Part shown: positions 1 through 64,000 of the stretch, piece by piece
Layout: each line of letters begins with the position of its first letter
How positions within the stretch are numbered: position 1 is the first letter of the stretch
Assembly: GCA_947478395.1 (NCBI GenBank)
Contig: CANJVR010000003.1
Coordinates: 352,001 to 416,000 of the forward strand
DNA length: 64,000 bases
From: Opitutia bacterium
Lineage (GTDB): Bacteria > Verrucomicrobiota > Verrucomicrobiia > Opitutales > Opitutaceae
Direction: 5' to 3'
Program-made: the position numbers and the translations under genes
Notes under the pieces: generated by a model
The model's database searches: none
What the model was told of the DNA's origin: nothing
The model's input: only the letters and a program-made list of their open reading frames with translations

Positions 1-1106
1 GTCTGCGGCAGCGCCAGGGTCTGGGTCTGAGCCTCGCGGAGAAAGGCGTACGTGGCGTTGGTTTTGTCCTCGGGTGCCTTGTAGTTCGCGAGACTGACCC
101 AGTAAAAAGGGAAGTCGCCCTGACCGAAATGGCCGCGCCAGCCCGTGATCATGGCGGAAAAGAGCGCGTGATATTCGGACGCATGATCGGCGTTGCTTTC
201 GCCCTGGTACCAAAGCGCTCCGCGCAACGCGTACGGTAGCAGCGGATTTATCATGCCGTTAAAAAGACCGGTCGGAGTCCACGAATCGCCCGGGCCACGG
301 GGCGCGCGAGGTTTGGGGTTGTCCTTGAGAAACGTTTTATACGCGACGTCACTTTTCGCTTTTGCGACGGATTCCCGCTGATTCCAAGCGACCGAAGCGA
401 AGTCAAAAGCGGATTTCCTCGCGGGAAACTCAGCCAGGTTTTGAGCCCAGCGCTCATGCATAAAAGCGAAGTCCGGACGGCGGGCGGTCGCCGGGCTCAG
501 CCATGATTCGACAGGCGACCCGCTCCACGAACTATGCACGACACCGACGGGCACGTTGAGCTTTTTAAAAATATCTCGGGCAAAAAAATAACCCACCGCG
601 GTAAAGTTTCCGACGGTCTCCGGTGCGGCCTGCAGCCAACCGCTGGTGGCAACCGTGTCGGCGGGAGTCTCCGCGACCTGCCGCGCGATTTGCACGTGAC
701 GGATGAGCGGAAAGCGGGCGCTGGCGATTTCGGCCGCCGCGTTGTCGGACTGTTTCACTGTGAACTCCATGTTCGACTGGCCCGAGCACAACCAGACTTC
801 GCCGACGACCACGTCATGGAGGGTTACCGTGTTGTTTCCCGCGACGACGAGATCGGTGCCTTCGTTGCTGGCCGCCGAGGCCTCAAGAAAAACCATCCAC
901 CGGCCATCGCTGCTCGTGGTCGTGCCGAGCGTTTGACCGTGAAACGAAACGACGATGTGTTCTCCCGGCGCGGCTCGTCCCCAGACCGGAATGGGTTTCT
1001 CCCGCTGCAACACCGCGTGATTCGTGAAGAGCGGCGCGAGGGTCACCTCGGCGCGCAACGCACCCCCGAGCAATCCCAAGCATAAAAAACGTAGCGCTGG
1101 CTTCAT
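1..1106 (-). CDS. Sialate O-acetylesterase (SASA/SGNH) family protein, 3' end runs off window
   Basis: Manual translation from ATG at 1106: signal peptide MKPALRFLCLGLLGGALRA, then LFTNHAVLQREKPIPVWG and VVVGEVWLCSGQSNMEF, with later WSGSPVESW and LWYQGES motifs. Absent from the ORF track because it is open at the window edge. Confidence 0.9.
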   Translation of the reverse strand, partial: MKPALRFLCLGLLGGALRAEVTLAPLFTNHAVLQREKPIPVWGRAAPGEHIVVSFHGQTLGTTTSSDGRWMVFLEASAASNEGTDLVVAGNNTVTLHDVVVGEVWLCSGQSNMEFTVKQSDNAAAEIASARFPLIRHVQIARQVAETPADTVATSGWLQAAPETVGNFTAVGYFFARDIFKKLNVPVGVVHSSWSGSPVESWLSPATARRPDFAFMHERWAQNLAEFPARKSAFDFASVAWNQRESVAKAKSDVAYKTFLKDNPKPRAPRGPGDSWTPTGLFNGMINPLLPYALRGALWYQGESNADHASEYHALFSAMITGWRGHFGQGDFPFYWVSLANYKAPEDKTNATYAFLREAQTQTLALPQ

Positions 1107-1208
1107 CAAAATTAAGTTAGCCGCGGGGCGCATATTTCCGAGCGCCAAAAACGGTTGCGCACCCCGTGCCGGCTTGCGCCGTCGGAGCGCCCGACGAAAC
1201 TTTTCGTC

Positions 1209-2510
1209 ATGAACTCCCGCCTTTGTTTCGTCACGGTGTCTGTGCTGGGGCTCGTGAGCGCCACGCTGTTCGCGGCTCCCGCTCCGGCAATTACCGACGA
1301 GGCAAAAGTCCCGCCTTACCATCTGCCCGATCCGCTGCGCGCGGTCGATGGTACGGTGATTCGTGATGCGACCACTTGGCGGACCCGGCGCCGTCCGGAG
1401 TTGATCGAATTGTTTTCCCGCGAAGTGTACGGCCGTACGCCCTTCGGCCGGCCCGCGGCCATGCGCTTCGAAGTTACCTCCATCGATCGCCGCGCTTTAG
1501 GCGGCAAAGCCACGCGCAAGGAAATCACGCTTTGGTTCACGGGAAAAACGGACGGCCCGCGCCTGCACTTGCTGATCTATCAACCAAACGGCACGGGCGC
1601 TCCGCCGCCGGTTTTTCTCGGACTGAATTTTTTCGGCAACCACACCGTGAACGCTGATCCCGGCATTGCACTCGCCGAGCCGCTCACGTTCTACGATGTC
1701 GATCATTACCGGCCGGCCCCCTCGACGACGTCCGCTGCTTCGGACCAGCGCGGCGTGCACGCCTCGAAATGGCTCGTCGAAACCGTCATCGCGCGCGGCT
1801 ACGCCACCGCGACCGCCTGGTGCAACGACCTTTGTCCGGATCGAATCGATGGGTTGAAGGAAAACGTCGGTGCGCTTTCCGCCACGGGCGACACCGAGGC
1901 CCGCGCGGGCGACGCCTGGGGCGCGTTGGGAATTTGGGCGTGGGGCTTGAGCCGGGCGCTGGACTACATCGAGAGCGATCCGGAACTCGACGCGAAGCGC
2001 GTGGCAGTGCACGGGTTTTCCCGGCTCGGCAAAGCGGCCGACTGGGCCGCGGCGCAGGACGAACGTTTCGCGATGCTCATCTCCAACGAAAGCGGCTGCG
2101 GCGGCGCGGCGCTCAGCCAACGAATCTACGGCGAGACGGTGGCGATCATTAACGGCAAGTTTCCGCACTGGTTCGCCCGAAATTTTCGCCGTTACGACGA
2201 TAACGAAGCGGCGCTGCCGGTGGACCAGCATGAACTGCTCGCGTTGATTGCGCCGCGGCCGCTGTACGTTGCGAGCGCCGACGGCGACCAGTGGAGTGAT
2301 CCGAAAGGCGAATTTCTCGGCGCCAAGGGCGCGGAACCCGTTTACGCCCTATTCAACAAAAGAGGTTTGGGTGCTGCGGTGCCGCCGCCGCTCGACACAC
2401 CCATCGGCGAAATGATCGGTTACCACGATCGCACCGGTAAACACGACATGACCGACTACGACTGGGCGCAGTATTTGCGATTCGCTGATCGGCATTTTAA
2501 TCGGAATTAG
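1209..2510 (+). CDS. CE15 glucuronoyl esterase-like secreted protein
   Basis: Signal peptide, LPDPL, WAWGLSRALDY, nucleophile motif GFSRLGK, ESGCGG, DQHELLALIAPRPLYV, GKH. Confidence 0.88.
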   Translation: MNSRLCFVTVSVLGLVSATLFAAPAPAITDEAKVPPYHLPDPLRAVDGTVIRDATTWRTRRRPELIELFSREVYGRTPFGRPAAMRFEVTSIDRRALGGKATRKEITLWFTGKTDGPRLHLLIYQPNGTGAPPPVFLGLNFFGNHTVNADPGIALAEPLTFYDVDHYRPAPSTTSAASDQRGVHASKWLVETVIARGYATATAWCNDLCPDRIDGLKENVGALSATGDTEARAGDAWGALGIWAWGLSRALDYIESDPELDAKRVAVHGFSRLGKAADWAAAQDERFAMLISNESGCGGAALSQRIYGETVAIINGKFPHWFARNFRRYDDNEAALPVDQHELLALIAPRPLYVASADGDQWSDPKGEFLGAKGAEPVYALFNKRGLGAAVPPPLDTPIGEMIGYHDRTGKHDMTDYDWAQYLRFADRHFNRN

Positions 2511-2542
2511 CGCGGGCGGACGCTCCGCACGACTCACGCCCG

Positions 2543-4030
2543 TCATGGTTGGTTTCCCTCCGTGGACTGGAGGGGACGATTTAAAAAGTCGCGCAATTCG
2601 CCCGCGAGCTTCGGGCCGAAGCCGGCGATCTCGCGGATCTGTTCCACGTCCGCCGCCCGCAGGCGGTCGATGCTGCCGAAGTGGGCCAGCAATGCCGCGC
2701 GTCGCACTGGGCCCAGACCGGGAAAATCGTCGAGCACACTTTCGCGGATTTTACGCGTGCGCAAATCGGCGCTGTACGTGTTGGCGAAACGGTGGGCTTC
2801 GTCGCGCAGCCGCTGGAGCAAATTAAGTGCGGGCGAATTGAGCGGTAGATTAAGCGGCGGACGCTCGTCGGAAAAAATGATGGTCTCATGTTTTTTCGCG
2901 AGGCCGATCAAGGCCGGCGGCGTGAGGTCGAGGGCGATGAACGCCTTCAACGCGGCCCCAATCTGGCCGCGGCCGCCATCGATCACGACGAGATCTGGCA
3001 TCGGCTTACCTTCGTCGCGCAGGCGCCGGTAGCGCCGGCCGACGACTTCTTCCATCGCGCGAAAATCGTCGTTGCCGACGAAGCTTTTGATTTGGAAGCG
3101 ACGGTAGTTGTCCTTGTCTGGGCGGCCGTCGGCGAACCGCACCATCGAGGCGACCACGAACGTCCCGGAAATGTGTGAAATGTCGAAGCACTCGAGAATC
3201 CGCGGCGGCGGATCGAGTGCGAGCGCTGCGCCCAAGGCGCGCACCGCTTCGACGCTCGCGTCGGGGAGCGTGGGATCGATGCGCTCAAACGTGCGCGTCT
3301 TCGCGAGCGTTTTTTCGAGCGCGAAAACGACGTCGCGCAATTCCGCGGCTTTTTCAAAGTTTTGTTTCTCGGCCGCGGCGCGCATTTCGGTCCGGAGCGT
3401 TTCCAGCCATTCACGGGATTTTCCCTCCAGAAACGTGCAGCCCTCGTCGACCCGGCGCCGGTAATCGTCGGTCGTGGTGAGATTTTTAAAACTGTAAATT
3501 TCCTCGCGCACGTCGTCGTAGAGCTGCCACGTGCCATCGGGCAATTTCTTCGGCGTCGCATCACCGAGCAAGATACCGAATTGCCGACGCATCTGCGCCA
3601 GGGTCTTGCGCAGGAGGCCGCTGTGCGCGAACGGACCGAAATGCCGCGAGCGCTCATCTTTTTTGAAACGTGTCAGACGAAAACGCGGCAACTCCTCGCC
3701 GGGATCGACCCGCACGAGCAAGAAGCGTTTGTCGTCGGTGAAGTCGGTGTTGTATTTCGGCTTCCACTGCTTGATCAGCTTGCCCTCGAGCAGCAGGGCC
3801 TCGGGCTCGGACTTCACTTCGTGGACATCGAAGTCAGCGATCATCTCGATTAACGCCCGGATTTTCGGGTGCCACGTCATCGCCCGTGACGGCGTGAAAT
3901 AAGACGAGACGCGTTTCTTCAGGCTCTTGGCTTTGCCCACGTAGATGATCCGTCCAAGCCGGTCTTTCATCAGATAGATCCCGGGCTTATCGGGCAGACG
4001 TCGGACTTTTTCTTTTAAATCGGAGCTCAC
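2543..4030 (-). CDS. uvrC: Excinuclease ABC subunit C
   Basis: GIY-YIG (PGIYLMKD...YVGKAKSL), UVR domain FEKAAELRD, ECFDISH, IDGGRGQ, RDEAHRFA, HhH pair. GTG start at 4030 chosen. Confidence 0.95.
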   Translation of the reverse strand: MSSDLKEKVRRLPDKPGIYLMKDRLGRIIYVGKAKSLKKRVSSYFTPSRAMTWHPKIRALIEMIADFDVHEVKSEPEALLLEGKLIKQWKPKYNTDFTDDKRFLLVRVDPGEELPRFRLTRFKKDERSRHFGPFAHSGLLRKTLAQMRRQFGILLGDATPKKLPDGTWQLYDDVREEIYSFKNLTTTDDYRRRVDEGCTFLEGKSREWLETLRTEMRAAAEKQNFEKAAELRDVVFALEKTLAKTRTFERIDPTLPDASVEAVRALGAALALDPPPRILECFDISHISGTFVVASMVRFADGRPDKDNYRRFQIKSFVGNDDFRAMEEVVGRRYRRLRDEGKPMPDLVVIDGGRGQIGAALKAFIALDLTPPALIGLAKKHETIIFSDERPPLNLPLNSPALNLLQRLRDEAHRFANTYSADLRTRKIRESVLDDFPGLGPVRRAALLAHFGSIDRLRAADVEQIREIAGFGPKLAGELRDFLNRPLQSTEGNQP

Positions 4031-4044
4031 GTGGAATGAAAATA

Positions 4045-6054
4045 TTAGCGCACCGTGGGCGGAAGCGCCACTGGAGTCGCGGCCATTTCTGCCGGGGCTT
4101 CCAGCAAGGCGGTTCGTAGGTCGTCGTCCGAGAGGCGCCAGACCAACAGGGTGTGGGCGATTTGTGCGACTGGCTGATGGTGACGCAGCCAGGCAAAAAG
4201 TCGTGCGCAACGGAGATCATTGAGCGCACGAAATTCCGCGGACCAATACGAATCGCCCTTTTCGGCCATCAACCGTCGCGCTTCCGCTGGCGTCGCGGTG
4301 TAGTAGCGGGCGAACGCCGCCGATGCCGCCTGATAGCGGGTTTCGTAGACTTGATTCCACGGTCCGAAGGCGGGCGCATAAACCTGGAGCAAGGTGGTGC
4401 TGACCACGAAAAGCCCGGGTTGAAGCGGAGAAAGTCCGCGAGTTTCCGCTCCGTAGTAGGTGGTGAGGGACACGGCCGAAATCCCGTAGTCGGCCGGCGT
4501 GCCCATACCGAAATACCCGAAATGGATGGGTTCCTTCTCGCGTTGATGATCGCGGAGCCAGTCGCGTAGCGCCGGCAAGTCCATGCCCCAGTCGAGCGAG
4601 CTGTCGACGAGATGGCGCCAGGCTTGATCGGGTCCACCGGAGATCCGGTTGAAAAATGCAAGGTAGTGCGGACGGATCATCCATGATTCGAGCGCAAACG
4701 CCGCGACCAACGCCGCGATGCCTCCGCGCCGCCACGCGGGCGCCCCGGCTAATGCCGGCCACGCTGCTCCCGCCAAGATGTACAAAGGCGGTAGCAAGGG
4801 CAGAAGATGCCGGTGCCCGATGTTGAGCCGCGCGAATACGAGCGTGCCGCCGAACACAAAAATAACCGTGAGCAGCGGGGCAAACGGATACCAGGCGGCT
4901 GCTGTAGCGCAGCGCCGCACAAGCGCGATCGATGCGACAAGGAATAGCGGGAAAAAAGCCAGCGGCATTTTGACCAGAAACGCGTAGGGAAAAAATCCAG
5001 GCCAATGACCGAAACCGTAGTCTCCGTTGAAAAACGCGTAGCGATACGCGCTGGCGCGCCATACAAACTCATAGCCGAAAAGATACGCTTTCGGGAGCAG
5101 CCGGGCCGCGTCCAAGGCGTGCAGCAGGCGGATCGGCCAGCCGAGCTCGCCGTCGAATTGCACGGCAAATGGATTCGTGGTTGGGATCGAACCGGGCGTC
5201 GGCAGAAAACGGAAATTGTAGGCGGCCCAAATTGCGCCCCATGTGAACATGAGGTGAAGGAGGAGCAGCGCGGCGATTCCTGTCCCGATGGACGCACGTG
5301 ACCGCCATGCACGTTGGCGGCCGACCTTGAGGGGCCAGGTGCCACGTTGCGCGCAGCGTACGAAGCCTAGCACAAGCGCGATGGGCAGAATCAACGGCGC
5401 CGACATTTTTGTCAGAAAAAGCAGTGCGAACAACGATACGCTAAGGAAGAACCGCGTCACGGTGATGCGTTGCAGCAGTTGCCACCATGCGTAGGTCGCG
5501 CCGAGGAGAACGCCCGCGAAAGCGAGGTCGGAGGTCACGAGGCTGCCGTGCGCAAGAAGCGCGGGACAAAAAACCGCGAGGCCCAGCGCCACGAAACCGC
5601 CGCCGGTGCCATGCAGCGAACGGGCCCAGAAAAAAATCAATGCGGCCGTCGCGGCGCCCAGCAACGCGATCATCGCGCGCGTCGACGCCAGAATTTGATC
5701 GGGGTCGTTGGTGGGGCGGTTTAGGAGCGACGCGCCGAGTCCCCAGACATCCGGTTGCTGCCACGCGGGGTCGGTCGCCGGCGGCAAGACCGGGCGAGAG
5801 ACCAGCAAAGGCAGAGTGGCCCAGCGTTGCGGAAAATTTCCATTCTCGGGCTGCAAACGAAAATCGCCTTTAAGCCAGTAAGCGTAGCCGGCGGCTAAAT
5901 GAGCCGGCTCGTCGAATGCGACTGATTTCGAGCGGGCCGCGGACAACGCCATGGCGACATAGCTGCCGAGCAGGACGATAACAAGCAGGCCAACCCCGAT
6001 CGACCTTCGGCCGGGGCGGCCGGCCGGGGGGTGATCTCGCGCGGGGGTTGGCAT
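4045..6054 (-). CDS. GT39/ArnT-PMT-like integral membrane glycosyltransferase
   Basis: FDEPAHL motif after TM1, many hydrophobic segments, LNIGHRHLLP, DSSLDWG. Confidence 0.75.
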   Translation of the reverse strand: MPTPARDHPPAGRPGRRSIGVGLLVIVLLGSYVAMALSAARSKSVAFDEPAHLAAGYAYWLKGDFRLQPENGNFPQRWATLPLLVSRPVLPPATDPAWQQPDVWGLGASLLNRPTNDPDQILASTRAMIALLGAATAALIFFWARSLHGTGGGFVALGLAVFCPALLAHGSLVTSDLAFAGVLLGATYAWWQLLQRITVTRFFLSVSLFALLFLTKMSAPLILPIALVLGFVRCAQRGTWPLKVGRQRAWRSRASIGTGIAALLLLHLMFTWGAIWAAYNFRFLPTPGSIPTTNPFAVQFDGELGWPIRLLHALDAARLLPKAYLFGYEFVWRASAYRYAFFNGDYGFGHWPGFFPYAFLVKMPLAFFPLFLVASIALVRRCATAAAWYPFAPLLTVIFVFGGTLVFARLNIGHRHLLPLLPPLYILAGAAWPALAGAPAWRRGGIAALVAAFALESWMIRPHYLAFFNRISGGPDQAWRHLVDSSLDWGMDLPALRDWLRDHQREKEPIHFGYFGMGTPADYGISAVSLTTYYGAETRGLSPLQPGLFVVSTTLLQVYAPAFGPWNQVYETRYQAASAAFARYYTATPAEARRLMAEKGDSYWSAEFRALNDLRCARLFAWLRHHQPVAQIAHTLLVWRLSDDDLRTALLEAPAEMAATPVALPPTVR

Positions 6055-6126
6055 TTTTAAGTTAATGGTCTATATCGTGCGTTGATTGCGCCCGTCCTCC
6101 ATTTCAATCTTCCTCTCGTTTATCGC

Positions 6127-7419
6127 ATGCGCGTAGTCCGCTTCGAACTTCTAACTCTCGGTGACGAATTACTGCTGGGGCTCACCGCCAACGGTCACCT
6201 TACGTTCATCGGTGCTCAACTTGGCCGTCGTGGCGTCATGCTGGCCCGCAACGTTACGATCACCGACGAAGCCGACGCCATCGCTGCGCAATTTAGCGAA
6301 AGCTGGGCGCGTTCGGACGTCGTGATCACGACTGGCGGACTCGGTCCGACCTGCGACGATCGCACCCGCGAGGCCGTCGCGGCGGTGCTCGGACAGAAAC
6401 TAGTGAGAAATGAAAGCACCGTGCAGCACATGTTGGAGCGTTTCGCGCGGCTGGGGCGCAAGATGACGGATAATAATTTGAAGCAGGCCGATTGTTTTGA
6501 GCGGGGCGAAGTCTTGCCCAATGCGAATGGCACGGCGCCGGGACTTTGGGTTGAGCAGGACGGAAAAATTTTGGTCATGTTGCCCGGTCCGCCGAACGAA
6601 CTACAGCCGATGTTCACGGATCAGGTCATCCCGCGTCTGGCCCAGCGTGGTCTGCTGACCGCGCGCGAAGCCTACGTGCAAGTGCGTACGTCGGGCGTGG
6701 GCGAGAGTGCGCTCGAGACGCGGCTGCAGCCGGTGTTCGATCGCTTTGGCGACGCGCTCAGCATCGCGTTTTGCGCGCACGCGGGGCACGTCGACTGCCG
6801 CGTGAGTTCACCGAGCGGCCGGTTAAGCGATGAAGCATTGCAGGGCATCGCGGCGGAATGCGCCGGAATGCTCGGGGAAGACTTCGTGTGCTACGGCCAC
6901 GATTCGCTTTCAAAAGTCTGTGCGGACTTGCTGCGCGGGCAGGAAAAAACGCTCGCATTGGCGGAGACGGCGACGGGCGGATTGCTGGCGAATGCGTTTA
7001 CGGATATTAGCGGTGCGTCGAAATTTTTTGCCGGCGGCTGTGTCTGTTATTCCAACGAGTCCAAGATGCAGTTGCTCGATGTGCCGGAGTGTTTGCTCGC
7101 GCAGCATGGCGCGGTGAGCGCGGAAAACGCCGTGGCGATGGCGACGGGTGCCGCGGAAAAGTTGGGGGCGGATTATGCCATGGCGATCACCGGCTTCGCG
7201 GGCCCCTGCGGGGGAACGAAGGAAAATCCCGTCGGCACCATTTACATCGCGCTCCATGCACCGCATGGGATGTGGTCGAAAAAACTTAATTACCCGGGCC
7301 CGCGCCAGACGGTGAAACAACGGGCGGTCAACGCGGCGCTCGATTGGTTGCGGCGTGAATTGGTGCGAGCGGCGAATGGCACGAGTCTTCCCGCAGGACG
7401 GCACGGGGTGATGCAGTGA
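6127..7419 (+). CDS. cinA: CinA family protein (MoCF-like domain + PncC/CinA domain)
   Basis: LGDELLLG, TGGLGPTCDDRT, NANGTAPG, LPGPPNE, C-terminal YSNESK and AITGFAGP. Confidence 0.92.
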   Translation: MRVVRFELLTLGDELLLGLTANGHLTFIGAQLGRRGVMLARNVTITDEADAIAAQFSESWARSDVVITTGGLGPTCDDRTREAVAAVLGQKLVRNESTVQHMLERFARLGRKMTDNNLKQADCFERGEVLPNANGTAPGLWVEQDGKILVMLPGPPNELQPMFTDQVIPRLAQRGLLTAREAYVQVRTSGVGESALETRLQPVFDRFGDALSIAFCAHAGHVDCRVSSPSGRLSDEALQGIAAECAGMLGEDFVCYGHDSLSKVCADLLRGQEKTLALAETATGGLLANAFTDISGASKFFAGGCVCYSNESKMQLLDVPECLLAQHGAVSAENAVAMATGAAEKLGADYAMAITGFAGPCGGTKENPVGTIYIALHAPHGMWSKKLNYPGPRQTVKQRAVNAALDWLRRELVRAANGTSLPAGRHGVMQ

Positions 7420-7467
7420 GAGTTTTTTTGTAGTCAGGGTGAGCGCCCCCGCCCTCTAATTAGAAAC

Positions 7468-8379
7468 TCAGCCCAGCAAGTTTTTCAGCGCGGCCAGATA
7501 TTTTTCCTGAGTCCGGGCAATGACTTCGCCCGGCAAACGCGGCGCGGGCGGTTGCTGATCCCAACGCAGCGCCAGCAAATGATCGCGCACGAATTGTTTG
7601 TCGTAGCTCGGCGGTGAGCGGCCAGGCGCATAACTGTCGGCCGGCCAATAACGCGACGAATCAGGGGTGAGCACTTCGTCGATGAGGATGAGATTTCCTG
7701 CGGCGTCGGTGCCGAATTCGAATTTGGTGTCCGCGAGAATCATGCCGGCGGCGCGCGCGCGATCATGGCCGAATTGGTAAAGCGCGAGACTGGTGGCCTT
7801 CACTTTTTCATAGAGTGCGGCACCGATGGTGGCGGCGCCTTGGGCGTCGTCGATGGGCGTGTCGTGTTCGCCTTTGGGCGCCTTGGTCGTCGGCGTGAAA
7901 ATTGGCTGGGCGAGACGATCCGCCTGACGCAGTCCGGCAGGCAGCGCGGTACCGCAAACGCGGCCGGTTTTCTGATAGGAACTCCAGCCGCTGCCGATGA
8001 GGTAACCGCGGGCGACGCATTCGATCGGAAGCGGCTTTAGTTTCCGCACAATCATGCTGCGCAGTTGGAGATCGAGATCCGTAATACCGCGACGGGCGAA
8101 TTCTCCCGGCTGATCGGGCAAAAGGTGATTGGCGATCAGCCCGCAGGTTTGTTCGAACCACCATAGGCTCATTTGCGTGAGAATGATGCCTTTGCCGGGA
8201 ATCCCGTCGGGCAGGATCACGTCAAAGGCCGAGAGACGGTCCGTGGCCGTGAGCAGCAGGGCGTCGCCGAGATCAAAAATCTCCCTGACTTTCCCCGACG
8301 CGATCAGCGGAAACGGCAGGCCAGTGACCGTGGTGCGTGCGGTGGTGGGGAGCGCGGCGGCAATGGCGGCGAACGTCAT
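7468..8379 (-). CDS. purC: SAICAR synthetase
   Basis: SGKVREIF, TDRLSAFD, ECVARGY, ADTKFEFG, DEVLTPDSSRYW, DKQFVRD. Confidence 0.97.
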   Translation of the reverse strand: MTFAAIAAALPTTARTTVTGLPFPLIASGKVREIFDLGDALLLTATDRLSAFDVILPDGIPGKGIILTQMSLWWFEQTCGLIANHLLPDQPGEFARRGITDLDLQLRSMIVRKLKPLPIECVARGYLIGSGWSSYQKTGRVCGTALPAGLRQADRLAQPIFTPTTKAPKGEHDTPIDDAQGAATIGAALYEKVKATSLALYQFGHDRARAAGMILADTKFEFGTDAAGNLILIDEVLTPDSSRYWPADSYAPGRSPPSYDKQFVRDHLLALRWDQQPPAPRLPGEVIARTQEKYLAALKNLLG

Positions 8380-8452
8380 ACGGGAGAATTCAAGGGAGTG
8401 CCGTCATGAGTCAGCAGAAAATAGCGGTCAGGGCCGGGTGAAATAAAAGTCC

Positions 8453-8480
8453 TTGCGCGAGGCAGGTCGCGCCGTACCGT
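8453..8480 (+). promoter_or_regulatory. Sigma70-type promoter of tRNA-Glu
   Basis: TTGCGC-16 bp-TACCGT, with an A-rich tract upstream and a GC-rich discriminator downstream, 16 nt before the tRNA. Confidence 0.6.
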
Positions 8481-8496
8481 CGGCCGTTCCAAGTTA

Positions 8497-8573
8497 GTCC
8501 CCATCGTCTAGCCTGGTTAGGACACTACCCTTTCACGGTAAGAACCGGGGTTCGAATCCCCGTGGGGACGCCA
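8497..8573 (+). tRNA. tRNA-Glu (TTC)
   Basis: GTCCCCA/TGGGGAC acceptor stem, D-loop GCCTGGTTAG, anticodon loop CT-TTC-AC, GGTTCGAATCC T-arm, encoded CCA. Confidence 0.98.
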
Positions 8574-8578
8574 ATTTT

Positions 8579-8612
8579 AAAAAGCCCGCCGCTCGAATGA
8601 GTTGCGGGCTTT
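8579..8612. terminator. Intrinsic terminator, probably bidirectional
   Basis: AAAGCCCGC...GCGGGCTTT hairpin between the tRNA and the convergent AAA ATPase gene. Confidence 0.75.
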
Positions 8613-8650
8613 GTGCTTTCAGGGCGGGCAGCAGTGGCGTTCCCGGCGGT

Positions 8651-9319
8651 TTATTTTTTTCGCCGAAGCGGCTGGCTTTCCCGGGGGCGGACGGCGAGGT
8701 CTGCGACCATCGTGTTGAGCTCGGCGAGACCGAACCCGATCTTTTTGAAAAACGAGTCGTCGTGCCGTACCACGACGAACCGCGAATGGTGCGTCCATAG
8801 TTTGCGGAGCCGGGCATCGAGCTTCGCGGCCTGCTTGATCGATTCATTGCGCACGGGATTGCCGCCCTCCACCTGCAGGCCGCCTATGGCGGCGCTCTCA
8901 AAAAAAATCACGCCGTCATAACGCGCGAGTTCGTGCTCGAGGGTGGTGCCGAGCGCGTCGAAAAAATCGCCCGGTGCTCCAGGCCAATAGGCCGCGCCAT
9001 CTACCGTGCCGCGGTCGCAGAGCAGGATGCGGTCGGGGTAGCGCGCGGATTGCACGTCCTCGAGATTGCGTTGTACGTGGAAGATGGCGCGCTGCGCGGC
9101 GAGGAGGCCGGCGCGCTGGGTGTAGCGGGGAAAACCGCCGGAAAAAATTAACGTGGCCGCTTCTGGCACGACGACGACCCGCTCGCCGATTTCCCGGCGA
9201 AATAGGTCCGCCGCCGTGGTCTTTCCGCCGCCGGGCCCGCCGGTCAGCACGATGCGGCAGCGGCGGTCTCCGTTTTCGTCCTGCGATCGGTGGACGAGTT
9301 TGGGTTTAGGTCGCGCCAT
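8651..9319 (-). CDS. AAA_28 / NadR-Ttd14-like P-loop NTPase
   Basis: IVLTGGPGGGKTT Walker A, VPEAAT, LLCDRGTVDG. Confidence 0.8.
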   Translation of the reverse strand: MARPKPKLVHRSQDENGDRRCRIVLTGGPGGGKTTAADLFRREIGERVVVVPEAATLIFSGGFPRYTQRAGLLAAQRAIFHVQRNLEDVQSARYPDRILLCDRGTVDGAAYWPGAPGDFFDALGTTLEHELARYDGVIFFESAAIGGLQVEGGNPVRNESIKQAAKLDARLRKLWTHHSRFVVVRHDDSFFKKIGFGLAELNTMVADLAVRPRESQPLRRKK

Positions 9320-9417
9320 GGTCATGGTGGGGCGGATTTTTTCGGGATCGATAAGTGGAAGCGCGGTTGAAATTTCGTTCGTCTGGCTGCGCCCACGCGG
9401 CCTTTTGCGCGGTCTGG

Positions 9418-9720
9418 TCAGCGGCGGGCCCGGCGAAAAGCCGACACTGCGCCGAAGGCTCCGGGCAACCAGCGCAGCACCGTGCCGAGCAATTTGAAGC
9501 GAGGAAACGCCACCCGCACGGCGACCCCGGCCAGGGGACCCGCCGCGAACGTGGCGAAGGGTGCGAGCTGGCGCCAGAGACTGTAAGCGCGATCGATCCA
9601 CGCCAGCGGTTTACTCACCGCCGCTGCGACCTCAAGGTAGTGCACGCGGCGGTGGGCCATCGACTGACGCACCACGGCCTTGCGGCGGGCCAGCTGGTTT
9701 AATTCTCCTTGGGGATACAT
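9418..9720 (-). CDS. YqjK-like protein
   Basis: Basic amphipathic N-terminus plus hydrophobic C-terminus; third gene after ElaB/YqjD and YqjE-like genes. Confidence 0.6.
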   Translation of the reverse strand: MYPQGELNQLARRKAVVRQSMAHRRVHYLEVAAAVSKPLAWIDRAYSLWRQLAPFATFAAGPLAGVAVRVAFPRFKLLGTVLRWLPGAFGAVSAFRRARR

Positions 9721-10085
9721 GCGCGGTCTTCCTTGAGCTCATCGATGGTCGCAGCGAACGGCCGCGGCTGGCGCGCGAGGTAGCGCTGGAACGCGATGAC
9801 AATCGCCACCGCCGCACCTGAGTAGAGCAACGTCAGCCCACCCAGAACGGTGAGTCGCGCGCTTTCCCAGAAAAAATAAACCAGCGTGAGGCTCGCGAAG
9901 GTGAGGGCCATCGCGCCCGCAAACATCGCTGCACTGATCCAGATGAACGATTGGAGCAGGCGGAATTTCTCCTCCTGCAGCTCGAGCGAAACAAGTTCGA
10001 CCCGATCCTGCAGGCTGCCGAGGAGCGCGTCGCCGAGCTCGCGGAACGAGTCCAAGATGCCCGGCGGGCGATCGCGAGGGGACAT
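9699..10085 (-). CDS. YqjE-like (phage holin family) membrane protein
   Basis: RVELVSLELQEEK, two TM helices, PFAATIDELKEDR. Confidence 0.8.
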   Translation of the reverse strand: MSPRDRPPGILDSFRELGDALLGSLQDRVELVSLELQEEKFRLLQSFIWISAAMFAGAMALTFASLTLVYFFWESARLTVLGGLTLLYSGAAVAIVIAFQRYLARQPRPFAATIDELKEDRACIPKEN

Positions 10086-10096
10086 GGTCATCGCCC

Positions 10097-10414
10097 TTAC
10101 TTTGAGCGCCGGCTGACGAGCAGGCCAATCACGACGCCGACGCCCGCGGCGATGGCGAGCGACTGGTACGGGTTTTCGCGGATCGCCTCGTCGGCGGAAC
10201 GGACGCCCGCCGCCACTTTTTTCTTCGTGCCGTCGTAGAGGTCCGACAGGCGTTCCTGGGCCGCGGTGAATCGCGCCCGCATGGCTTCCATGGCTTCGTG
10301 GGAGTGTTCGGAGACGGAGGTCTCCATCATTTTTTCCGCCTCCACCACGAGGTGACGGAGATCGTTGAGGAGTTCTTCGGGCGTTTCAGCTGGAATGTGA
10401 GTGCGATTTTTCAT
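10097..10414 (-). CDS. ElaB/YqjD/DUF883 tail-anchored ribosome-binding protein
   Basis: C-terminal IRENPYQSLAIAAGVGVVIGLLVSRR. Confidence 0.9.
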   Translation of the reverse strand: MKNRTHIPAETPEELLNDLRHLVVEAEKMMETSVSEHSHEAMEAMRARFTAAQERLSDLYDGTKKKVAAGVRSADEAIRENPYQSLAIAAGVGVVIGLLVSRRSK

Positions 10415-10483
10415 GGTGATTAATGGTTGCGGGGTTTTTTCGGGGAAATTTTTAGGCAGGGTAGCGGTCGGCGCAGGCTTGGG

Positions 10484-10768
10484 TTAGGCGGCGAAGCCGA
10501 ACCGGTCTTTCACGGCCACCACGTCGATCGAGAGGCATTCGCGCAGCATCGCGGCGGCGATGCGGTCGATCGCGACCTTGAGCATGCGGTCAAAGGCGTG
10601 GCCCGTCAGCGGCGCGCCGTGATGGCGGATGGCCTTGATGCGGGCCCCGGCGGCCAGCAGATGCATGAGGAATTCCTCCGCTTCCACGGGGTCGTCGGTA
10701 AAATGGGTAAACACGCGGGTGCTGTGCTGAGGGCGTACAATGTAATCGATGGCGAATTGGGTGAGCAT
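10484..10768 (-). CDS. Hypothetical protein (94 aa)
   Basis: Co-directional in the operon with plausible globular composition; no recognised domain. Confidence 0.7.
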   Translation of the reverse strand: MLTQFAIDYIVRPQHSTRVFTHFTDDPVEAEEFLMHLLAAGARIKAIRHHGAPLTGHAFDRMLKVAIDRIAAAMLRECLSIDVVAVKDRFGFAA

Positions 10769-10816
10769 GATTTTGGGGGATTTAAGGAAAGGCTGTAGTG
10801 GGTGGAGCGGGAGCGG

Positions 10817-11539
10817 TTACGCGACGGTGGTTTGGTTCGGGGAGAGGCGGGCATGAAACTCGCGGGCTCTTTCGAGCAACTGGGCGTCGGTCAGATGATG
10901 TTCATCGACCACGAGAGTACCCACGATGCGGCGGGCGATTTCCGGACGATGAGATTTAACCCACGCGACAAACTGTTCCATCTCGCTGCCCTGGCCTTTG
11001 CCGCTGCCGAAAATCACGATCTCTCCGTCTTTCTTCAGCGACGCGGGCGTGGAGATGAGCGCGTTTACAACCGCACCGAAGAAACTGTTCGCATCCGGTT
11101 TCTCCATGCCCCGCGAAAAATCCTTGGAGTTGTGGGCATGGCGGAAGAATTCGTGCGGGCCTTGGGACAGGATCTGCTGGGCCGCCTTGGGTGGCATCTC
11201 GGAGTGAAAAATCCGGGCCTGATGGTGGTTGATGACTACAAGCCAGTGAGATTTCCCGACAATGGTTGCTGGCAGCGGCGTTTCCGATTGCTCAAGAAAC
11301 TTTCGCAGCTCGGTGAGTTCGAAAAGGTCGGTGACCTCCTTGGTGCGGGGGACATGGAGCGTGAGGGTGCGACCGTTGCGAGTGGCTTTGAGGTTACCGT
11401 TGGCCTCCTCGGTGACTGCGCCCAGCTGACGCAGCAGGATATAGACGTCATGCCAGACGAGATTGTGCGGCGCGGGATGGTGAAATATCGATTCGTAGGT
11501 CTGGAGTTGTGAGCCCGTGAGCGAGGAGGATGAGGTCAT
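10817..11539 (-). CDS. Two-domain protein: HicA-like N-terminus + release-factor-related (baeRF/host-attachment-like) C-terminus
   Basis: N-terminal YESIFHHPAPHNLVWHDVYILLRQLG...LTLHVP; C-terminal LVVINHHQARIF...FFGAV...IVIFGSG...HLTDAQLLERAREF. Confidence 0.6.
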   Translation of the reverse strand: MTSSSSLTGSQLQTYESIFHHPAPHNLVWHDVYILLRQLGAVTEEANGNLKATRNGRTLTLHVPRTKEVTDLFELTELRKFLEQSETPLPATIVGKSHWLVVINHHQARIFHSEMPPKAAQQILSQGPHEFFRHAHNSKDFSRGMEKPDANSFFGAVVNALISTPASLKKDGEIVIFGSGKGQGSEMEQFVAWVKSHRPEIARRIVGTLVVDEHHLTDAQLLERAREFHARLSPNQTTVA

Positions 11540-11681
11540 GTTGAAGTGGGTGGCGGGATGGAATGCGGTGGTCGTGTTCTGAAAAAGAATGGGCAAACGG
11601 AAGGCGCGGCGCGGGGCGGATCTGGCGCTTTGGTTTGCATCGCTGGCTCGGGGTGCAGCCCTCGTGGAAAAACGGAACCGG

Positions 11682-12416
11682 TCAGGCGGCGAGGTGGCCA
11701 TTTGCGTGGGCGGTTTCAAACCAAGCGGAAGGGGGTGAACCGGGCGCGAACTCCGGGCACGTCTCGGCGAGCAGTTTGCGAAGATTTTCGCGTGCGCGGG
11801 CGATGCGGCTCTTGACCGTCCCGACCTTGATGTGAAGCGCCTGCGCGATCGCCTCGTAGGAGTAGTGATGGATGTTGTGCAGCGTCAGAATCTCGCGCCG
11901 CTCGGCGGAGAGTCGCTCCATGCAGGTGGCGATGAGCGCGGAAAATTCCCCGTTAACGGCTTCGCGTGTGGGATCGGGCGCCTCTGAGGCGATGAGTTCG
12001 GTGAAGGTGGCGCCGGCGTGGGCTGTGAGCGGGTAGTCGAGCGAAAGCGTGGCGTGGCGGTGGCGCCGGACGTAATACCAGTAGCGGTTGCGCGCGAGAT
12101 TCGTCGCGATGTGGTGCAACCACGTGGCGAGCGAGCAGTCGCCGCGGAAACGGCCGAGACCGCGATGCGCCCGGAGGAATGTGTCCTGCGTGATTTCCTC
12201 GGCGTCGGCCCGGTCGTGGAGCATGCCGAGGACCTTCGCGAAAGTTTTCCGCTCGTGGCGGTGCATGATCTCGATGAAAGACGTCTCGTCGCCGCCGTTG
12301 AAACGGCGCACAAGCCCGGCATCGATGGCGGCTTCGCATTTAGCGGCGGCGTGTGGGCCGGCCTGATCGGCCGTGAACGAGTGCGGGGAGGCGGGGGTGG
12401 GGTGAACGGTGGACAT
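11682..12416 (-). CDS. ECF RNA polymerase sigma factor
   Basis: Region 2 DAEEITQDTFLRAH...LATWLHHIATN; region 4 YSYEAIAQALHIKVGTVKSRIARAR. Confidence 0.92.
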   Translation of the reverse strand: MSTVHPTPASPHSFTADQAGPHAAAKCEAAIDAGLVRRFNGGDETSFIEIMHRHERKTFAKVLGMLHDRADAEEITQDTFLRAHRGLGRFRGDCSLATWLHHIATNLARNRYWYYVRRHRHATLSLDYPLTAHAGATFTELIASEAPDPTREAVNGEFSALIATCMERLSAERREILTLHNIHHYSYEAIAQALHIKVGTVKSRIARARENLRKLLAETCPEFAPGSPPSAWFETAHANGHLAA

Positions 12417-12451
12417 GGCGGAAGGCTGGTTTCCAGAAGTGCGGTGGTGTT

Positions 12452-13420
12452 TCAGGCCGCGCTGGCGAAGGAGAAGGAACTGCTGATGGACCGTGCGGAC
12501 TGGTGCAGCCGGTCGTGATAGCGCGAAGGCGATTCGCCGGCGATGCGGTGGAACACCCGGTTGAATTGCGAAAGCGACTGGAAGCCGGCCGCGAAGGCGG
12601 CCTCGCTCATGCGGGCGTGGGGATTGAGCAGCATATGCTTCACGGTCTCGACGCGTAGCCGCGCCAAGTACTCCGTAAACGTAAGGCCCGTCACCTTTTT
12701 GAAGACCTTGCAGAAATAAAACGCACTCATGTTGGCTACGCGGGCAACATCCGCGAGGGCCAGATCCTCGCTCTGTTGCGCCGCGATGAACGCGCGCGCC
12801 CGGGCGATGGCGGGCAATTCGGACTGTGCTTCGCTGACCATCACCTGATTGCTCAGCGAACCGAGGTGCTGGGCAAAAATTCCCAAGAGTCGAACGACGG
12901 AGTCGTAGTGTTTTTTCGCCACGACCCGAGTTTTGAAAAAAGCTGTTTCGAGCTCGTGACGGTCGACGCTCGATCCCCACTGGGTCAGTTGATTGGCGAT
13001 ACGGTTAAAATGGGTCCGTGAAGTTTTTTTCATGAATACCTGGCCCGTCTGCAAATAGCCGAGAACCTCGTTTCCGGCCCGCACCGGAATCGCGGATTCA
13101 GTCAGGCCGGCGAAGCACACCAGCGTTTTCGCCTCGGCGGCGGCTTCCGTTTCCACGCGCTGCTGGAGTTGCAGGCAGGCCGCGCACGATTTGTTGCTCG
13201 AGGCCAGCAGCGCGCAAAAGGCGTTGGCGTGCTTGGAGCCGTAAAGCGGGGATTGAAATGATCCTCGCTGCCGGAGCACCAGCGGCAGGCCCGTGGTAGC
13301 TTCGAAGGCCTTCTGGTATTCGCGAAAAATTTCGGAGCGCTGCAAATGCGGAATGGCACTGCGCTCGGCGGGGTTGCGGTCGTCCGCCGGCGTCGCGGAA
13401 ATCAGAGATGTGGTTCGCAT
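12452..13420 (-). CDS. AraC family regulator with N-terminal PocR sensory domain
   Basis: PocR Cys pattern NAFC...CAAC...CFAGL...GQV; AraC HTH MSAFYFCKVFKK...AGFQSLSQFNRVF. Alternative start at 13429. Confidence 0.9.
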   Translation of the reverse strand: MRTTSLISATPADDRNPAERSAIPHLQRSEIFREYQKAFEATTGLPLVLRQRGSFQSPLYGSKHANAFCALLASSNKSCAACLQLQQRVETEAAAEAKTLVCFAGLTESAIPVRAGNEVLGYLQTGQVFMKKTSRTHFNRIANQLTQWGSSVDRHELETAFFKTRVVAKKHYDSVVRLLGIFAQHLGSLSNQVMVSEAQSELPAIARARAFIAAQQSEDLALADVARVANMSAFYFCKVFKKVTGLTFTEYLARLRVETVKHMLLNPHARMSEAAFAAGFQSLSQFNRVFHRIAGESPSRYHDRLHQSARSISSSFSFASAA

Positions 13421-13451
13421 CGCCGACATCTTACGGTAACGGAGCGCCGCG

Positions 13452-13495
13452 GGAAATTGGAGGTGCGACCTTATCTTTATAAGGAAAATTCTTAG
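13452..13495 (-). promoter_or_regulatory. Conserved 44-bp upstream motif, copy 1 (putative NarL-type activator site)
   Basis: 31/44 identical without gaps to 15377-15420; contains the near-palindrome TAAGGAAAATTCTTA; followed on the minus strand by TTTCCC-17-TAAGAT. Confidence 0.65.
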
Positions 13496-13942
13496 GCCCA
13501 CCGCGTAAAAACCCAGACATGCGCGGGAGCAAGGTCCGTCCGGTCTTTCGCAAACGATGTGAAACGGAAGAACGGAAACGGCCTTATGCGATCCCCGATG
13601 CGATCTCCTTGGACCAATATGACGACCGCGAGCTACCATTTGGGGAAAGTACCCCAGGTTCGCGTTGAGGACTTCCATGCGCTTTGGCGTTTGCGCCCTG
13701 GTGCAAGGACACGGAGCAAAGTCCGTTCAAGAATTTTTCCTGGTGGTTTTGCCGCCGAGCCGTAGCGCCCTTTTCTGGGCGTGGACTCTGGCCGCGGAAC
13801 GCCCGGGTCTGAAGGCCCCCTCGAAAGATTTAGAGCGGAAAAAACGTCCAAGGAGGGATTTTCCGGGTCCACGCGGCTCGACGTTCGACGCCGCGCAAAA
13901 GTGTGACATGCTCGCGAGCGGTGCGGCCCGCGGTCGCCGCCT

Positions 13943-14560
13943 TCAATCTTCGATTCGCGCAGGTTCCGGAGCTTCGATGTCCTGATATGCCCGGCGGATT
14001 TCTTCGAGGTGACTGCGATATTTTTCGGCGTCGCCGAAATCGATAAAATTTTTGTAACGACTGTGCGCACATTTCACGCAACCCGCGTGTTTAATGGGGC
14101 ACCAGTGTTGCTCGGTTCGCGCGGCGATCTCGGTGAAGTACGCGAGGATGCCGTTGGCGTAGGCACAGTACTCGCAGTTAAGTTTTTCGAAGAAGTTCAG
14201 ATAGTTCAGGCGATGGCGGTCGAACGCGATGTAGTCGCGCCGGCTGACTTTGGGTATGCCATAGATCGGAAAGCAGATCGCTTGATAGAGGGAGCCGATG
14301 ACGTCCGTGAGAACAATGGGGAGCAGGCAGGCCCAAATGACCGGTGCGGTGAGGAGAACGAGAAAACGGGAGTTCAGTAAATAGCGGTGGAAGCTGAGGC
14401 GGAGCGCCCGATGCTTGGTTTTCGCCACCGTAGTAAACTGCACCTTCTTCTCGTGAATTTTGTAGCAGAACTCGGTTTCTTTCTTCCGAGTTTCGCGAAT
14501 GAGTTCCTGTTCCAGCAGCCGGATCTGACCGAGCAGCGCTTCGAGTCTGTCATTTCTCAT
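13943..14560 (-). CDS. Cys-rich membrane-associated hypothetical protein
   Basis: Hydrophobic segment then CFPIYGIPKV, FEKLNCEYCAYANG, EQHWCPIKHA. Confidence 0.75.
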   Translation of the reverse strand: MRNDRLEALLGQIRLLEQELIRETRKKETEFCYKIHEKKVQFTTVAKTKHRALRLSFHRYLLNSRFLVLLTAPVIWACLLPIVLTDVIGSLYQAICFPIYGIPKVSRRDYIAFDRHRLNYLNFFEKLNCEYCAYANGILAYFTEIAARTEQHWCPIKHAGCVKCAHSRYKNFIDFGDAEKYRSHLEEIRRAYQDIEAPEPARIED

Positions 14561-14771
14561 GGGATAAGCGGGTGGGCGTTTTTTTGATGCGGTTGGGGCC
14601 GATGCGACGATGCCGGAGTAAATGCGGGGCCCGGCATCCGAACGCAGAAGGGAAAAGCGATCGGGTGAAGTGCGGGCTGTGTCCCGGAGGAAGAGAACGC
14701 GGTTCACGGGATTGAGATGGTCGTCGCGGTCAGTCGGGCTGGACGATGCTGGGGCGGATAGCAGGGCGGGA

Positions 14772-15254
14772 TTATGCGCTGCGCAGGGTAGCTTCATTCA
14801 CGCCGGGAGCGAAGAACGCGCAGCCTGCTTCCTTGGCTAGGCGTTGCACGGTCTGTAGGCGCGGCGAATCCACGCGATCAGGCAAATCGGCGCGGCCAAA
14901 GAACGCGGCCACGGCGGTTGTGGCGTTGTGCCGCCCGGTCAGGCACTTTCCCAGCCAGCTTTCGACGGACAAAGGCAGCAGCCGGAGTACGCTGGACGTG
15001 GCGATGACGATCAAGTCGGCTTCGACCGCGGCAGCCATCGCGTGCGCCCGATACTCCGGATCCTCCAGCGTCGAAAAACTCCACGGCGACAAGTGCGGTT
15101 CCGGGCCGTCCGGAATCCGGCGGAGCAGCGCGGTAATAGTTTCCGCCGCCCACATCGCCGCGGCGATGTTTTCGTAGGCGAGGATAACGGTCATTTCGGC
15201 GGGCGTGCTGGCATCGGCGCAATCGAGTGCGGTCAAGGTGGCGGGGGTGTGCAT
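14772..15254 (-). CDS. Hypothetical alpha/beta protein
   Basis: Alternating strand/helix pattern (VILAYEN, WSF, ADLIVIA, AVAAFF); preceded by motif copy 2. Confidence 0.7.
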   Translation of the reverse strand: MHTPATLTALDCADASTPAEMTVILAYENIAAAMWAAETITALLRRIPDGPEPHLSPWSFSTLEDPEYRAHAMAAAVEADLIVIATSSVLRLLPLSVESWLGKCLTGRHNATTAVAAFFGRADLPDRVDSPRLQTVQRLAKEAGCAFFAPGVNEATLRSA

Positions 15255-15376
15255 GGCTTTGGTTTGATCGTACTGTTTGGGGGACTCGGAACTGCGGCGC
15301 GTCAAACAGGGCCAATATGACCGGGAGAGAAGATCGTCGCTAACATCGTTCCACCCTAGCAGCACGGCGCGTCGCC

Positions 15377-15420
15377 GGAAATTGGAGGAACAGCGGTATC
15401 TCGCTAAGGGAATTGCCTAG
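15377..15420 (-). promoter_or_regulatory. Conserved 44-bp upstream motif, copy 2
   Basis: GGAAATTGGAGG-N8-TATCT-N3-TAAGG...TAG as in copy 1; followed on the minus strand by TTTCCG-17-TAGGGT. Confidence 0.65.
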
Positions 15421-15465
15421 TCTCGATAGGCCGCCGGCTGACAAGAAGCGCCTTGCCGTGCCCGC

Positions 15466-16731
15466 GTGACGCGTAACGCTACGACGGTGCCGTCGAGAGA
15501 TTTTTCCACCCCGACCAAGGAAGAATTGATTGCGCGCTTGGAGCGTTTCGCGCGTGAGCGGACCGAATCCGAACGCGAACTGCGCGCCGTGGTGAAGGAG
15601 TTGCGCGCCGTGAAAGCGGCGCTCGACGAACATGCGATCGTCGCGATCACGGACGCGGCCGGAAAAATCACGTACGTAAACGACAAGTTTTGCGCGATTT
15701 CAAAAATCTCCCGCGAGGAATTGCTGGGCCAGAATCATCGCATCATCAACTCGGGCTATCACCCTAAGGAATTTTTTCGCAGTCTCTGGGCGACCATCAG
15801 CCGCGGCGAAATTTGGCATGGTGAAATCCAGAACCGTGCGAAGGACGGGGAGATTTATTGGGTCAATACCACGATCTACCCGTTTGTCAGCGAGGACGGA
15901 AAGCCGGTCCAGTACGTCGCCATTCGCACGGACATCACGCAGCGCAAGGCGGACGAAATTGAACTGCAGCAATTCGCATCCGATCTGGCGGAAAAGAACA
16001 AGGAGCTAGAGGCGATTGTTTATACCGTGTCGCACGATCTGCGTTCGCCGCTGTTGAACGTCCAGGGCTTTGCGCGGCAGCTCGCGCAGGCGTGCGCTTC
16101 AATCCAAGGGGCGACCGCCGCGGCGCACGACGGCCTGGTTCCAGTCGCCGCGTTGAAGGCACCGCTCGAAACCACCATTCCGCAGGCGCTGCGGTTCATC
16201 AGCGCGGGCGTGCACAAAATGGAGATGCTGCTCGCCGGTTTGCTGCGCTACTCACGCTTGGGCCGGATGACGTTGAACATCGGCCCGATTCCCATGAACG
16301 AGCTGCTGGCGGAAATCGTCGCGGCGATGAGGTTCCAGATCGATCAGGCGGAGGCCGAAATCGTAGTCGATCTGCTCCCCGCCTGCCGCGGCGATCGCAC
16401 CCAAACCAATCAGGTTTTTTCCAACCTGATCGACAACGCGCTGAAGTTTCGCGATCCGGCCCGGCCGCTGCGGATCACGGTGACGGGTGGCATCGCCAGC
16501 GGGAAGGCGCTTTATCAGGTGGCGGACAACGGGATTGGCATTGCTCCCTCGCACCAGGCGAAGGTTTTCGAAATCTTTCATCGGTTGGACCCGGAGAAAA
16601 CGACCGGCGAGGGCCTCGGATTGACGATCGCCCAGCTCATCCTCGACCGGCAGCACGGCGGGATCAGGGTCGAGAGCCAGCCGGGCCAGGGTTCCAGTTT
16701 TTTCGTTTCCCTTCCGGCCGTCGAATCCTAG
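15466..16731 (+). CDS. PAS-domain cytoplasmic sensor histidine kinase
   Basis: [20 protein letters not shown]...[23 protein letters not shown]-box [29 protein letters not shown]. Start uncertain. Confidence 0.92.
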
Positions 16732-16747
16732 GCGGCCGCCCCCAACT

Positions 16748-17203
16748 ATGAAAAACGCCCCGACTATTTTGATCGTCGATGACGATGAAGGTCATGCGAT
16801 CCTGATCCGACAAAATCTGGAGCTGGCTGGTTTGAGTAACCGCATGGAGCATTTCTGGAATGGGCAGGAAGTTTTAGATTTTCTTTTTCTCCGTCAGCCC
16901 GACCGCTCCCGAGAAATTGGGGAAAATTATCTAGTCCTGCTCGATATGCGCATGCCGAAGGTCGACGGCGCGGAAGTCCTGCGGCAGATCAAGGCGGATC
17001 CGGAGTTACGCAAGCTGTCGGTCATCATGTTGACGACGACGGAGGACGCCCGCGACGTGGAGCGGTGCCACGAATTGGGGTGCAGCGTGTACGTGCAAAA
17101 GCCGGTAGACTACGACCGGTTTACCGAGGCGGTCCGCCGGCTCGGGCTTTTCGTGCCGCTAATGCTGACGCCACCGTTGAACGGGCCGCCGGCGAAGTCC
17201 TAG
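16748..17203 (+). CDS. Single-domain response regulator (Rcp1-like)
   Basis: ILIVDDD, LLDMRMPKVDG, MLTTT, YVQKP. Confidence 0.92.
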   Translation: MKNAPTILIVDDDEGHAILIRQNLELAGLSNRMEHFWNGQEVLDFLFLRQPDRSREIGENYLVLLDMRMPKVDGAEVLRQIKADPELRKLSVIMLTTTEDARDVERCHELGCSVYVQKPVDYDRFTEAVRRLGLFVPLMLTPPLNGPPAKS

Positions 17204-17205
17204 TT

Positions 17206-18255
17206 ATGGCCAGGTCCGTCACGCCGCCGCTGATTCTGATCGTCGATGACGACGAGGGTCTTCGCATTCTGATGGCGGACGCTTTTCGCCACGAAGGATG
17301 CGAGGTGGCGACAGTCGATTCGGGGGGCGCGGCCCTGGCGTGGCTGGAGACCCGGACGCCGGCTTTGATGTTGCTTGATCTGAAGATGAAGGACCTCGGT
17401 GGCCCGGCGTTAATCGAGCGGCTCAAGCAGGAAAATTCCCTGGTGCCGTTTGTCGTCGTGACCGGACAAGGCGACGAAAACGTCGCGGTCGAAATGATGA
17501 AACAGGGTGCGCTCGACTACGTGATGAAGGACACGGGGCTGCTCGACCGGTTACCGATCGTGGTTAAACGCGCACTGGATGTGCTAGAGCGGAACCGGGC
17601 GCTGGCGGAGGCCGACACCGAAAGGGGGCTGCTGCAGAAGGAGATCGTTGAGATCAGTGAACGGGAGCAGCAACGCATCGGTCAGGATTTGCACGATGGT
17701 CTCGGGCAGCAGTTGACGGCGATCGAGATGCTGTGCGCAGGTCTTAAGAGTGATGTCGGGTCGCAGCCGGCGCTTAAGAAACAAGTGGAGCTGATCGCGA
17801 AATCGATCCGCGAGGCGATCACGTTTGTCCGTCGGGTATCGCGCGGACTGGCGCCGAAGAACGATGAACCCCGTGCGCTGGAAGGCAGCCTGACCGCACT
17901 CGCCGAGCTTTCGAATTCCCTGGGATCCACGCGGTGCTATTTTGAGTGCCCCGAGCCCGTCGTCATCGACGATGGGGTGAAGGCCGGATCGCTTTACCGG
18001 ATTGCGCAGGAAGCGGTGAACAATGCGCTCAAGCACAGCGGCGCTGGGGAAATCGTGGTGAGTCTCACGCAAACGGTCGAAGCCGTGAAACTCCGCATTT
18101 CCGACAACGGCGGCGGTTTCGACCAACGGAGCGGGAGTGGCATGGGGCAGCAGGTGATGAAACACCGCGCCGCCAGCATCGGCGCGGAATTGAAGGTCGA
18201 TTCGAAGGCTGGCCACGGCGTGTCGGTTACCTGCATCCTGCCCCGAGCGCTATGA
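17206..18255 (+). CDS. REC + HisKA_3 hybrid histidine kinase
   Basis: N-terminal receiver; EREQQRIGQDLHDGLGQ; YRIAQEAVNNALKHS; DNGGGF. Confidence 0.92.
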   Translation: MARSVTPPLILIVDDDEGLRILMADAFRHEGCEVATVDSGGAALAWLETRTPALMLLDLKMKDLGGPALIERLKQENSLVPFVVVTGQGDENVAVEMMKQGALDYVMKDTGLLDRLPIVVKRALDVLERNRALAEADTERGLLQKEIVEISEREQQRIGQDLHDGLGQQLTAIEMLCAGLKSDVGSQPALKKQVELIAKSIREAITFVRRVSRGLAPKNDEPRALEGSLTALAELSNSLGSTRCYFECPEPVVIDDGVKAGSLYRIAQEAVNNALKHSGAGEIVVSLTQTVEAVKLRISDNGGGFDQRSGSGMGQQVMKHRAASIGAELKVDSKAGHGVSVTCILPRAL

Positions 18256-18962
18256 AACAGCCTAGAAAAAATTCGGCTGCGGCGAAAGTGGCCGTCCAGC
18301 CCCAGACGCCGGAGCGCAAAAAAATTCTGCTGGTGGACGATCATCCCTTTATGCGGGCCGGGGTGGCTCAGTTGATCGATAAACAGCCCGATCTGGTCGT
18401 ATGCGGAGAGGCCGGCGACCCGGGCGCCGCCATGGGTGTGCTCGCGAAAACGAAAGCCGACCTGGTGCTCTCCGATATCACCATGCCGGGACGCAGCGGT
18501 CTCGAGTTCATCAAAGATCTTTTGGCGCAGTATCCCAACCTGCCCATCATCGTGCTTTCGATGCATGACGAAATAATTTACGCCGAACGAGCGCTGCGCG
18601 CCGGCGCGCGTGGTTACATCATGAAGGAGGCCGGCGGAGAAAATCTCTTGGCCGCGATCCGGCAGGTTTTGGGCGGACAGGTCTATGTGAGTCTCAAAAT
18701 GTCGGCGAACATCTTGGATAGTTTCTCCGGCCGGAAATCCCGGGATTCAAACTCGCCATTTGGCAAACTCACGGACCGCGAGTTCGAGGTGTTTCAGCTC
18801 GTCGGCCAGGGGAAAAGCACGCGGGACATCGCCGCGCAATTGAATCTTAGCCCCAAAACGGTCGATGTGCACCGCGGGCATATCAAAGAAAAATTAGATT
18901 TGAAGGATTCCACCGCCCTCGTTCGGCATGCAATCCGGTGGGTGGAAACCTCGAAGGGGTGA
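18252..18962 (+). CDS. NarL/FixJ (LuxR-HTH) response regulator
   Basis: VDDHP, DITMPG, LSMH, LTDREFEVF...LSPKTVDVHRGHIKEKL; ATGA overlap with the upstream gene. Confidence 0.94.
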   Translation: MKQPRKNSAAAKVAVQPQTPERKKILLVDDHPFMRAGVAQLIDKQPDLVVCGEAGDPGAAMGVLAKTKADLVLSDITMPGRSGLEFIKDLLAQYPNLPIIVLSMHDEIIYAERALRAGARGYIMKEAGGENLLAAIRQVLGGQVYVSLKMSANILDSFSGRKSRDSNSPFGKLTDREFEVFQLVGQGKSTRDIAAQLNLSPKTVDVHRGHIKEKLDLKDSTALVRHAIRWVETSKG

Positions 18963-19045
18963 CCTTAGTTGATCGCGGGCGGGATGGTGCCGGCTGGGCG
19001 TTCCGTTGCCGGCCGGCGCGCATATTCGCTTAAGCCGACGGGTCA

Positions 19046-19861
19046 TCATGATTTGGCGGCGGACGGCTTGTCGGTGGTGGCCGGCGCGCGGGTCGGGGAG
19101 GGAGCCGGTGGGGTGTGGCTAAAACTATTTTCCAGCCGCTCGATTTTTTCGCGCAACAGATGCACCTCGCGAATGAGGTGATGAATCTCGGATTCTTCCT
19201 TGAGCTGGGCTTTCTCGAGAAAAAAAGTTGCGACGTAGGCGGTGAACGTCCCGAAGAAGCTCAACCCGAAGACCACCAGAATCACGGCGACCACGCGACC
19301 GGTGGCCGTCACCGGGTAGTGGTCGCCGTAGCCGATGGTGGTAATCGTGGCGAACGCCCACCATAGCGCATCGCCTGCGGAGTGGATGTTTGATCCGGCG
19401 ACACCGTGCTCGAGCTCGAAAACTGCGATGGTTGCGAACAACACGGCGACCAGTGACATCAATCCCACCATAACAAACGTCCCCTTTGCCCGCTCGGTCG
19501 AGAAATGTTCGTAAACGGCGGCGAAGGATCGGAGGGCCCGCAGAATCCGGAGAACCCGGAACACGCGCCCCCACCGCAGCCAGCTGATTTCAGGAATGCT
19601 CGACAGCAGATCGATCCAGCCGCTGCGCAGAAACCGGCGCTTCGACGGCGCGAGCCAGAGATGGACGGCAAAATCCGCGAGGAAGACTGCGCACACGCCG
19701 TGATCGATCCGGCCGAGGAGGCGACGCGTTTCCGGGTCGACCGGCACGAGTAATTCCGCGGTGAGTGCGCCGAGCGAATAGAGCGAGAGCAAGAGCACCA
19801 GCAGCTCCAAGTAAATCACGCGGCCGTTGAGTCGGGCGGCTTCCCGGAGGCTAAGGCTCAT
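19046..19861 (-). CDS. Voltage-gated-type potassium channel
   Basis: Arg-rich S4 (RWGRVFRVLRILRALR), WWAFATITTIGYGD selectivity filter. Confidence 0.92.
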   Translation of the reverse strand: MSLSLREAARLNGRVIYLELLVLLLSLYSLGALTAELLVPVDPETRRLLGRIDHGVCAVFLADFAVHLWLAPSKRRFLRSGWIDLLSSIPEISWLRWGRVFRVLRILRALRSFAAVYEHFSTERAKGTFVMVGLMSLVAVLFATIAVFELEHGVAGSNIHSAGDALWWAFATITTIGYGDHYPVTATGRVVAVILVVFGLSFFGTFTAYVATFFLEKAQLKEESEIHHLIREVHLLREKIERLENSFSHTPPAPSPTRAPATTDKPSAAKS

Positions 19862-19952
19862 GGAGCAAAGGTTGTGAACTGAAGGAGGAAGATTCCGGCG
19901 GCGGCGGTAAAGCTGGCCGCCGAATCGCCAAAGGCGATTCCAACCCTCCGCG

Positions 19953-19993
19953 CCGCAAGATCTGCACAGCCTTGGCCAACCCGCGCGGAGCCC
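19953..19993 (+). promoter_or_regulatory. 41-bp motif copy X (putative AraC-type tandem site) upstream of nitroreductase
   Basis: 33/41 identical to 21410-21450; followed after 17 bp by TAGATT. Confidence 0.65.
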
Positions 19994-20079
19994 AGGCTAA
20001 TTTTTTGGACTAGATTGCTCTCCCGGACCTGGCTGGCGCGCCGTGATCGACCGATTCCCCGTCGAACAATATTACCCTC

Positions 20080-20655
20080 ATGGAGACCATAGAATCGATT
20101 TATCACCGCCGCGCGGTGCGCCACTACACGCCTGAAGCGGTGCAACCGGCGGTGCTCATGCAATTGCTCGATGCGGCGGTGCAGGCGCCGAGCCCGTTGA
20201 ATTCCCAGCCGTGGTCCTTCGCCGTTTTCTGCGGCCGAGCGCGGCTCGCCGGCTTTTCGACGCGGATCAAAGAGCATTTGCTGCTCACTCTGCCTTCGAC
20301 GTGTGATTTGCACGAACATGTCGATCGGATGAACCGGCCCGAATACGATGCGTTTCACGGCGCGCCGGCCCTGGTGCTGATTTGCGCTAAACCGCAGGGA
20401 TATTCGCGGGAGGAGTCCTGCGCGTTGGCCGCCCAGAATCTGATGCTGGCTGCGCACGCTTCGGGACTCGGCACCTGTCCGGTGGGCTTTGTGCGGTCTT
20501 GGTTTCGATTGCCGCACATCAAGGACGAGCTGGATATCCCGGGAACGCACCTTCCGATGTTTCCGTTGGTCGTCGGGCATCCGGATGGGCGACCCGCGCC
20601 GCCGAATCATAAAAGGCCTGAAATTTTGGTTTGGGCCGATGGCGCGAGTGGGTGA
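20080..20655 (+). CDS. Nitroreductase family protein
   Basis: IYHRRAVRHY, APSPLNSQPW, AQNLMLAAHASGLGTC. Confidence 0.92.
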   Translation: METIESIYHRRAVRHYTPEAVQPAVLMQLLDAAVQAPSPLNSQPWSFAVFCGRARLAGFSTRIKEHLLLTLPSTCDLHEHVDRMNRPEYDAFHGAPALVLICAKPQGYSREESCALAAQNLMLAAHASGLGTCPVGFVRSWFRLPHIKDELDIPGTHLPMFPLVVGHPDGRPAPPNHKRPEILVWADGASG

Positions 20656-20665
20656 AGACGGTGGG

Positions 20666-21055
20666 TCATGTTCGCGCTCGTGGCGCGTGAGCCACCGAGA
20701 AGCGAGTCCAAGGGAGCGCACGGAGGCGTTCCGCCGGAATCGGCTGGTGACTGGCGAGGCAGATGCCGTAGGTCCCCGCCAGCAGCCGCTCCAATGCGGC
20801 GTCCACCTCGGCGAGGTGGTTCGCCTCCGATTTCACCTCGGAGATGAGATTTTCAAATTCGCTTTCGTCGGTGGCGCGGTCGCCGAAACCTGAATCGGTT
20901 TTTTCCAACGCCCCGGCTGCGGTCAGGTGGTCACGGGTTTTTCCCTGCAACTCGGCGCGCAGGCGTAGCAGCGTTTTCAAATGCCACTGCCATTTTGTCG
21001 GAATGCAGAATTTGGCCGCGGGGTTTGCGTTAGGTTTACGTGAGCGGGAGGTCAT
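20666..21055 (-). CDS. DksA/TraR family RNA polymerase-binding factor, single-Cys type
   Basis: GDRATDE coiled-coil tip; EVDAALERLLAGTYGICLAS..PIPAERLRALPW. Confidence 0.85.
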   Translation of the reverse strand: MTSRSRKPNANPAAKFCIPTKWQWHLKTLLRLRAELQGKTRDHLTAAGALEKTDSGFGDRATDESEFENLISEVKSEANHLAEVDAALERLLAGTYGICLASHQPIPAERLRALPWTRFSVAHAPRART

Positions 21056-21323
21056 GGGATGATTGGGCGTGAAGGCGAGAATTCGAGTTCGACGGCTGGA
21101 CTTCGGCGGTCGCAGAAATGGGGTGGCGTTGGCCCAGTGAGCAGAACGCACCGACTTCGTTTTGGGCGATCGTGCGGATGATCACGGAGAATTCGGTCAC
21201 AGAAGGGTCGCGCTCGCCGGCATCGAGCGCCGGCAGGGCGGCCTGCGACAGCACGAGCGCCTCCCGGTGCGCGCGGATGGTTGGGCGTCGGGAGCGCGAT
21301 GTCCGCACGAATTTTTCTCGCAT
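21036..21323 (-). CDS. Possible leaderless hypothetical protein upstream of dksA
   Basis: ATG 6 nt after the predicted -10 of motif copy Z; no recognised domain. Confidence 0.3.
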   Translation of the reverse strand: MREKFVRTSRSRRPTIRAHREALVLSQAALPALDAGERDPSVTEFSVIIRTIAQNEVGAFCSLGQRHPISATAEVQPSNSNSRLHAQSSHDLPLT

Positions 21324-21352
21324 GAGATGACTGTGCCATTCGCGGCGCTTTC

Positions 21353-21393
21353 TGGCTCCGCACCGATTGGCGAACCATGCGCATGTTTTGGCT
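21353..21393 (-). promoter_or_regulatory. 41-bp motif copy Z (inverted) facing the dksA unit
   Basis: Reverse complement 26/41 identical to copy Y, keeps GCCAA-N5-GCGGAGCC; followed after 17 bp by CACAGT in an extended -10 context (TGnCACAGT). Confidence 0.55.
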
Positions 21394-21409
21394 GAGCCGA
21401 TTTTGCCCA

Positions 21410-21450
21410 CCGCAAGAAACGCACAGGCTCCGCCAAGCCACGCGGAGCCC
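21410..21450 (+). promoter_or_regulatory. 41-bp motif copy Y upstream of the DUF2934-cco operon
   Basis: CCGCAAGA-N3-GCACAG-N5-GCCAA-N4-CGCGGAGCCC; followed after 18 bp by TACAGT in an extended -10 context (TGnTACAGT). Confidence 0.65.
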
Positions 21451-21498
21451 GCCTCCCGCCGCGTTTGCTACAGTGGTGGCCATCAACCCGCACCATTC

Positions 21499-21708
21499 AT
21501 GAAAAATAACTCCGCCGTGCTGCACGAACCCACCGAGGCCGAAATTCAACATCAGGCGTACCTCATTTGGTGTGAAGGGGGCTGCCGCGACGGCACCGCC
21601 TTGGAGGACTGGCAAGCTGCCCAAGAGTTGCTGCGGCACCGGCATGGCCGGGCCCATCCGGCGCCCAAAATACTCGCAGGCAAACGGCCCGCGCTCGGCG
21701 CTCGCTGA
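21499..21708 (+). CDS. DUF2934 domain protein
   Basis: EIQHQAYLIWCEGGCRDGTALEDWQAAQELL. Confidence 0.85.
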   Translation: MKNNSAVLHEPTEAEIQHQAYLIWCEGGCRDGTALEDWQAAQELLRHRHGRAHPAPKILAGKRPALGAR

Positions 21709-21717
21709 ACCACGGCT

Positions 21718-21975
21718 ATGGCCGTCGTACCACTCACCCTCACGATCAGTCTCTGCCTCGTCGTCACCTTCCTGGTTTTTTTCCTCTGCGAGCACGCGCG
21801 CGGGCGCCTGAGCAGTGCGGAACGCGATTCCCTGCTCCCGCTTGGCGATGAAACGCCCCACTTCGCCGCCGCGAAATCAGCCGCCGAGCCGAAGGCCAAG
21901 GCGCACGGCAGCGGCTGCGGCTGCCACGACGGCTTCCGCCCGCCGTGCCCCGGCTGCTTGAAACACCACGACTGA
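21718..21975 (+). CDS. ccoS: CcoS/FixS-like cbb3 maturation protein with Cys/His-rich tail
   Basis: N-terminal TM, AERDSLLPLGDE, position just before ccoN. Confidence 0.6.
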   Translation: MAVVPLTLTISLCLVVTFLVFFLCEHARGRLSSAERDSLLPLGDETPHFAAAKSAAEPKAKAHGSGCGCHDGFRPPCPGCLKHHD

Positions 21976-21990
21976 TTTCAATTTTTTCCC

Positions 21991-24318
21991 ATGTCCGACA
22001 AGAAAATCACCCTCGAGTTTAACGACAAAGTCGTACGCCAGTTCCTGCTCGCCTCCGTCATTTGGGGCGCCGTGGGCATGATCGTGGGCGTGCTGATCGC
22101 GTCGCAGCTCAACTTCTGGCGTCTCAATTTCAACCTGCCGTGGCTCACCTTCGGCCGGTTGCGACCCCTGCACACCAACGCGGTCATTTTCGCACTCGTG
22201 GGCAACATGATGTTTGCCGGCGTTTATTATTCCACCCAGCGGCTCGTGAAGGCGCGGCTCGCGAGTGATTTTCTCTCGGCGCTGCACTTCTGGGGCTGGC
22301 AGGCCATCATCGTCGCCGCCGCGATCACGCTCCCGCTCGGGTTCTCCCGCGGCAAGGAATACGCGGAGCTGATCTGGCCGATCGACATCGCCGTCACACT
22401 CATCTGGGTCGTGTTTGCGGTGAATTTTTTCTGGACGCTCGCGCGCCGGCGCGAGCCGAGCCTCTACGTCGCGATCTGGTTCTACATCGCGACGATCGTC
22501 ACCGTGGCGATGCTCTACATCGTCAACCATCTCTCGTTGCCGACGAGTTTGGTGCACAGCTATCCGCTTTTCGGCGGGGTGCAGGATGCGCTCGTGCAGT
22601 GGTGGTACGGGCACAACGCCGTGGCGTTCTTCCTCACCACACCGATCCTCGGCATCATGTATTACTTTCTGCCGAAGGCGGCGGAACGTCCGGTGTATTC
22701 CTACCGGCTCTCGGTGATTCATTTCTGGTCGCTCGTCTTCGTCTACATCTGGGCCGGTCCGCATCATTTGCTGAACACCGCACTGCCCGGCTGGCTGCAA
22801 AATCTCGGCATGACCTTCTCGCTCATGCTCTGGGCCCCGTCATGGGGCGGCATGCTCAACGGCCTGCTCACGCTCCGCGGCGCCTGGCACAAACTCCGCA
22901 CCGATCCGGTTCTGAAATTTTTCGCGGCCGCGGTCACATTTTACGGCATGGCGACGTTTGAGGGGCCGCTTCTCTCAATCAAGTCGGTCAACGCGCTCGC
23001 GCATTACTCCGACTGGATCATCGGCCACGTCCACGCCGGCGCCCTCGGCTGGAACGGCTTCATGGCGGCAGGCATGTTCTACTGGCTCGTGCCGCGGCTC
23101 TGGAGCAAACCGCTCCACTCGGTCGCGATGGCCAACCTGCACTTCTGGATCGGGACGGTCGGCATTCTCCTCTACGTTGCGGCGATGTGGACGAGTGGGA
23201 TCACGCAGGGCGTGATGCTCAACGCCACCACCGACGGTGGCACCGTCCTCGCTTACCCCAACTTTCTCGATACGCTTAATGCCATTCGATTCATGATGCT
23301 GATGCGCGTCGTAGGGGGCGCGCTGTATTTCACCGGTTGGTTGCTCATGGCTTTCAACCTCTGGAAAACCATCCGCCACGCCCAGCCGGTCAACGGCACG
23401 ATCGAGGTGTTCGAAGATGAGCCGGTCGCCGCCGCCGCCGAAACCGGACTCTCGGTGCTCGGCACTTTCCTCAACCCGCCCGTGCTGTTCTCGATCTTCG
23501 GCATCGCATTCGCGAGCGCGTGGATGTTTGGCAATCATCTCCTGAGCGTCGCCGGTCTCGTCGGTCTGATGCTCAGCGTCATTCTCGCTTACTCGCATTT
23601 CGAGTCGCGCGGCAAAGCCTGGGCGGGATGGTACGACCGGCTCCTCGTGAATTCGCTGCCGTTCACCTTGCTGACGTTGCTCGCGGTGGTCGCCGGCGGG
23701 CTGATCCAGATCATCCCGACGGTGCTCGTCGAGAAAGCCGTGAATCTCGAGGACCGTCGGCAGATTCCTTACACGCCGCTCGAACTCGCCGGTCGCGATC
23801 TCTATGTGCGCGAGGGCTGCTATAACTGCCATTCACAGATGATCCGTACGCTCGTCCCGGATGTCCTCCGCTACGGCGACTATTCGCGCCTCGGCGAATC
23901 GATCTACGATCATCCATTTCAATGGGGCTCGAAGCGCACCGGTCCGGATCTCGCCCGCGAAGGCGGGAAGTATCCGAACATCTGGCACCTCCGCCACCTT
24001 GAGGACCCGCGCGGCATTTCCCCCGGATCGAACATGCCGAACTATCCCTGGCTCATCGCGGCCACGCTCGATACGAGCACGCTGTCCAAGAAGATCGCCG
24101 CCCAACGCGCGATTGGCGTGCCGTATCCGAACTGGACGCCCGAGCAAATCGCCACCCGCGTCGACGAGCAAGCGAAGGCCATCGCTCAGGATCTGCGCAC
24201 CGCCGGCGCCTTTGTCGCACCGGACAAAGAGGTCATCGCGCTCATCGCCTACCTTCAAAAGTTGGGCTCCTACGAGATCGTGCGCGGCGGGCCGACAAAA
24301 GTAGCGGGTAGCGAATAG
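21991..24318 (+). CDS. ccoNO: cbb3-type cytochrome c oxidase fused subunits I/II
   Basis: FGRLRPLHTN, QWWYGHN, WAGPHH, WIIGHVH; CcoO part EGCYNCHSQMIR, WGSKRTGPDL, SNMP. Confidence 0.97.
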   Translation: MSDKKITLEFNDKVVRQFLLASVIWGAVGMIVGVLIASQLNFWRLNFNLPWLTFGRLRPLHTNAVIFALVGNMMFAGVYYSTQRLVKARLASDFLSALHFWGWQAIIVAAAITLPLGFSRGKEYAELIWPIDIAVTLIWVVFAVNFFWTLARRREPSLYVAIWFYIATIVTVAMLYIVNHLSLPTSLVHSYPLFGGVQDALVQWWYGHNAVAFFLTTPILGIMYYFLPKAAERPVYSYRLSVIHFWSLVFVYIWAGPHHLLNTALPGWLQNLGMTFSLMLWAPSWGGMLNGLLTLRGAWHKLRTDPVLKFFAAAVTFYGMATFEGPLLSIKSVNALAHYSDWIIGHVHAGALGWNGFMAAGMFYWLVPRLWSKPLHSVAMANLHFWIGTVGILLYVAAMWTSGITQGVMLNATTDGGTVLAYPNFLDTLNAIRFMMLMRVVGGALYFTGWLLMAFNLWKTIRHAQPVNGTIEVFEDEPVAAAAETGLSVLGTFLNPPVLFSIFGIAFASAWMFGNHLLSVAGLVGLMLSVILAYSHFESRGKAWAGWYDRLLVNSLPFTLLTLLAVVAGGLIQIIPTVLVEKAVNLEDRRQIPYTPLELAGRDLYVREGCYNCHSQMIRTLVPDVLRYGDYSRLGESIYDHPFQWGSKRTGPDLAREGGKYPNIWHLRHLEDPRGISPGSNMPNYPWLIAATLDTSTLSKKIAAQRAIGVPYPNWTPEQIATRVDEQAKAIAQDLRTAGAFVAPDKEVIALIAYLQKLGSYEIVRGGPTKVAGSE

Positions 24319-24393
24319 GTCGAACCACGAAGGACCGACTCCCGCGCCCCGCTTTTCCTCCGCCTTCTCCACCCATTCCTTCTTTTCCCTCCC

Positions 24394-24591
24394 GTGTTCA
24401 AACGACTCGTCTTTGAAGAATCCGCTGCGCTGTTCACCATCACCGCTTTTGTCACCGCGGTCTCGATCTACGTCGCCGTCACTTGGCGCGCCGTGCGGAT
24501 GAAGCGTCCGCAACTTGAGCGCTTTGAGAACCTGCCTTTCGCCATCGCCACGCCCGCCGCCGTCCATGACACCGACCAACTTTCCGCCTGA
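24394..24591 (+). CDS. ccoQ: CcoQ-like small subunit
   Basis: Single TM followed by ERFENLPF; lies between ccoO and ccoP. Confidence 0.6.
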   Translation: MFKRLVFEESAALFTITAFVTAVSIYVAVTWRAVRMKRPQLERFENLPFAIATPAAVHDTDQLSA

Positions 24592-25144
24592 AGACACCGA
24601 TCGTCTCCGTCACCACCGCTTCGACGGCATTCAGGAATTCGACAAGCGCCTCCCAAACTGGTGGCTGATGACACTCTACGGCTCGATCCTCTTCTGGGTC
24701 GGCTACTGGGGTTACTACCAATGGCTGAAAGCCGGCCCGGACGGCCCGCAGGAAATCACGCTGGCGATGAGCCGGATTGAGGCGGCGCGCCTCGCCTCGG
24801 CGCCGACGACGGACGATCCCAGCCTTTGGAAAATGAGCCGCAACCCCGTGATCGTCGAGTCGGGCCGGGCCACATTCAACACCACGTGCGCAAGCTGTCA
24901 TACCGACAAGCTCACCGGCGCGATCGGCCCCAACTTGGTCGACCGGCTCTGGATTCACGGCGGCAAACCCGCGGAAATCTACGTTACGGTGGACAAGGGC
25001 GTGCTCGCTAAAGGCATGCCGCCGTGGGGCCCCATCCTCGGCCCCAAGAAAGTCAGTGAGGCCGTCGCTTATATTCTCAGTTATCACACCGAAGGAGAAC
25101 CCATCGAGGTGCAGGCCGCGTGGATTCCCGTGCTGCCGAAGTGA
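24566..25144 (+). CDS. ccoP: cbb3 subunit III, short mono-haem form
   Basis: HRFDGIQEFDKRLPNWW, one CASCH, GPNL, GMPPW. Confidence 0.9.
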   Translation: MTPTNFPPEDTDRLRHHRFDGIQEFDKRLPNWWLMTLYGSILFWVGYWGYYQWLKAGPDGPQEITLAMSRIEAARLASAPTTDDPSLWKMSRNPVIVESGRATFNTTCASCHTDKLTGAIGPNLVDRLWIHGGKPAEIYVTVDKGVLAKGMPPWGPILGPKKVSEAVAYILSYHTEGEPIEVQAAWIPVLPK

Positions 25145-25174
25145 CGCGTACATTCGCGCCGTTTCTCCTTCGTC

Positions 25175-26617
25175 ATGTCCCCTCCCGTTGCTCCGCCGCC
25201 GAACCGCGATTCTGTCACCACGATTGCGGCCGATGGCTCGCGGCGTTTGCTCTATCCGGCGGACACCCACGGTAGATTCACGCGCGCGCGTCAGTGGTCG
25301 GCCGCAGGGCTGATCGTATTCTACCTTTCGCTGCCGTGGATCAAAGTTAATGGGTATCCGGCGGTATTCCTCGATATCACGGAGCGGCGCTTCCACCTCT
25401 TCGGCCTCACGCTGGCGGCGCAGGATCTCTGGCTGATGTTTTTCCTGATCACGGGCGTCGGCTTCTCGCTCTTCTTTATCACGGCGTTGTTGGGACGCAT
25501 CTGGTGCGGCTGGGCTTGCCCGCACACGGTATTCCTCGACCACGTGTACCGCCGCATCGAACGCTGGATCGACGGCGATGCGGTCAGCCGCCGTGCGCTC
25601 GCCGCGGCGCCGCTGACGGCCGGAAAGTTTTTCAAACGCGCGCTGAAGCATACGCTCTACGTGCTCGTCTCGGCGGTGATCACGCACCTATTCCTCGCCT
25701 ACTTTGTTTCTCTGCCGGCCGTGTGGGCGATGGTGAGCGCAGCGCCCGTGGAGCATTGGAGCGCGTTTGGCTTCGTCGCGGTCTATACCGGCGGGCTCTA
25801 TTTCAACTTCGCCTGGTTTCGAGAGCAGCTCTGTATCGTCATCTGCCCGTACGGCCGCATCCAGTCGGCCTTGATCGACGACAACTCACTCGTGATTGGC
25901 TACGACGCGAAGCGCGGCGAACCCCGCGGGAAAGTGGGCCCGCCGAACGCCGGCGCGTGCGTCGCTTGCAACCGCTGCGTTCAGGTCTGCCCCACCGGCA
26001 TCGATATCCGGCAGGGCCTGCAGATGGAGTGCATCGGCTGCACGGCGTGCATCGATGCGTGCGACGACGTGATGGACCGGCTGCATCGTCCGCGGGGGCT
26101 GATTCGCTACGACTCGCAAACCGCCTTCGCCGGCAAAACCACCCGCTGGCTGCGGCCACGCACAATTTTATACGGCGTCCTGCTCACCGTGGGCGCGACC
26201 GTCGCGACTTGGGCGCTGTCGACGGTACGACCAGCCAATCTTGGCGTCACTCGGATCACGGGCGCGCCCTACATCGTCAGTGCGGACTTTGTGCGGAATC
26301 AGTTTCTCGTGCGTCTGGTCAACAAGCGCAACGAGCCCGCGCGCTTCGTGCTCCGCGTCGGGGACGCGCCGGCCGCACTTCGGCAGACCGGCCTGACCTC
26401 GACCATCGAAGTCGCCGCGCTCGCCGAGATAGTCCAGCCGTTGGTACTGCAGATGCCGCGTGCGGCGTACACCGGTCCGTTTCACTTCGAGATGCGCGTG
26501 CGGGACGAGGCGGGGACGTTTCACCTGGAACGCACCGCGGAGTTTCTCGGGCCGGAAGCGCGTTTATTGCGGGAAGACGAGGAGGATGAAAAACGTGAGC
26601 ACGAATCCAAAAAATAA
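25175..26617 (+). CDS. ccoG: cbb3 accessory 4Fe-4S protein
   Basis: GRIWCGWACP, CIVICPYGR, CVACNRCVQVCPTGIDIR, CIGCTACIDAC. Confidence 0.95.
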   Translation: MSPPVAPPPNRDSVTTIAADGSRRLLYPADTHGRFTRARQWSAAGLIVFYLSLPWIKVNGYPAVFLDITERRFHLFGLTLAAQDLWLMFFLITGVGFSLFFITALLGRIWCGWACPHTVFLDHVYRRIERWIDGDAVSRRALAAAPLTAGKFFKRALKHTLYVLVSAVITHLFLAYFVSLPAVWAMVSAAPVEHWSAFGFVAVYTGGLYFNFAWFREQLCIVICPYGRIQSALIDDNSLVIGYDAKRGEPRGKVGPPNAGACVACNRCVQVCPTGIDIRQGLQMECIGCTACIDACDDVMDRLHRPRGLIRYDSQTAFAGKTTRWLRPRTILYGVLLTVGATVATWALSTVRPANLGVTRITGAPYIVSADFVRNQFLVRLVNKRNEPARFVLRVGDAPAALRQTGLTSTIEVAALAEIVQPLVLQMPRAAYTGPFHFEMRVRDEAGTFHLERTAEFLGPEARLLREDEEDEKREHESKK

Positions 26618-26741
26618 ACCGTCGCGTCTCTGGATCTGGTTCGCCGCGGCTTGCATAGTGCAGGTCGCGGTCTGGACGGGATGGATTGTTTTCGCGTCGA
26701 AGCACCGCGTGGCCGAGGTACCGTTGGCGACGGCGCGCTGA
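26595..26741 (+). CDS. Small single-TM protein in the CcoH/FixH position
   Basis: GGAGG 9 nt before GTG; LWIWFAAACIVQVAVWTGWIVFA. Confidence 0.55.
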   Translation: MSTNPKNKPSRLWIWFAAACIVQVAVWTGWIVFASKHRVAEVPLATAR

Positions 26742-26743
26742 CC

Positions 26744-27439
26744 ATGGAACTCGCCTCGATCAATTCGACCGGCGCTGCGTTTGTTGCCGGACTTGTCACG
26801 AGTCTGCATTGCGCGGGGATGTGTGGACCGCTGGCGTGTTCGCTCATGCCGCGCGGGCCGGAGCGTTCGAGTGCCGATGCGATCAGCACGACGTATCATC
26901 TTTCACGTTTGACCGCGTATGGCGTGCTTGGAGCGCTGGCGGGCGGACTCGGGCGCGCGCCACTTTCGTGGGTATCGCAGTCGGCGCTGCGTTGGCTGCC
27001 GTGGTTCACGGTGGTGCTGTTTCTGGCGATCGCGTTTCGCTGGGACCGGCATCTGCCGAAGATCGCGCTGCTCGGTCGCGGAGTTTTGAAATTGCAGACG
27101 TGGATGCAGGGTCGTTCGCGGGTGCAGGCGGCCGCAGTCCTTGGGTTTGCCACGCCGTTGCTGCCGTGCGGGCCGCTCTATTTTCTGGTCGCGTTGGCGT
27201 TGTTGTCGGGCTCGGCGCTGCGCGGGGTGGAGTTCATGGTGGCCTTCGGGCTCGGGACGGTGCCGTTGCTGTGGGTCGCGCAATCGCAATTTTTCTGGCT
27301 GCGAACAAAACTTTCGCCGCGGGCGATGGATGGTGCGCGTCAGACGCTCGCGCTCGCGGCGGCGTTGGTGGTTGCGTGGCGGCTGCGGGGCACGCTCGGT
27401 TTCGTCGGACCGGATCCGGCGTCGTGGATTTGTTTTTGA
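26744..27439 (+). CDS. DsbD_2 / TauE-SafE-like membrane protein (cbb3 biogenesis)
   Basis: SLHCAGMCGP, LLPCGPLY, FGLGTVP. Confidence 0.88.
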   Translation: MELASINSTGAAFVAGLVTSLHCAGMCGPLACSLMPRGPERSSADAISTTYHLSRLTAYGVLGALAGGLGRAPLSWVSQSALRWLPWFTVVLFLAIAFRWDRHLPKIALLGRGVLKLQTWMQGRSRVQAAAVLGFATPLLPCGPLYFLVALALLSGSALRGVEFMVAFGLGTVPLLWVAQSQFFWLRTKLSPRAMDGARQTLALAAALVVAWRLRGTLGFVGPDPASWICF

Positions 27440-27440
27440 G

Positions 27441-29912
27441 ATGAGCGCGGCGGCCAATTTTCTGGACGTGGGCGGGGTGCCCTCACCCCGCATTGGGGGC
27501 GTCGAGCGGGGTCGGGGCACCCCGCCCACAGTTGGGAGAAAGCCATCCGTGACTTGCCGCCACTGCGGTGCCGTGCTGCTCGACGCCCGCATGCAGGAAT
27601 CCGGCTTCTGCTGCGTCGGCTGCGCCTACGTTTTCCGTCTCGTGCAGGAGCACGGCCTCGACGGCTATTACCGGATCAAGGACGAGATCACTGCGCCCGC
27701 GGATGCCGCGGTGTTTGAGTCTCGCGATTTCGGTTGGCTGGAAAGCGCGCAACGGGCAGCGGAGGATGCGACAAAAGAAATTCCGGGACTCACGCTCGAC
27801 GTTCAAGGCCTCTCGTGCGCCGGTTGCGTTTGGCTGATCGAGCGGATCTTTCAGCCTCTGCCGGGAGCGCGGGATATATTCGTCAACGCGCAGTACGGTT
27901 CGATGCGGCTGCGCTGGCAGCGCGGCGAATTTTCCGCGGTGGAGTTCGCGCGCAAGCTTCAGGGTTTCGGTTATCTCGTCGGGCCGGCCGGCGTGCATCC
28001 GGCTGAGCCGCAGAGCCGCGGGCTGGTGAAACGCATCGGGCTCTGCACGGCCTTCGCGATGAACGTCATGCTGTTCACGCTGCCGGCGTACTTCGGCATG
28101 GCGCCGACGTTTACTTATGCGCCGTTGTTTGGGCTGCTCTCGCTGGTGTTCGCGACGCTGAGCTTGCTCACGGGCGGAATTTATTTTTTTACGCGAGCGG
28201 CGCAGGCCTTGCGAGCCCGCGCGCTCAGCATCGATCTGCCGATCGCGCTCGGCATCGCCGGCGCCTACACGGGCTCGCTCTACGGCTGGTTCGCCGCGCA
28301 GGAACGCTTCATCTACTTCGATTTTGTTTCGGCCTTCATTCTCTTGATGCTCGTGGGACGTTGGGCGCAGGTCGCGGCGGTCGAGCGGAACCAGCGACGC
28401 TTGCTCTTACTGCAACCGCGCCCGCACGCGGTGAGGCTGGCCGATGGCCACACCGTTTCGCCGGAAAGTCTGCTCGGCCACGAAACGATGTTCATCGCTT
28501 CGGGTAATCTCGTCCCGGTCGAGGCGCGACTCGTGACGTCGAAAGCGGAGTTCTCGCTCGCGTCGATCAACGGCGAAGCCGAGCCGCGGTTGTTTTCCGC
28601 CGGTCAGCGTGTGCCCTCGGGCGCGATGAACGTGGGACGCGAGGACGTGTCACTCGTTGCACTCCAAGCGTGGGGCGAATCGCTGCTCGCGCAGTTGACG
28701 GCCCCGGCTGGAGCGTCGGGCTGGCGGCATGCGTTCCTGGAAAAAATTGTGCGCGGCTATCTCGCTGGGATTTTGCTCGCGGCCGCGCTGGCCGGCGTGG
28801 CGTGGTGGCTGGCGACCGGCGACGCGGTGCGGACGTGGGCGGTGGTGACTGCGACGCTGGTCGTGTCCTGCCCATGTGCCGTCGGACTCGCGTTTCCCCT
28901 CGCTGATGAAATGGCCACCGTGGCAGCGCGCCGGCGCGGCGTGTTTGTGCGCGAGGGCGAGTTGTGGGCGAAGCTCGGCCGTATCAGAAAAATCGTCTTC
29001 GACAAAACCGGGACGCTCACGTCGGAGACGCCGCAGCTGCAAAACCCCGAGGCCTTGGGCGCGTTGTTGCCCGAGCAACGCGCGGCTTTGCTCGCGCTCG
29101 TGCGGGCGCAATCGCATCCCGTGAGCCGGTGCCTGAGCGAGACCTTGCTCGCCGAGGCCGGCGGAAACGTGCTTGAAGGCGAGGTGCGTGAGACGGTGGG
29201 ATTTGGCGTCGAACTCGGAGATTGGTCGCTCGGTCGCAGCGGATGGCGCGACGCCAACGCGCCGGGTGATGAAACGGTGTTCGCGTTCGCCGGACGCGCG
29301 CTCGCGCGCTTTCGCTTCAGCGAGGCGATGCGCGCCGATGCGCGCGCCGAAGTGGCCGCACTTCGTGCGCGTGGATTTGAGGTGCACATTCTCAGCGGTG
29401 ATGCGCCGACAAAAGTCGAAGCGTTGGCGACGGCCCTCGGCTTGCCGTCCGCGCACGCTCGCTCGGCGATGTCGCCGCAGGAAAAGGCGGCGTGGCTCGA
29501 CGAGCACGGTGCAACCGACGCGTTGATGTTGGGCGACGGGGCCAACGATAGTCTGGCGTTTGATCGTGCGCTTTGTCGTGGCACGCCGGTGGTCCATCGC
29601 GGCGTGCTGGAGCGGAAGGCCGATTTTTATTATCTCGGCGGTGGCATTGGCGGGATTCGCGCTCTTATCGGGATCAACGCCGTGCGCCGCCGCACGCAGC
29701 GGATCATTTTGGGCTTCTCGATCCTCTACAATCTTCTCGCCGTCGGGCTCGCGGTGGCCGGCCAGATGAACCCGCTGCTCGCCGCCGCATTGATGCCGCT
29801 GAATTCGCTTCTGACCTTGGCGCTGGTGACGGCGGGAATGCGTTCCGCCTTTCGCGTCGAACCCAAGGATAAATCCCTTCCAGTCCAACTGGGCCAGACC
29901 GCGAGGGTTTGA
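27441..29912 (+). CDS. ccoI: CcoI/FixI P1B-type Cu ATPase
   Basis: CRHCG...FCCVGC, HMA CAGC, SCPCA, DKTGT, GDGAND. Alternative GTG start at 27549. Confidence 0.92.
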   Translation: MSAAANFLDVGGVPSPRIGGVERGRGTPPTVGRKPSVTCRHCGAVLLDARMQESGFCCVGCAYVFRLVQEHGLDGYYRIKDEITAPADAAVFESRDFGWLESAQRAAEDATKEIPGLTLDVQGLSCAGCVWLIERIFQPLPGARDIFVNAQYGSMRLRWQRGEFSAVEFARKLQGFGYLVGPAGVHPAEPQSRGLVKRIGLCTAFAMNVMLFTLPAYFGMAPTFTYAPLFGLLSLVFATLSLLTGGIYFFTRAAQALRARALSIDLPIALGIAGAYTGSLYGWFAAQERFIYFDFVSAFILLMLVGRWAQVAAVERNQRRLLLLQPRPHAVRLADGHTVSPESLLGHETMFIASGNLVPVEARLVTSKAEFSLASINGEAEPRLFSAGQRVPSGAMNVGREDVSLVALQAWGESLLAQLTAPAGASGWRHAFLEKIVRGYLAGILLAAALAGVAWWLATGDAVRTWAVVTATLVVSCPCAVGLAFPLADEMATVAARRRGVFVREGELWAKLGRIRKIVFDKTGTLTSETPQLQNPEALGALLPEQRAALLALVRAQSHPVSRCLSETLLAEAGGNVLEGEVRETVGFGVELGDWSLGRSGWRDANAPGDETVFAFAGRALARFRFSEAMRADARAEVAALRARGFEVHILSGDAPTKVEALATALGLPSAHARSAMSPQEKAAWLDEHGATDALMLGDGANDSLAFDRALCRGTPVVHRGVLERKADFYYLGGGIGGIRALIGINAVRRRTQRIILGFSILYNLLAVGLAVAGQMNPLLAAALMPLNSLLTLALVTAGMRSAFRVEPKDKSLPVQLGQTARV
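27468..27529. repeat. REP doublet (REPIN-like), GTGG-headed
   Basis: 24-bp inverted arms 27468-27491 and 27506-27529 (2 mismatches); each arm is itself a hairpin, GCGGGGTG-CCCT-CACCCCGC. Confidence 0.8.
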
Positions 29913-30101
29913 ATCTCCGCGGCTTAGGCGCGAGTCGGTCGCGAAGAGGAGGGCGCGTTCCTCGATCGAAAATCCGGGATCTTCGACCTGATCGGTGGGA
30001 TCGGCGCTGGGGTTCGCTTCGTCTGTCCGCCGGGATACTTTTCGTATTTTGACTTCGCGCCGATTTTTTTCATTCGTGGTGGTCCCGCTAAATTTTACCC
30101 C

Positions 30102-30905
30102 ATGAAAAAATATCTCGTCCCCACGCTCGCGCTCGTCGCGCTGCTCCCGTTTGCGCTCGCGCAAGCACCCGCTCCGGTTGCCGCCCCGGCCGCCCCCGCT
30201 GCGGCGCCGACTCCGCCCGTGCATGTCGATGCTTCGGCGGCCATCGAGAAAAAGGATGCCACCGGAAAATTCCAAAAGCGCCACGCCGACTTTTTGGCCC
30301 GCGGCAAAGAGGGACCGATGGGCGTGCTCTTTCTCGGCGATTCCATCACCGAGGGCTGGACGAAGGCGCCGCACATCTGGGAGCATTATTACGGAAAAAT
30401 GCAGCCGGCCAATTTCGGGATCGGCGGCGACCAAACGCAGCACGTCGTCTGGCGGATCGAGAACGGCGAACTCGACGGTATCCATCCCAAGGTCGTCGTG
30501 CTGATGCTCGGCACCAATAACTCGGGCAGCCACACCGCCGATGAGATCGCGGCCGCAGACAAAAAGATTGTCGCGATGATTCGCGCGAAAATCCCGGAAA
30601 CGAAAGTGCTACTGCTCGCGATTTTCCCCCGCGGTCCCTCAAAAGACCGGCAGACCAATGCCGTGACCGAACGGACCATTGGGCTCGCCGCCAAGGCCAT
30701 GGCCACAATCACGGCGGCGAACGACCAGCTCGCGAAGCTCGATGACGGCGTGAACATCCGCTACCTCGACGTCGGGAAAAAATTTCTCGGCGACGACGGC
30801 AAGATCCCGTCGATCATCATGCCCGATCAACTGCACCCGACCGCTGCTGGCTATCAACTCTGGGCCGAGGCCATGCAGCCCTTGCTCGTAGAGATGATGA
30901 AGTAA
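30102..30905 (+). CDS. Secreted GDSL/SGNH acetylhydrolase (PAF-AH-like)
   Basis: FLGDSITEGW, GIGGD, GTNN, DQLHP; signal peptide plus Pro/Ala linker. Confidence 0.92.
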   Translation: MKKYLVPTLALVALLPFALAQAPAPVAAPAAPAAAPTPPVHVDASAAIEKKDATGKFQKRHADFLARGKEGPMGVLFLGDSITEGWTKAPHIWEHYYGKMQPANFGIGGDQTQHVVWRIENGELDGIHPKVVVLMLGTNNSGSHTADEIAAADKKIVAMIRAKIPETKVLLLAIFPRGPSKDRQTNAVTERTIGLAAKAMATITAANDQLAKLDDGVNIRYLDVGKKFLGDDGKIPSIIMPDQLHPTAAGYQLWAEAMQPLLVEMMK

Positions 30906-31032
30906 ATTGGCGGTCGTCCGGACCAAGGCTCCACGTGGGCCCCGGTCTGTGAATGGCTTTTGAGAGGGCGTTTAAGACGCCTCGAATCCGAACGTCCGAG
31001 CAGCGGAACGTGAAAGCCTTGTGGCTTTGGCC

Positions 31033-31355
31033 ATGAGCAACGAAATTACGCCGTTTGAACAGATCCGCCGGACCAACGCGGCGGGCAGCGGCTGGAAGAC
31101 CATTTCGTTGATATCACCGAAATGGTCGAGATCGGTAAGGGCGGGCAGCGTCCGGTGAAAACCGTGATGATGTCGCGCTACGCCTGCTACCTCGTCATCC
31201 AGAATGCCGATCCGGCCAAGGCAATCGTCGCCGTCGGCCAAACCTACTTCGCCGTCCAGACCCGCCGGCCGGAACTGAATGATCGTGAAATCGAAGATCA
31301 GCGTCGCCTCACCATCCGCTCGGAGCTGCGCCTACACAACAACCAGCTGGCCAAC
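31033..31355 (+). pseudogene. dinD: DNA damage-inducible protein D remnant (internal deletion, frameshift, truncated)
   Basis: MSNEITPFEQIRRTNAAG in one frame; DHFVDITEMVEIGKGGQR...SRYACYLVIQNADPAK..VAVGQTYFAVQTRR in another; C-terminal half absent. Confidence 0.85.
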
Positions 31356-31396
31356 TCAGATGATCCTGGTGATCCGACGATCGGTTCCGCGCCAAA

Positions 31397-32791
31397 TCAC
31401 GTCGCCGCGGTGACGAACGGCGTCGCCCGCTCGGCTTCGAGGCGCGGGAGCCGGACGATGAATTCAGTCCACGTCTCATCGGCGCGACCGAGCGCGAGGC
31501 TGCCCTTGTGCGCTTGGACGATGGCGCGGCACAAACTCAGCCCGAGTCCGCTGCCGCCCGACGCGCGGTTGCGATCGCTGTCGAGCCGGAAGAACCGCTG
31601 GAAAAGCTCCGCGTGTTTTTCGGCGGGAATACCGCGGCCGGTGTTGGCGAGCGAGAACACCACCTCGGCTCCTTCTGCTTTCAACTCGAAGCGCAGTTCG
31701 CCGTTCGGCTGGTTGTAGCGCACGGCGTTGTCGACCAGGTTCAGCAACACGCGGCGCAGTAGCACGGCATCGCCGGTGACGCGCAATTCGGGCGCGACGA
31801 TCGTCGCGATTTTGATGCGCGCGGGCGCGGCCATGAGTTCGGCGTCTTCGATGGCTTCGGTGACCTGGGCGCTGAAATCGACGGGTAAAAATTCGAGCTG
31901 GGTTTTTCCCGCGTCGAACCGGGCGAGCAAGAGGAGATTCGCGGAGATTTTTTGCAGTGAACCGGTTTGTTCGAGCAGGCTCACGAGCAGTTTTTCATGC
32001 TCGGGATTGCCCGTGGTGGAGCGCAGGGCCTCCTCGATTTCGCCGCGCAGGATCGTCAGCGGCGTGCGCAATTCGTGCGAGGCATCGGCGGTGAAACGTG
32101 AGGCCTGCTCGAAGCTGCGTTGCAGGCGGTCGAACATCGCGTTCAACACGCGGGTGTGGCGGCCGATCTCGTCGTCGGCCGGCAGGACCGGCAGGCGCGC
32201 ATCGAGTCGCTCCGCGGTGATCGCAGCGGCGGCGGCGGTGATGTCGACGATCGGCCGGAGCGCGCGGCCGGCCATCCACCAACTGCCCAACCCGACGACG
32301 ACGAGGACGACGGGCAGCGCGAGAAAATAAGCGGTCAGCAACTGCTCGACGGTCTCGCGCGCCGGTGCCGCGTCCGCCGCGATGAGTAACCGCAGGTCAC
32401 CCCGTTTGAAATTTGCCAGGCGCAGCCGGCGGTCGCCGAGGCGCGCAAAGAAGAAACGCCGGCCGGACAGCGGGCGTTGCACGACGGGATTCAGGTCGGC
32501 GGGATAAACGTACAGGACGGTGCCCTTGGCCTCGAGGACGGCAAAACCATAGATCGACTTGGCGTTCTGCAAAACCGCAGCGGAGCGTTCGGCGCCGAGC
32601 CAGGCCTCGTTCGACGACGTCGGCATTTCCGCCGCGAGCAGATTCGAATTGGCCGTCAACCGGTGGTCGATCTCGGCGATTTCCTCGCGGTAGACATTGA
32701 GCGCAGACACCACGCCCAGCGTGAGCAACGCGAGCCCGGTCACCAACGCTGACCAAAGCGTGAGTTTCGTGCGCAGCCGCCAGCGATTCAT
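31397..32791 (-). CDS. HAMP sensor histidine kinase (CusS/CzcS-like)
   Basis: Two TMs, HAMP, FTADASHELRTPL, NLVDNAVRY, GGSGLGL. Confidence 0.93.
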   Translation of the reverse strand: MNRWRLRTKLTLWSALVTGLALLTLGVVSALNVYREEIAEIDHRLTANSNLLAAEMPTSSNEAWLGAERSAAVLQNAKSIYGFAVLEAKGTVLYVYPADLNPVVQRPLSGRRFFFARLGDRRLRLANFKRGDLRLLIAADAAPARETVEQLLTAYFLALPVVLVVVGLGSWWMAGRALRPIVDITAAAAAITAERLDARLPVLPADDEIGRHTRVLNAMFDRLQRSFEQASRFTADASHELRTPLTILRGEIEEALRSTTGNPEHEKLLVSLLEQTGSLQKISANLLLLARFDAGKTQLEFLPVDFSAQVTEAIEDAELMAAPARIKIATIVAPELRVTGDAVLLRRVLLNLVDNAVRYNQPNGELRFELKAEGAEVVFSLANTGRGIPAEKHAELFQRFFRLDSDRNRASGGSGLGLSLCRAIVQAHKGSLALGRADETWTEFIVRLPRLEAERATPFVTAAT

Positions 32792-33462
32792 AGGCCGGCT
32801 TTCAACGTGTACCCCACGCCCCGCACCGTCTGCACCAAGGGCACGGCGTGGCCGTCGTCGATTTTGCGGCGCAGGCGCTGGATGCCGACGTCGACCACGT
32901 TCGTGCCCGGATCGAAATGATAATCCCACACGTGTTCGCACAACTGCGTGCGCGTGTGCACGCGGCCGGGCGAGCGCATCAGATACTCCAGCAGCGCAAA
33001 CTCCCGGGTGGTGAGTTCGACTTTTCTCCCGGCGCGGCGCACCTCGCGGGTCGTCAGGTTGAGCGTGAGTTCACCGAGCTGGAGGAGGCTCAGGCCTTCG
33101 CCTGACAACCGACGCCAGACCGCACGGAGGCGCGCGATCAGCTCCTCGATGGAAAACGGTTTGGTGATGTAGTCGTCCGCGCCAAGGTTGAGGCCCTCGA
33201 CCCGTTCGGAAAGGCCTTCGCGCGCCGTGAGCAAAATGATCGGAACGCGGTTACGCTGTTCCCGCAGTTCCCGCAACACGCTGAGGCCGTCGCGTCCCGG
33301 GAGCATGATATCGAGCACCAGTGCGTCGAAACTTTCCGTGGACGCGAGATGCAGGGCATCGTCGCCGCGGTGGCAGACCGTGGGATTGAAACCGACCTCG
33401 CTGAGGCCTTTGCGCACGAAGGCCGCGATTTTCTTTTCGTCTTCCGCAATGAGGATGCGCAT
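32788..33462 (-). CDS. OmpR family response regulator (CusR/CzcR-like)
   Basis: MRILIAEDE, LDIMLPG, GADDYITKPF, VWDYHFDPGTNVVDV, TVRGVGY. Confidence 0.95.
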   Translation of the reverse strand: MRILIAEDEKKIAAFVRKGLSEVGFNPTVCHRGDDALHLASTESFDALVLDIMLPGRDGLSVLRELREQRNRVPIILLTAREGLSERVEGLNLGADDYITKPFSIEELIARLRAVWRRLSGEGLSLLQLGELTLNLTTREVRRAGRKVELTTREFALLEYLMRSPGRVHTRTQLCEHVWDYHFDPGTNVVDVGIQRLRRKIDDGHAVPLVQTVRGVGYTLKAGL

Positions 33463-33536
33463 GGGGGCAAAGCTGTCAGCGTGAACGGGCTCCGACAAGA
33501 GTCGGCCTCGGTTCACGGCGAGATGCGAATGGGCGA

Positions 33537-33881
33537 TTAATCGATGTCGAGCACCTTGCCATTCCCGGCGTCGATTTCGACCTCTTTGATTTTTCCGTCG
33601 GCCCCAACCACATCGAACGAATATTGGAGATTCCCGTCTTCGACTTCGAGTTCGGCCTTGATGACCTTGCCCGGGGCGGCGTCGAGAGCGGCCTTGAGCG
33701 CCACCTCCATCGAGATCTTGGCGAGGCCAGGGAGGTCGGCCGGCTGTACCTTACCCGTGGGGCGGATCGAAGCGACGGCGGTGGATTTCTTCTCGGCTTT
33801 GTCTGCGGAGCACGAGCTGGCCGCGCAGACCATGCCGAGCGCGAGAGCGCCGGAGATAAGGAAGGTACGGATATTTTTCAT
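33537..33881 (-). CDS. Secreted PepSY domain protein
   Basis: Signal peptide; AKISMEVALKAAL...PGKVIKAELE...EVEIDAGNGKVL. Confidence 0.88.
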   Translation of the reverse strand: MKNIRTFLISGALALGMVCAASSCSADKAEKKSTAVASIRPTGKVQPADLPGLAKISMEVALKAALDAAPGKVIKAELEVEDGNLQYSFDVVGADGKIKEVEIDAGNGKVLDID

Positions 33882-33975
33882 GACGAAGGGAAGAAGATGG
33901 TTTGCGCCGTGATCGGCGGGATAGCAGTCACGGCGAACTGTACACGGCAAAAATGGCGAAGGGAATCTCCGCTCC

Positions 33976-33991
33976 ATGACAAAACGGTCAT
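33976..33991. promoter_or_regulatory. CusR/CopR-type box 1
   Basis: ATGAC-AAAACG-GTCAT in the divergent promoter region. Confidence 0.75.
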
Positions 33992-34105
33992 GCCCCCACC
34001 GGGTTGCGGGCGCCGGGTTTGCCTCGGTAAATTACAACTCCGTCATCATCGGCGTCACACCCGCGTTACTTTTTTCCGCTACGCTGCCCGCCCGATTCCA
34101 AACGC

Positions 34106-36544
34106 ATGAAACTGTATCGTCTCGCCGCGCTGTCCTTCGCTCTTTCCGTCGCTTTGATGGCCCAAAAAACCGGGGAGGGGAGTGCCACCGGCACGATTGC
34201 CGATTCGGCGACCGGCCGTCCGGTGGAATACGTGGCCGTCACGGTTAAAAACAAATCCGATGGTCAGGCGGTGCGCTCGGGCGCGACGGACGCCAAAGGG
34301 GCTTTCGATTTGGAGAAAATCCCGTTCGGCCGTTACGATCTAAGTTACGGATTGGTGGGCTCCGACACACCCGACACCGCCGAATTCACGCTCGATGCCC
34401 AGCACGGCACCGCGAATCTTGGGCGCCTGCTGCTGACTGGGAGCAGCGTGGTGAAGCTGGACAAAGTGGAGGTGACGACCGGCAAGGAGGCCTTCTACAA
34501 TTCGATCGACCGGAAAGTCTACAACGTCGGCAAGGACATCCAGAGTGTCACGGGCTCGGCGAGCGAGCTGCTCGCGAACGTACCGTCGGTGCAGGTCGAT
34601 ATCGAGGGCAACGTCAGCCTGCGCGGCGATGCCAACGTGCTGATCTTGGTGAACGGTAAAACCTCCACGATGATGGGCAAAAATCGGGCCGCCGTCCTCG
34701 AGCAGATGCCTGCCGATGGCATCGAAAAAATCGAGGTCATCACCAACCCCTCCGCGAAATACAAACCCGACGGAACCGGCGGGATCATCAATATCACGCT
34801 GAAGAAAAAACAGGACCCCGGCTATTCCGGCAGCGCGCGCGCCTCCATCGGCAACAATCAGCGCTACAACGGGAGCGTCACCGCGAATTTCAACCCAGGG
34901 AAATACAACATCTACGGCAGCGCCAGCGTGCGTCAGGACGACCGGCCGCGCTCGGTGCACGACGAACGTTCCCATCCCGACGCCACCGGCACGCCGGTCG
35001 CCACCACTCAGGTTACCGCTGAGCATTCCCGGCCTCTGTCGCGCATCGTTCAGGCGGGCTTGGATTACAAAGCCGACGACCAGACGAAGATCGGCGGTTC
35101 GGTACATTATAACTACCGCGATTTTGTCCGTCACACCGTGGTTTCAAATCTCACGCGGACGGGTGGCGTTGTGACCACCGACTACGACCGGGTCCGCACC
35201 GATCCAGAATACGAAAAGGATTTGGAATTTACGGGGACGTTGCAGCACTCATTCGCCAAGGAGGGCGAGGAGCTGAACTTCGAGCTGCGCAACGGCAAGA
35301 CCACGGAGCAGGAGGACAACCGCTACGCGAACATCTACCGCGACGGCAGCACCACTCGCCCGCTCGACAACGAACTGCTCAAGAATATCGAGACAAACAC
35401 CGAAGCCGCGGCGGACTACGCGAATCCGTTTGGCGAGGATGCGAAACTGGAATCCGGCTACAACGGCCAGTGGAACCAGGTCGACATGGATTTTCGCGGG
35501 AGTTTTTTCGACCCGACGACGCAGGCATGGCGGGCGGATAGTTCCCGGACCAACCGCTTTGTCTACGACGGCGAGATTCACGCGCTCTACAGTACCTTAG
35601 CGCGTAAGTTCGGGGCCTTCGGACTGCTCGCTGGCCTGCGTTTCGAACAGGCCACCATTCACACAAATCAAATCACCGCCGGGCTGAAGGACAGAAACGA
35701 GTACAACCATTTTTATCCTAGCCTCCACCTCAGCTATAATTTGTCGGACGCCCAACAGCTCCAGTTGAACTACAGCCATCGCGTTCATCGTCCCGAGGGC
35801 GACGATCTTAATCCCTTTCCGCAGTACGATGATCCCAGCAATTTGCGCGTGGGTAATCCCCGCCTGCGGCCCGAAGACATCCATTCCGTCGAGGCGGGCT
35901 ACCAATACAAAAATAACGACACGACCTACCTCGCCACCGTTTACTACCGCTATCGTTACAATGGCATGACTGAGGTCCGTCGTTTTGTGAACAGCGTCAC
36001 GCTGCTGCCGGACTCGAACGGCACCACGCTGCTCACCACGCGGGAAAACCTCGGAGTCAACCGTTCCAGCGGTCTCGAATTCGGCGCCACCACGCGGTTG
36101 AAGGAACGCCTCTCACTGAATTTTAGTTCGAACGTGTATCGCTCGGAGATCGATGCCAGCAACCTCGGTTTCAGCGCGCGGCGCACCGCCATCGCGTGGG
36201 ACGCGAAGCTCAACCTGAACTTCGACGTGTCGAAAACCACGCTCGTCCAGTTGAACACCAACTACACCGCGAAACGCCTCACGCCGCAGGGTTATCGATA
36301 TCCCACCTATCTCGCGAACGTGGGCCTGCGCCACAATTTCAAGGACAAGAAAATGGCGTTTATTCTCAGTGTATCGGATATCTTAAATTCGCTGAAGGAA
36401 CGGACGCTGGTCGACACGCCGACCTTGCGGCAGGAAGTCACCCGTCGGCGCAGTTCACGAATCCTCTATGCTGGTTTCATCTATAATTTCGGCAAACCGG
36501 CCAAAAAATCGAAAGACGATCTCCAGTTCGACAACGCGCTCTGA
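34106..36544 (+). CDS. TonB-dependent outer membrane receptor with N-terminal carboxypeptidase-regulatory-like domain
   Basis: Signal peptide; plug IEKIEVITNPSAKY..GTGGIINI; GNPRLRPE; C-terminal GFIYNFG. Confidence 0.9.
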   Translation: MKLYRLAALSFALSVALMAQKTGEGSATGTIADSATGRPVEYVAVTVKNKSDGQAVRSGATDAKGAFDLEKIPFGRYDLSYGLVGSDTPDTAEFTLDAQHGTANLGRLLLTGSSVVKLDKVEVTTGKEAFYNSIDRKVYNVGKDIQSVTGSASELLANVPSVQVDIEGNVSLRGDANVLILVNGKTSTMMGKNRAAVLEQMPADGIEKIEVITNPSAKYKPDGTGGIINITLKKKQDPGYSGSARASIGNNQRYNGSVTANFNPGKYNIYGSASVRQDDRPRSVHDERSHPDATGTPVATTQVTAEHSRPLSRIVQAGLDYKADDQTKIGGSVHYNYRDFVRHTVVSNLTRTGGVVTTDYDRVRTDPEYEKDLEFTGTLQHSFAKEGEELNFELRNGKTTEQEDNRYANIYRDGSTTRPLDNELLKNIETNTEAAADYANPFGEDAKLESGYNGQWNQVDMDFRGSFFDPTTQAWRADSSRTNRFVYDGEIHALYSTLARKFGAFGLLAGLRFEQATIHTNQITAGLKDRNEYNHFYPSLHLSYNLSDAQQLQLNYSHRVHRPEGDDLNPFPQYDDPSNLRVGNPRLRPEDIHSVEAGYQYKNNDTTYLATVYYRYRYNGMTEVRRFVNSVTLLPDSNGTTLLTTRENLGVNRSSGLEFGATTRLKERLSLNFSSNVYRSEIDASNLGFSARRTAIAWDAKLNLNFDVSKTTLVQLNTNYTAKRLTPQGYRYPTYLANVGLRHNFKDKKMAFILSVSDILNSLKERTLVDTPTLRQEVTRRRSSRILYAGFIYNFGKPAKKSKDDLQFDNAL

Positions 36545-36562
36545 TCCACCGCCTCTCCTCAA

Positions 36563-36578
36563 ATGACAAAAACGTCAT
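36563..36578. promoter_or_regulatory. CusR/CopR-type box 2
   Basis: ATGAC-AAAAAC-GTCAT upstream of the YncE-efflux genes. Confidence 0.75.
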
Positions 36579-36637
36579 ATGCCGCCTGTTGCCACTCCTG
36601 CGGCGCTGCACCCAGCTCACGTCAGTTCCTTCACCCT

Positions 36638-37657
36638 ATGAAATTGTTCCTCTCCTTCGTCTCCGCGCTCTCCCTTGCCACGGTTTCCTTCGCGGCGGCC
36701 GCCGACTACCACATCGTGGCGCACTTCAATATCGGCGGCACCGGTGGCTACGACTATCTCCGCGTCGATCCCGTTGCTCGCCGGCTGTATGTCGCGCACG
36801 AAAAACGCGTCGAGGTCCTCGATGCCGACACCGGCAAAAAAGTGGGTGAGATCGGTCCCGCCACGCGGGCCCACGGGATCGCCCTTGCGCCGGAGTTGAA
36901 CCACGGGTTCGTCACGAGCGGCGTCGACGATCTGATCACGATGTTCGACTTGAAAACACTCGCGACGCTCAAACAGGTGAAATCCACCGGCTCCAATCCC
37001 GACGCTATCGAATACGATCCCGAGTCGAAGAAAATTTACGTGGGCAATCACGGCAGCGGTGAAATCGTCGTGATCGATCCAGCTTCAGGCGAAATCACCG
37101 GCACGCTCGCCTTGGGCGGCAAACTCGAGGGCATCGCTTTCGATGGCCGCGGCCAAGGCTACGTGATCGCCGAGGACAAAGCGGCGGTCCATGTGTTCGA
37201 CACGCACACCCTCAAGGCGAAGGCCACGTGGGCGTTTGCTCCGGGCGAAGGCGGCACCGGCCTCGCCGTCGACGCGGCCAATCACCGGCTCTTCGCCTCG
37301 TGCGGGAATAACAAAATGGTGGTACTCGATAGCGACAGCGGGAAATTTGTCGCCAGCGCGGTCATCGGTGATGATCCCGACGGCCTCACCTTCGATCCGA
37401 AGAATCACCGCATCTTCACTTCCAACGTTGATGGTACGCTCACGGTGATTCAGCAGGATTCCGCTGATAAGTATTCCGTGCTGCAAAACGTGAAGACCCC
37501 GCCGACCTCCAAGACCATCGCCTTCGATGCAAAGACGGGCAACGTGATCACCTGCGCGCCGCAATACGGACCGAAGCCCGCCCGCGTGGCCGGTGGACCC
37601 GCGCCGAAAGCCCCGATCATTCCGGGCTCGTTCGAAGCGGTGGTCGTCGGTCAATAA
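36638..37657 (+). CDS. YncE/YVTN-like secreted beta-propeller
   Basis: Signal peptide; repeated blades (GYDYL, RRLYVA, PDAIEYD, GLAVD). Confidence 0.85.
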   Translation: MKLFLSFVSALSLATVSFAAAADYHIVAHFNIGGTGGYDYLRVDPVARRLYVAHEKRVEVLDADTGKKVGEIGPATRAHGIALAPELNHGFVTSGVDDLITMFDLKTLATLKQVKSTGSNPDAIEYDPESKKIYVGNHGSGEIVVIDPASGEITGTLALGGKLEGIAFDGRGQGYVIAEDKAAVHVFDTHTLKAKATWAFAPGEGGTGLAVDAANHRLFASCGNNKMVVLDSDSGKFVASAVIGDDPDGLTFDPKNHRIFTSNVDGTLTVIQQDSADKYSVLQNVKTPPTSKTIAFDAKTGNVITCAPQYGPKPARVAGGPAPKAPIIPGSFEAVVVGQ

Positions 37658-37675
37658 ACGAGTTTGGATTTGCTG

Positions 37676-39085
37676 ATGACCTTTGCGCGTAACCGTCTGC
37701 AGGGCGTGCTCGCCTCCGTCGTGGGATTGCTGGCGGGTTGTGCCAGCCAGCCCCCGCCACCGCCGTCAGCGCTTTCGGCGGCCGCGCGGGCGGTTAGTTT
37801 CGATGCGCGTTCGCTGCGCGACGCCGGGCTGCGGCAATTTCTCGCTGAGAATCTTGGCGCGGCTCCGACCGACGCTTGGGATTTTGAAACGCTGGGGTGG
37901 GTCGCATTCTATTATCATCCCTCGCTTGAACTGGCGCGCGCGCAATGGGCCACGGCGCGCGCGGTTGCGACCACGGCGGGCGTGCGGCCGAACCCCACGC
38001 TCACGTTTACGCCGGGTTACAACTCCACGCGGGTGCCGGGAGTTTCACCGTGGATGCCCGGTATCAATTTCGATTTTCTTTTCCCAACCGCGGGCAAGCG
38101 CGGCCACCAGGAGGCGATCGCGCGCAGCGATGCCGAGGCGGCCCGGCTCGCGGTTTTCTCCGCGGCGTGGCAAATCCGCGCGGAGTTGCGGCGTGCGCTG
38201 ATGGATGCGACAGCCGCGGTGCGGCGCGAAGGTTTGCTGCGCGGGCAGCTCGAGGTTCAGCAAAAACTGGTCGCACTGCTTGAGCAACGTTTCGCCGCCG
38301 GCAGTGCCGCGGCTACGGATGTTTCGGTGCTGCACACGGCCGCATTGCGCGCCGAGGCCGTGGCGGCGGATGCGGCGAGTCAGACGGTCATCGCCCGGTC
38401 CCGCGTCGCGGCTGCGCTGGGCTTGCCGCTGGCGGCGCTCGATGGTGTTACGCTACCCGCTGCTCCGGCGCTGGCCGTCTTTTCATCCGACGCACTTGCC
38501 CAAGCCCGGCGTGAGTCGCTGCAGTCGCGGGCCGATGTCCTCGTGGCACTCGCCAAATATCAATCTGCGCAGTCCACCCTCGAGCTGGAGTTCGCGAAAC
38601 GGATGCCCGACATCCATCTCGGACCGGGCTACCAATGGGATCAGGGCACGAACAAGTGGACGCTGGGCATTTCGCTCGAGCTCCCGATTTTCCACCGCAA
38701 CGAAGCGCCGATCGCCGAGGCCACGGCGCGTCGGGCCGAGGCGGCGGCACAGTTCAATGTCGTCCAAGCGCAAGCCATCGCTGCGATCGATGCTGCCGTA
38801 GTCGCGCAAAGTGCGGCAGGTATTCAACTCGCTCGCGCCCGACTTCTCCGCACCGAAATCGAAAAGCAGGGCGCCTTGGTGCGTCAGCGCCTTGAACTTG
38901 GCGGGGCTGATCAGGTTGAGGTCCAGACCGCGCGCCTCGATCTCGCGACGGTTGATACCGCCGTCGCCGACGCCGAGAGCGCAAACGCCCTCGCCGCCGG
39001 TCAACTTGAGGACGCGTTGCAACTGCCCTTTCCCCATCTCGCCGCGCTGGCCGCCGCCGTGCCGGCCAACTCCCGCACGCCATGA
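37676..39085 (+). CDS. TolC family outer membrane efflux lipoprotein
   Basis: Lipobox LLAGC, RPNPTL, RADV...PDIHLG, ELPIFHRN. Confidence 0.88.
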   Translation: MTFARNRLQGVLASVVGLLAGCASQPPPPPSALSAAARAVSFDARSLRDAGLRQFLAENLGAAPTDAWDFETLGWVAFYYHPSLELARAQWATARAVATTAGVRPNPTLTFTPGYNSTRVPGVSPWMPGINFDFLFPTAGKRGHQEAIARSDAEAARLAVFSAAWQIRAELRRALMDATAAVRREGLLRGQLEVQQKLVALLEQRFAAGSAAATDVSVLHTAALRAEAVAADAASQTVIARSRVAAALGLPLAALDGVTLPAAPALAVFSSDALAQARRESLQSRADVLVALAKYQSAQSTLELEFAKRMPDIHLGPGYQWDQGTNKWTLGISLELPIFHRNEAPIAEATARRAEAAAQFNVVQAQAIAAIDAAVVAQSAAGIQLARARLLRTEIEKQGALVRQRLELGGADQVEVQTARLDLATVDTAVADAESANALAAGQLEDALQLPFPHLAALAAAVPANSRTP

Positions 39086-40062
39086 AAAAACTCGTTGTCG
39101 GAATTTTGATCGGTCTGCTCGCGGGCGCCGGCGCCACGTGGGTCACGCTTCGTCCTCACGGGGGGACCGCGGCCGAGTCGCCCAAAGCCGAGGCCGCGAA
39201 GCCGCCGGAGAAGGAAAAGGAAAACCCTCTGCGTCTTAATGCAGCGAAACGCACGGCGGCGGGCATCACGCTGGCCAAGGCCGCTGAAGCGGCGCTGACC
39301 TCCGAGGTCGCGGCGTTCGGCCGGGTGCTGGATGCGACCTCGATGGTCGCGTTGGGCGCCGAGGCGGAAACCGCGCGCGTGGCCGCAGGTGCTACCGAAA
39401 AAGAATTGGACCGCGCGAAAAAACTTTTCGCCGCCGGCGGTAATGCCTCTGCGCAGATGGTGGAAACCGCCGAAGCTAACGCGGCCCGCGATCGCACCGC
39501 CGTTGCGTCCGCTCAAGCGCGGTTGTTGACCACGTGGGGACGCGAGGTCGCGAAGAATTTTATAGCCATCAATCAGGCGCTGGTGGCCGGGGCGTCACTC
39601 GCGCGGCTCGATGTGTTGCCGGGAGATCCGGTCGGCGCCGCGCCGAAAGCCGCGCATCTCGCGCTGGCGGGAAGCACCGACGTTTTCGAAGCCGAAGTTC
39701 TCGGGCCGTCGCCGGTCGCCGATCCCCAGGTGCAGGGCGCGAGTTTTCTGGTGCTCTTGCGCGGACATCCGCTGCCGGCCGGCGCCGCGTTGCGCGGAAC
39801 GCTTCCCGGAATCGGTGCAGCGGTTCCGGCGTTCGTCGTACCGCGGGGTGCGGTTGTATACCATCAGGGCAGTGCGTGGGTTTTCGTTTTGGGCGAGGAA
39901 GATACCTTTGAACGCAAGCTCGTCAGTCTCGGCCGCGCGATCGGTGACGATGGTGTCGCGGTGACGCAGGGCGTGGATGCCGCCGAGCAAATCGTGACGA
40001 CCGGCGCGCAGCAATTGCTCGCGGCTGAATTGCAGGCGGGCGGGGCACCCGAAGCGGACTAA
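39082..40062 (+). CDS. RND membrane fusion (periplasmic adaptor) protein
   Basis: N-terminal TM, helical hairpin, VPRGAVV, VTTGAQQLL. Confidence 0.88.
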   Translation: MKKLVVGILIGLLAGAGATWVTLRPHGGTAAESPKAEAAKPPEKEKENPLRLNAAKRTAAGITLAKAAEAALTSEVAAFGRVLDATSMVALGAEAETARVAAGATEKELDRAKKLFAAGGNASAQMVETAEANAARDRTAVASAQARLLTTWGREVAKNFIAINQALVAGASLARLDVLPGDPVGAAPKAAHLALAGSTDVFEAEVLGPSPVADPQVQGASFLVLLRGHPLPAGAALRGTLPGIGAAVPAFVVPRGAVVYHQGSAWVFVLGEEDTFERKLVSLGRAIGDDGVAVTQGVDAAEQIVTTGAQQLLAAELQAGGAPEAD

Positions 40063-40066
40063 CACC

Positions 40067-43000
40067 ATGCTGCAAGCTCTCGTCCAGTTATCGCTGCGGT
40101 TTCGCGGCGTGGTGCTTTCGCTCGCATGTCTCGTGCTCGCCTACGGCGGCTGGGTGGCGATGCACGCCAAGCTCGATGTGTTTCCGGAGTTTGTGCCGCC
40201 CCAAGTGACGGTGCAAACCGAGGCGCCTGGACTCGCGCCTGAGCAGGTGGAAACGCTTGTCACCCGGCCGATCGAAAACGCGATCAACGGGTTGGGCAGC
40301 CAGGAGTCGCTGCGCTCGGAGACGATTCAGGGACTTTCCGTCATCACCCTTGTTTTTAAGGAAGGCACCGACGTGCAGGTCGCGCGGCAGATGGTGGCGG
40401 AAAAGCTCGGGGAAATCGCGGGCCAGCTCCCGGCGGGCGTTCGTCCGCCGAAACTTTCGCCGTTGGTTTCGTCGACGATGGATCTGCTGAAAGTGGGCCT
40501 CGTCACCGACAAGATGTCGCCGATGGAGCTGCGCACGTTTGCCGATTGGACGTTGAAGCCGCGCCTGTTGTCCGTACCAGGCGTCGCGAAGTGCAGCGTA
40601 TTCGGGGGCGACGTGCGGCAGCTGCAGATTCAAGTTCACCCCGATGAGCTCATCGCCCGTGGGCTTGCGCTCAGCGATGTTTTGACGGCGGCGCGCGCGG
40701 CGAGCGGCGTGCGCGGGGGTGGATTTATCGAGACGCGCAACCAGCGCATCGTGCTCCAAACCGAGGGCCAGCTCCTCACCCCGGAGGAGATCGGCAATAT
40801 CGTAATCGTCACGAGCGCCAGTGGGGCGCCGGTGCGGCTCAAGGACGTCGCGACGGTAGCTTACGGTGCGCAACCGAAAGTTGGCGACGCGCTTGTGATG
40901 GGAAAACCCGGCGTGCTGTTGACGTTGTCGTCGCAGTTCGGGGCGAACACGATGGAGGTGACGAAACTCCTTGAAGCGGCGATCGAGGACCTGAAGCCGT
41001 TGCTCGAGCGCGAGGGGATTACATTTTATCCGCGGCTCCACCGGCCGGCATCGTTCATCGAAGCCTCGTTGACGCACATCCGCGATTCGCTGCTGCTCGG
41101 GGCGGCGTTGGTGGCGCTGATCCTTTTTGTTTTCCTCGGTCATGTGCGGACGGCGTTGATCTCGCTCGCGGCGATTCCGCTGTCGCTGCTCAGCGCGGTG
41201 ATCGTGATGGATCACTTCGGTGTCTCGCTGAACACGATCACGCTGGGCGGTCTGGCGATCGCGCTCGGCGAAGTGGTCGACGATGCGATTATCGACGTGG
41301 AAAACATCGTACGACGCCTGCGCGAAAATGGGACGCTCGCGAAGCCTCGATCCGCGCTGGCGGTCGTGCTGGCAGCGTCGATCGAAGTGCGTAGCGCGGT
41401 CGTCTACGCGACGTTGATCGTGATTCTCGTTTTTGTGCCGGTGCTCACGTTGACCGGTTTGCAGGGGAGCTTCTTCGCGCCGCTGGCGCGCAGCTACATT
41501 TTCGCGATTTTGGCTTCGCTAGTGACGGCGCTGACGGTCACGCCCGCGCTGACGCTGATGTTTTTTTCGCGCCACGCGAAGGAGGCGGCGGCGCCCCGTT
41601 TGCAGGGATTTTTGCGGCGCGGCTACGAGCGGCTGCTGCACGGCGTAGCACGTTATCCCTGGCCGATCATTGTGGCGGTCGTACTGTTCGTCGGGCTGGC
41701 GCTTTCACGGGTGTCGCAGCTCGGCGGGGAATTTCTGCCGGAATTTCGCGAAGGCCATTTCGTGCTCGGCGTTTCGACGGCGCCGGGCGCTTCGCTCGAT
41801 GAAATGCGCCGCATTGGCGAACAGGTTTCCAAGGCGCTGCTGGCAAATCCGCACATCGCCACGGTTGAGCAGCAGATTGGCCGCGCCGAGCTGGGCGAAG
41901 ACACCTGGGGTCCGCACAAATCGGAATTTCACGTGGATCTCAAGCCGCTCACGCCCGACGAGGAGGAGGGCGTCTCGGGAGAAATCCGCCAAGTGCTGGA
42001 GAATGTTCCTGGCATCCAGTTCGAGATTCTCACGTTTCTCGGCGACCGTATCGGCGAGAGCATTAGCGGCGAGACGTCGCCGGTGGTCGTAAATATTTTC
42101 GGTGAAAATCTAGACGTGCTGGACGAAAAGGCGGCCGAGGTGGCGCATGCGCTGGAAGGCGTGCCGGGCGCGGCGGACGTGGAGGTGAAGTCTCCGCCCG
42201 GTGCGCCGCGCATCGCGATCCGGCTGCGACCGGTCGAGCTCACGGCGTTTGGGTTGCGGCCGTTGGATGCGCTCGAGGCCATCGAGACGGCTTACGAAGG
42301 GGCGGTGGTCGGGCAGATTTATCGGGAGAACGAGGTCAACGACATCGCCGTCACGCTCGATCCGGCGAGCCGGCGGAATCCCGAAGACATCGGTGGATTG
42401 ATTCTTTCCAGTGGCTCAGGTCAGCGGGTGCCGTTGCGCGCGGTCGCCGACGTGTTTCGGACCGAAGGGCGTTTTTCAATCCTGCATGACGGAGCACGGC
42501 GCCGGCAGACGATCACCTGCAATCCGACGCGTGACGTGCAGTCTTTTGTGGCGGACGCGCGGCGCATCGTGGCTGACAAGGTCCAGTTGCCGAAGGGCGT
42601 TTATCTGGAGTTTGCCGGTGCGGCCGAGGCGCAGAAAGCGGCGACGCGCGAGCTGCTCCTGCATGCGGCGATCGCAGCGGCGGGGATTTTGTTGCTGCTC
42701 TCGATCGTGCTCGGGCACTGGCGCAACGTGATGGTGGTACTTTTCAATCTGCCTTTCGCCCTGGCGGGCGGCGTGCTCGTGGTCTACCTCGCGAAACTCG
42801 CCGGTTCGGAAAGTGCGGGTGCGCTGACGATGGGTTCGCTGGTGGGCTTTGTGACGCTGTTTGGTGTGACCACGCGCAACGCGATCATGCTGCTCTCGCA
42901 CTACGAGCATCTCGTCCTGTTGGAGGGCCAGACTTGGAATCTGGCGACGGCGATTCGCGGTGCGTCGGAACGGTTGGTCCCGATTTTGATGACAGCGACG

Positions 43001-43186
43001 GTGACCGCGTTGGGGTTGTTGCCGCTGGCGCTGCACAGCGGTGAAGCTGGCTGCGAAATCGAGGGGCCGATGGCGGTGGTGATTCTTGGCGGGCTCGTGA
43101 CATCGACCGCGTTGAATCTGCTGGTGCTCCCGACGCTCTCGCTGCGGTTTGCGCGATTTGAGGCGAAGGCGGACGATTTGGATTAA
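40067..43186 (+). CDS. CzcA/CusA family RND efflux permease
   Basis: DVFPEF, GLAPEQVE, GEVVDDAIIDVEN, ERLVPILMTA. Confidence 0.93.
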   Translation: MLQALVQLSLRFRGVVLSLACLVLAYGGWVAMHAKLDVFPEFVPPQVTVQTEAPGLAPEQVETLVTRPIENAINGLGSQESLRSETIQGLSVITLVFKEGTDVQVARQMVAEKLGEIAGQLPAGVRPPKLSPLVSSTMDLLKVGLVTDKMSPMELRTFADWTLKPRLLSVPGVAKCSVFGGDVRQLQIQVHPDELIARGLALSDVLTAARAASGVRGGGFIETRNQRIVLQTEGQLLTPEEIGNIVIVTSASGAPVRLKDVATVAYGAQPKVGDALVMGKPGVLLTLSSQFGANTMEVTKLLEAAIEDLKPLLEREGITFYPRLHRPASFIEASLTHIRDSLLLGAALVALILFVFLGHVRTALISLAAIPLSLLSAVIVMDHFGVSLNTITLGGLAIALGEVVDDAIIDVENIVRRLRENGTLAKPRSALAVVLAASIEVRSAVVYATLIVILVFVPVLTLTGLQGSFFAPLARSYIFAILASLVTALTVTPALTLMFFSRHAKEAAAPRLQGFLRRGYERLLHGVARYPWPIIVAVVLFVGLALSRVSQLGGEFLPEFREGHFVLGVSTAPGASLDEMRRIGEQVSKALLANPHIATVEQQIGRAELGEDTWGPHKSEFHVDLKPLTPDEEEGVSGEIRQVLENVPGIQFEILTFLGDRIGESISGETSPVVVNIFGENLDVLDEKAAEVAHALEGVPGAADVEVKSPPGAPRIAIRLRPVELTAFGLRPLDALEAIETAYEGAVVGQIYRENEVNDIAVTLDPASRRNPEDIGGLILSSGSGQRVPLRAVADVFRTEGRFSILHDGARRRQTITCNPTRDVQSFVADARRIVADKVQLPKGVYLEFAGAAEAQKAATRELLLHAAIAAAGILLLLSIVLGHWRNVMVVLFNLPFALAGGVLVVYLAKLAGSESAGALTMGSLVGFVTLFGVTTRNAIMLLSHYEHLVLLEGQTWNLATAIRGASERLVPILMTATVTALGLLPLALHSGEAGCEIEGPMAVVILGGLVTSTALNLLVLPTLSLRFARFEAKADDLD

Positions 43187-43240
43187 GTCGGGCGGCGAGG
43201 AAATCTTGCCGTGAGCCGCGCACTGGGTGGACTCCCCTTC

Positions 43241-44140
43241 ATGGCACTCTGGGGCATCGACTTGGGCGGAACGAAAATCGAAGGGGCCATGATCGATCCG
43301 GCACGACCGGGCGAGGCTTTGCACCGGCTGCGGGTGCCGACTGAGAGCGCCAAAGGTTACGAGCACGTCGTCAGTCAAATCGAGTTAGTCGTGAGCGAGC
43401 TCGAGCGCGTTTCCGGGCAGCGGCGCCCGGCGAAGATCGGGATCGGCACGCCGGGAGCCACGGAGCCGTCCACGGGACGGCTGAAAAATTCGAACACCAC
43501 GTGTTTGAACGGCCGGCCGTTGGCGGCGGATTTGTCGGCGAAGCTGGGGGTGCGCGCGAGTTTGGCCAACGACGCGAATTGTTGTGCGCTGGCCGAGGCC
43601 ACGCTGGGCGCGGGGCGCGGACGCAGCGTGGTGTTTGGCGTCATCGTCGGCACGGGGGTGGGCGGGGGCATCGTGGTAAACGCCCGTTTGATTGACGGTC
43701 GTCACGGCATCGCCGGCGAGTGGGGCCACAACCCGATGCGGGGAGAAACGGCGCGGTGCTATTGCGGGCGGACGGGTTGTGTTGAAACGGTATTCTCCGG
43801 GCCGGCGCTGGAGCGCTTTTACCAGGATAGCGGCGGCGAGGCGCTGCGTTTGCCGGAAATCGTGCGCCGGGCGGACGCCGGTGAACTGCGTGCGACCGCG
43901 ACCTTGGACCGACTCGTGGAAAAATTTGGCGAGGCGATCGCGGCCGTGATCAACCTCCTCGATCCCGACGCGGTGGTGATCGGCGGGGGCGTGGGCAATC
44001 TCGACCTGCTCTACACCGAGCGCACGCGCCAGGCGGTCCTGGCCCACGTATTTAACCCGGAGCTGCAGACGGAGTTTCTGCGGCCGCAACTGGGCGACAG
44101 CGCCGGGGTGTTCGGCGCCGCGATGTTAGGGGCGGATTGA
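43241..44140 (+). CDS. ROK family sugar kinase (fructokinase/Mak-like)
   Basis: GIDLGGTK, ANDANC, GTGVGGG, GEWGH, CYCGRTGC. Confidence 0.92.
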   Translation: MALWGIDLGGTKIEGAMIDPARPGEALHRLRVPTESAKGYEHVVSQIELVVSELERVSGQRRPAKIGIGTPGATEPSTGRLKNSNTTCLNGRPLAADLSAKLGVRASLANDANCCALAEATLGAGRGRSVVFGVIVGTGVGGGIVVNARLIDGRHGIAGEWGHNPMRGETARCYCGRTGCVETVFSGPALERFYQDSGGEALRLPEIVRRADAGELRATATLDRLVEKFGEAIAAVINLLDPDAVVIGGGVGNLDLLYTERTRQAVLAHVFNPELQTEFLRPQLGDSAGVFGAAMLGAD

Positions 44141-44186
44141 CCGTGCGAGGTATAGAGCGGCTTAAGTTTTTCCGTGGCCGCTTTTG

Positions 44187-44256
44187 GTAGTGGCCGGCGT
44201 CTCTGCCGGCCGAGTTCGGCGTCCCCATTTCGGCAGGCAGGGACGCCTGCCGCTAC
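44187..44256. repeat. REP doublet (REPIN-like), GTAG-headed
   Basis: 27-bp inverted arms 44187-44213 and 44230-44256 (4 mismatches, two compensatory within each arm's hairpin). Confidence 0.8.
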
Positions 44257-44330
44257 GTCGTTTGCGGCTACGCTTTTGGTTAAGCTGCTCTAGACTTGTG
44301 CCTCCGGCTAAATCGACCGGTATGGTCGCC

Positions 44331-45089
44331 ATGCGTTTTTCACTGCATCGTATCGCCCTCGTTGCTTTTGCGCTGGCGCTGACGTCAAGGGCTGCGGTCG
44401 CCGCGCCCACGCTGCACTTGGTCGGTGACTCAACGATGGCCGACAAGAAGAAGTCTCCGCCCAATCCCGAGACCGGTTGGGGTCAGGCGTTGCCGGCGTT
44501 TTTCCGTGATTCGACGCAGGTCAAAAATTATGCGGCCGATGGCCGGAGCACGAAGAGCTTCATCGACGAGGGGCGTTGGGCCAAAGTCGTGGCGGCGTTA
44601 CAGGCTGGTGATTTCGTGATCATCCAGTTCGGGCACAACGATGAGAAGGCGGACCGGCCGGACGTCTACGCGGCGTCCCGAGGCGCTTATCAGGATAACC
44701 TCCGCCGTTTGATCCGCGATGTGCGAGAGCACGGGGCAGTGCCGATTCTCGCGACCTCGGTGGCGCGTCGAAAATGGAATGTTGCCGGTGATCAACTCGT
44801 TGAAACCCACGGAGATTATCTGGCTGCGCTGACGGCCGTGGCGGTCGAGCAGAAGGTGCCGTTACTTGAACTCAACCGGCTTACGACGGAATTGGAGCGC
44901 GCGCACGGCGTCGAAGGCTCTAAGAAACTACATCTCTATTACGGCGCGGGTGAATTCAGCCGCTGGCCCGACGGCGTGAAGGATGACACGCATTATTCCG
45001 AATATGGAGCGGCCCGTGTCGCGGCGCTCGCGGTGCAGGAGTTCCTGCGCCTGCAGTTGCCGCTGTCGACCTGGCTGAAGGACAAATAG
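44331..45089 (+). CDS. Rhamnogalacturonan acetylesterase-like SGNH hydrolase (CE12)
   Basis: GDSTMA, GWGQ, GRSTKSF, QFGHND, DDTH. Confidence 0.9.
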   Translation: MRFSLHRIALVAFALALTSRAAVAAPTLHLVGDSTMADKKKSPPNPETGWGQALPAFFRDSTQVKNYAADGRSTKSFIDEGRWAKVVAALQAGDFVIIQFGHNDEKADRPDVYAASRGAYQDNLRRLIRDVREHGAVPILATSVARRKWNVAGDQLVETHGDYLAALTAVAVEQKVPLLELNRLTTELERAHGVEGSKKLHLYYGAGEFSRWPDGVKDDTHYSEYGAARVAALAVQEFLRLQLPLSTWLKDK

Positions 45090-45148
45090 CCGTCGAGCGG
45101 TTCTAAGGCGCGCCCGCCCGTAGGTCACATCTCTGCGCCTCGATGCTC

Positions 45149-46189
45149 TCAGGCTTTCTTGGCTAGCGCGGCGGAAACCAGCGTGGGGCCATCGACCCAA
45201 TGACCGGGAATCATGGTGGTCGACGCGGGGTCGGGAATACCGCGCTCGTTGCGCTGCAGCTGGGCGATGAGCAACTCGACCCCGCGGGCGCCTAGCGTGT
45301 GAGGATGCAGGTCGAGCCCGGCACAAGGGCGGTCTTGCTGGGTGACGTTGAGGCAGAAAAATCCGTGGGTCTTTGGTACCCGTGCACCGCAGGCGGTCAT
45401 CCAGTCGATGAGGTCCGTCGAGTGCCCGATCACCACATCAGGCTCGTAGCGCTTGAACCATTTTGTGAAAGCGGGCGCGTTGATTTCCGAGAGGATCAAC
45501 GGCGGGATGTTTTCCGCGTCGGCGTGATTGCGCTGAAACGACGTGAAGGCGCCAGCCCAGCGATGCTGGAGGCGTTCATCTTGATGCTGGTTGAGGACGA
45601 TCCCGGGCTTTTGGTAACCGAGACTTCTCAACCGCTCCAGCGCGCCGATCAGGGAGCGGTGATGGTCTGAGCAGACCGAGTGCAGGGCGGGGCGCTCGAT
45701 CGCATAGTCGCTGTAAATCCCCGCGTAGCGCGACCAGTCGAGTTTGGAGAAATCGGGCGTATTCCACGCGGGGAGGAGCAGCACGCCTTGAATGCCGCGC
45801 GACTGCAGAATCGTGTCCAAGCGCGCGACGGTCACGCCCTGTTGGCCCACGAGGAAAGTTTGCAGTTTGAACCCAAGTTCGCCGGCCCGGTTGCGTGCGC
45901 CCTCGGTCAGCGCGGTGTGAAAACGACCGGCATCGGTCGGCCGCGTGGCCTCATCAAGGTCGACGGCGGCAATGACGCCGCGAAACATTTGATTCCGGGA
46001 GCGGCGGACCTCCGACATGACGGCTCCCACGAGTGGATTGGGGCGATACCCGGCAGCAGCTGCGGCAGCTTTGACGCGCGCGGCGGTTTCAGGCCGAACA
46101 CAGGCAGACCCCCGCAGGGCTTCAGACACGGTGGTACGCGATAATCCCAAGGAAGCGGCAAGGGTACGAACGGTGGCGTTGGCGGGCAT
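45149..46189 (-). CDS. LacI family transcriptional regulator
   Basis: TVRTLAASLGLSRTTVSEALRG...GYRPNP. Confidence 0.9.
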   Translation of the reverse strand: MPANATVRTLAASLGLSRTTVSEALRGSACVRPETAARVKAAAAAAGYRPNPLVGAVMSEVRRSRNQMFRGVIAAVDLDEATRPTDAGRFHTALTEGARNRAGELGFKLQTFLVGQQGVTVARLDTILQSRGIQGVLLLPAWNTPDFSKLDWSRYAGIYSDYAIERPALHSVCSDHHRSLIGALERLRSLGYQKPGIVLNQHQDERLQHRWAGAFTSFQRNHADAENIPPLILSEINAPAFTKWFKRYEPDVVIGHSTDLIDWMTACGARVPKTHGFFCLNVTQQDRPCAGLDLHPHTLGARGVELLIAQLQRNERGIPDPASTTMIPGHWVDGPTLVSAALAKKA

Positions 46190-46213
46190 GAAAAAAGGCT
46201 AGGGGCTCGCTTG

Positions 46214-46233
46214 GCGTGACGGGGCAGTCACGC
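46214..46233. promoter_or_regulatory. Palindrome upstream of lacI-type gene (possible operator)
   Basis: GCGTGAC-N6-GTCACGC with perfect arms. Confidence 0.4.
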
Positions 46234-46341
46234 GCATGGTATAATCGGTCACAGCCGGGAATGACGCGTGCGCAGGATAAAAGGCGCGCAAGAAATTAAC
46301 TGTCCGATTTCGATGCGGCTTCAGGCTCAAGCATCGCGTCG

Positions 46342-46371
46342 CCCACCCTTTGCTTTGTGAAAAAGGGTGGG
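46342..46371. terminator. Hairpin downstream of asparaginase gene
   Basis: CCCACCCTTT...AAAGGGTGGG 10-bp stem; no clear U-tract on the minus strand. Confidence 0.4.
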
Positions 46372-46391
46372 GCGCGTGATCGATCCCCGAT

Positions 46392-47399
46392 TCAATAGTT
46401 AACGAAGTACCCCTGCAAAACCCGCGAGTCTTGGCTCACCGTGAGGCCGAGCATGAGGAGGACACGGGCCTTTTGCGGGTTAAGCTCGTCGGCGGCGATG
46501 AAGTCCAGCCGGTCATCGTCGATCTCGATATTGCGTTCGACCACGCCGCCGCCCGTGCGTGAGCTGCGGACGATGGCGACGCCGGATTTCGCCGCGGCGG
46601 CCGAGGCGGCGAGGGCCAGCGCGCCCAAGTTACCGTCACCGACGCCAGCGATCACCAGACCGCGGGCGCCGGCGGCGACAGCCGCGTCGATGAGAGTTCG
46701 ATCCATGCCGGCGTGGGCAAAAACAATATCAACCCGCGGCAGGGCGCCGCGTACCGGCAGGGTGAACTCGCTCGCGGCGGTGTGGCGCCGCACGGGAGGG
46801 GCGTAAAAGTGCGGTCGCCCGGCGTTGACCAAGCCGGCGAGTCCGCGATGGCCGCTGTTAAAGGTGCCGAGTTGCGTGGTGTTGGTTTTCGCCACTTCGC
46901 GTGCGAAATGAATCTCGTCGTTGGCGACGATGAGGACACCCCGGCCACGCGCTGCTGGCGTCGTGGCGACGGCGACGGCGTTGAAAAGATTCATTGGGCC
47001 GTCGGCGCTCATGGCGTTGGCCGGCCGCATCGCGCCCACGAGCACAATGGGTTTTTCGGTGTGAACGACCAGGTTTAGAAAATAGCCGGTTTCCTCCATC
47101 GTGTCGGTGCCATGAGTGATCACGACGCCGGCGATCGTGGGATCGTCGAGTGCGGCCTGCGTGCGGGCGGCGAGCTTACGCCATGTCGCCTCGTCCATGT
47201 CCTGCGAGCCGATCGCGGCGACTTGCTCGACATCGATCCGGGCGAGTTCGCGCAGCCGGGGCACGGCGGCGATGAGGGCTTCCGCCGAAAAGACGGCCGA
47301 CTTGTAACCGCGCGCGCCGCGGGCTTGAGCGCCTGCGATGGTGCCGCCCGTGGCAAGGACGCGGACGCGCGGCAGGAGCGTTGAAGCGGGACGAGGCAT
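46392..47399 (-). CDS. L-asparaginase (type II-like)
   Basis: ATGGTIAG, HGTDTMEET, GAMRP, ADGPMN, LNPQKARVLL. Confidence 0.93.
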   Translation of the reverse strand: MPRPASTLLPRVRVLATGGTIAGAQARGARGYKSAVFSAEALIAAVPRLRELARIDVEQVAAIGSQDMDEATWRKLAARTQAALDDPTIAGVVITHGTDTMEETGYFLNLVVHTEKPIVLVGAMRPANAMSADGPMNLFNAVAVATTPAARGRGVLIVANDEIHFAREVAKTNTTQLGTFNSGHRGLAGLVNAGRPHFYAPPVRRHTAASEFTLPVRGALPRVDIVFAHAGMDRTLIDAAVAAGARGLVIAGVGDGNLGALALAASAAAAKSGVAIVRSSRTGGGVVERNIEIDDDRLDFIAADELNPQKARVLLMLGLTVSQDSRVLQGYFVNY

Positions 47400-47640
47400 G
47401 CGTGGAAGCTAAGTCGCGCCCGGACGTGCTCAAAGTTTTTCGGTAACGATAGATTGGTCGCGTTTGGTCTCGGGCAGGTCGCGACGGGAGTAGCGGCGTT
47501 ACGGGCCGGGAAAATCAGAACGGCCGCCGTGGTTTGGCCGCTAACTGGGCGCAATATCGAGGCCGGCGTTCATACCCGGATCGTGGGCCATGGGGCCCAT
47601 GGGTCGCGATGGCCGCAGCGGCCGGCGGTCTGATTTCCTA

Positions 47641-47735
47641 AAGGTAGGGCGGGTTATCCTTAACCCGCCGCTGCGACTCGGCTCACTCGGAGCTCGGCGC
47701 CAAACCGGCGGATTAGGGATAATCCGCCCTACCTT
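47641..47735. repeat. REP doublet (REPIN-like), GTAG-headed
   Basis: 30-bp inverted arms 47641-47670 and 47706-47735 (3 mismatches, two compensatory within each arm's hairpin). Confidence 0.85.
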
Positions 47736-47742
47736 AAGCTCC

Positions 47743-49527
47743 TCACGGCTTGAGCGCCGGCTCGTACCATTCGCGGCGGAGCCAGTCGACGACGAGGCTG
47801 AGTTCCTGCTCGGTCAGCAACTTCTCGGTGCCGAAGGCCGGCATGCGGTCGTTGCGCCGGCCGTAGAAACGCGCGTGGCTCGGGTCCGAGATGAAAGCGA
47901 GCAGCCAGGCGCGCGACCCGTAGCCCGTCAGGTCCGGCGCGGTGCTGTCGTCGTTGGGCGCGTGAAACTGGTGGCAATTTGTACAGCCCATGTCAGCGCC
48001 GGCGATCAGACGCCGGCCTTCGTCGATGATCGCGGTGTCGCGGAGATCGACGGCGGTTTGCGACGGGAGGGCGGCTTCGCCGGAGAGGGCGACGATGACT
48101 TTTTGCAGGCGGGCCTGGTCGGCGGGCGTAAATTTCGCGATGTCGTCCTTCACGAATTTTACCATCTCGCCCGAGCGCGCTTTTGAACCGCCAAAATAGT
48201 GAGGACCGTCGACTTGTTTGGGATCGAGCAGACCAGCGATCCATTCGCGGCTGGCGAAACCCTTCAGGTCGGAGGCACTCAGGGCATCTTTTGGCTGGCC
48301 GCCGAGGCCGTCGTGACCGTCGAAGCGATGGCAACTCGCACAGTTTTTCGCGAAGAGCTTCGGGCCTTGAGTGAACGGATCATTACGGAGCAACGTGATC
48401 GCGCCGGTGGGCGGAATACCGTTGGGCGATTGGGCGAGCTCAACGACGCGATGCGCATCACGTTCCGCGACGGCGACGCTGGCGATAAAGGGCAGATCGG
48501 CGTGGTCGGCCTTTTGCTGAAGGACCGTTAATGCGACGATCCCAGCGAGCATGATCCAAAGAAACCCGAGGTTGAAGCGGTGCCCGAGTTTCCATTTTCC
48601 GATGAACGGCATGGCGGCCAGAATGAGCATGACCACGGAGGGAATCACGATCGCGCCCCAAATCTCGTTCTCGCCGGGGAAATATTTTAGCAGCTCAAAC
48701 AGGAAGAGAAAATACCACTCGGGCCGGGCGGGGAAATTTTCCGAGGGATCAGCCGGCGCGCCGAGTTCAGCGCCGTGAGCGCGGAACACCAGAAACAGCA
48801 CCGTCAGCATGACCGCGAAACACGCGATGGCGTCGCGCAGGACTTGATCGGGCCAAAAGGCCGCGTCGGGGCGACGCCGAGGTTCGGCGGGTGTGATGCC
48901 GTGCTTTCGAAAAAGGTAAATGTGCGCGACAATGAAAGCGATGATCGCACCGGGAATAAAACCGGCATGCAGCGCAAAAAATCGGGTCAGCGTGTGGTGC
49001 CCGTAGGTATTGCCGCCCACGATGATTTTTTGCAGCGACGGCCCAATGACGGGCGTGATCGCGGCGATATTGGTGGCGACGGTCGTCGCCCACAGCCCTT
49101 TTTGGTCCCAAGGGAGCAAGTAGCCTGTCAGCGACAGCGCCAGCGTGAGCAGCAACAGCACGATCCCGGACCAGAAGTTAACTTCGCGCGGCGCTTTGTA
49201 GGCGCCGTCGATCACGACCTGCATGAGGTGGAAAACGAGCAACACCGTCATCGCCTGCGCCGTGAAGTGATGGATGCCGCGCAGAAACCAGCCGCCCCAC
49301 ATCACGTGCTGGATAAAATAAACGCTCTCCCAAGCGGTTTGGGAACTCGGACTGTAAGCGATCCAGAGAAACAGCCCGGTGATCACCTGAACGGTGAAGC
49401 AAAAGGCGAGCGTGCTGCCCCAAATATAGCGCCACCGGGCCCCGCCCGGCACGTTTTCGAAGAGCGTTTCGTGCAGCAGCTTTTTGTAGCCCGTGCGTTG
49501 GTCGAGCCAGTCGAGGGACGCTTTCAT
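47743..49527 (-). CDS. Cytochrome b(6) + subunit IV + dihaem cytochrome c fusion (Rieske/cyt b complex)
   Basis: RGIHHF, FHLMQV, TGYLLPWDQ, RFFALH, PEWY, CASCH and CTNCH. Confidence 0.92.
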   Translation of the reverse strand: MKASLDWLDQRTGYKKLLHETLFENVPGGARWRYIWGSTLAFCFTVQVITGLFLWIAYSPSSQTAWESVYFIQHVMWGGWFLRGIHHFTAQAMTVLLVFHLMQVVIDGAYKAPREVNFWSGIVLLLLTLALSLTGYLLPWDQKGLWATTVATNIAAITPVIGPSLQKIIVGGNTYGHHTLTRFFALHAGFIPGAIIAFIVAHIYLFRKHGITPAEPRRRPDAAFWPDQVLRDAIACFAVMLTVLFLVFRAHGAELGAPADPSENFPARPEWYFLFLFELLKYFPGENEIWGAIVIPSVVMLILAAMPFIGKWKLGHRFNLGFLWIMLAGIVALTVLQQKADHADLPFIASVAVAERDAHRVVELAQSPNGIPPTGAITLLRNDPFTQGPKLFAKNCASCHRFDGHDGLGGQPKDALSASDLKGFASREWIAGLLDPKQVDGPHYFGGSKARSGEMVKFVKDDIAKFTPADQARLQKVIVALSGEAALPSQTAVDLRDTAIIDEGRRLIAGADMGCTNCHQFHAPNDDSTAPDLTGYGSRAWLLAFISDPSHARFYGRRNDRMPAFGTEKLLTEQELSLVVDWLRREWYEPALKP

Positions 49528-50072
49528 CAGACGGGAATTTTCTCGTGGGTTCCGGCGCGGAACCTTTGGAACGTCACCCAAATTTCGGTGCCATTTCGGA
49601 TCTCGACCGGCAACTCATCGAGCGCGCGGGGACTCGGGCTTTTCAAATCGAGGATCTGGCCGTCGAGCTTGAACTGACTGTTGTGGCACGGGCAGAAATA
49701 GTCTTTGTCCGTCGGGCGATACTTGACGGAGCAGCCAGCATGCGGGCACGAAGCGTTGAGCGCGCGGACACTGCCGCCTTTGAGCCGCTGGAGATAGACA
49801 CTGCCGACTGGGACGTTGGGCGTCGTATTCCAAGCGTCGACCAAAGTGATAATCGCCGGGAAAGCCACGGGCTCGCCTCCCTCCGGGACGGCGTTAAGGC
49901 TCGCGACGCGGATCGAGGCACCGACCTCTGATTTACGGCGGAGAGGATCGCACAAAACGCCGAGTCCGGCGACGGCCGGCGCAATGGCGAGAGAGCCTCC
50001 GATTACGATGGAGGCGGCTTTCGTGAGAAAGTCGCGCCGGTCGGGCTGTGACGGAAGGTGGGAGTTATCCAT
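49527..50072 (-). CDS. Rieske 2Fe-2S protein
   Basis: Tat motif RRDFL, TM, CPHAGC, CPCHNS, SPRAL. Confidence 0.93.
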   Translation of the reverse strand: MDNSHLPSQPDRRDFLTKAASIVIGGSLAIAPAVAGLGVLCDPLRRKSEVGASIRVASLNAVPEGGEPVAFPAIITLVDAWNTTPNVPVGSVYLQRLKGGSVRALNASCPHAGCSVKYRPTDKDYFCPCHNSQFKLDGQILDLKSPSPRALDELPVEIRNGTEIWVTFQRFRAGTHEKIPV

Positions 50073-50427
50073 GCCGGAAAAAATGCGGCCAATTGGCCGC
50101 GGTGGTGGGACGAATTTCCCACGAAATCGTTTCTGAAGTAAACCGCAAATGGACGCGGCGATTTTCACAGACAGCGCAAGGATCCGATAAAATTTCCCCA
50201 CCGCTCCGGCGTGGCCGGGCGGTCATTAGCGAGGCACGCGGGCGAGTTAGCCCGGCAACTATAGCTGATGCTGGATCACCCCAGGCGACTTTCGGCGTAG
50301 GCTGGCGCGCTTGGGCGCTCACGGACGAGTTAAAGGTTAGGCGGAAAGGCCCCGAATCCCGCGGCCTGCGAGTTGCTTGCCTAGGGCCCGCGAGACAGAC
50401 ACGTTCGGCGGAAATTTCCCCTCTGTT

Positions 50428-52509
50428 ATGAGCTCTGTTACCCCGGTTTCTATTTGGCCCAAGACTTGGTGGCGTGCACTCGGTTGGAGCGCGGTCGTGG
50501 CGCTCGGCACGAGTTGCATCGGCGTCCTGGCGCTTTCGCGCGGCGAGCCACTCAACGCCCTTTGGATGGTCGTCGCGGCCCTGTGCGTGTTCGCGGTCTC
50601 GTACCGGTTTCACTCGGCGTGGCTCATGGCGAAAGTTTTCACGCTCGACGAACTCCGGGCCACGCCGGCGGAGCAGCACTCCGACGGGAAGGACTTCGTG
50701 AAGACGAACAAGTGGGTGGTCTTCGGTCACCATTTTGCTGCGATTGCCGGACCGGGGCCGCTGGTGGGCCCCGTCCTCGCGGCGCAGTTCGGTTATCTGC
50801 CCGGTATGCTGTGGATGCTGATCGGTGCCACACTCGGCGGCGCCGTCCATGACAGTGTGATCATGTTCTGTTCGGTGCGGCGTCGCGGCAAATCGCTCGG
50901 CCGGATGGTGCGCGATGAAGTGGGGCCGTTTGCTGGCATGGTGGCGTTGGTGAGCATTCTTGGGATCATGGTGATCTTGCTCGCGGTCCTCGCGCTCGTG
51001 GTGGTCAACGCGCTCGCGGAAAGTCCGTGGGGCCTCTTCACAATTTTGGCTACGATGCCCATCGCCGTGGTCATGGGATTCGCGATGCGCGGGGCCGGAC
51101 ATAGCACAGTACGATTGGTGGTGATCAGCGCGGTGGGGGTGATGGCGCTGCTCGCGGCGGTCTGGGGCGGGCGATACTTAGAGGGCACCGCGCTGGAGCA
51201 CTGGCTCACCCTCAATGGCACCACGCTGGCCTGGGGCATCATGGGGTACGCGATCGTCGCGTCGGTCTTGCCGGTCTGGGTGCTCCTCGCACCGCGGGAT
51301 TATCTGAGCACGTTCATGAAAATCGGCACGGTGGCCGCGCTCGGGCTGGCGATCGCAGTACTCGCGCCGAAATTGCAGATGCCGGCGCTCACTAAATTCA
51401 TCGACGGCTCGGGCCCGGTGTTCGCCGGGCCGGTGTTTCCCTTCTGTTTTATCACCATCGCGTGCGCGGCGGTGTCGGGCTTCCACTCGATCATCTCCTC
51501 GGGCACCACGCCGAAGATGATCGCACGCGAGACGCATATCCGCGTGGTGGGCTACGGCGCCATGATCACGGAAATGTGTGTCGGTATCATGGCGCTGATC
51601 GCCGCCTGCGCGATGCAGCCGGGCGAATATTTTGCCATCAACCTGAAGGGCGAAGCGGCGGTCGTCGTCGCGAAAGTCACGGCGCTCGGTTTTCCCGTGA
51701 CCGCGCCGCAAATGGCCGACCTTGCGGCGAGCGTGGGCGAAAAAACCATGATCGGCCGCACCGGCGGAGCCCCGACGTTTGCGGTGGGGATGGCGCATAT
51801 GTTTGCCGGAGTATTCGGCAGTCGGGCGGCGCTAGCGCTGTGGTATCATTTCGCGATCATGTTCGAGGCGCTGTTTATTCTGACGGCGATCGATGCCGGA
51901 ACGCGGGTGGGGCGCTTCGTCGTGCAGGATTTGCTCGGTTACGTCTGGAAACCGCTCGGCGACACGCGCTCGCTGGCGGGCAACACGCTCGCCACGGCGC
52001 TCTTCGTCGGCGCCTGGGGTTGGTTTCTATATCAAGGCGTGATTGATCCGCTGGGCGGCATCAACTCGCTCTGGCCGCTCTTCGGGGTGGCCAACCAGCT
52101 GCTCGCCGTCGTTGCGCTGGCGCTCGGGACGACGGTGTTGATCAAGATGGGCCGCGTCCGCTACGCGTGGGTGACGCTCCTGCCGCTCGGCTGGCTCCTG
52201 GCCGTGACGATGACGGCCGGTTCGATGAAAATCTTCAGCGCCGATCCGCGTCTGGGTTTCCTTAGCGGGGCCAACGCCTTGGTCGGTAAACTCGCCACGG
52301 CCACGGGGCCCGCCGAGATTGCTTCGCTGCAGCGGCAGATTTTTAACGCGCGGGTGGACGCCGCGGTGACGGGCACATTCCTGGTGCTGGTAATCTTCAT
52401 CGTCGCCGCAAATGCCCGCACTTGGTGGCAGCTTCTCGCCCGCAAGCGGGCGCCGGATTTGCGCGAAGAGCCCTACGTCCTCGGGCCGAGTGCCGCCACC
52501 AGCCCGTGA
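50428..52509 (+). CDS. cstA: Carbon starvation protein A (CstA/BtsT transporter)
   Basis: [48 protein letters not shown]. Confidence 0.95.
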
Positions 52510-52530
52510 TCCTGGATTAAGAAAACGTCC

Positions 52531-52778
52531 GCGACGCGGAGGATACGATGGGTCACCGCCGCAACCTTCCGGCTTTGAACTCACGATTCTGACTTCAAAC
52601 GCGCGAAGTGCGGACGGGTAAATTGAAACGCTAAATCTTTGGGGGACCGGACTCGGTTGCGGGCCACGGCTCACATCAGAGGTTGGGGTGATACCTCGTA
52701 AATTTCGGCGAGGTGGCTTGAACCAATTACGTTCTCCCTGTGAGCGGTAAAAATACGCGTTTCAATCTTTAGCGGAAT
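52531..52778 (-). pseudogene. Decayed ORF6N-domain DNA-binding protein gene
   Basis: Manual translation IETRIFTAHRENVIGSSHLAEIYEVSPQPLM*AVARNRVRSPKDLAFQFTRPHFARLKS, then frameshift to IVSSKPEGCGG. Confidence 0.75.
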
Positions 52779-52857
52779 CTGAACCCGGGGTGGGTCGATT
52801 TCAGTTTGAAGTTCCGAGGATGAACTTGAAATGAAACGGAAGAGACCTGGCTCAACG

Positions 52858-54885
52858 TCAAAATTTCAACGTGAACTCCACCCCATAGGTCCGCGGTGCG
52901 CCGGGCGTGCCGTGGCCGGTGCCGGCGGCGATGGCGCTGTAGTAGCCGATATCGGTGAGGTTTTCGCCGTAGGCGGTGACGCGGTAGTTTCCGCGGCTGT
53001 AGCCGAAACGAGCGCCGAGGAGCGCGTACGAGCGTTGGCCAAGGGCGAGGTTTTCGCTCTCGGTGTAGAACGTCCGGCCGTTCGCGGTCAGCTCGAGGCC
53101 GCCGAAGAAGCCACTCGCGTGGGCATAGTCGGCGCGGAGGCTGGCGTCGTAAAGCGGCACGTACGGCGCGCGTTTGCCGTTAAACGTTTTCCCGGTGTAA
53201 GGGTCGCGGAATTCACGGAGCGTCACGTCCGTCGTGCCGAGATCGGCGGCAAGCGTTACGCCGGGGAAGGGTTTCCAGGTGAGCTCAAGTTCGCTGCCAA
53301 ACGAACGCGCGCGGGGGGCATTGACGACGAGATAATCGTCCGCGACCGAGGTCGTGGCGAATGAGCGTTCGATTTGGTAACCGGTGATATCGTAATAGAA
53401 AAAGCGCAGCGTGGCGCTGATCGTTTTGTCGGTGGAAGCGCGAGTGATACCGGTCTCGAACGTTTTGGTTCGTTCGGGTGCGAAGGAAGCAAGAGCGCGA
53501 TTGCCCGTGAATGCGGAAAACCCGCCGGGTTTGTAGCCGGCGCCCAAGCTCGCGAAGAGATTGGTTTCGCGGTCGAGCGTGTAGTTCAGAGCGAGTTTAG
53601 GCAGGAGCGCGGTCGATGCACGCTGCAGATCGAAGACTTGCCGTACCGGGATGAATTCATCGCGCTGCATCGTCTTGCGCGAATCCTCGGCGCGAAGACC
53701 GACGGTGAAGCGGAGATCAGAGCTGAGCCGGAAGGTCGCTTCGCCAAAGGCGGCGAGGTCGCGGGCGTTGATCACGTAGCTGGATTTCTCGATGACGTAC
53801 GGGCCGAACGCGCGAGTGAAGCCACCGTCGGTGTCGCCATCGGTGTAGATCGCGCCGATCTGCCAGCGAACAGCAGACGTACCGGGCGACGCGAGCTTCA
53901 CTTCCTGATGCCAGTTTTTCTGGTTTAGCGTGGAGCCGTTGAACAGTTCAGAGGGACCGAAGGCGAGAACACTGGCGTAGGGGCCGAGATCCCAGCGGTT
54001 GAGACTCGTGGTGGCGCTCAGCAAGCCGATGGGCGTCGTGAATACGGCCTTCAGGGCAGCGTTGGCGGCGTCGAGCGCGGTGTAACCCTCGGTCTTCCGC
54101 GTAACGGTGAAGAGAGGTCCGCCGAGCGGGACGAGCGGCTGCACGCCATCGCGCACATGCAGGGCGGTGCCGAGGAAAGTGAGTTCAGTGCCGGGCGTGG
54201 GACGGAAGCGAAAGCGCGCGAGCGCTGAGGAAGATTCCTTGCCGTCGATATCGCGCCCAAGGCGGGTGTTGGTGAGGTATCCGTCGCGGGCGGAGTAGGC
54301 GGCGTTCACGTAGGCATCGGCTGTGGCGTGAGCGGCCGTGCTAGCACTCGCGGAAACCGCGCGGGCGGAATAATTGCCGTAGCTCGCGTCGATTTCGCCG
54401 CGCGCGGCGGTGCCGGGTTCGGGCGTGGTGAGCGTGACAACGCCCGCCGAGCCGGCACGGCCGAACACGGTGTTCTGGCTCGGACCGCGGTGTAATTCGG
54501 CCCGGGCGAAGCCGGCGAGGCTGGTGGGAAACGTGAAGCCACTGCCGAGCGGCAGATCGTCGAGATAAAAGCTGATCGCCGGATCACCGAAGATCGGCGT
54601 GTTGGTCAGGCCGCGCAGGGCGAAGGTATCGTTAAAGGAATGCGCGTCGTTGGTGGATTCGAAGAAATTCGCCGCGCGGGCCGCCAGCTCAGGGAGCGAA
54701 ATTTTGCTCTGGGGAAGATAGTCAAATCCCAGCCGTGAGACGGTGGCGGGGGACTCGGTCAATAAAAGTTCGGTGACGGTGACGGTCTCGCCGCGGACGA
54801 TCGGTTCGAGGCGCGGGGTCGACTGTGCGCGAACAAACGCAACGGAGCTGATAAAAATAAGGGTGAGGCCAGGGATGAAACGCAT
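52858..54885 (-). CDS. TonB-dependent receptor
   Basis: Signal peptide, plug RGL...FYLDD...ELHRGPSQNTVFGR, GYKPGGF, C-terminal PRTYGVEFTLKF. Confidence 0.9.
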   Translation of the reverse strand: MRFIPGLTLIFISSVAFVRAQSTPRLEPIVRGETVTVTELLLTESPATVSRLGFDYLPQSKISLPELAARAANFFESTNDAHSFNDTFALRGLTNTPIFGDPAISFYLDDLPLGSGFTFPTSLAGFARAELHRGPSQNTVFGRAGSAGVVTLTTPEPGTAARGEIDASYGNYSARAVSASASTAAHATADAYVNAAYSARDGYLTNTRLGRDIDGKESSSALARFRFRPTPGTELTFLGTALHVRDGVQPLVPLGGPLFTVTRKTEGYTALDAANAALKAVFTTPIGLLSATTSLNRWDLGPYASVLAFGPSELFNGSTLNQKNWHQEVKLASPGTSAVRWQIGAIYTDGDTDGGFTRAFGPYVIEKSSYVINARDLAAFGEATFRLSSDLRFTVGLRAEDSRKTMQRDEFIPVRQVFDLQRASTALLPKLALNYTLDRETNLFASLGAGYKPGGFSAFTGNRALASFAPERTKTFETGITRASTDKTISATLRFFYYDITGYQIERSFATTSVADDYLVVNAPRARSFGSELELTWKPFPGVTLAADLGTTDVTLREFRDPYTGKTFNGKRAPYVPLYDASLRADYAHASGFFGGLELTANGRTFYTESENLALGQRSYALLGARFGYSRGNYRVTAYGENLTDIGYYSAIAAGTGHGTPGAPRTYGVEFTLKF

Positions 54886-55048
54886 GGGTTTTCGAGGAAG
54901 GCGGCAGGTAAAAGATTAACGCGCAGACACGAGGGTGAAAAAGTTGTTTCGGTTTAGGCGAGTAGGGGCGGAGCACTTTATCTCTAGCGGTTTGGCTTGG
55001 CCCCGGTTTCTGCAAAAACCGAGGCACTAAACCCTGCGACTACCCAAT

Positions 55049-55075
55049 AAAAAGCCGGCCCTGCAGGCCGGCTTG
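55049..55075 (-). terminator. Intrinsic terminator after pfk
   Basis: Minus strand AAGCCGGCC-TGCAG-GGCCGGCTTTTT. Confidence 0.8.
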
Positions 55076-55098
55076 GAAGAAGAAAGGCTTTGCGGAGG

Positions 55099-56355
55099 TC
55101 AGGCCTGGTAGGGCGGCAGAACTTTGTCGGCGCGCACTTTCTCAAGCCGGGCGAAGACTGGGACGCCGTTGTCCGAGGGGATGGCAACTTCACCGGCGAT
55201 GAGCGGTTGCGCGTAGCGCAGGAACTGGAAGTTCATGCTGACGCCGTCCTCGTTGATCCATTCGCGGGGCAGTTTTTTCACGCCGTTGGCGATGTCGCTC
55301 AGGGACGCGAGGCCGGTTTCGACGCTGTAGGCCTCGGCGTCGCCGCGGAGGAGCGTGACCATCTTGTCGGTTTCGCCGGCGATGGCGGCTTCGACGGCAG
55401 CTTGGCCGGCGAGGTAAGCCTCATCGACGTCCGTTTTCGACGCGGTATGGGCCGCGGCGCGTTGCATGAGGCCGGGTTTGGCGACGCGCACTTTCACGCC
55501 GGGAATGTTCTGTTCGACGATTTCGCCGAGCACATCGCCGGCGCCGCCGAGTTTGGCGTGGCCGAAAGCGTCGGTCGCGGCGTCGGCGGCGACGTAGTTG
55601 CCGTTGGCATCTACGAGGCCTTCGGCGACGACGATTTGGCAGAATTTTTCGCGCTTCAGGACCCGACGGATGTCTTCGAGGACCTTCGCTTGGTCGAAGG
55701 GAATTTCGGGGAGCAAAATGAGGTGCGGCGGATCGTGCGGGTGATCCTTGCGTTTTGCGAGGGCGGTACCGGCGGCGATCCAGCCGGCGCTGCGGCCCAT
55801 GACTTCGATAATGGAGACGAGGTCGCCTTGGCCCATCGCTTCGCTGTCGCAGGCGATTTCACGGACGGTGGTGGCGAGATATTTGATCACGCTGCCGTAG
55901 CCAGGGGTGTGATCGGTGATGGGGAGATCGTTGTCGATCGTCTTGGGTACCCCGATGACGCGGAGTTCATAGCCCTGAGCTTGGGCGAGCTTGGAGATCT
56001 TATCGGCCGTGTCCTGTGAATCGTTGCCGCCGATGTAGAAAAAGTAGCGGATATTGTGCGCCTTGAACACTTCTAGCACGCGGTCGAAATCGGCCTGTTT
56101 CTTGAGCTTGTAGCGGCAGGTACCGAGAGCGGCGCCGGGCGTGTATTTGAGGGCGCGGATTTGCTGCTGGGACTCGGCGGCCAAGTCGATGAAGTCCTCG
56201 TTCAGGATGCCGAGGACGCCATTGAGCGTGCCGTAGATCTCCTCGATACACTCATGGTTGAGCGCTTCGGCGATGACGCCTGCGACGCTGGCATTGATGA
56301 CGGAGGTGGGGCCACCGGACTGGCCCACCAAGACGTTTCCTACAAGTTCAGCCAT
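55099..56355 (-). CDS. pfk: 6-phosphofructokinase, probably PPi-dependent
   Basis: GQSGGP, GGNDS (Asp) and PKTIDND (Lys) are the PPi-type signature; EVMGR. Confidence 0.92.
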   Translation of the reverse strand: MAELVGNVLVGQSGGPTSVINASVAGVIAEALNHECIEEIYGTLNGVLGILNEDFIDLAAESQQQIRALKYTPGAALGTCRYKLKKQADFDRVLEVFKAHNIRYFFYIGGNDSQDTADKISKLAQAQGYELRVIGVPKTIDNDLPITDHTPGYGSVIKYLATTVREIACDSEAMGQGDLVSIIEVMGRSAGWIAAGTALAKRKDHPHDPPHLILLPEIPFDQAKVLEDIRRVLKREKFCQIVVAEGLVDANGNYVAADAATDAFGHAKLGGAGDVLGEIVEQNIPGVKVRVAKPGLMQRAAAHTASKTDVDEAYLAGQAAVEAAIAGETDKMVTLLRGDAEAYSVETGLASLSDIANGVKKLPREWINEDGVSMNFQFLRYAQPLIAGEVAIPSDNGVPVFARLEKVRADKVLPPYQA

Positions 56356-56567
56356 GATGATGTGGTGTTAAATTTAAACGATGTGCGACTGCGTGAATGG
56401 GAGAGGAAGCGCGGGGGGTGCGGCGGAAGCAAACGAAAATTTGCGCGGTGGCTGCGGGGCTCTGCTCATCTGGGATCGAGCCGCTGGAATTTGAAACAGA
56501 ACTGGCCTGAGGGTGCTGGATTATGGCAATCTGGGTGGTGCTCAGAAGTTCTTAAAAACAGTCCACC

Positions 56568-57620
56568 ATGCCCCGCCTGCGCCTCGCCGTTTTTTTTGCC
56601 ATGCTCGCGCCCGTTTGGGGCGTGGAAGTCGCGGCGTCGCTTCCTTCGGCCGACCGTGCTCCGGTGCAGGCGAAACACGGGAGCGATGATTTTGTTTTCT
56701 CTCTCTGGCCAACGGCGTTTCAGCGTCATCCTCGGCTGGACTTTAATGTCGTCACCGAAATGACCGGGGCGGGCCGGAAATGGCCGGCGCCTTCGCCGAA
56801 GAACCCCGCTTACTATGTCGTGCAAGCAGGGCAGCCCTACAACGGCGGACTCATGGGCCCGGAAGGAAGTCTTGATCCGCGGGCCGGCCCGCAATTCTTC
56901 TCGGCGTTGGAAAGGGCATTGGGCGAAAATGGTTTTCGCCCGGCGGCAGGCACCGGTCAGAGCCCGACCATCGTGATTATTTATCAATATGGCGCGTATG
57001 CCTTCAATCCGCCGGTGACCACGGCCTCACCGATGTTGGGTGAGGTCGACAACGGCGCAGCCGATCCCGCTCTGCCCGAAGACGTCGCGCTGCCTGAGCG
57101 GGAAATTAGACGGGCCTTGCTGAATCGAGCCCTGCTCTTGGGCGGACGAAAATTTGCGGCGCAGATCGCCGACGCCATGGATCAGGTGGACGTGAAGGCC
57201 CGGCTGGAACGCGTGTTCGCCGCGCCCGACGGGGCGGAGGCTTCGGTCGGCAGCGTAGGGGCGTTGCTGCCGGATTCATTCGATCGTCTGCGGGCGCAGA
57301 GCGTGGCAATGGAACGGCTGGTCGAGGAATTGTTTGCGAGCAGCTATTTTGTTGTCGCTTCGGCCTACGACTACAAAGCACTCGCGAAAGGCGAACGGCG
57401 GCTGCTCTGGCGCACCAAGATGACGGTAAATTCAATGGGCGTTAACATGGCTGAAAGCCTGCCCCCACTCATCGCGAGTGCCGCCCCTTTTCTCGGCCGG
57501 GAGACGGCGGAGCCGGTGGCGATGACCAAACAAGTTTCCCGTTCGGGTCGCGTGGAGGTCGGCGCACCCACCGTGGACGAACGGGCGCCGGCGGCGCCCA
57601 ATCCGCTTCTGGCCCGATAA
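56568..57620 (+). CDS. Secreted hypothetical protein
   Basis: Signal peptide; 350 aa; YFVVASAYDY...LLWRTKMTV. Confidence 0.75.
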   Translation: MPRLRLAVFFAMLAPVWGVEVAASLPSADRAPVQAKHGSDDFVFSLWPTAFQRHPRLDFNVVTEMTGAGRKWPAPSPKNPAYYVVQAGQPYNGGLMGPEGSLDPRAGPQFFSALERALGENGFRPAAGTGQSPTIVIIYQYGAYAFNPPVTTASPMLGEVDNGAADPALPEDVALPEREIRRALLNRALLLGGRKFAAQIADAMDQVDVKARLERVFAAPDGAEASVGSVGALLPDSFDRLRAQSVAMERLVEELFASSYFVVASAYDYKALAKGERRLLWRTKMTVNSMGVNMAESLPPLIASAAPFLGRETAEPVAMTKQVSRSGRVEVGAPTVDERAPAAPNPLLAR

Positions 57621-57657
57621 ATTTTTTACCGAAGCGGAGATCGCTTCACGGAAAATT
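57621..57657. terminator. Possible bidirectional terminator between convergent genes
   Basis: ATTTTT-ACCGAAGCG...CGCTTCACGG-AAAAT imperfect hairpin. Confidence 0.45.
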
Positions 57658-57674
57658 CGGACGGGACGCCGGCG

Positions 57675-59144
57675 TCAGAGCAACCGCGCCGGCAGATATT
57701 CCGCCGAGCCTTTGTAACGTTTTGCGAGCGGTTTTACTGCGGTGATGAATGCGTCCACCTGGTGGGGCGCCGCGCCGACAAAACGGGCGTTTTCCGAGAG
57801 AATCGCTTGCAGCGCTTTTTTCCCGAGGCCCAAGCGGCGATCGCCGGCGAGGCGCGCGAGCAGATCGGCGTCGCCATTGCCCGAGCGGAGCGCTTTCGCC
57901 GCGGCGAGCGCGTGTTCCTTGATCGCTTCGTGCGCGGTTTCGCGACCCGCACCCTGTTTGACCGCTTCCATCAGAATGGTCGTGGTCGCGAGGAAGGGCA
58001 GATTGCGTTCGTTCTCCGCGCTGATCGCGGCCGGGAAAACCTCCATCTGGCGCAGCACGGTGAGATACGTCTCAAGCAGGCCATCGATCGCGAAGAAGGC
58101 GTCGGGCAACGCGACGCGGCGCACGACCGAACACGAAACATCGCCTTCGTTCCACTGGTGGCCGGCGAGGGCGCCCGTCATCGCAACGTAACCGGAAATG
58201 ATCGTGGAAAAACCGCAGATGCGCTCGCAGTTGCGCGCGTTTACCTTGTGCGGCATGGCCGACGAGCCGACCTGTCCGGCTTGAAAACCTTCGGTGAGCA
58301 GGCCGGCTCCCGCCATGAGGCGCAGCGTCGTGGCGAAACTGGCCGCGGCCGCTCCGATCTGGTGCAGCGCGGTGACCACTTCGAAATCCAAACTGCGCGG
58401 ATAGACCTGGCCGACGGCATCGAGCGACGCGCGGAACCCGAGGTGCTTGATCACGCGCGCCTCGAGATCGGCGACTTTGTGCGCGTCGCCGCCGAGCAGG
58501 GTGAGTTGGTCGAGTTGGGTGCCGACCGCACCCTTCAAGCCGCGCACCGGATAACGCTCGATCAACTCCGTGAGGCGCGTAAACGCCGCGAGCAACTCCT
58601 GGCCGAACATCGCGAAACGTTTGCCGAGGGTGGTCGGTTGAGCCGGAACGTTGTGCGTGCGGCCCGTGAGCATGAGATCGCGGTGCGCCTCCGCCTGACG
58701 CGAGAGCGCGAGGAGCGCGGCCGCAGTTTTAAAACGCACGACCTGCAGGCCGCGATAAATCTGGAGCTGCTCGACATTCTCCGTGAGGTCGCGACTCGTG
58801 AGTCCTAGGTGGATGAACTGGCGTTTGGCGAGTTCCGAAAACTCCTCGATGCGAGCTTTCACGTCATGGAGCGTGATGCGTTCGCGTTGGCCGATGGCGC
58901 CGAGGTCGATCTGTGATTTGACGCGTTCGTAGTCCTTGATCGCGTCGGCGGGAATCGGGACGCCGAGATCGCGCTGGGCCTTCATGACGGCGATCCAGAA
59001 ATCGCGTTCGAGCGCGACCCGCCCGTGCTGCGACCAGATGGCTTTCATCGCGGTCGACGCGTAGCGCTCGGCGAGGACGTTGGGGATCGCGGCCTCGGTT
59101 AGTTCAGGAGTGGCGGGCACAGCGGGAGCGATGGACGGCTTCAA
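57675..59144 (-). CDS. purB: Adenylosuccinate lyase
   Basis: RYAS, HDVKA, HLGLTS, GRTH, GSSAMPHKVN. Start uncertain. Confidence 0.95.
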   Translation of the reverse strand: MKPSIAPAVPATPELTEAAIPNVLAERYASTAMKAIWSQHGRVALERDFWIAVMKAQRDLGVPIPADAIKDYERVKSQIDLGAIGQRERITLHDVKARIEEFSELAKRQFIHLGLTSRDLTENVEQLQIYRGLQVVRFKTAAALLALSRQAEAHRDLMLTGRTHNVPAQPTTLGKRFAMFGQELLAAFTRLTELIERYPVRGLKGAVGTQLDQLTLLGGDAHKVADLEARVIKHLGFRASLDAVGQVYPRSLDFEVVTALHQIGAAAASFATTLRLMAGAGLLTEGFQAGQVGSSAMPHKVNARNCERICGFSTIISGYVAMTGALAGHQWNEGDVSCSVVRRVALPDAFFAIDGLLETYLTVLRQMEVFPAAISAENERNLPFLATTTILMEAVKQGAGRETAHEAIKEHALAAAKALRSGNGDADLLARLAGDRRLGLGKKALQAILSENARFVGAAPHQVDAFITAVKPLAKRYKGSAEYLPARLL

Positions 59145-59297
59145 GGGATGGGGATTACACCGAGAGAAGAACCATGGGCAAACGGGAAAATGCCAGAGCG
59201 GTTCTTCCAGGAGGACGCCTCGACCAGGAATGGCGCGGGATCAGTCGCGAGGCGCCAGGATGGGTTAAGCCATGGCGCGCCCCTGAAACGGCACGGC

Positions 59298-60401
59298 TTA
59301 CGCCGCCAGACAGCGCACCGTCATTTCGCGGAGCACTTCTTCCTGTTCGTTGGAACGGCGGATGATCGTTTCGAAGGCGGAGATGAATTCCTGCTGGTTG
59401 TCGATCAGCCGGCGTAGCGAGGGGAGTTTCGCCGAGCCGGCGAGTTTTCCGACGTACCACGCGTTTTGCGTGAAGAGATTATAAGAACTCTTCTCCGTCG
59501 CGCCGATGAAATGATTTCCATATGCCGCCTGCGCGCGTGGCAGGCCGTCGAGCCCGCGCGGCCCGAGGCGCACGTCGCCGCTGTCGACGAGCGCGCGCAC
59601 TTGGAGAAGAATGCGGTTCCGATTCTGCAGGGCGCTGATGATCGGGCGCGCGTCGCCGCCGGAGAAAAAGTGGCGATGGAGCGCGGCGAGCGTCCACCTC
59701 AAGTCACCGCTGAAAAACGCCTCGGCGGCCTCAAAAAAATCGCCCTCCGCCACGTTCGGGGTGAGCTCCGCCACGTGGGCCTCCTCAATTTTCGCGCCGT
59801 TTTCTGCGCCAGCGTAGGTCGCCAGTTTGCGCGTTTCCTCGACGACGAGGCGCGTGTTCGCGCCGACTTTCGCGAGTAGCAGCTCAAGCGCACCCGGGGC
59901 AAACGCGATGCCGAGGGAGCGGGCTTCGGCCAGCGCGACGCCCGCGAGCGCCTCACCGGCATCGTCGCCGTCGCCTCCCGCCAGCGCGAAGTCGGCATTT
60001 TTCTCGCACCATTTGGGAAACGAGCGGCGGCGATCCACCGGCGAGGCCGTGATGAGCACGCTCGTTTCGGCCGGATTCAAACCTTCGAGCAGTTGTTGCA
60101 GATCCTCGACGAGTTTTAGCGTGCCCTCGGCGCGGCCGGTTGGGGTGTCGGCGAGAAAGTTGACGTCCTTCAACCACACCACGCGTTTGCCACCGAACAT
60201 CGAGACCGTCTGCACGCTTTCCCGAAAGCGGTTCAACGCCGTCTCAACCTCGCCCATATTTGCGGCGAATCCGTTGATGGTTTCGCGGGAAAACTCATCC
60301 GCGACATCGGCGGTGAGTGCGGCGAATCGTTCCGCGCCCATCCGGCCGACGAGATAATCGTCGCCGCCGCAGATGAACGTGAAATTTTTCGCCGGAGCCA
60401 T
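59298..60401 (-). CDS. holA: DNA polymerase III delta subunit
   Basis: FICGGDDYLV, SMFGGKRVVWLKD, ETRKLATY. Confidence 0.85.
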   Translation of the reverse strand: MAPAKNFTFICGGDDYLVGRMGAERFAALTADVADEFSRETINGFAANMGEVETALNRFRESVQTVSMFGGKRVVWLKDVNFLADTPTGRAEGTLKLVEDLQQLLEGLNPAETSVLITASPVDRRRSFPKWCEKNADFALAGGDGDDAGEALAGVALAEARSLGIAFAPGALELLLAKVGANTRLVVEETRKLATYAGAENGAKIEEAHVAELTPNVAEGDFFEAAEAFFSGDLRWTLAALHRHFFSGGDARPIISALQNRNRILLQVRALVDSGDVRLGPRGLDGLPRAQAAYGNHFIGATEKSSYNLFTQNAWYVGKLAGSAKLPSLRRLIDNQQEFISAFETIIRRSNEQEEVLREMTVRCLAA

Positions 60402-60494
60402 AGGCCCTGATATGGCGTGGAAGGCGCGACGGGCGCACGAAAAAAATCGCCAGTGGTTCCGGCGTGCGCTGAATCAGCGTGATCTTTTCGTTTG

Positions 60495-62198
60495 ATGTTC
60501 ACTGAACCTCCACGCCCGCCGACCGCCCCCGTGTCGTGGCGGCGCGATCTGCTCCTGCTCACGCTCGCATTCGGCCTGCTTTTTGCGTTCCGGCTGGGCA
60601 GTTACCCGCTGAGCAATCCGGACGAGGGGCGTTACGCCGAAATCCCGCGCGAGATGGTCGCGGGCGGCGACTGGATCACGCCGCGGCTCGACGGCATTAA
60701 CTACTTCGAGAAGCCGCCGTTGGTCTACTGGACCACCGCGCTGTGCCTGAAATTTTTCGGCCCTAGCGAGTGGTCGATGCGCGCGACCCCAGCGCTGTTT
60801 GCGCTCGCGGGCGTGTTGCTGACTTATGGAGCGGCGCGTAAACTTCACGGCCGCGCGGCCGGCCTCGGCGCGGCGGTGGTCTTGGGGACGTCGATTCTCT
60901 GGTTCGTGCTGGGGCGGATCATGCTGCTCGACATGGCGGTGTCTGTTTTGATGAGTGCGACGTTGTTCTGTTTTATCCTCGCGGTGCGTGAGCCCGCGGG
61001 AGCGACGCGGCGGTGGCTGTTTTACGGGCTCTATGCGAGCGCCGCGCTCGCGACGCTGACGAAGGGGCTGATCGGATTTCTCGTCACGGGGGCGGTAATG
61101 TTTCTCTGGCTCTTGGTTTTCAACCAATGGAAACGGCTGCGACCGATGCATCTGCCCTCGGGCATCGCGCTGTTTCTGGCGATCGCGGCGCCGTGGCATC
61201 TCCTCGCCGCCTCGCACAATGAAACTTGGGTTCACCGTTACTTGGTCTACGAGCACTGGGAACGTTTCACGTCTCCCGCCGCCTCCCGGCCCGGCGCATG
61301 GTGGTATTTCATCCCCATCGTTCTCGGCGGCCTGATCCCGTGGAGCGGGTTTCTATTCTCCGCGGTACGCGATGGACTCCGCGGCGGCTGGGCGAAGCGC
61401 GAGGAGAACGGCGTCGCCTGGTTTTTGGTCACGTGGGCCGGTTTCATTTTTTTATTTTTCACCAAGTCGCACTCGAAACTCGCGCCTTACATTTTGCCGA
61501 TTTTCCCGGCCCTGGCGGTGCTGGTCGGCGGTTGGCTCGCGCGCCTGCCGCTGGGCCGGGCCGGGGCGGCGCGGGCGCGGGTGGGCCTGGGCGTATTTTC
61601 GTTTTTCTGCGGCCTGCTGGCGGCGGCGCTTTGCGTGTTGGTGTTGCGGCCGGCCTTGGTCCGCATGGCGCCGGAACAGGCGCTGGCGCTGCGCCCCCCC
61701 GCATTGACCATGGCGGTCGTGCTGGCGCTCGGCGGAATCCTGGCGCCTTGGTGGGCGAAGGTCCGGGGCATGCGCGCCGCCATGGGTGTGATCGTCGCGA
61801 CGATGGCGGTTTTTTTCGGCACGCTGATGTTTGCGGCGCCGGACATTTCGAAGCCCGGCACCAAACCGCTGGCCTTGCTCGTCAAGGCGCGCGCGTTACC
61901 GGGCGATCGCGTCGTGCACTATCACGAATTTTTCCACGACTTCACGTTTTATGCGGAGCGCGTGGTGGATACCGTGGCATTCAAGGGCGAACTCGAACTC
62001 GAGGAGGACGCCGCCGCGCGTGCGACCGGGCGCTACGATATGAAGGAGGCGGCGTTCCGCGCGCTCTGGAGCGGATCGGGCCGGGTGTGGGCCGTCGCGC
62101 GCAAGAAGGATCTCAAGGAACTTTTTGCCGACACCGCGTTTCGTTATCATTTGATCGCGGAAACCCCCGATCACATCCTTTTCAGCAATCAACCCTGA
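60495..62198 (+). CDS. arnT: ArnT-like 4-amino-4-deoxy-L-arabinose transferase (GT83/GT39)
   Basis: PDEGRYAEIPREM, YFEKPPL, LTKGLIG, SKLAPYILP; upstream of arnB/arnC. Confidence 0.85.
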   Translation: MFTEPPRPPTAPVSWRRDLLLLTLAFGLLFAFRLGSYPLSNPDEGRYAEIPREMVAGGDWITPRLDGINYFEKPPLVYWTTALCLKFFGPSEWSMRATPALFALAGVLLTYGAARKLHGRAAGLGAAVVLGTSILWFVLGRIMLLDMAVSVLMSATLFCFILAVREPAGATRRWLFYGLYASAALATLTKGLIGFLVTGAVMFLWLLVFNQWKRLRPMHLPSGIALFLAIAAPWHLLAASHNETWVHRYLVYEHWERFTSPAASRPGAWWYFIPIVLGGLIPWSGFLFSAVRDGLRGGWAKREENGVAWFLVTWAGFIFLFFTKSHSKLAPYILPIFPALAVLVGGWLARLPLGRAGAARARVGLGVFSFFCGLLAAALCVLVLRPALVRMAPEQALALRPPALTMAVVLALGGILAPWWAKVRGMRAAMGVIVATMAVFFGTLMFAAPDISKPGTKPLALLVKARALPGDRVVHYHEFFHDFTFYAERVVDTVAFKGELELEEDAAARATGRYDMKEAAFRALWSGSGRVWAVARKKDLKELFADTAFRYHLIAETPDHILFSNQP

Positions 62199-62199
62199 T

Positions 62200-63390
62200 A
62201 TGTCCGCTCTCGCATCGACGACCGCTCCCGCCGCTTTGGCTCCGCCCGCGCTGCCTTATCTTCCCCTCACGCGCCCGACGATCGACGAGGAAACGATTGC
62301 CGGCGTCTGCGAAGTGCTGCGCTCGGGCTGGATCACGTCCGGCCCCAACGTAAAAGCCCTCGAGGGAAAACTCTCCGAATATTTCGGCGGCCGGCCGGTG
62401 CGCGTATTCAACTCCGGCACCTGCACGATGGAAATCGCCCTGCGCATCGCGGGCGTTGGCGCCGGTCACGAGGTCATCACCACGCCGTTGTCGTGGGTCG
62501 CGACGAGCAACGTCATCCTCGAAGTCGGCGCCAAGCCGGTGTTCGTCGATATCGATCCCGTCACGCGCAATCTCGATCTGGATCGCGTCGAGGCGGCCAT
62601 CACACCGGCCACACGCGCGATCATCCCCGTCGATCTCGCTGGGCTGCCGGTCGATCGCGACCGTCTCTATGCGATCGCGAAAAAGCATAATCTTCGCGTC
62701 GTCGAGGATGCCGCGCAATCGATGGGCACGACGTGGCAGGGCCAACGCATCGGCGGGTTCGGCGATTTTGTGTCGTTCAGTTTTCATCCGAATAAAAACA
62801 TCACGACGATCGAGGGCGGTTGTCTCGTGATGAACACCGAAGCCGAGGCCAAGCTCGCCGAGCAATACCGCTTGCAGGGCGTGGTGCGCTCGGGCTTCGA
62901 CGGCATGGAGGTCGAGGTGGTCGGCGGGAAATTTAATCTCACGGACGTAGCCGCGCGCGTGGGCCTCGGGCAATTGCCGCGGCTGGAAGAGTTCAACGCG
63001 AAGCGCCGCGAGCTGGCGCGGGCCTATTTCGATGAATTTGCCGCACCCGGCGTCGCGGCCGCCGGGCTCGGCCTGCCGGTCGCTGATTTCAAACAGAGCA
63101 ACTGGCACATGTTTCAAGTCATGCTGCCCGCGGCGCGGCTCACGCTGACCCGCGCCGAAGTCATGGCGAAATTGCACGCGGCCGGCGTCGGTAGCGGGGT
63201 GCATTACCCGCCGATTCATCTTTTCGCGATTTATCGCCGGCTCGGCTGGAAAGAGGGCGATTGCCCGCAGGCCGAGGCGGTGGGCCGCAGCATTCTCACG
63301 CTGCCGCTTTTCCCGACGATGGCCCGGAGCGACGTCACGCGCGTGGTCAACGCGCTGGTCAAGATTCTGGCCGACCATAAAAAAGCATGA
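62200..63390 (+). CDS. arnB: ArnB/DegT family PLP aminotransferase
   Basis: SGWITSGP, EDAAQ, FSFHPNKNITTIEGG, GVHY, LTLPLFP. Confidence 0.85.
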   Translation: MSALASTTAPAALAPPALPYLPLTRPTIDEETIAGVCEVLRSGWITSGPNVKALEGKLSEYFGGRPVRVFNSGTCTMEIALRIAGVGAGHEVITTPLSWVATSNVILEVGAKPVFVDIDPVTRNLDLDRVEAAITPATRAIIPVDLAGLPVDRDRLYAIAKKHNLRVVEDAAQSMGTTWQGQRIGGFGDFVSFSFHPNKNITTIEGGCLVMNTEAEAKLAEQYRLQGVVRSGFDGMEVEVVGGKFNLTDVAARVGLGQLPRLEEFNAKRRELARAYFDEFAAPGVAAAGLGLPVADFKQSNWHMFQVMLPAARLTLTRAEVMAKLHAAGVGSGVHYPPIHLFAIYRRLGWKEGDCPQAEAVGRSILTLPLFPTMARSDVTRVVNALVKILADHKKA

Positions 63391-64000
63391 CTGCGCCGAA
63401 CCATCTCCCGCTTTCCATCGTAATCCCCGTTTACAACGAGGAGCTGAATCTGCCGACCCTCTTCGCGCGGCTTTATCCCGCGCTCGATGCGCTCGGGCGC
63501 CGGTATGAAATCATTTTCACCAACGACGGTTCGCACGACCGGTCGATCGAGTTGCTCAAGGCGCAATACGCGGCGCGGCCCGATGTGACGCGCGTCATCG
63601 ATTTCAACGCCAACTACGGCCAGCACATGGCGATCATGGCCGCGTTTGAGCGGGTGCGCGGCGACGTGATCGTGACCCTCGATGCTGATCTGCAAAATCC
63701 GCCCGAGGAAATCCACAAACTGCTGGAAAAAATCGACGCCGGCCACGACTACGTGGGCGGCTACCGGCTGGAGCGGCAGGATTCGTTTTTTCGGAAATAC
63801 GCCTCGAAGCTGATCAATTTTGTGCGCGAGAAAACCACGAGCATCGAAATGACAGATCAAGGTTGCATGCTCCGCGCCTACTCGCGCCCGATCATCGACG
63901 CGATCGTGCGCAGCGGCGCGATCAATACGTTCATCCCCGCGCTCGCCTACAGTTTTTCGGGCCATCCGGCGGAAGTAGGGGTGAAACACGAGGAGCGCCA
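63387..64000 (+). CDS. arnC: ArnC-like GT2 undecaprenyl-phosphate glycosyltransferase, runs off window
   Basis: LSIVIPVYNEE, NDGSHD, NYGQHMAI, LDADLQNPPEEI; ATGA overlap with arnB. Confidence 0.88.
   Translation, partial: MTAPNHLPLSIVIPVYNEELNLPTLFARLYPALDALGRRYEIIFTNDGSHDRSIELLKAQYAARPDVTRVIDFNANYGQHMAIMAAFERVRGDVIVTLDADLQNPPEEIHKLLEKIDAGHDYVGGYRLERQDSFFRKYASKLINFVREKTTSIEMTDQGCMLRAYSRPIIDAIVRSGAINTFIPALAYSFSGHPAEVGVKHEER

Follow-up and report, generated by a model that had tools for sequence, protein, structure and literature searches.

An AraC-type regulator appears to act in place of FNR at low-oxygen respiration genes of Opitutaceae

In most studied bacteria, low-oxygen respiration genes are governed by FNR-type regulators. 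FNR, Anr and FnrN are each a single regulator with four conserved cysteines that acts before cco, hemN, ompW, usp and genes of anaerobic metabolism. The mycobacterial DosST-DosR system combines a NarL-type regulator, which has a palindromic site, with a sensor carrying GAF domains, and the sensor FixL is a heme PAS protein. In FixLJ-FixK2 of Bradyrhizobium diazoefficiens, as described in an excerpt of PMC6515984, a two-component tier induces a second regulator, which in turn drives the cbb3 operon, and the low-oxygen set includes usp and hemN. NmpRSTU of Myxococcus xanthus is presented in the excerpted text of PMC11841059 as a soluble sensor kinase, a receiver-only sink, a receiver-kinase hybrid and an output regulator, together controlling an oxygen-utilisation regulon with a cbb3 operon among its members. 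NmpU uses a heme protoglobin, and the NtrC-like NmpR works directly on sigma-54 promoters (PMC11841059, same excerpt).

The window analysed here is a 64,000-nt stretch of an Opitutia bacterium (Opitutaceae; GCA_947478395.1, contig CANJVR010000003.1, 352,001-416,000 of the forward strand) with a 3.3-Mb genome that is 98.8% complete; the block of interest spans window positions 8,651 to 29,912. We propose, with a probability of about 0.68, that PocR-AraC is the low-oxygen activator of Opitutaceae, with an optional FAD-PAS kinase/NarL tier above it. The gene content given in the original prediction, tRNA-Glu included, holds: Pfam and NCBIfam confirm the PAS-HisKA kinase, the single REC protein, the REC-HisKA_3 kinase, the NarL-type regulator, PocR plus AraC, the ECF sigma factor, YqjE (Phage_holin_3_6), YqjD/ElaB (DUF883_C), the DksA-like protein, the nitroreductase, DUF2934, and ccoNO, ccoP, ccoG, DsbD_2 and ccoI. 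The yqjK, ccoS, ccoQ and ccoH genes, which have no family match, are named tentatively, from their position. As had been predicted, two motifs partition the block, motif 1 before pocR-araC and motif 2 before cco, dksA and the nitroreductase gene. The synteny and motif search proposed at the same time finds the kinase genes, pocR, cco and both motifs together in relatives. Of 80 PocR loci (over half of the query covered; many contigs short), 47 have the NarL gene, 32 have ccoS and 23 have ccoNO. The conserved core of the block is the kinase genes, pocR and cco.

Motif 2 and the PocR-AraC regulator

12452..13420, minus strand: PocR-AraC regulator, GAF-like sensor domain and AraC HTH; proposed reader of motif 2
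19954..19990, plus strand: motif 2 before the nitroreductase gene; -10 TAGATT 20 nt downstream
20080..20655, plus strand: nitroreductase-family gene (domain match)
20666..21055, minus strand: DksA/TraR-like gene, second gene behind the site at 21356..21392
21036..21323, minus strand: remnant of a four-cysteine gene, 95-codon ORF; internal deletion, about 74 codons missing
21356..21392, minus strand: motif 2 of the remnant-dksA unit, back-to-back with the cco site; weaker -10 CACAGT
21411..21447, plus strand: motif 2 of the DUF2934-cco promoter; -10 TACAGT 21 nt downstream
21499..21708, plus strand: DUF2934 gene (domain match)
21718..21975, plus strand: ccoS-like gene, named by position
21991..29912, plus strand: cbb3 operon of fused ccoNO, ccoQ-like, ccoP, ccoG, ccoH-like, DsbD_2 and ccoI
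C1:54030, outside the block: motif 2 before a usp gene (genome scan)

Motif 2 is a direct repeat abutting the -35 (half-sites CAA-N5-GCRSA, 21 bp apart). Its self-similarity peaks at 21 bp (0.30 vs at most 0.09 elsewhere). Of 142 sites, 92 have a TANNNT at exactly +20 downstream, and 105 have one somewhere from +19 to +23. A matrix trained on relatives finds four strong copies genome-wide, before cco, dksA, the nitroreductase gene and a distant usp gene. Ten column-shuffled matrices gave 0 hits above 25 bits, against 4 observed for motif 2 and 2 for motif 1. The dksA site lies 33 nt upstream of the four-cysteine remnant, which precedes dksA and has lost two of its four cysteines with the deletion; the intact gene is the commonest motif-2 target among relatives.

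Across genomes, motif 2 tracks PocR-AraC. It is present in 43 of 45 cco upstream regions, a count that, like the TANNNT counts and that of motif 1 before pocR, is partly circular because the matrices were trained on relatives later counted; this affects neither the negative groups nor the scan of the present genome. In a panel of 50 genomes the pattern occurs in 23/33 PocR-positive and 3/17 PocR-negative genomes (reversed control 0/50), and at the cco promoter in 21/29 PocR-positive (5 no, 3 unclear) and 0/4 PocR-negative genomes. The genes behind motif 2 bear out the predicted low-oxygen target set: elsewhere it precedes hemN, hemA, hemF, usp, ompW, nrdJ, PFOR and HPF, an FNR-like set. Sites far from pocR lie before hemN in 4 genomes and before hemA, hemF, usp-dksA-nitroreductase, aldolase and CoA transferase genes. 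Among all targets, cco, hemN/hemA/hemF and usp recur most constantly. No motif-2 site was found at this genome's own hemA and hemN-like genes, and some sites precede genes without an obvious oxygen link (L195, L203, L212) or an aa3-type coxB (L205).

The absence of a CRP/FNR gene, predicted for the window, extends to the whole genome, with 0 HTH_Crp_2 matches at 98.8% completeness. The lone PF00325 match falls in what reads as a LacI-type gene, and the single cNMP domain has no Crp HTH attached. The cco promoter likewise has no TTGAT-N4-ATCAA box with fewer than 2 mismatches, as predicted; the best in the window has 2. Six exact copies in the genome all fall within called genes, and none with up to 1 mismatch occurs in the 900 nt upstream of ccoNO in 53 loci. 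Independence from FNR holds for this genome, which needs no FNR, but not for the family at large: many Opitutaceae have CRP/FNR genes (86/121 over the Pfam cut-off), and the copies next to PocR belong to nirK/ric modules, which carry FNR-type boxes of their own.

The PocR domain of 12452..13420 is the only one in the genome. Its structural model matches AraC HTH and GAF-like domains, and the CRP/FNR fold is not found. Cys69, Cys79, Cys82 and Cys102 are conserved in 99-100% of 93 homologues; the same four occur in Listeria PocR and in PocR-domain kinases, so they neither prove oxygen sensing nor identify the signal. Like Salmonella and Listeria PocR, the protein joins a PocR domain to an AraC HTH, and the four cysteines align (excerpt of PMC4207490; record L130). 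It differs from these proteins in its domain identity of about 30%, its NCBIfam PocR score (84 bits vs a cut-off of 500) and its respiratory targets; its neighbours are kinase and cco genes, with no pdu/cob context. The parallel to FNR, Anr and FnrN lies in a four-cysteine regulator that can stand without a kinase tier and in a regulon of cco, hemN, ompW, usp and anaerobic enzymes in relatives. It is not homology, given a GAF-like PocR domain with an AraC HTH and cysteines common to PocR domains.

Motif 1 and the kinase tier

13455..13495, minus strand: motif 1 before pocR-araC; -10 TAAGAT 21 nt downstream
14772..15254, minus strand: hypothetical gene, 160 aa, second motif-1 target
15380..15420, minus strand: second copy of motif 1; -10 TAGGGT 21 nt downstream
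15487..16731, plus strand: PAS-HisKA kinase, soluble, with uncertain start; its PAS belongs to the FAD-binding class of MmoS/Aer/NifL
16748..17203, plus strand: single-domain receiver, probable phosphate sink (domain match)
17206..18255, plus strand: REC-HisKA_3 hybrid kinase (domain match)
18252..18962, plus strand: NarL/LuxR-type response regulator; proposed reader of motif 1

Motif 1 is a 17-bp perfect palindrome with a downstream element. A matrix trained on relatives alone finds only two copies in the whole 3.3-Mb genome. Behind the first, the pocR ATG follows the -10 TAAGAT by 7 nt, which makes the transcript near-leaderless. The second, absent from the original prediction, precedes the 160-aa gene, and a similar gene lies behind motif 1 in L008. 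TANNNT stands at +21/22 in 57/57 cases. Motif 1 tracks the NarL regulator across genomes. It precedes pocR at 54/55 loci with kinase genes and at 1/25 without, and it is present in 11/11 genomes with a kinase or NarL orthologue and in none of the 5 genomes tested in which motif 2 occurs without a NarL orthologue (at most 37 kinase candidates per genome were scored, so that orthologues may be missed). As 57 of 58 motif-1 pocR genes fall within one clade and the genomes are related, the co-occurrence represents few independent events. In another family (L198/L100), NarL and FAD-type PAS kinase genes face a motif 1 that stands immediately upstream of the release-factor-like gene and cco.

The best structural-database matches of the kinase PAS are MmoS, Aer and NifL (PDB 3EWK, 8DIK, 2GJ3; E 1e-53 to 1e-16). 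The FAD contacts of Aer and MmoS are H, W, N and R (excerpt of PMC9668731). The equivalents of Aer H53, W70, N85 and R115 are kept in 50/50 aligned orthologues (51 rows returned), and the position of Aer R57 is N, the same as in MmoS. FAD binding is predicted for a protein whose output differs from that of MmoS, Aer and NifL.

Phospho-acceptor motifs are present in the four-gene unit, which by its domains repeats the NmpRSTU set of sensor kinase, receiver sink, receiver-kinase hybrid and output regulator. Compared with what the excerpt on NmpRSTU reports, it has a FAD-type PAS, a NarL output, sigma-70-type promoters and an AraC regulator placed in between. DosST-DosR shares the NarL-type regulator and palindromic site, with a nitroreductase, usp and Balon-like fold nearby; here, however, nitroreductase and usp carry motif 2 rather than the NarL palindrome, and the sensor is PAS, not GAF. 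To judge from motif placement and co-occurrence, a two-component system drives a regulator driving the cbb3 operon as in the FixLJ-FixK2 excerpt, and usp and hemN recur in the low-oxygen set. The differences are a FAD-type instead of a heme PAS, four signalling proteins instead of two, a second tier of the AraC family with its own sensor domain rather than of CRP/FNR type, a 21-bp direct repeat instead of TTGAT-N4-ATCAA, and an optional upper tier. The original prediction had placed PocR-AraC in the role of FixK. Motif 2 before cco indeed goes with PocR-AraC, but the equivalence is not simple: the NarL orthologue is missing in 5/5 tested genomes with PocR, motif 2 and cco, which argues that PocR works without the kinase tier. 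Because PocR, motif 2 and cco persist in congeners that lack it, the kinase tier is optional and PocR-AraC the core, possibly sensing alone.

Accessory genes and alternative readings

8497..8573, plus strand: tRNA-Glu(TTC), left boundary of the block
8651..9322, minus strand: AAA_28 ATPase, accessory, no motif
9418..9720, minus strand: yqjK-like gene, named by position, accessory, no motif
9699..10091, minus strand: yqjE, accessory, no motif
10097..10414, minus strand: yqjD/elaB, accessory, no motif
10484..10768, minus strand: conserved hypothetical gene, 94 aa, often adjoining the release-factor-like gene
10817..11539, minus strand: release-factor-like two-domain protein; C-terminal part with the eRF1/Pelota/Balon middle-domain fold
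11682..12416, minus strand: ECF sigma factor, 36 nt behind pocR
13943..14560, minus strand: hypothetical gene, 205 aa, no family, no motif
19046..19861, minus strand: potassium-channel-like gene, accessory, no motif

The ECF sigma gene is probably co-transcribed with pocR here. Its predicted place as a cascade tier fails on conservation, as 0/20 ECF loci of relatives have PocR adjacent or either motif. The predicted inclusion of yqjD/E/K and the release-factor-like gene in the system is also not upheld as it stands: in this genome neither motif was found at these dormancy genes, at the ATPase gene or at ECF. The dormancy genes and the ATPase gene could be reached only by read-through from the pocR promoter. 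The release-factor-like model matches Pelota, aRF1, eRF1 and Balon partially (best E 6.9e-6, query TM-score about 0.35), with no Pfam match and no useful PDB sequence match for the protein; its N-terminal part, without a family match, presumably resembles HicA. In relatives, motif 1 (L100) or motif 2 (L159) precedes this gene. These genes raise the possibility that the block arose at tRNA-Glu as a general cluster for stationary phase or stress, with dormancy as main function and cco as passenger. Although a role in stress or hibernation goes with yqjD/E/K, the ECF sigma factor, the Balon/eRF1-like fold, DksA, DUF2934, usp and HPF, we consider this very improbable. No motif marks those stress genes that share the pocR strand, few of the 80 loci in relatives place them next to pocR (ECF 1, release-factor-like 2, yqjD 4), and the conserved core is of other genes. 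GC3 of the block is ordinary, and neither an att repeat nor a second copy of the tRNA-Glu 3' end was found in the genome, which gives no sign of recent integration.

Among the candidate readers of motif 2 compared with PocR-AraC, CRP/FNR and the intact four-cysteine protein are missing in this genome, NarL is missing in congeners, and one genome (G004) has ECF without PocR and without motif 2. Another regulator encoded elsewhere might still read motif 2, PocR-AraC being merely linked and co-regulated. This idea draws on the three PocR-negative genomes with a site (G060, G081, G085) and on four PocR genomes without clear sites: G062 and G063, where the PocR HTH stays close but cco lacks a clear motif 2, and G018 and G086, which have neither a pattern match nor ccoN. 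We give it little credence: the three carriers are draft genomes, one site sitting at a contig end; a direct repeat of 21-bp period touching the -35 is the known geometry of AraC-family dimers; pocR adjoins the cco promoter in many genomes; and in L110, where alone the recognition helices of PocR are altered, motif 2 is missing at the cco genes that follow pocR. It is also unlikely, if somewhat less so, that PocR-AraC reads motif 2 in response to a small metabolite (diol, alcohol or fermentation product), the regulon following fermentative carbon flow instead of oxygen. The sensor is a bona fide PocR domain of GAF-like fold with the classical PocR as precedent, Listeria PocR with the same cysteines adjoins pdu genes, and targets include CoA transferases, aldolase and alcohol dehydrogenases. 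A reference title in PMC4207490 likewise proposes the PocR domain as a sensor of simple hydrocarbon derivatives. Against this stand the most constant targets listed above, the FAD-type redox PAS of the upper tier, and motif-2 sites at which no pdu or other substrate-catabolism operon was seen.

Proposed mechanism and meaning

In the low-oxygen activator reading, which we prefer, a PocR-AraC dimer would bind motif 2 directly beside the -35 of sigma-70 promoters and activate, not repress, cco. Depending on the genome, hemN, hemA, hemF, usp, ompW, class II ribonucleotide reductase, PFOR, CoA transferases and HPF would be further targets; in the present genome the regulon would be small, with cco, the remnant-dksA unit, the nitroreductase and one usp gene. 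The upper tier would set the amount of PocR in a subset of genomes, this one included. Its soluble FAD-PAS kinase would read the respiratory redox state and pass phosphate to the sink receiver and to the receiver of the second kinase, which would control the NarL regulator; NarL-phosphate on the motif-1 palindrome at about -60 would then activate pocR. The sign inversion in this phosphate flow is assumed by analogy with NmpRSTU.

We suggest only tentatively that the PocR domain is itself an oxygen or redox sensor whose four cysteines hold a labile metal or Fe-S centre, which would make the regulator an independently evolved AraC-family FNR. As the cysteines are general to PocR domains, such sensing would extend to the PocR domain as such, and a domain long taken as a hydrocarbon sensor would turn out to sense redox state through a metal centre. 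The four-cysteine partner protein, itself driven by motif 2, would then be a feedback element.

The wiring had been put forward as undescribed. This apparently stands for the whole cascade, but not for the four-gene unit, whose two-kinase layout is that of the described NmpRSTU. In Opitutaceae, a family of soil and freshwater bacteria, low-oxygen respiration genes appear to be switched on by an AraC-type regulator in place of the FNR type, with a flavin-based redox-sensing kinase chain above it in some species only. As far as conserved DNA sites allow us to infer, the system is apparently a so far undescribed functional analogue of FNR and FixLJ-FixK built from unrelated parts.

Promoter motifs of the putative cascade

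The comparative data point to a cascade in which a FAD-PAS kinase chain would act through the NarL-type regulator and motif 1 on PocR-AraC, and PocR-AraC through motif 2 on the cbb3 operon (cco) and low-oxygen genes. We assign this cascade as a whole a probability of about 0.68, and we are more confident still that motif 1 and motif 2 each represent a true regulatory site.

For motif 2, a 37-bp matrix was built from the regions that precede the first gene of the cco block in 45 loci of relatives. Its consensus, CAA.AWATGCgcAgc.Y..GcCAA.ScctGCggAG, is found in 43 of these regions and is a direct repeat with a period of 21 bp. TANNNT lies 20 nt 3' of the motif in 92 of 142 sites and therefore the second half-site is placed against the -35, a known layout for dimeric AraC activators. 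The window corresponds to C3:352001-416000 of a genome (3.31 Mb, 98.8% complete) that is outside the training set and contains four sites above 25 bits; ten column shuffles of the matrix gave no such site in the same genome. These sites precede the nitroreductase gene, DUF2934-cco, a unit of a gene remnant and dksA, and a usp gene on contig C1. The motif originally noted before cco, dksA and the nitroreductase gene is thus recovered by a matrix trained on relatives, with the usp gene in addition. A simple sigma-70 scan returned no promoters, the expected outcome for activator-dependent promoters. A hairpin overlaps the site at cco. We rejected motif 2 as an RNA element, as the site is located upstream of the -10, its spacer letters differ among genomes and Rfam returns only tRNA.

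The 41-bp matrix of motif 1 was built from the upstream regions of 93 pocR genes and is headed by the 17-bp palindrome CTAgGGaAatYCctTAG. TANNNT follows 21 nt past the matrix, a few bases before the start codon. With 5-11 nt between the -10 and the start codon (window 13428-13420 and many relatives), the pocR transcript probably has no leader or almost none. The genome carries two motif-1 sites, one before pocR, where a separate motif had been noted, and one before a 160-codon gene. A third palindrome-like element recurs before release-factor-like genes and before ECF paralogues. It is similar to motif 1 and may be a site of another NarL-type regulator.

Occurrence of the third element
L150, L152, L153, L155-L158, L162, L185-L187, L189, L190 (relatives' loci): GGG-N5-CCCCAT element
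Window 13641-13656: looser copy with a 6-nt spacer

Co-occurrence of regulators and motifs in Opitutaceae

The nearest relatives of the window's PocR-AraC are from Opitutaceae. We chose a panel of 50 family genomes, comprising all 17 PocR-negative genomes and 33 of the 103 PocR-positive ones. The motif-2 pattern occurs in 23/33 PocR-positive versus 3/17 PocR-negative genomes, and a reversed control in 0/50. Among genomes with ccoN, motif 2 is found at cco in 21 of 29 PocR-positive genomes (5 without, 3 unresolved) and in none of the 4 PocR-negative ones. The five without the motif comprise two genomes that lack a close PocR HTH, one whose recognition helices are altered, and two true exceptions. 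In a separate sample, the pattern is present in 5 of 142 genomes outside Opitutaceae, with one match each, compared to 5 of 8 inside. Among the outside-family stretches that were read (L131-L134, L141), one site precedes a usp gene. PocR-AraC relatives in Pedosphaera/Limisphaera-like genomes have different sites.

Motif 1 stands before pocR in 54 of 55 loci with kinase genes versus 1 of 25 without, this one being a short contig in which the kinase genes are cut. Across the panel it is found in 8/8 genomes with the PAS kinase and in 3 additional genomes that yielded the NarL orthologue. Three other pattern matches are in G043, G117 and G120, the last beside a NarL gene of 47% identity. Five genomes (two of them congeners) contain PocR, motif 2 and cco, and neither a NarL orthologue nor motif 1 was found in them. 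In quick trees, one of them without the incomplete row L035_382, motif-1 pocR genes mostly form one clade and those of the congeners fall outside. As the panel genomes are kin, these associations therefore represent few independent events.

In the G120 stretch L125 (contig C11), the vicinity of the 47%-identical NarL gene includes three motif-1-like matches, small heat-shock-like genes, a divergent pocR and hemN; this set is possibly a sister system. Some genomes carry a pair of pocR paralogues, of which the first follows motif 1 and the second lies downstream of a CoA transferase gene driven from motif 2; this would constitute a positive feedback loop.

Loci of genomes with two pocR paralogues
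L029, L033, L036, L040, L042, L049, L054, L064, L124

Sensor tier and alternative control of cco

The best matches of the kinase PAS domain are MmoS (E 1e-53), Aer and NifL. The FAD contacts defined for Aer and MmoS in the available part of PMC9668731 are retained in 50/50 aligned kinase PAS orthologues. The four signalling proteins share the layout of Myxococcus NmpRSTU, where, according to the accessible text of PMC11841059, the first kinase phosphorylates the receiver of the second and thereby turns it off, and the output switches on a cbb3 operon at low oxygen. In a genome of another family, one PAS-HisKA_3 kinase and a NarL gene face a motif 1 directly 5' of a release-factor-like gene and cco, and pocR is absent from the 11 kb read. 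At this locus, the same input would act on cco more directly.

In textbook accounts, cbb3 oxidases and hemN are nearly always controlled by CRP/FNR proteins or RegAB-type systems. CRP/FNR genes are also common in Opitutaceae (86 of 121 above cut-off). The absence of such a gene from the window, as originally described, extends to the whole genome, and its cco promoter has no FNR box (TTGAT-N4-ATCAA). As 53 loci showed no such box at cco either, we rejected FNR/CRP control of this operon. Where relatives have CRP/FNR genes beside pocR, the other neighbours are nirK, ric and globin genes, and the nirK module has FNR-type boxes before it. The term 'FNR-independent' therefore holds for cco and fails for respiration genes as a whole. 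In L114, L118, L119 and L124, CRP/FNR, nirK, ric (hemerythrin/ScdA) and globin genes are inserted beside pocR and form a probable NO-response module.

All genes listed for the 21-kb block are present by ORFs and Pfam/NCBIfam families, and the proposed membership narrows. The ECF sigma gene, 36 nt behind pocR, is lost as a tier, since pocR and both motifs are absent from all 20 ECF loci of relatives. Neither motif precedes yqjD/E/K or the release-factor-like gene, which drop out as members, and the window's ATPase and channel genes have no motif site. The release-factor-like gene has no family match and 335 homologues; its protein model partially matches Pelota, aRF1/eRF1 and Balon. The fold alignment holds 36 of 37 rows (L072 omitted). 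The ORF at window 31122-31718 has no Pfam match, and its translation resembles a broken DNA-damage-inducible (DinD-like) gene. A recent island at tRNA-Glu was rejected, as no att repeat was found and GC3 is ordinary. The four cysteines of PocR are invariant, but PocR-domain kinases and the PocR of Listeria have them too; they were rejected as proof for an Fe-S sensor because they do not discriminate. Sequence search and fold-search matches gave no solved PocR domain, which is compatible with the existence of one.

Motif-2 regulon and proposed oxygen response

Genes for subunit I of heme-copper oxidases occur three times in the genome, in an aa3-type operon, the cbb3 operon and, as a ccoN-like gene, another respiratory cluster; the cell therefore has an oxidase choice to regulate. 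The cluster of the second ccoN-like gene (C2:876102-886522) resembles an operon for alternative complex III in its inspected translations and is without motif 2.

A first count covered 162 motif-2 sites that have an ORF behind them, in loci chosen near pocR or cco. Here, 59 sites precede a cluster in which an unnamed four-cysteine protein predominates and some GNAT genes occur, 34 DUF2934, 14 ccoS, 9 CoA transferases and 6 usp, with smaller counts for cytochromes c, nrdJ, hemA, hemN and pocR. Eighteen family stretches, most selected from genome-wide pattern matches, add hemN in four genomes, hemA, hemF, ompW, HPF, an aldolase and usp-dksA-nitroreductase, together with genes without clear oxygen link and aa3-type coxB. 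At the latter, the site (L205:3164-3200, minus strand) lies just 5' of the gene without TANNNT at the usual distance and might repress the low-affinity oxidase. Most motif-2 targets of relatives are missing from the genome studied here. The targets overlap the microoxia-induced set of Bradyrhizobium in cco, usp and hemN, as given in the available part of PMC6515984.

The four-cysteine protein, the commonest target, has about 155 aa with CxC and CxxC pairs and is usually encoded beside pocR. Atlas features give RsbRD_N likeness as a lead only.

Copies of the four-cysteine gene
Window 21036-21323, minus strand: internally deleted copy
L034:2714-3220 and L092:1833-2378: examples of intact copies in relatives

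Our searches of the open-access literature revealed neither an AraC/PocR protein that regulates cbb3 genes nor motifs 1 and 2. The available part of one Opitutaceae genome paper names the oxidase and no regulator (PMC4358385). The system is real, conserved and apparently undescribed, with a mechanism that we infer from comparative genomics alone. It would do the job of FNR or FixLJ-FixK without belonging to either group.

Soils, peat, fresh water and termite guts commonly harbour Opitutaceae, a family whose gene regulation is, to our knowledge, almost unstudied; low-oxygen transcriptomics reportedly exists for a termite-gut strain. Together, the sharply defined 37-bp motif 2, its candidate reader and the putative redox-sensing kinase chain would make a testable low-oxygen master switch of the family. 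The ligand of PocR domains becomes a testable question, and motif 2 could serve to identify low-oxygen regulons in metagenome bins. The cascade would exemplify convergence, with the gene set of FNR taken over by an AraC protein.

Follow-up and report, generated by a model that had tools for sequence, protein, structure and literature searches.

A tandem promoter element conserved across a family of Verrucomicrobiota precedes cbb3 oxidase and other likely low-oxygen genes and is probably bound by a PocR-domain AraC/XylS regulator

A promoter element composed of two direct half-sites precedes the cbb3 oxidase operon of an Opitutia bacterium and recurs, as a real promoter element, throughout the family to which this bacterium belongs. 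The window, that is, the whole stretch of 64,000 nucleotides that was analysed, also encodes a PocR-domain regulator of the AraC/XylS type (PocR-AraC; 322 aa, positions 12452-13420, reverse strand), which is the sole PocR-domain protein in the genome. On present evidence, it is quite probable that this protein binds the conserved tandem site and thereby activates the cbb3 operon together with other likely low-oxygen genes. A literature search covering few subscription papers returned no description of the motif or of a low-oxygen regulator in Verrucomicrobia. The analysis provides an operator, a candidate protein, predicted transcript starts and a list of targets for the majority of genomes in a large family, and the PocR sensory domain could be studied conveniently in this system.

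Three copies of the element are found in the window: site X (19956-19991, forward strand; half-sites 19956-19970 and 19977-19991), site Y (21413-21448, forward strand; half-sites 21413-21427 and 21434-21448) and site Z (21355-21390, reverse strand; half-sites 21390-21376 and 21369-21355), which stands back-to-back with Y. On a matrix derived from relatives, they score 44.6, 42.8 and 37.8 bits, respectively. The preliminary description had presented them as a 41-bp motif, and the gap-free match of 33/41 between X (19953-19993) and Y (21410-21450) was obtained again; it exceeds the best direct 41-mer pairs (24-29) that arose when the 2-kb region was Markov-resampled 200 times, and elsewhere in the 3.3-Mb genome the top identity to X or Y is 27/41. 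The identity of 26/41 between Z (21353-21393, reverse strand) and Y was likewise reproduced, and it is the same between Z and X, but as raw identity it does not rise above chance in the resampling, and 13 genome positions match Y at this level. Z is therefore counted as a real site on its matrix scores, not on raw identity, since it is outranked by one other genome position only on a matrix built from X and Y alone and scores highly on the cross-genome matrix. The repeated motif is real, although its conserved core spans 36 bp instead of 41 and consists of two 15-bp half-sites separated by a 6-bp linker. According to the tables compiled from 69 sites, each 15-bp half-site reads CAA-N4-YGCRSAG, with a period of 21 bp, and the CAA triplets do lie 21 bp apart, as had been observed before.

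The -10-like hexamers TAGATT, TACAGT and CACAGT were found again 17, 18 and 17 bp after X, Y and Z, respectively. The earlier statement that the motif covers the -35 position is borne out by the coordinates, as the proximal half-site overlaps this position by 4 bp when the spacer is 17 bp; in the X promoter, the -35 position at 19988-19993 (forward strand) shares 4 bp with the second half-site of X. The TAGATT of this promoter (20011-20016, forward strand) places the predicted start of the nitroreductase transcript near 20023. Behind Y, TACAGT (21469-21474, forward strand) lies one base farther than usual, and the transcript is predicted to start near 21481. The CACAGT of Z (21330-21335, reverse strand) is by itself a weak -10; the predicted start at 21323 coincides with the A of an ATG, so that the transcript would be leaderless, and in relatives the start codon lies at most 9 nt from the -10 in 39 of 76 strong sites. 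No consensus sigma70 promoter is present in 19800-22100, and the sole Rfam match to a structured RNA is at chance level, with 19.3 bits versus a cut-off of 76.9.

The count of three copies proved too low for the genome, because a matrix made from X, Y and Z alone led to a fourth site, W, outside the window (G000:C1:54032-54067, G000 being the source genome). W is followed 17 bp on by TATAAT, and a USP gene starts 8 nt after this hexamer. W is also the single position that outranks Z on the matrix of X and Y, so it is recovered without any information from W itself. The cross-genome matrix, which was built from 69 sites of relatives (70 minus one match at a contig edge), retrieves exactly X, Y, Z and W from the source genome at 35-45 bits, the next position scoring 16; as the search pattern used for the family was derived from these four sites, their recovery is not fully independent; independent of the pattern are the columns that it leaves unspecified and the signal at -10. 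With only four copies in the genome, all of them with a -10, the motif is not a dispersed repeat, a possibility that had been raised for it. The predicted regulon of the source genome itself comprises these four promoters, and the genome has no ortholog of hemN or PFOR.

Allowing one mismatch, the pattern is detected in 115 of 150 family genomes, with 374 matches versus 8 for the reversed pattern, and the reversed matrix has 0 matches in the relatives' loci. Across the phylum, 17 of 20 family genomes match compared with 15 of 230 others, the latter being near the control level. In an alignment of 70 sites (loci L002-L071), in which the pattern ends at position 35, a -10 box is seen at positions 56-61 (A 84%, T 80%), and nAnnnT occurs at the exact offset, which is also that of TAGATT behind X, in 56 of the 70 sites versus 0-9 at 31 other offsets. 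The -10, which lies outside the pattern, is thus held at one fixed distance, and this ties the motif to promoters. Conservation at the oxidase genes is equally visible: the motif is found upstream of orthologous cco genes in 19/19 usable held-out genomes that carry PocR-AraC (26-45 bits, sites at 420-730 bp; one further region is incomplete), a set biased to close relatives because its 20 members were chosen among the higher-ranking of 116 cco matches. Eleven other genomes with PocR-AraC, chosen mostly for few or no pattern matches, show a cco site that is absent in eight (G009, G021, G037, G038, G077, G105, G115 and G136), weak in two and strong in one. Among nine genomes with cco and no PocR-AraC, six full-length upstream regions stay below 8 bits, two are incomplete, and in G042, a genome of 80% completeness, cco is preceded by a site of 19.3 bits.

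X is indeed at the promoter of a nitroreductase gene (20080-20655, forward strand; PF00881), a lineage-specific target with a homolog in one of 40 AraC loci from relatives, which are described below. At the other two sites, the genes named previously are downstream, but they are not the first ones. Z had been said to face dksA; a dksA/traR-family gene (20666-21055, reverse strand; PF01258, below the NCBIfam cut-off, start read from the sequence) is the second gene after it, and the first is a 95-aa ORF (21036-21323, reverse strand), which is an internally deleted copy of ORF160, a conserved protein of ~160 aa whose four cysteines are invariant, and which matches it at 97.5% in hhalign. Y, which had been placed at the cbb3 promoter, is followed by the gene of a DUF2934 protein (21499-21708, forward strand; PF11154) and by that of a conserved small protein of 85 aa (21718-21975, forward strand), which has homologs in 24 of the 40 AraC loci and no Pfam or NCBIfam match and which is labelled 'ccoS-like' here. 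Only then comes the cbb3 oxidase cluster (21991-29912, forward strand), with fused ccoNO, ccoP-like, ccoG/fixG, a DsbD_2 protein and a heavy-metal P-type ATPase. Because the gaps are short and no separate site precedes ccoNO, the genes from Y through the cbb3 cluster likely form a single transcript.

In relatives, the genes that follow the sites are DUF2934/ccoS-like/ccoNO, ORF160, USP, hemN, PFOR and DksA/TraR, and further targets encode a DHODH-like protein, an acetyl-CoA hydrolase/transferase and mono- and multiheme cytochromes c (129 matches, including overlaps between loci, with 34 + 12 downstream proteins scanned). The low-oxygen reading of the regulon rests on the identities of these targets, hemN standing, here and in the list that follows, for the oxygen-independent coproporphyrinogen oxidase. 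The predicted FNR regulon of Alphaproteobacteria includes cbb3 subunits, FixG, the P-type ATPase, uspA, hemN and dksA (PMC2908626), and the target set found here is largely this core regulon. The resemblance to an FNR regulon was absent from the preliminary description. A Crp/Fnr regulator is not apparent in the source genome, which is 98.8% complete and has 0 HTH_Crp_2 matches (control positive in 14/14), and a scan for the exact FNR and CRP consensus sequences gave no match in any of the 40 regions examined upstream of cco in relatives. The low-oxygen response of the family is likely built on a regulator type other than FNR.

The proposal that the motif is the operator of PocR-AraC is supported by co-occurrence, linkage and co-variation, which make this protein the best candidate and the likely binder. 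PocR-AraC is present in 122 of 150 family genomes. Among the 126 genomes that are at least 90% complete, 97 have both the protein and the motif, 10 the protein only, 6 the motif only and 13 neither, so that PocR-AraC is present in 97 of the 103 motif-positive ones; when at least two sites are required, the same categories hold 78, 29, 1 and 18 genomes, and in a high-quality subset of 20 genomes, the identical 17 have both. All these counts are descriptive, as kin are not independent. Linkage was assessed in 40 AraC loci (20 kb, centred on the AraC gene) that were hand-picked from ~180 matches so as to cover many genera on contigs of sufficient length. A site is contained in 33 of them and missing from seven, ccoNO lies inside 26, and in 27 a site of at least 18 bits is found at most 700 bp from the AraC gene. 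Usually, the AraC gene is tail-to-tail with ORF160, followed by two back-to-back sites and then by DUF2934, the ccoS-like gene and ccoNO; Z and Y correspond to that pair. Autoregulation was rejected for the source genome, in which the best score upstream of the AraC gene is -19.9. A candidate site facing a K+ channel gene (-7.8) was rejected.

Two subgroups of PocR-AraC, one linked to cco and one linked to a kinase, have near-identical recognition helices; the protein of the source genome belongs to the kinase-linked subgroup, and its recognition helices match those of the cco-linked one. The underlying tree is a quick version that includes one unrelated AraC and was used only to describe the subgroups. 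In two sister families, an AraC homolog is divergent from ccoNO in 7/7 loci, and the variant site between them keeps the TGCG boxes, the period and the -10 and has altered CAA boxes. All seven of these proteins show a change of SAFYFCK to STRHFCK in HTH1, and S284, Q285 and R288 of HTH2 are kept. The parallel change of HTH1 and the CAA box, and the parallel retention of HTH2 and TGCG, suggest that HTH1 reads CAA and HTH2 the promoter-proximal box, in keeping with the RhaS alignment of E273 described below; the seven variant sites are orthologous promoters and so not independent of each other. Five sister-family genomes have a single copy of the variant motif each, so that additional copies were rejected. 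In two further families, weaker related sites are found next to homologs (22 and 21 bits in G195, 28 bits in G295), and four other loci from outside the family have no site.

Five motif-matching genomes that are 96-98% complete (G114, G145, G032, G058 and G040) lack PocR-AraC. Good sites are found in four of them, before USP in G114 (30.7 bits) and G145 (36.8 bits), before hemN in G032 (35.2 bits) and, in G058 (40.8 bits), before an ORF160 that is broken after 40 codons; the match in G040 is weak (16.2 bits). As ccoNO is also missing from all five, the simplest reading that fits is that these sites may be relics of a lost island or reflect assembly gaps at an unassembled one. They would also be expected if a different family-specific regulator bound the motif and PocR-AraC merely travelled with the cco island, an explanation that also draws on the 10 complete genomes with PocR-AraC and no pattern matches and on the placement of the source protein outside the cco-linked subgroup. 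We consider it improbable, because the only other regulator cluster that recurs in the 40 loci is a LuxR cassette, because cco without PocR-AraC has no site (0 of 6 full-length regions above 8 bits), and because motif and helix vary together in the sister families, with near-identical helices in both subgroups; the 15+6+15 layout is, moreover, XylS-like (PMC5481539). ORF160 was rejected as a binder, being deleted in the source genome and found in just 91 of 150 genomes. An ECF sigma factor (11718-12416, reverse strand), whose gene directly follows the AraC gene in the source genome, could read the motif as an extended promoter, and its close orthologs (E<=1e-63, a self-chosen cut-off) tend to occur together with the motif, in 68 of 74 cases, and are present in G114, G145 and G032. 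In the 126 complete genomes, ortholog and motif are both present in 68, the ortholog alone in 6, the motif alone in 35 and neither in 17, which means that the close ortholog is missing from 35 of 103 motif-positive genomes; a distant paralog is near-universal, motif-free genomes included, and a weak homolog occurs in only one of the 40 AraC loci. A cognate ECF gene both linked to and co-occurring with the motif is thus not found, the -10 is of the sigma70 type (A-11, T-7), and a sigma factor does not reach as far as the distal half-site (about -67 to -53), all of which makes this explanation very unlikely. Just as unlikely is binding by a Crp/Fnr protein or by the LuxR-type regulator of a cassette that lies between the AraC gene and the sites (15466-18962, forward strand; PAS-kinase, response regulator, RR-kinase and LuxR-type regulator). 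Such a binder would suit the FNR-like target set (PMC2908626), and in a few genomes a Crp-type HTH is encoded close to the island. The PAS domain of the kinase is closest to the solved PAS domains of 3ewk, Aer and NifL, which have a flavin redox role. However, both families bind inverted repeats, the Crp searches described above were negative, and no more than 35 of 150 genomes have the LuxR ortholog, which 71 of the 103 motif-positive complete genomes lack (both 32, ortholog alone 1, motif alone 71, neither 22 of 126). The cassette, whose PAS kinase is head-to-head with the kinase-linked AraC subgroup in nine loci of relatives, is possibly an upstream redox input and not the binder.

If PocR-AraC is the binder, as we prefer, the cue to which it responds has to be considered separately. 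In a model of the protein (pLDDT 87.8), the N-domain resembles GAF domains (best Z 8.8, to NifA GAF) and the C-domain is of the AraC type (Z 12-15), and no solved relative of the PocR domain was found by sequence. Four cysteines, C69, C79, C82 and C102, are invariant in 35/35 aligned proteins, and the four-cysteine pattern is seen in 103 of 150 wider homologs. Listeria PocR, a regulator of a propanediol locus, also has C...CxxC...C, so the cysteines allow a redox cofactor and do not by themselves demonstrate oxygen sensing. The shared cysteines fit, too, with a variant of the preferred explanation in which the protein is the binder and the regulon responds to a metabolite or to general stress, as PocR does to propanediol; regulators with a PocR domain are associated with microcompartment loci, those for propanediol among them (PMC4207490), and USP, DksA, DUF2934 and the nitroreductase double as general stress genes. 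Against such a cue, the recurrent targets cbb3, hemN and PFOR have low-oxygen functions, and the His of the PocR CHAG motif is Phe in 35/35 aligned proteins, suggesting a different ligand site. The source protein, judged by its score on the PocR equivalog NF047788 (84.2 bits versus a cut-off of 500), is not PocR proper, and no pdu or cob genes are among the genes that recur in at least 4 of 41 loci or the downstream genes scanned. A metabolite or general stress cue is possible though doubtful, direct sensing of O2 or redox state by the PocR domain may be given a similarly modest chance, and the rest of the probability falls to control by the level of the regulator or by a partner. A more specific and rather speculative version, slightly less likely still, would have the four-cysteine PocR domain carry an O2-labile iron-sulfur cluster or a redox-switched metal and so sense oxygen directly, with the co-regulated ORF160 as a feedback partner; if this were true, a GAF-like fold joined to an AraC DNA-binding domain would have given rise, in a separate line of evolution, to an equivalent of FNR that runs the microoxic regulon of this large family.

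Class II sites of the AraC/XylS family are direct repeats of half-sites of ~15-17 bp with a period of ~21 bp and two boxes each. The element described here has this repeat, period and pair of boxes, overlaps the -35 and has no consensus -35, and a candidate double-HTH AraC protein tracks it, with the exceptions given above. By analogy, each half-site would take up one AraC monomer, the two being arranged head-to-tail, with HTH1 of each at its CAA box and HTH2 at its YGCGSAG box. The monomer nearer to the promoter would cover the -35 and recruit polymerase with the housekeeping sigma70 (class II activation), probably via the invariant E273, which is aligned to D241 of RhaS: the RhaS profile aligns at an offset of 32, so position 273 equals 241 if there is no indel. 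In RhaS itself, the overlap with the -35 likewise amounts to 4 bp, and D241 is the residue that contacts sigma70 (PMC9429829). Activation would follow a low-oxygen cue, which would most likely enter through the GAF-like PocR domain with its four conserved cysteines, either as a change in a redox-sensitive cofactor or as a bound fermentation product. Where a flavin-type PAS kinase cassette adjoins, as in the source genome, this cassette may also control the level of the regulator.

Among the known systems, the closest in mechanism are XylS at Pm, whose target consists of a pair of 15-bp direct repeats, each with two boxes (PMC5481539), and RhaS at PrhaBAD, with which the 4-bp overlap of the -35 is shared, as is an acidic residue of HTH2 where RhaS has D241 (PMC9429829). 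The double HTH fold of the AraC type is common to all of them, whereas the box sequences differ, the place of the cupin sugar or benzoate domain is taken by a PocR/GAF-like sensor, and the regulon is dispersed over multiple operons instead of one catabolic operon. With PocR of Salmonella and Listeria, the protein has in common the domain order of PF10114 and AraC HTH as well as the four-cysteine pattern, and it differs by its identity of 26% to Listeria PocR, by CFAG in place of CHAG and by a shorter spacing of the cysteines. The FixLJ-FixK cascade resembles the arrangement in which a PAS sensor kinase and a LuxR/FixJ-type regulator are head-to-head with one AraC subgroup, but the PAS domain here is similar to the flavin type and not to the heme domain of FixL, and the cassette is limited to the 35 genomes mentioned. 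With the FNR/FnrL/FixK regulon of Alphaproteobacteria, the likeness extends from the cbb3, FixG, P-type ATPase, uspA, hemN and dksA targets to the position of the regulator gene, which adjoins the cco cluster (PMC2908626); in contrast, FNR is a dimer of the Crp family on the palindrome TTGAT-N4-ATCAA, and here a direct repeat is combined with a candidate of the AraC family. The system is therefore not an FNR regulon, either by its regulator or by its box, and appears to work like the class II activation of XylS and RhaS. If this is right, it represents a convergence, in which nearly the target set of FNR has been wired to an unrelated family of regulators. The mechanism of DNA recognition itself is textbook AraC/XylS.

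The first gene after site Z encodes ORF160, a conserved protein of about 160 residues without a Pfam family, which has four invariant cysteines arranged as CxC and CxxC and is carried by 91 of the 150 family genomes surveyed. Its usual setting is tail-to-tail with the PocR-domain AraC/XylS regulator (AraC), where it appears to be driven by the tandem promoter motif. The copy of this genome (window 21036-21323, minus strand) is missing the middle ~65 residues; an intact homolog is found, for example, at L011:946-1467 (minus strand). Leads from the Atlas point weakly to an RsbRD_N/globin-like fold. Genome G058 has neither AraC nor ccoNO, yet it keeps a strong divergent site pair (G058:C8:64020-64207, loci L020/L175) before an ORF160 that is broken after 40 codons, likely a relic of the regulon in decay.

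Beyond the window limits, a fourth site of this genome (G000:C1:54032-54067, plus strand) has a perfect TATAAT, with a USP gene starting 8 nt further on, and orthologous sites precede USP in G114, G145, and G034. Among the strong sites of loci L002-L071, the start codon lies at most 9 nt from the -10 in 39 of 76, which suggests that many transcripts in the family are leaderless. In the sister families f3 and f4 (L149-L155), a variant operator, present as one copy per genome in the five genomes searched, occupies the stretch that separates ccoNO from a divergently oriented AraC homolog; it has GAGACA at the -35 position, and TG often precedes its -10.

AraC is repeatedly adjoined by genes for PFOR, for a DHODH-like protein, and for an acetyl-CoA hydrolase/transferase, which often have sites of their own (L036, L046, L047, L057, L060, L062, L071, L164, L165), possibly forming a fermentative module. 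In the window, it is flanked by a cluster of small genes (9699-11539 and 13943-15254, minus strand) of stress type or unknown function, encoding DUF883, holin-X-like, and four proteins without a family match; the motif was not found upstream of those scanned. Likewise, no site faces the potassium-channel-type gene (19046-19861, minus strand) divergent from site X. Upstream of the AraC gene, a short direct repeat, atgcgatc, with a 10-bp period (13587-13604) might be where a different regulator binds.

Other regulators are encoded nearby. The ECF sigma factor (11718-12416, minus strand) belongs to a group that occurs across the family and divides into two subtypes; one of these is nearly universal, with matches at E<=1e-45 in 145 of 151 genomes. 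The PAS kinase cassette (15466-18962, plus strand), which comprises a flavin-type PAS kinase, a receiver, a receiver-kinase, and a LuxR regulator whose ortholog occurs in 35 of 150 genomes, is conserved in L034, L035, L038, L047, L050, L051, L060, L068, and L070, and one AraC subgroup sits head-to-head with it.
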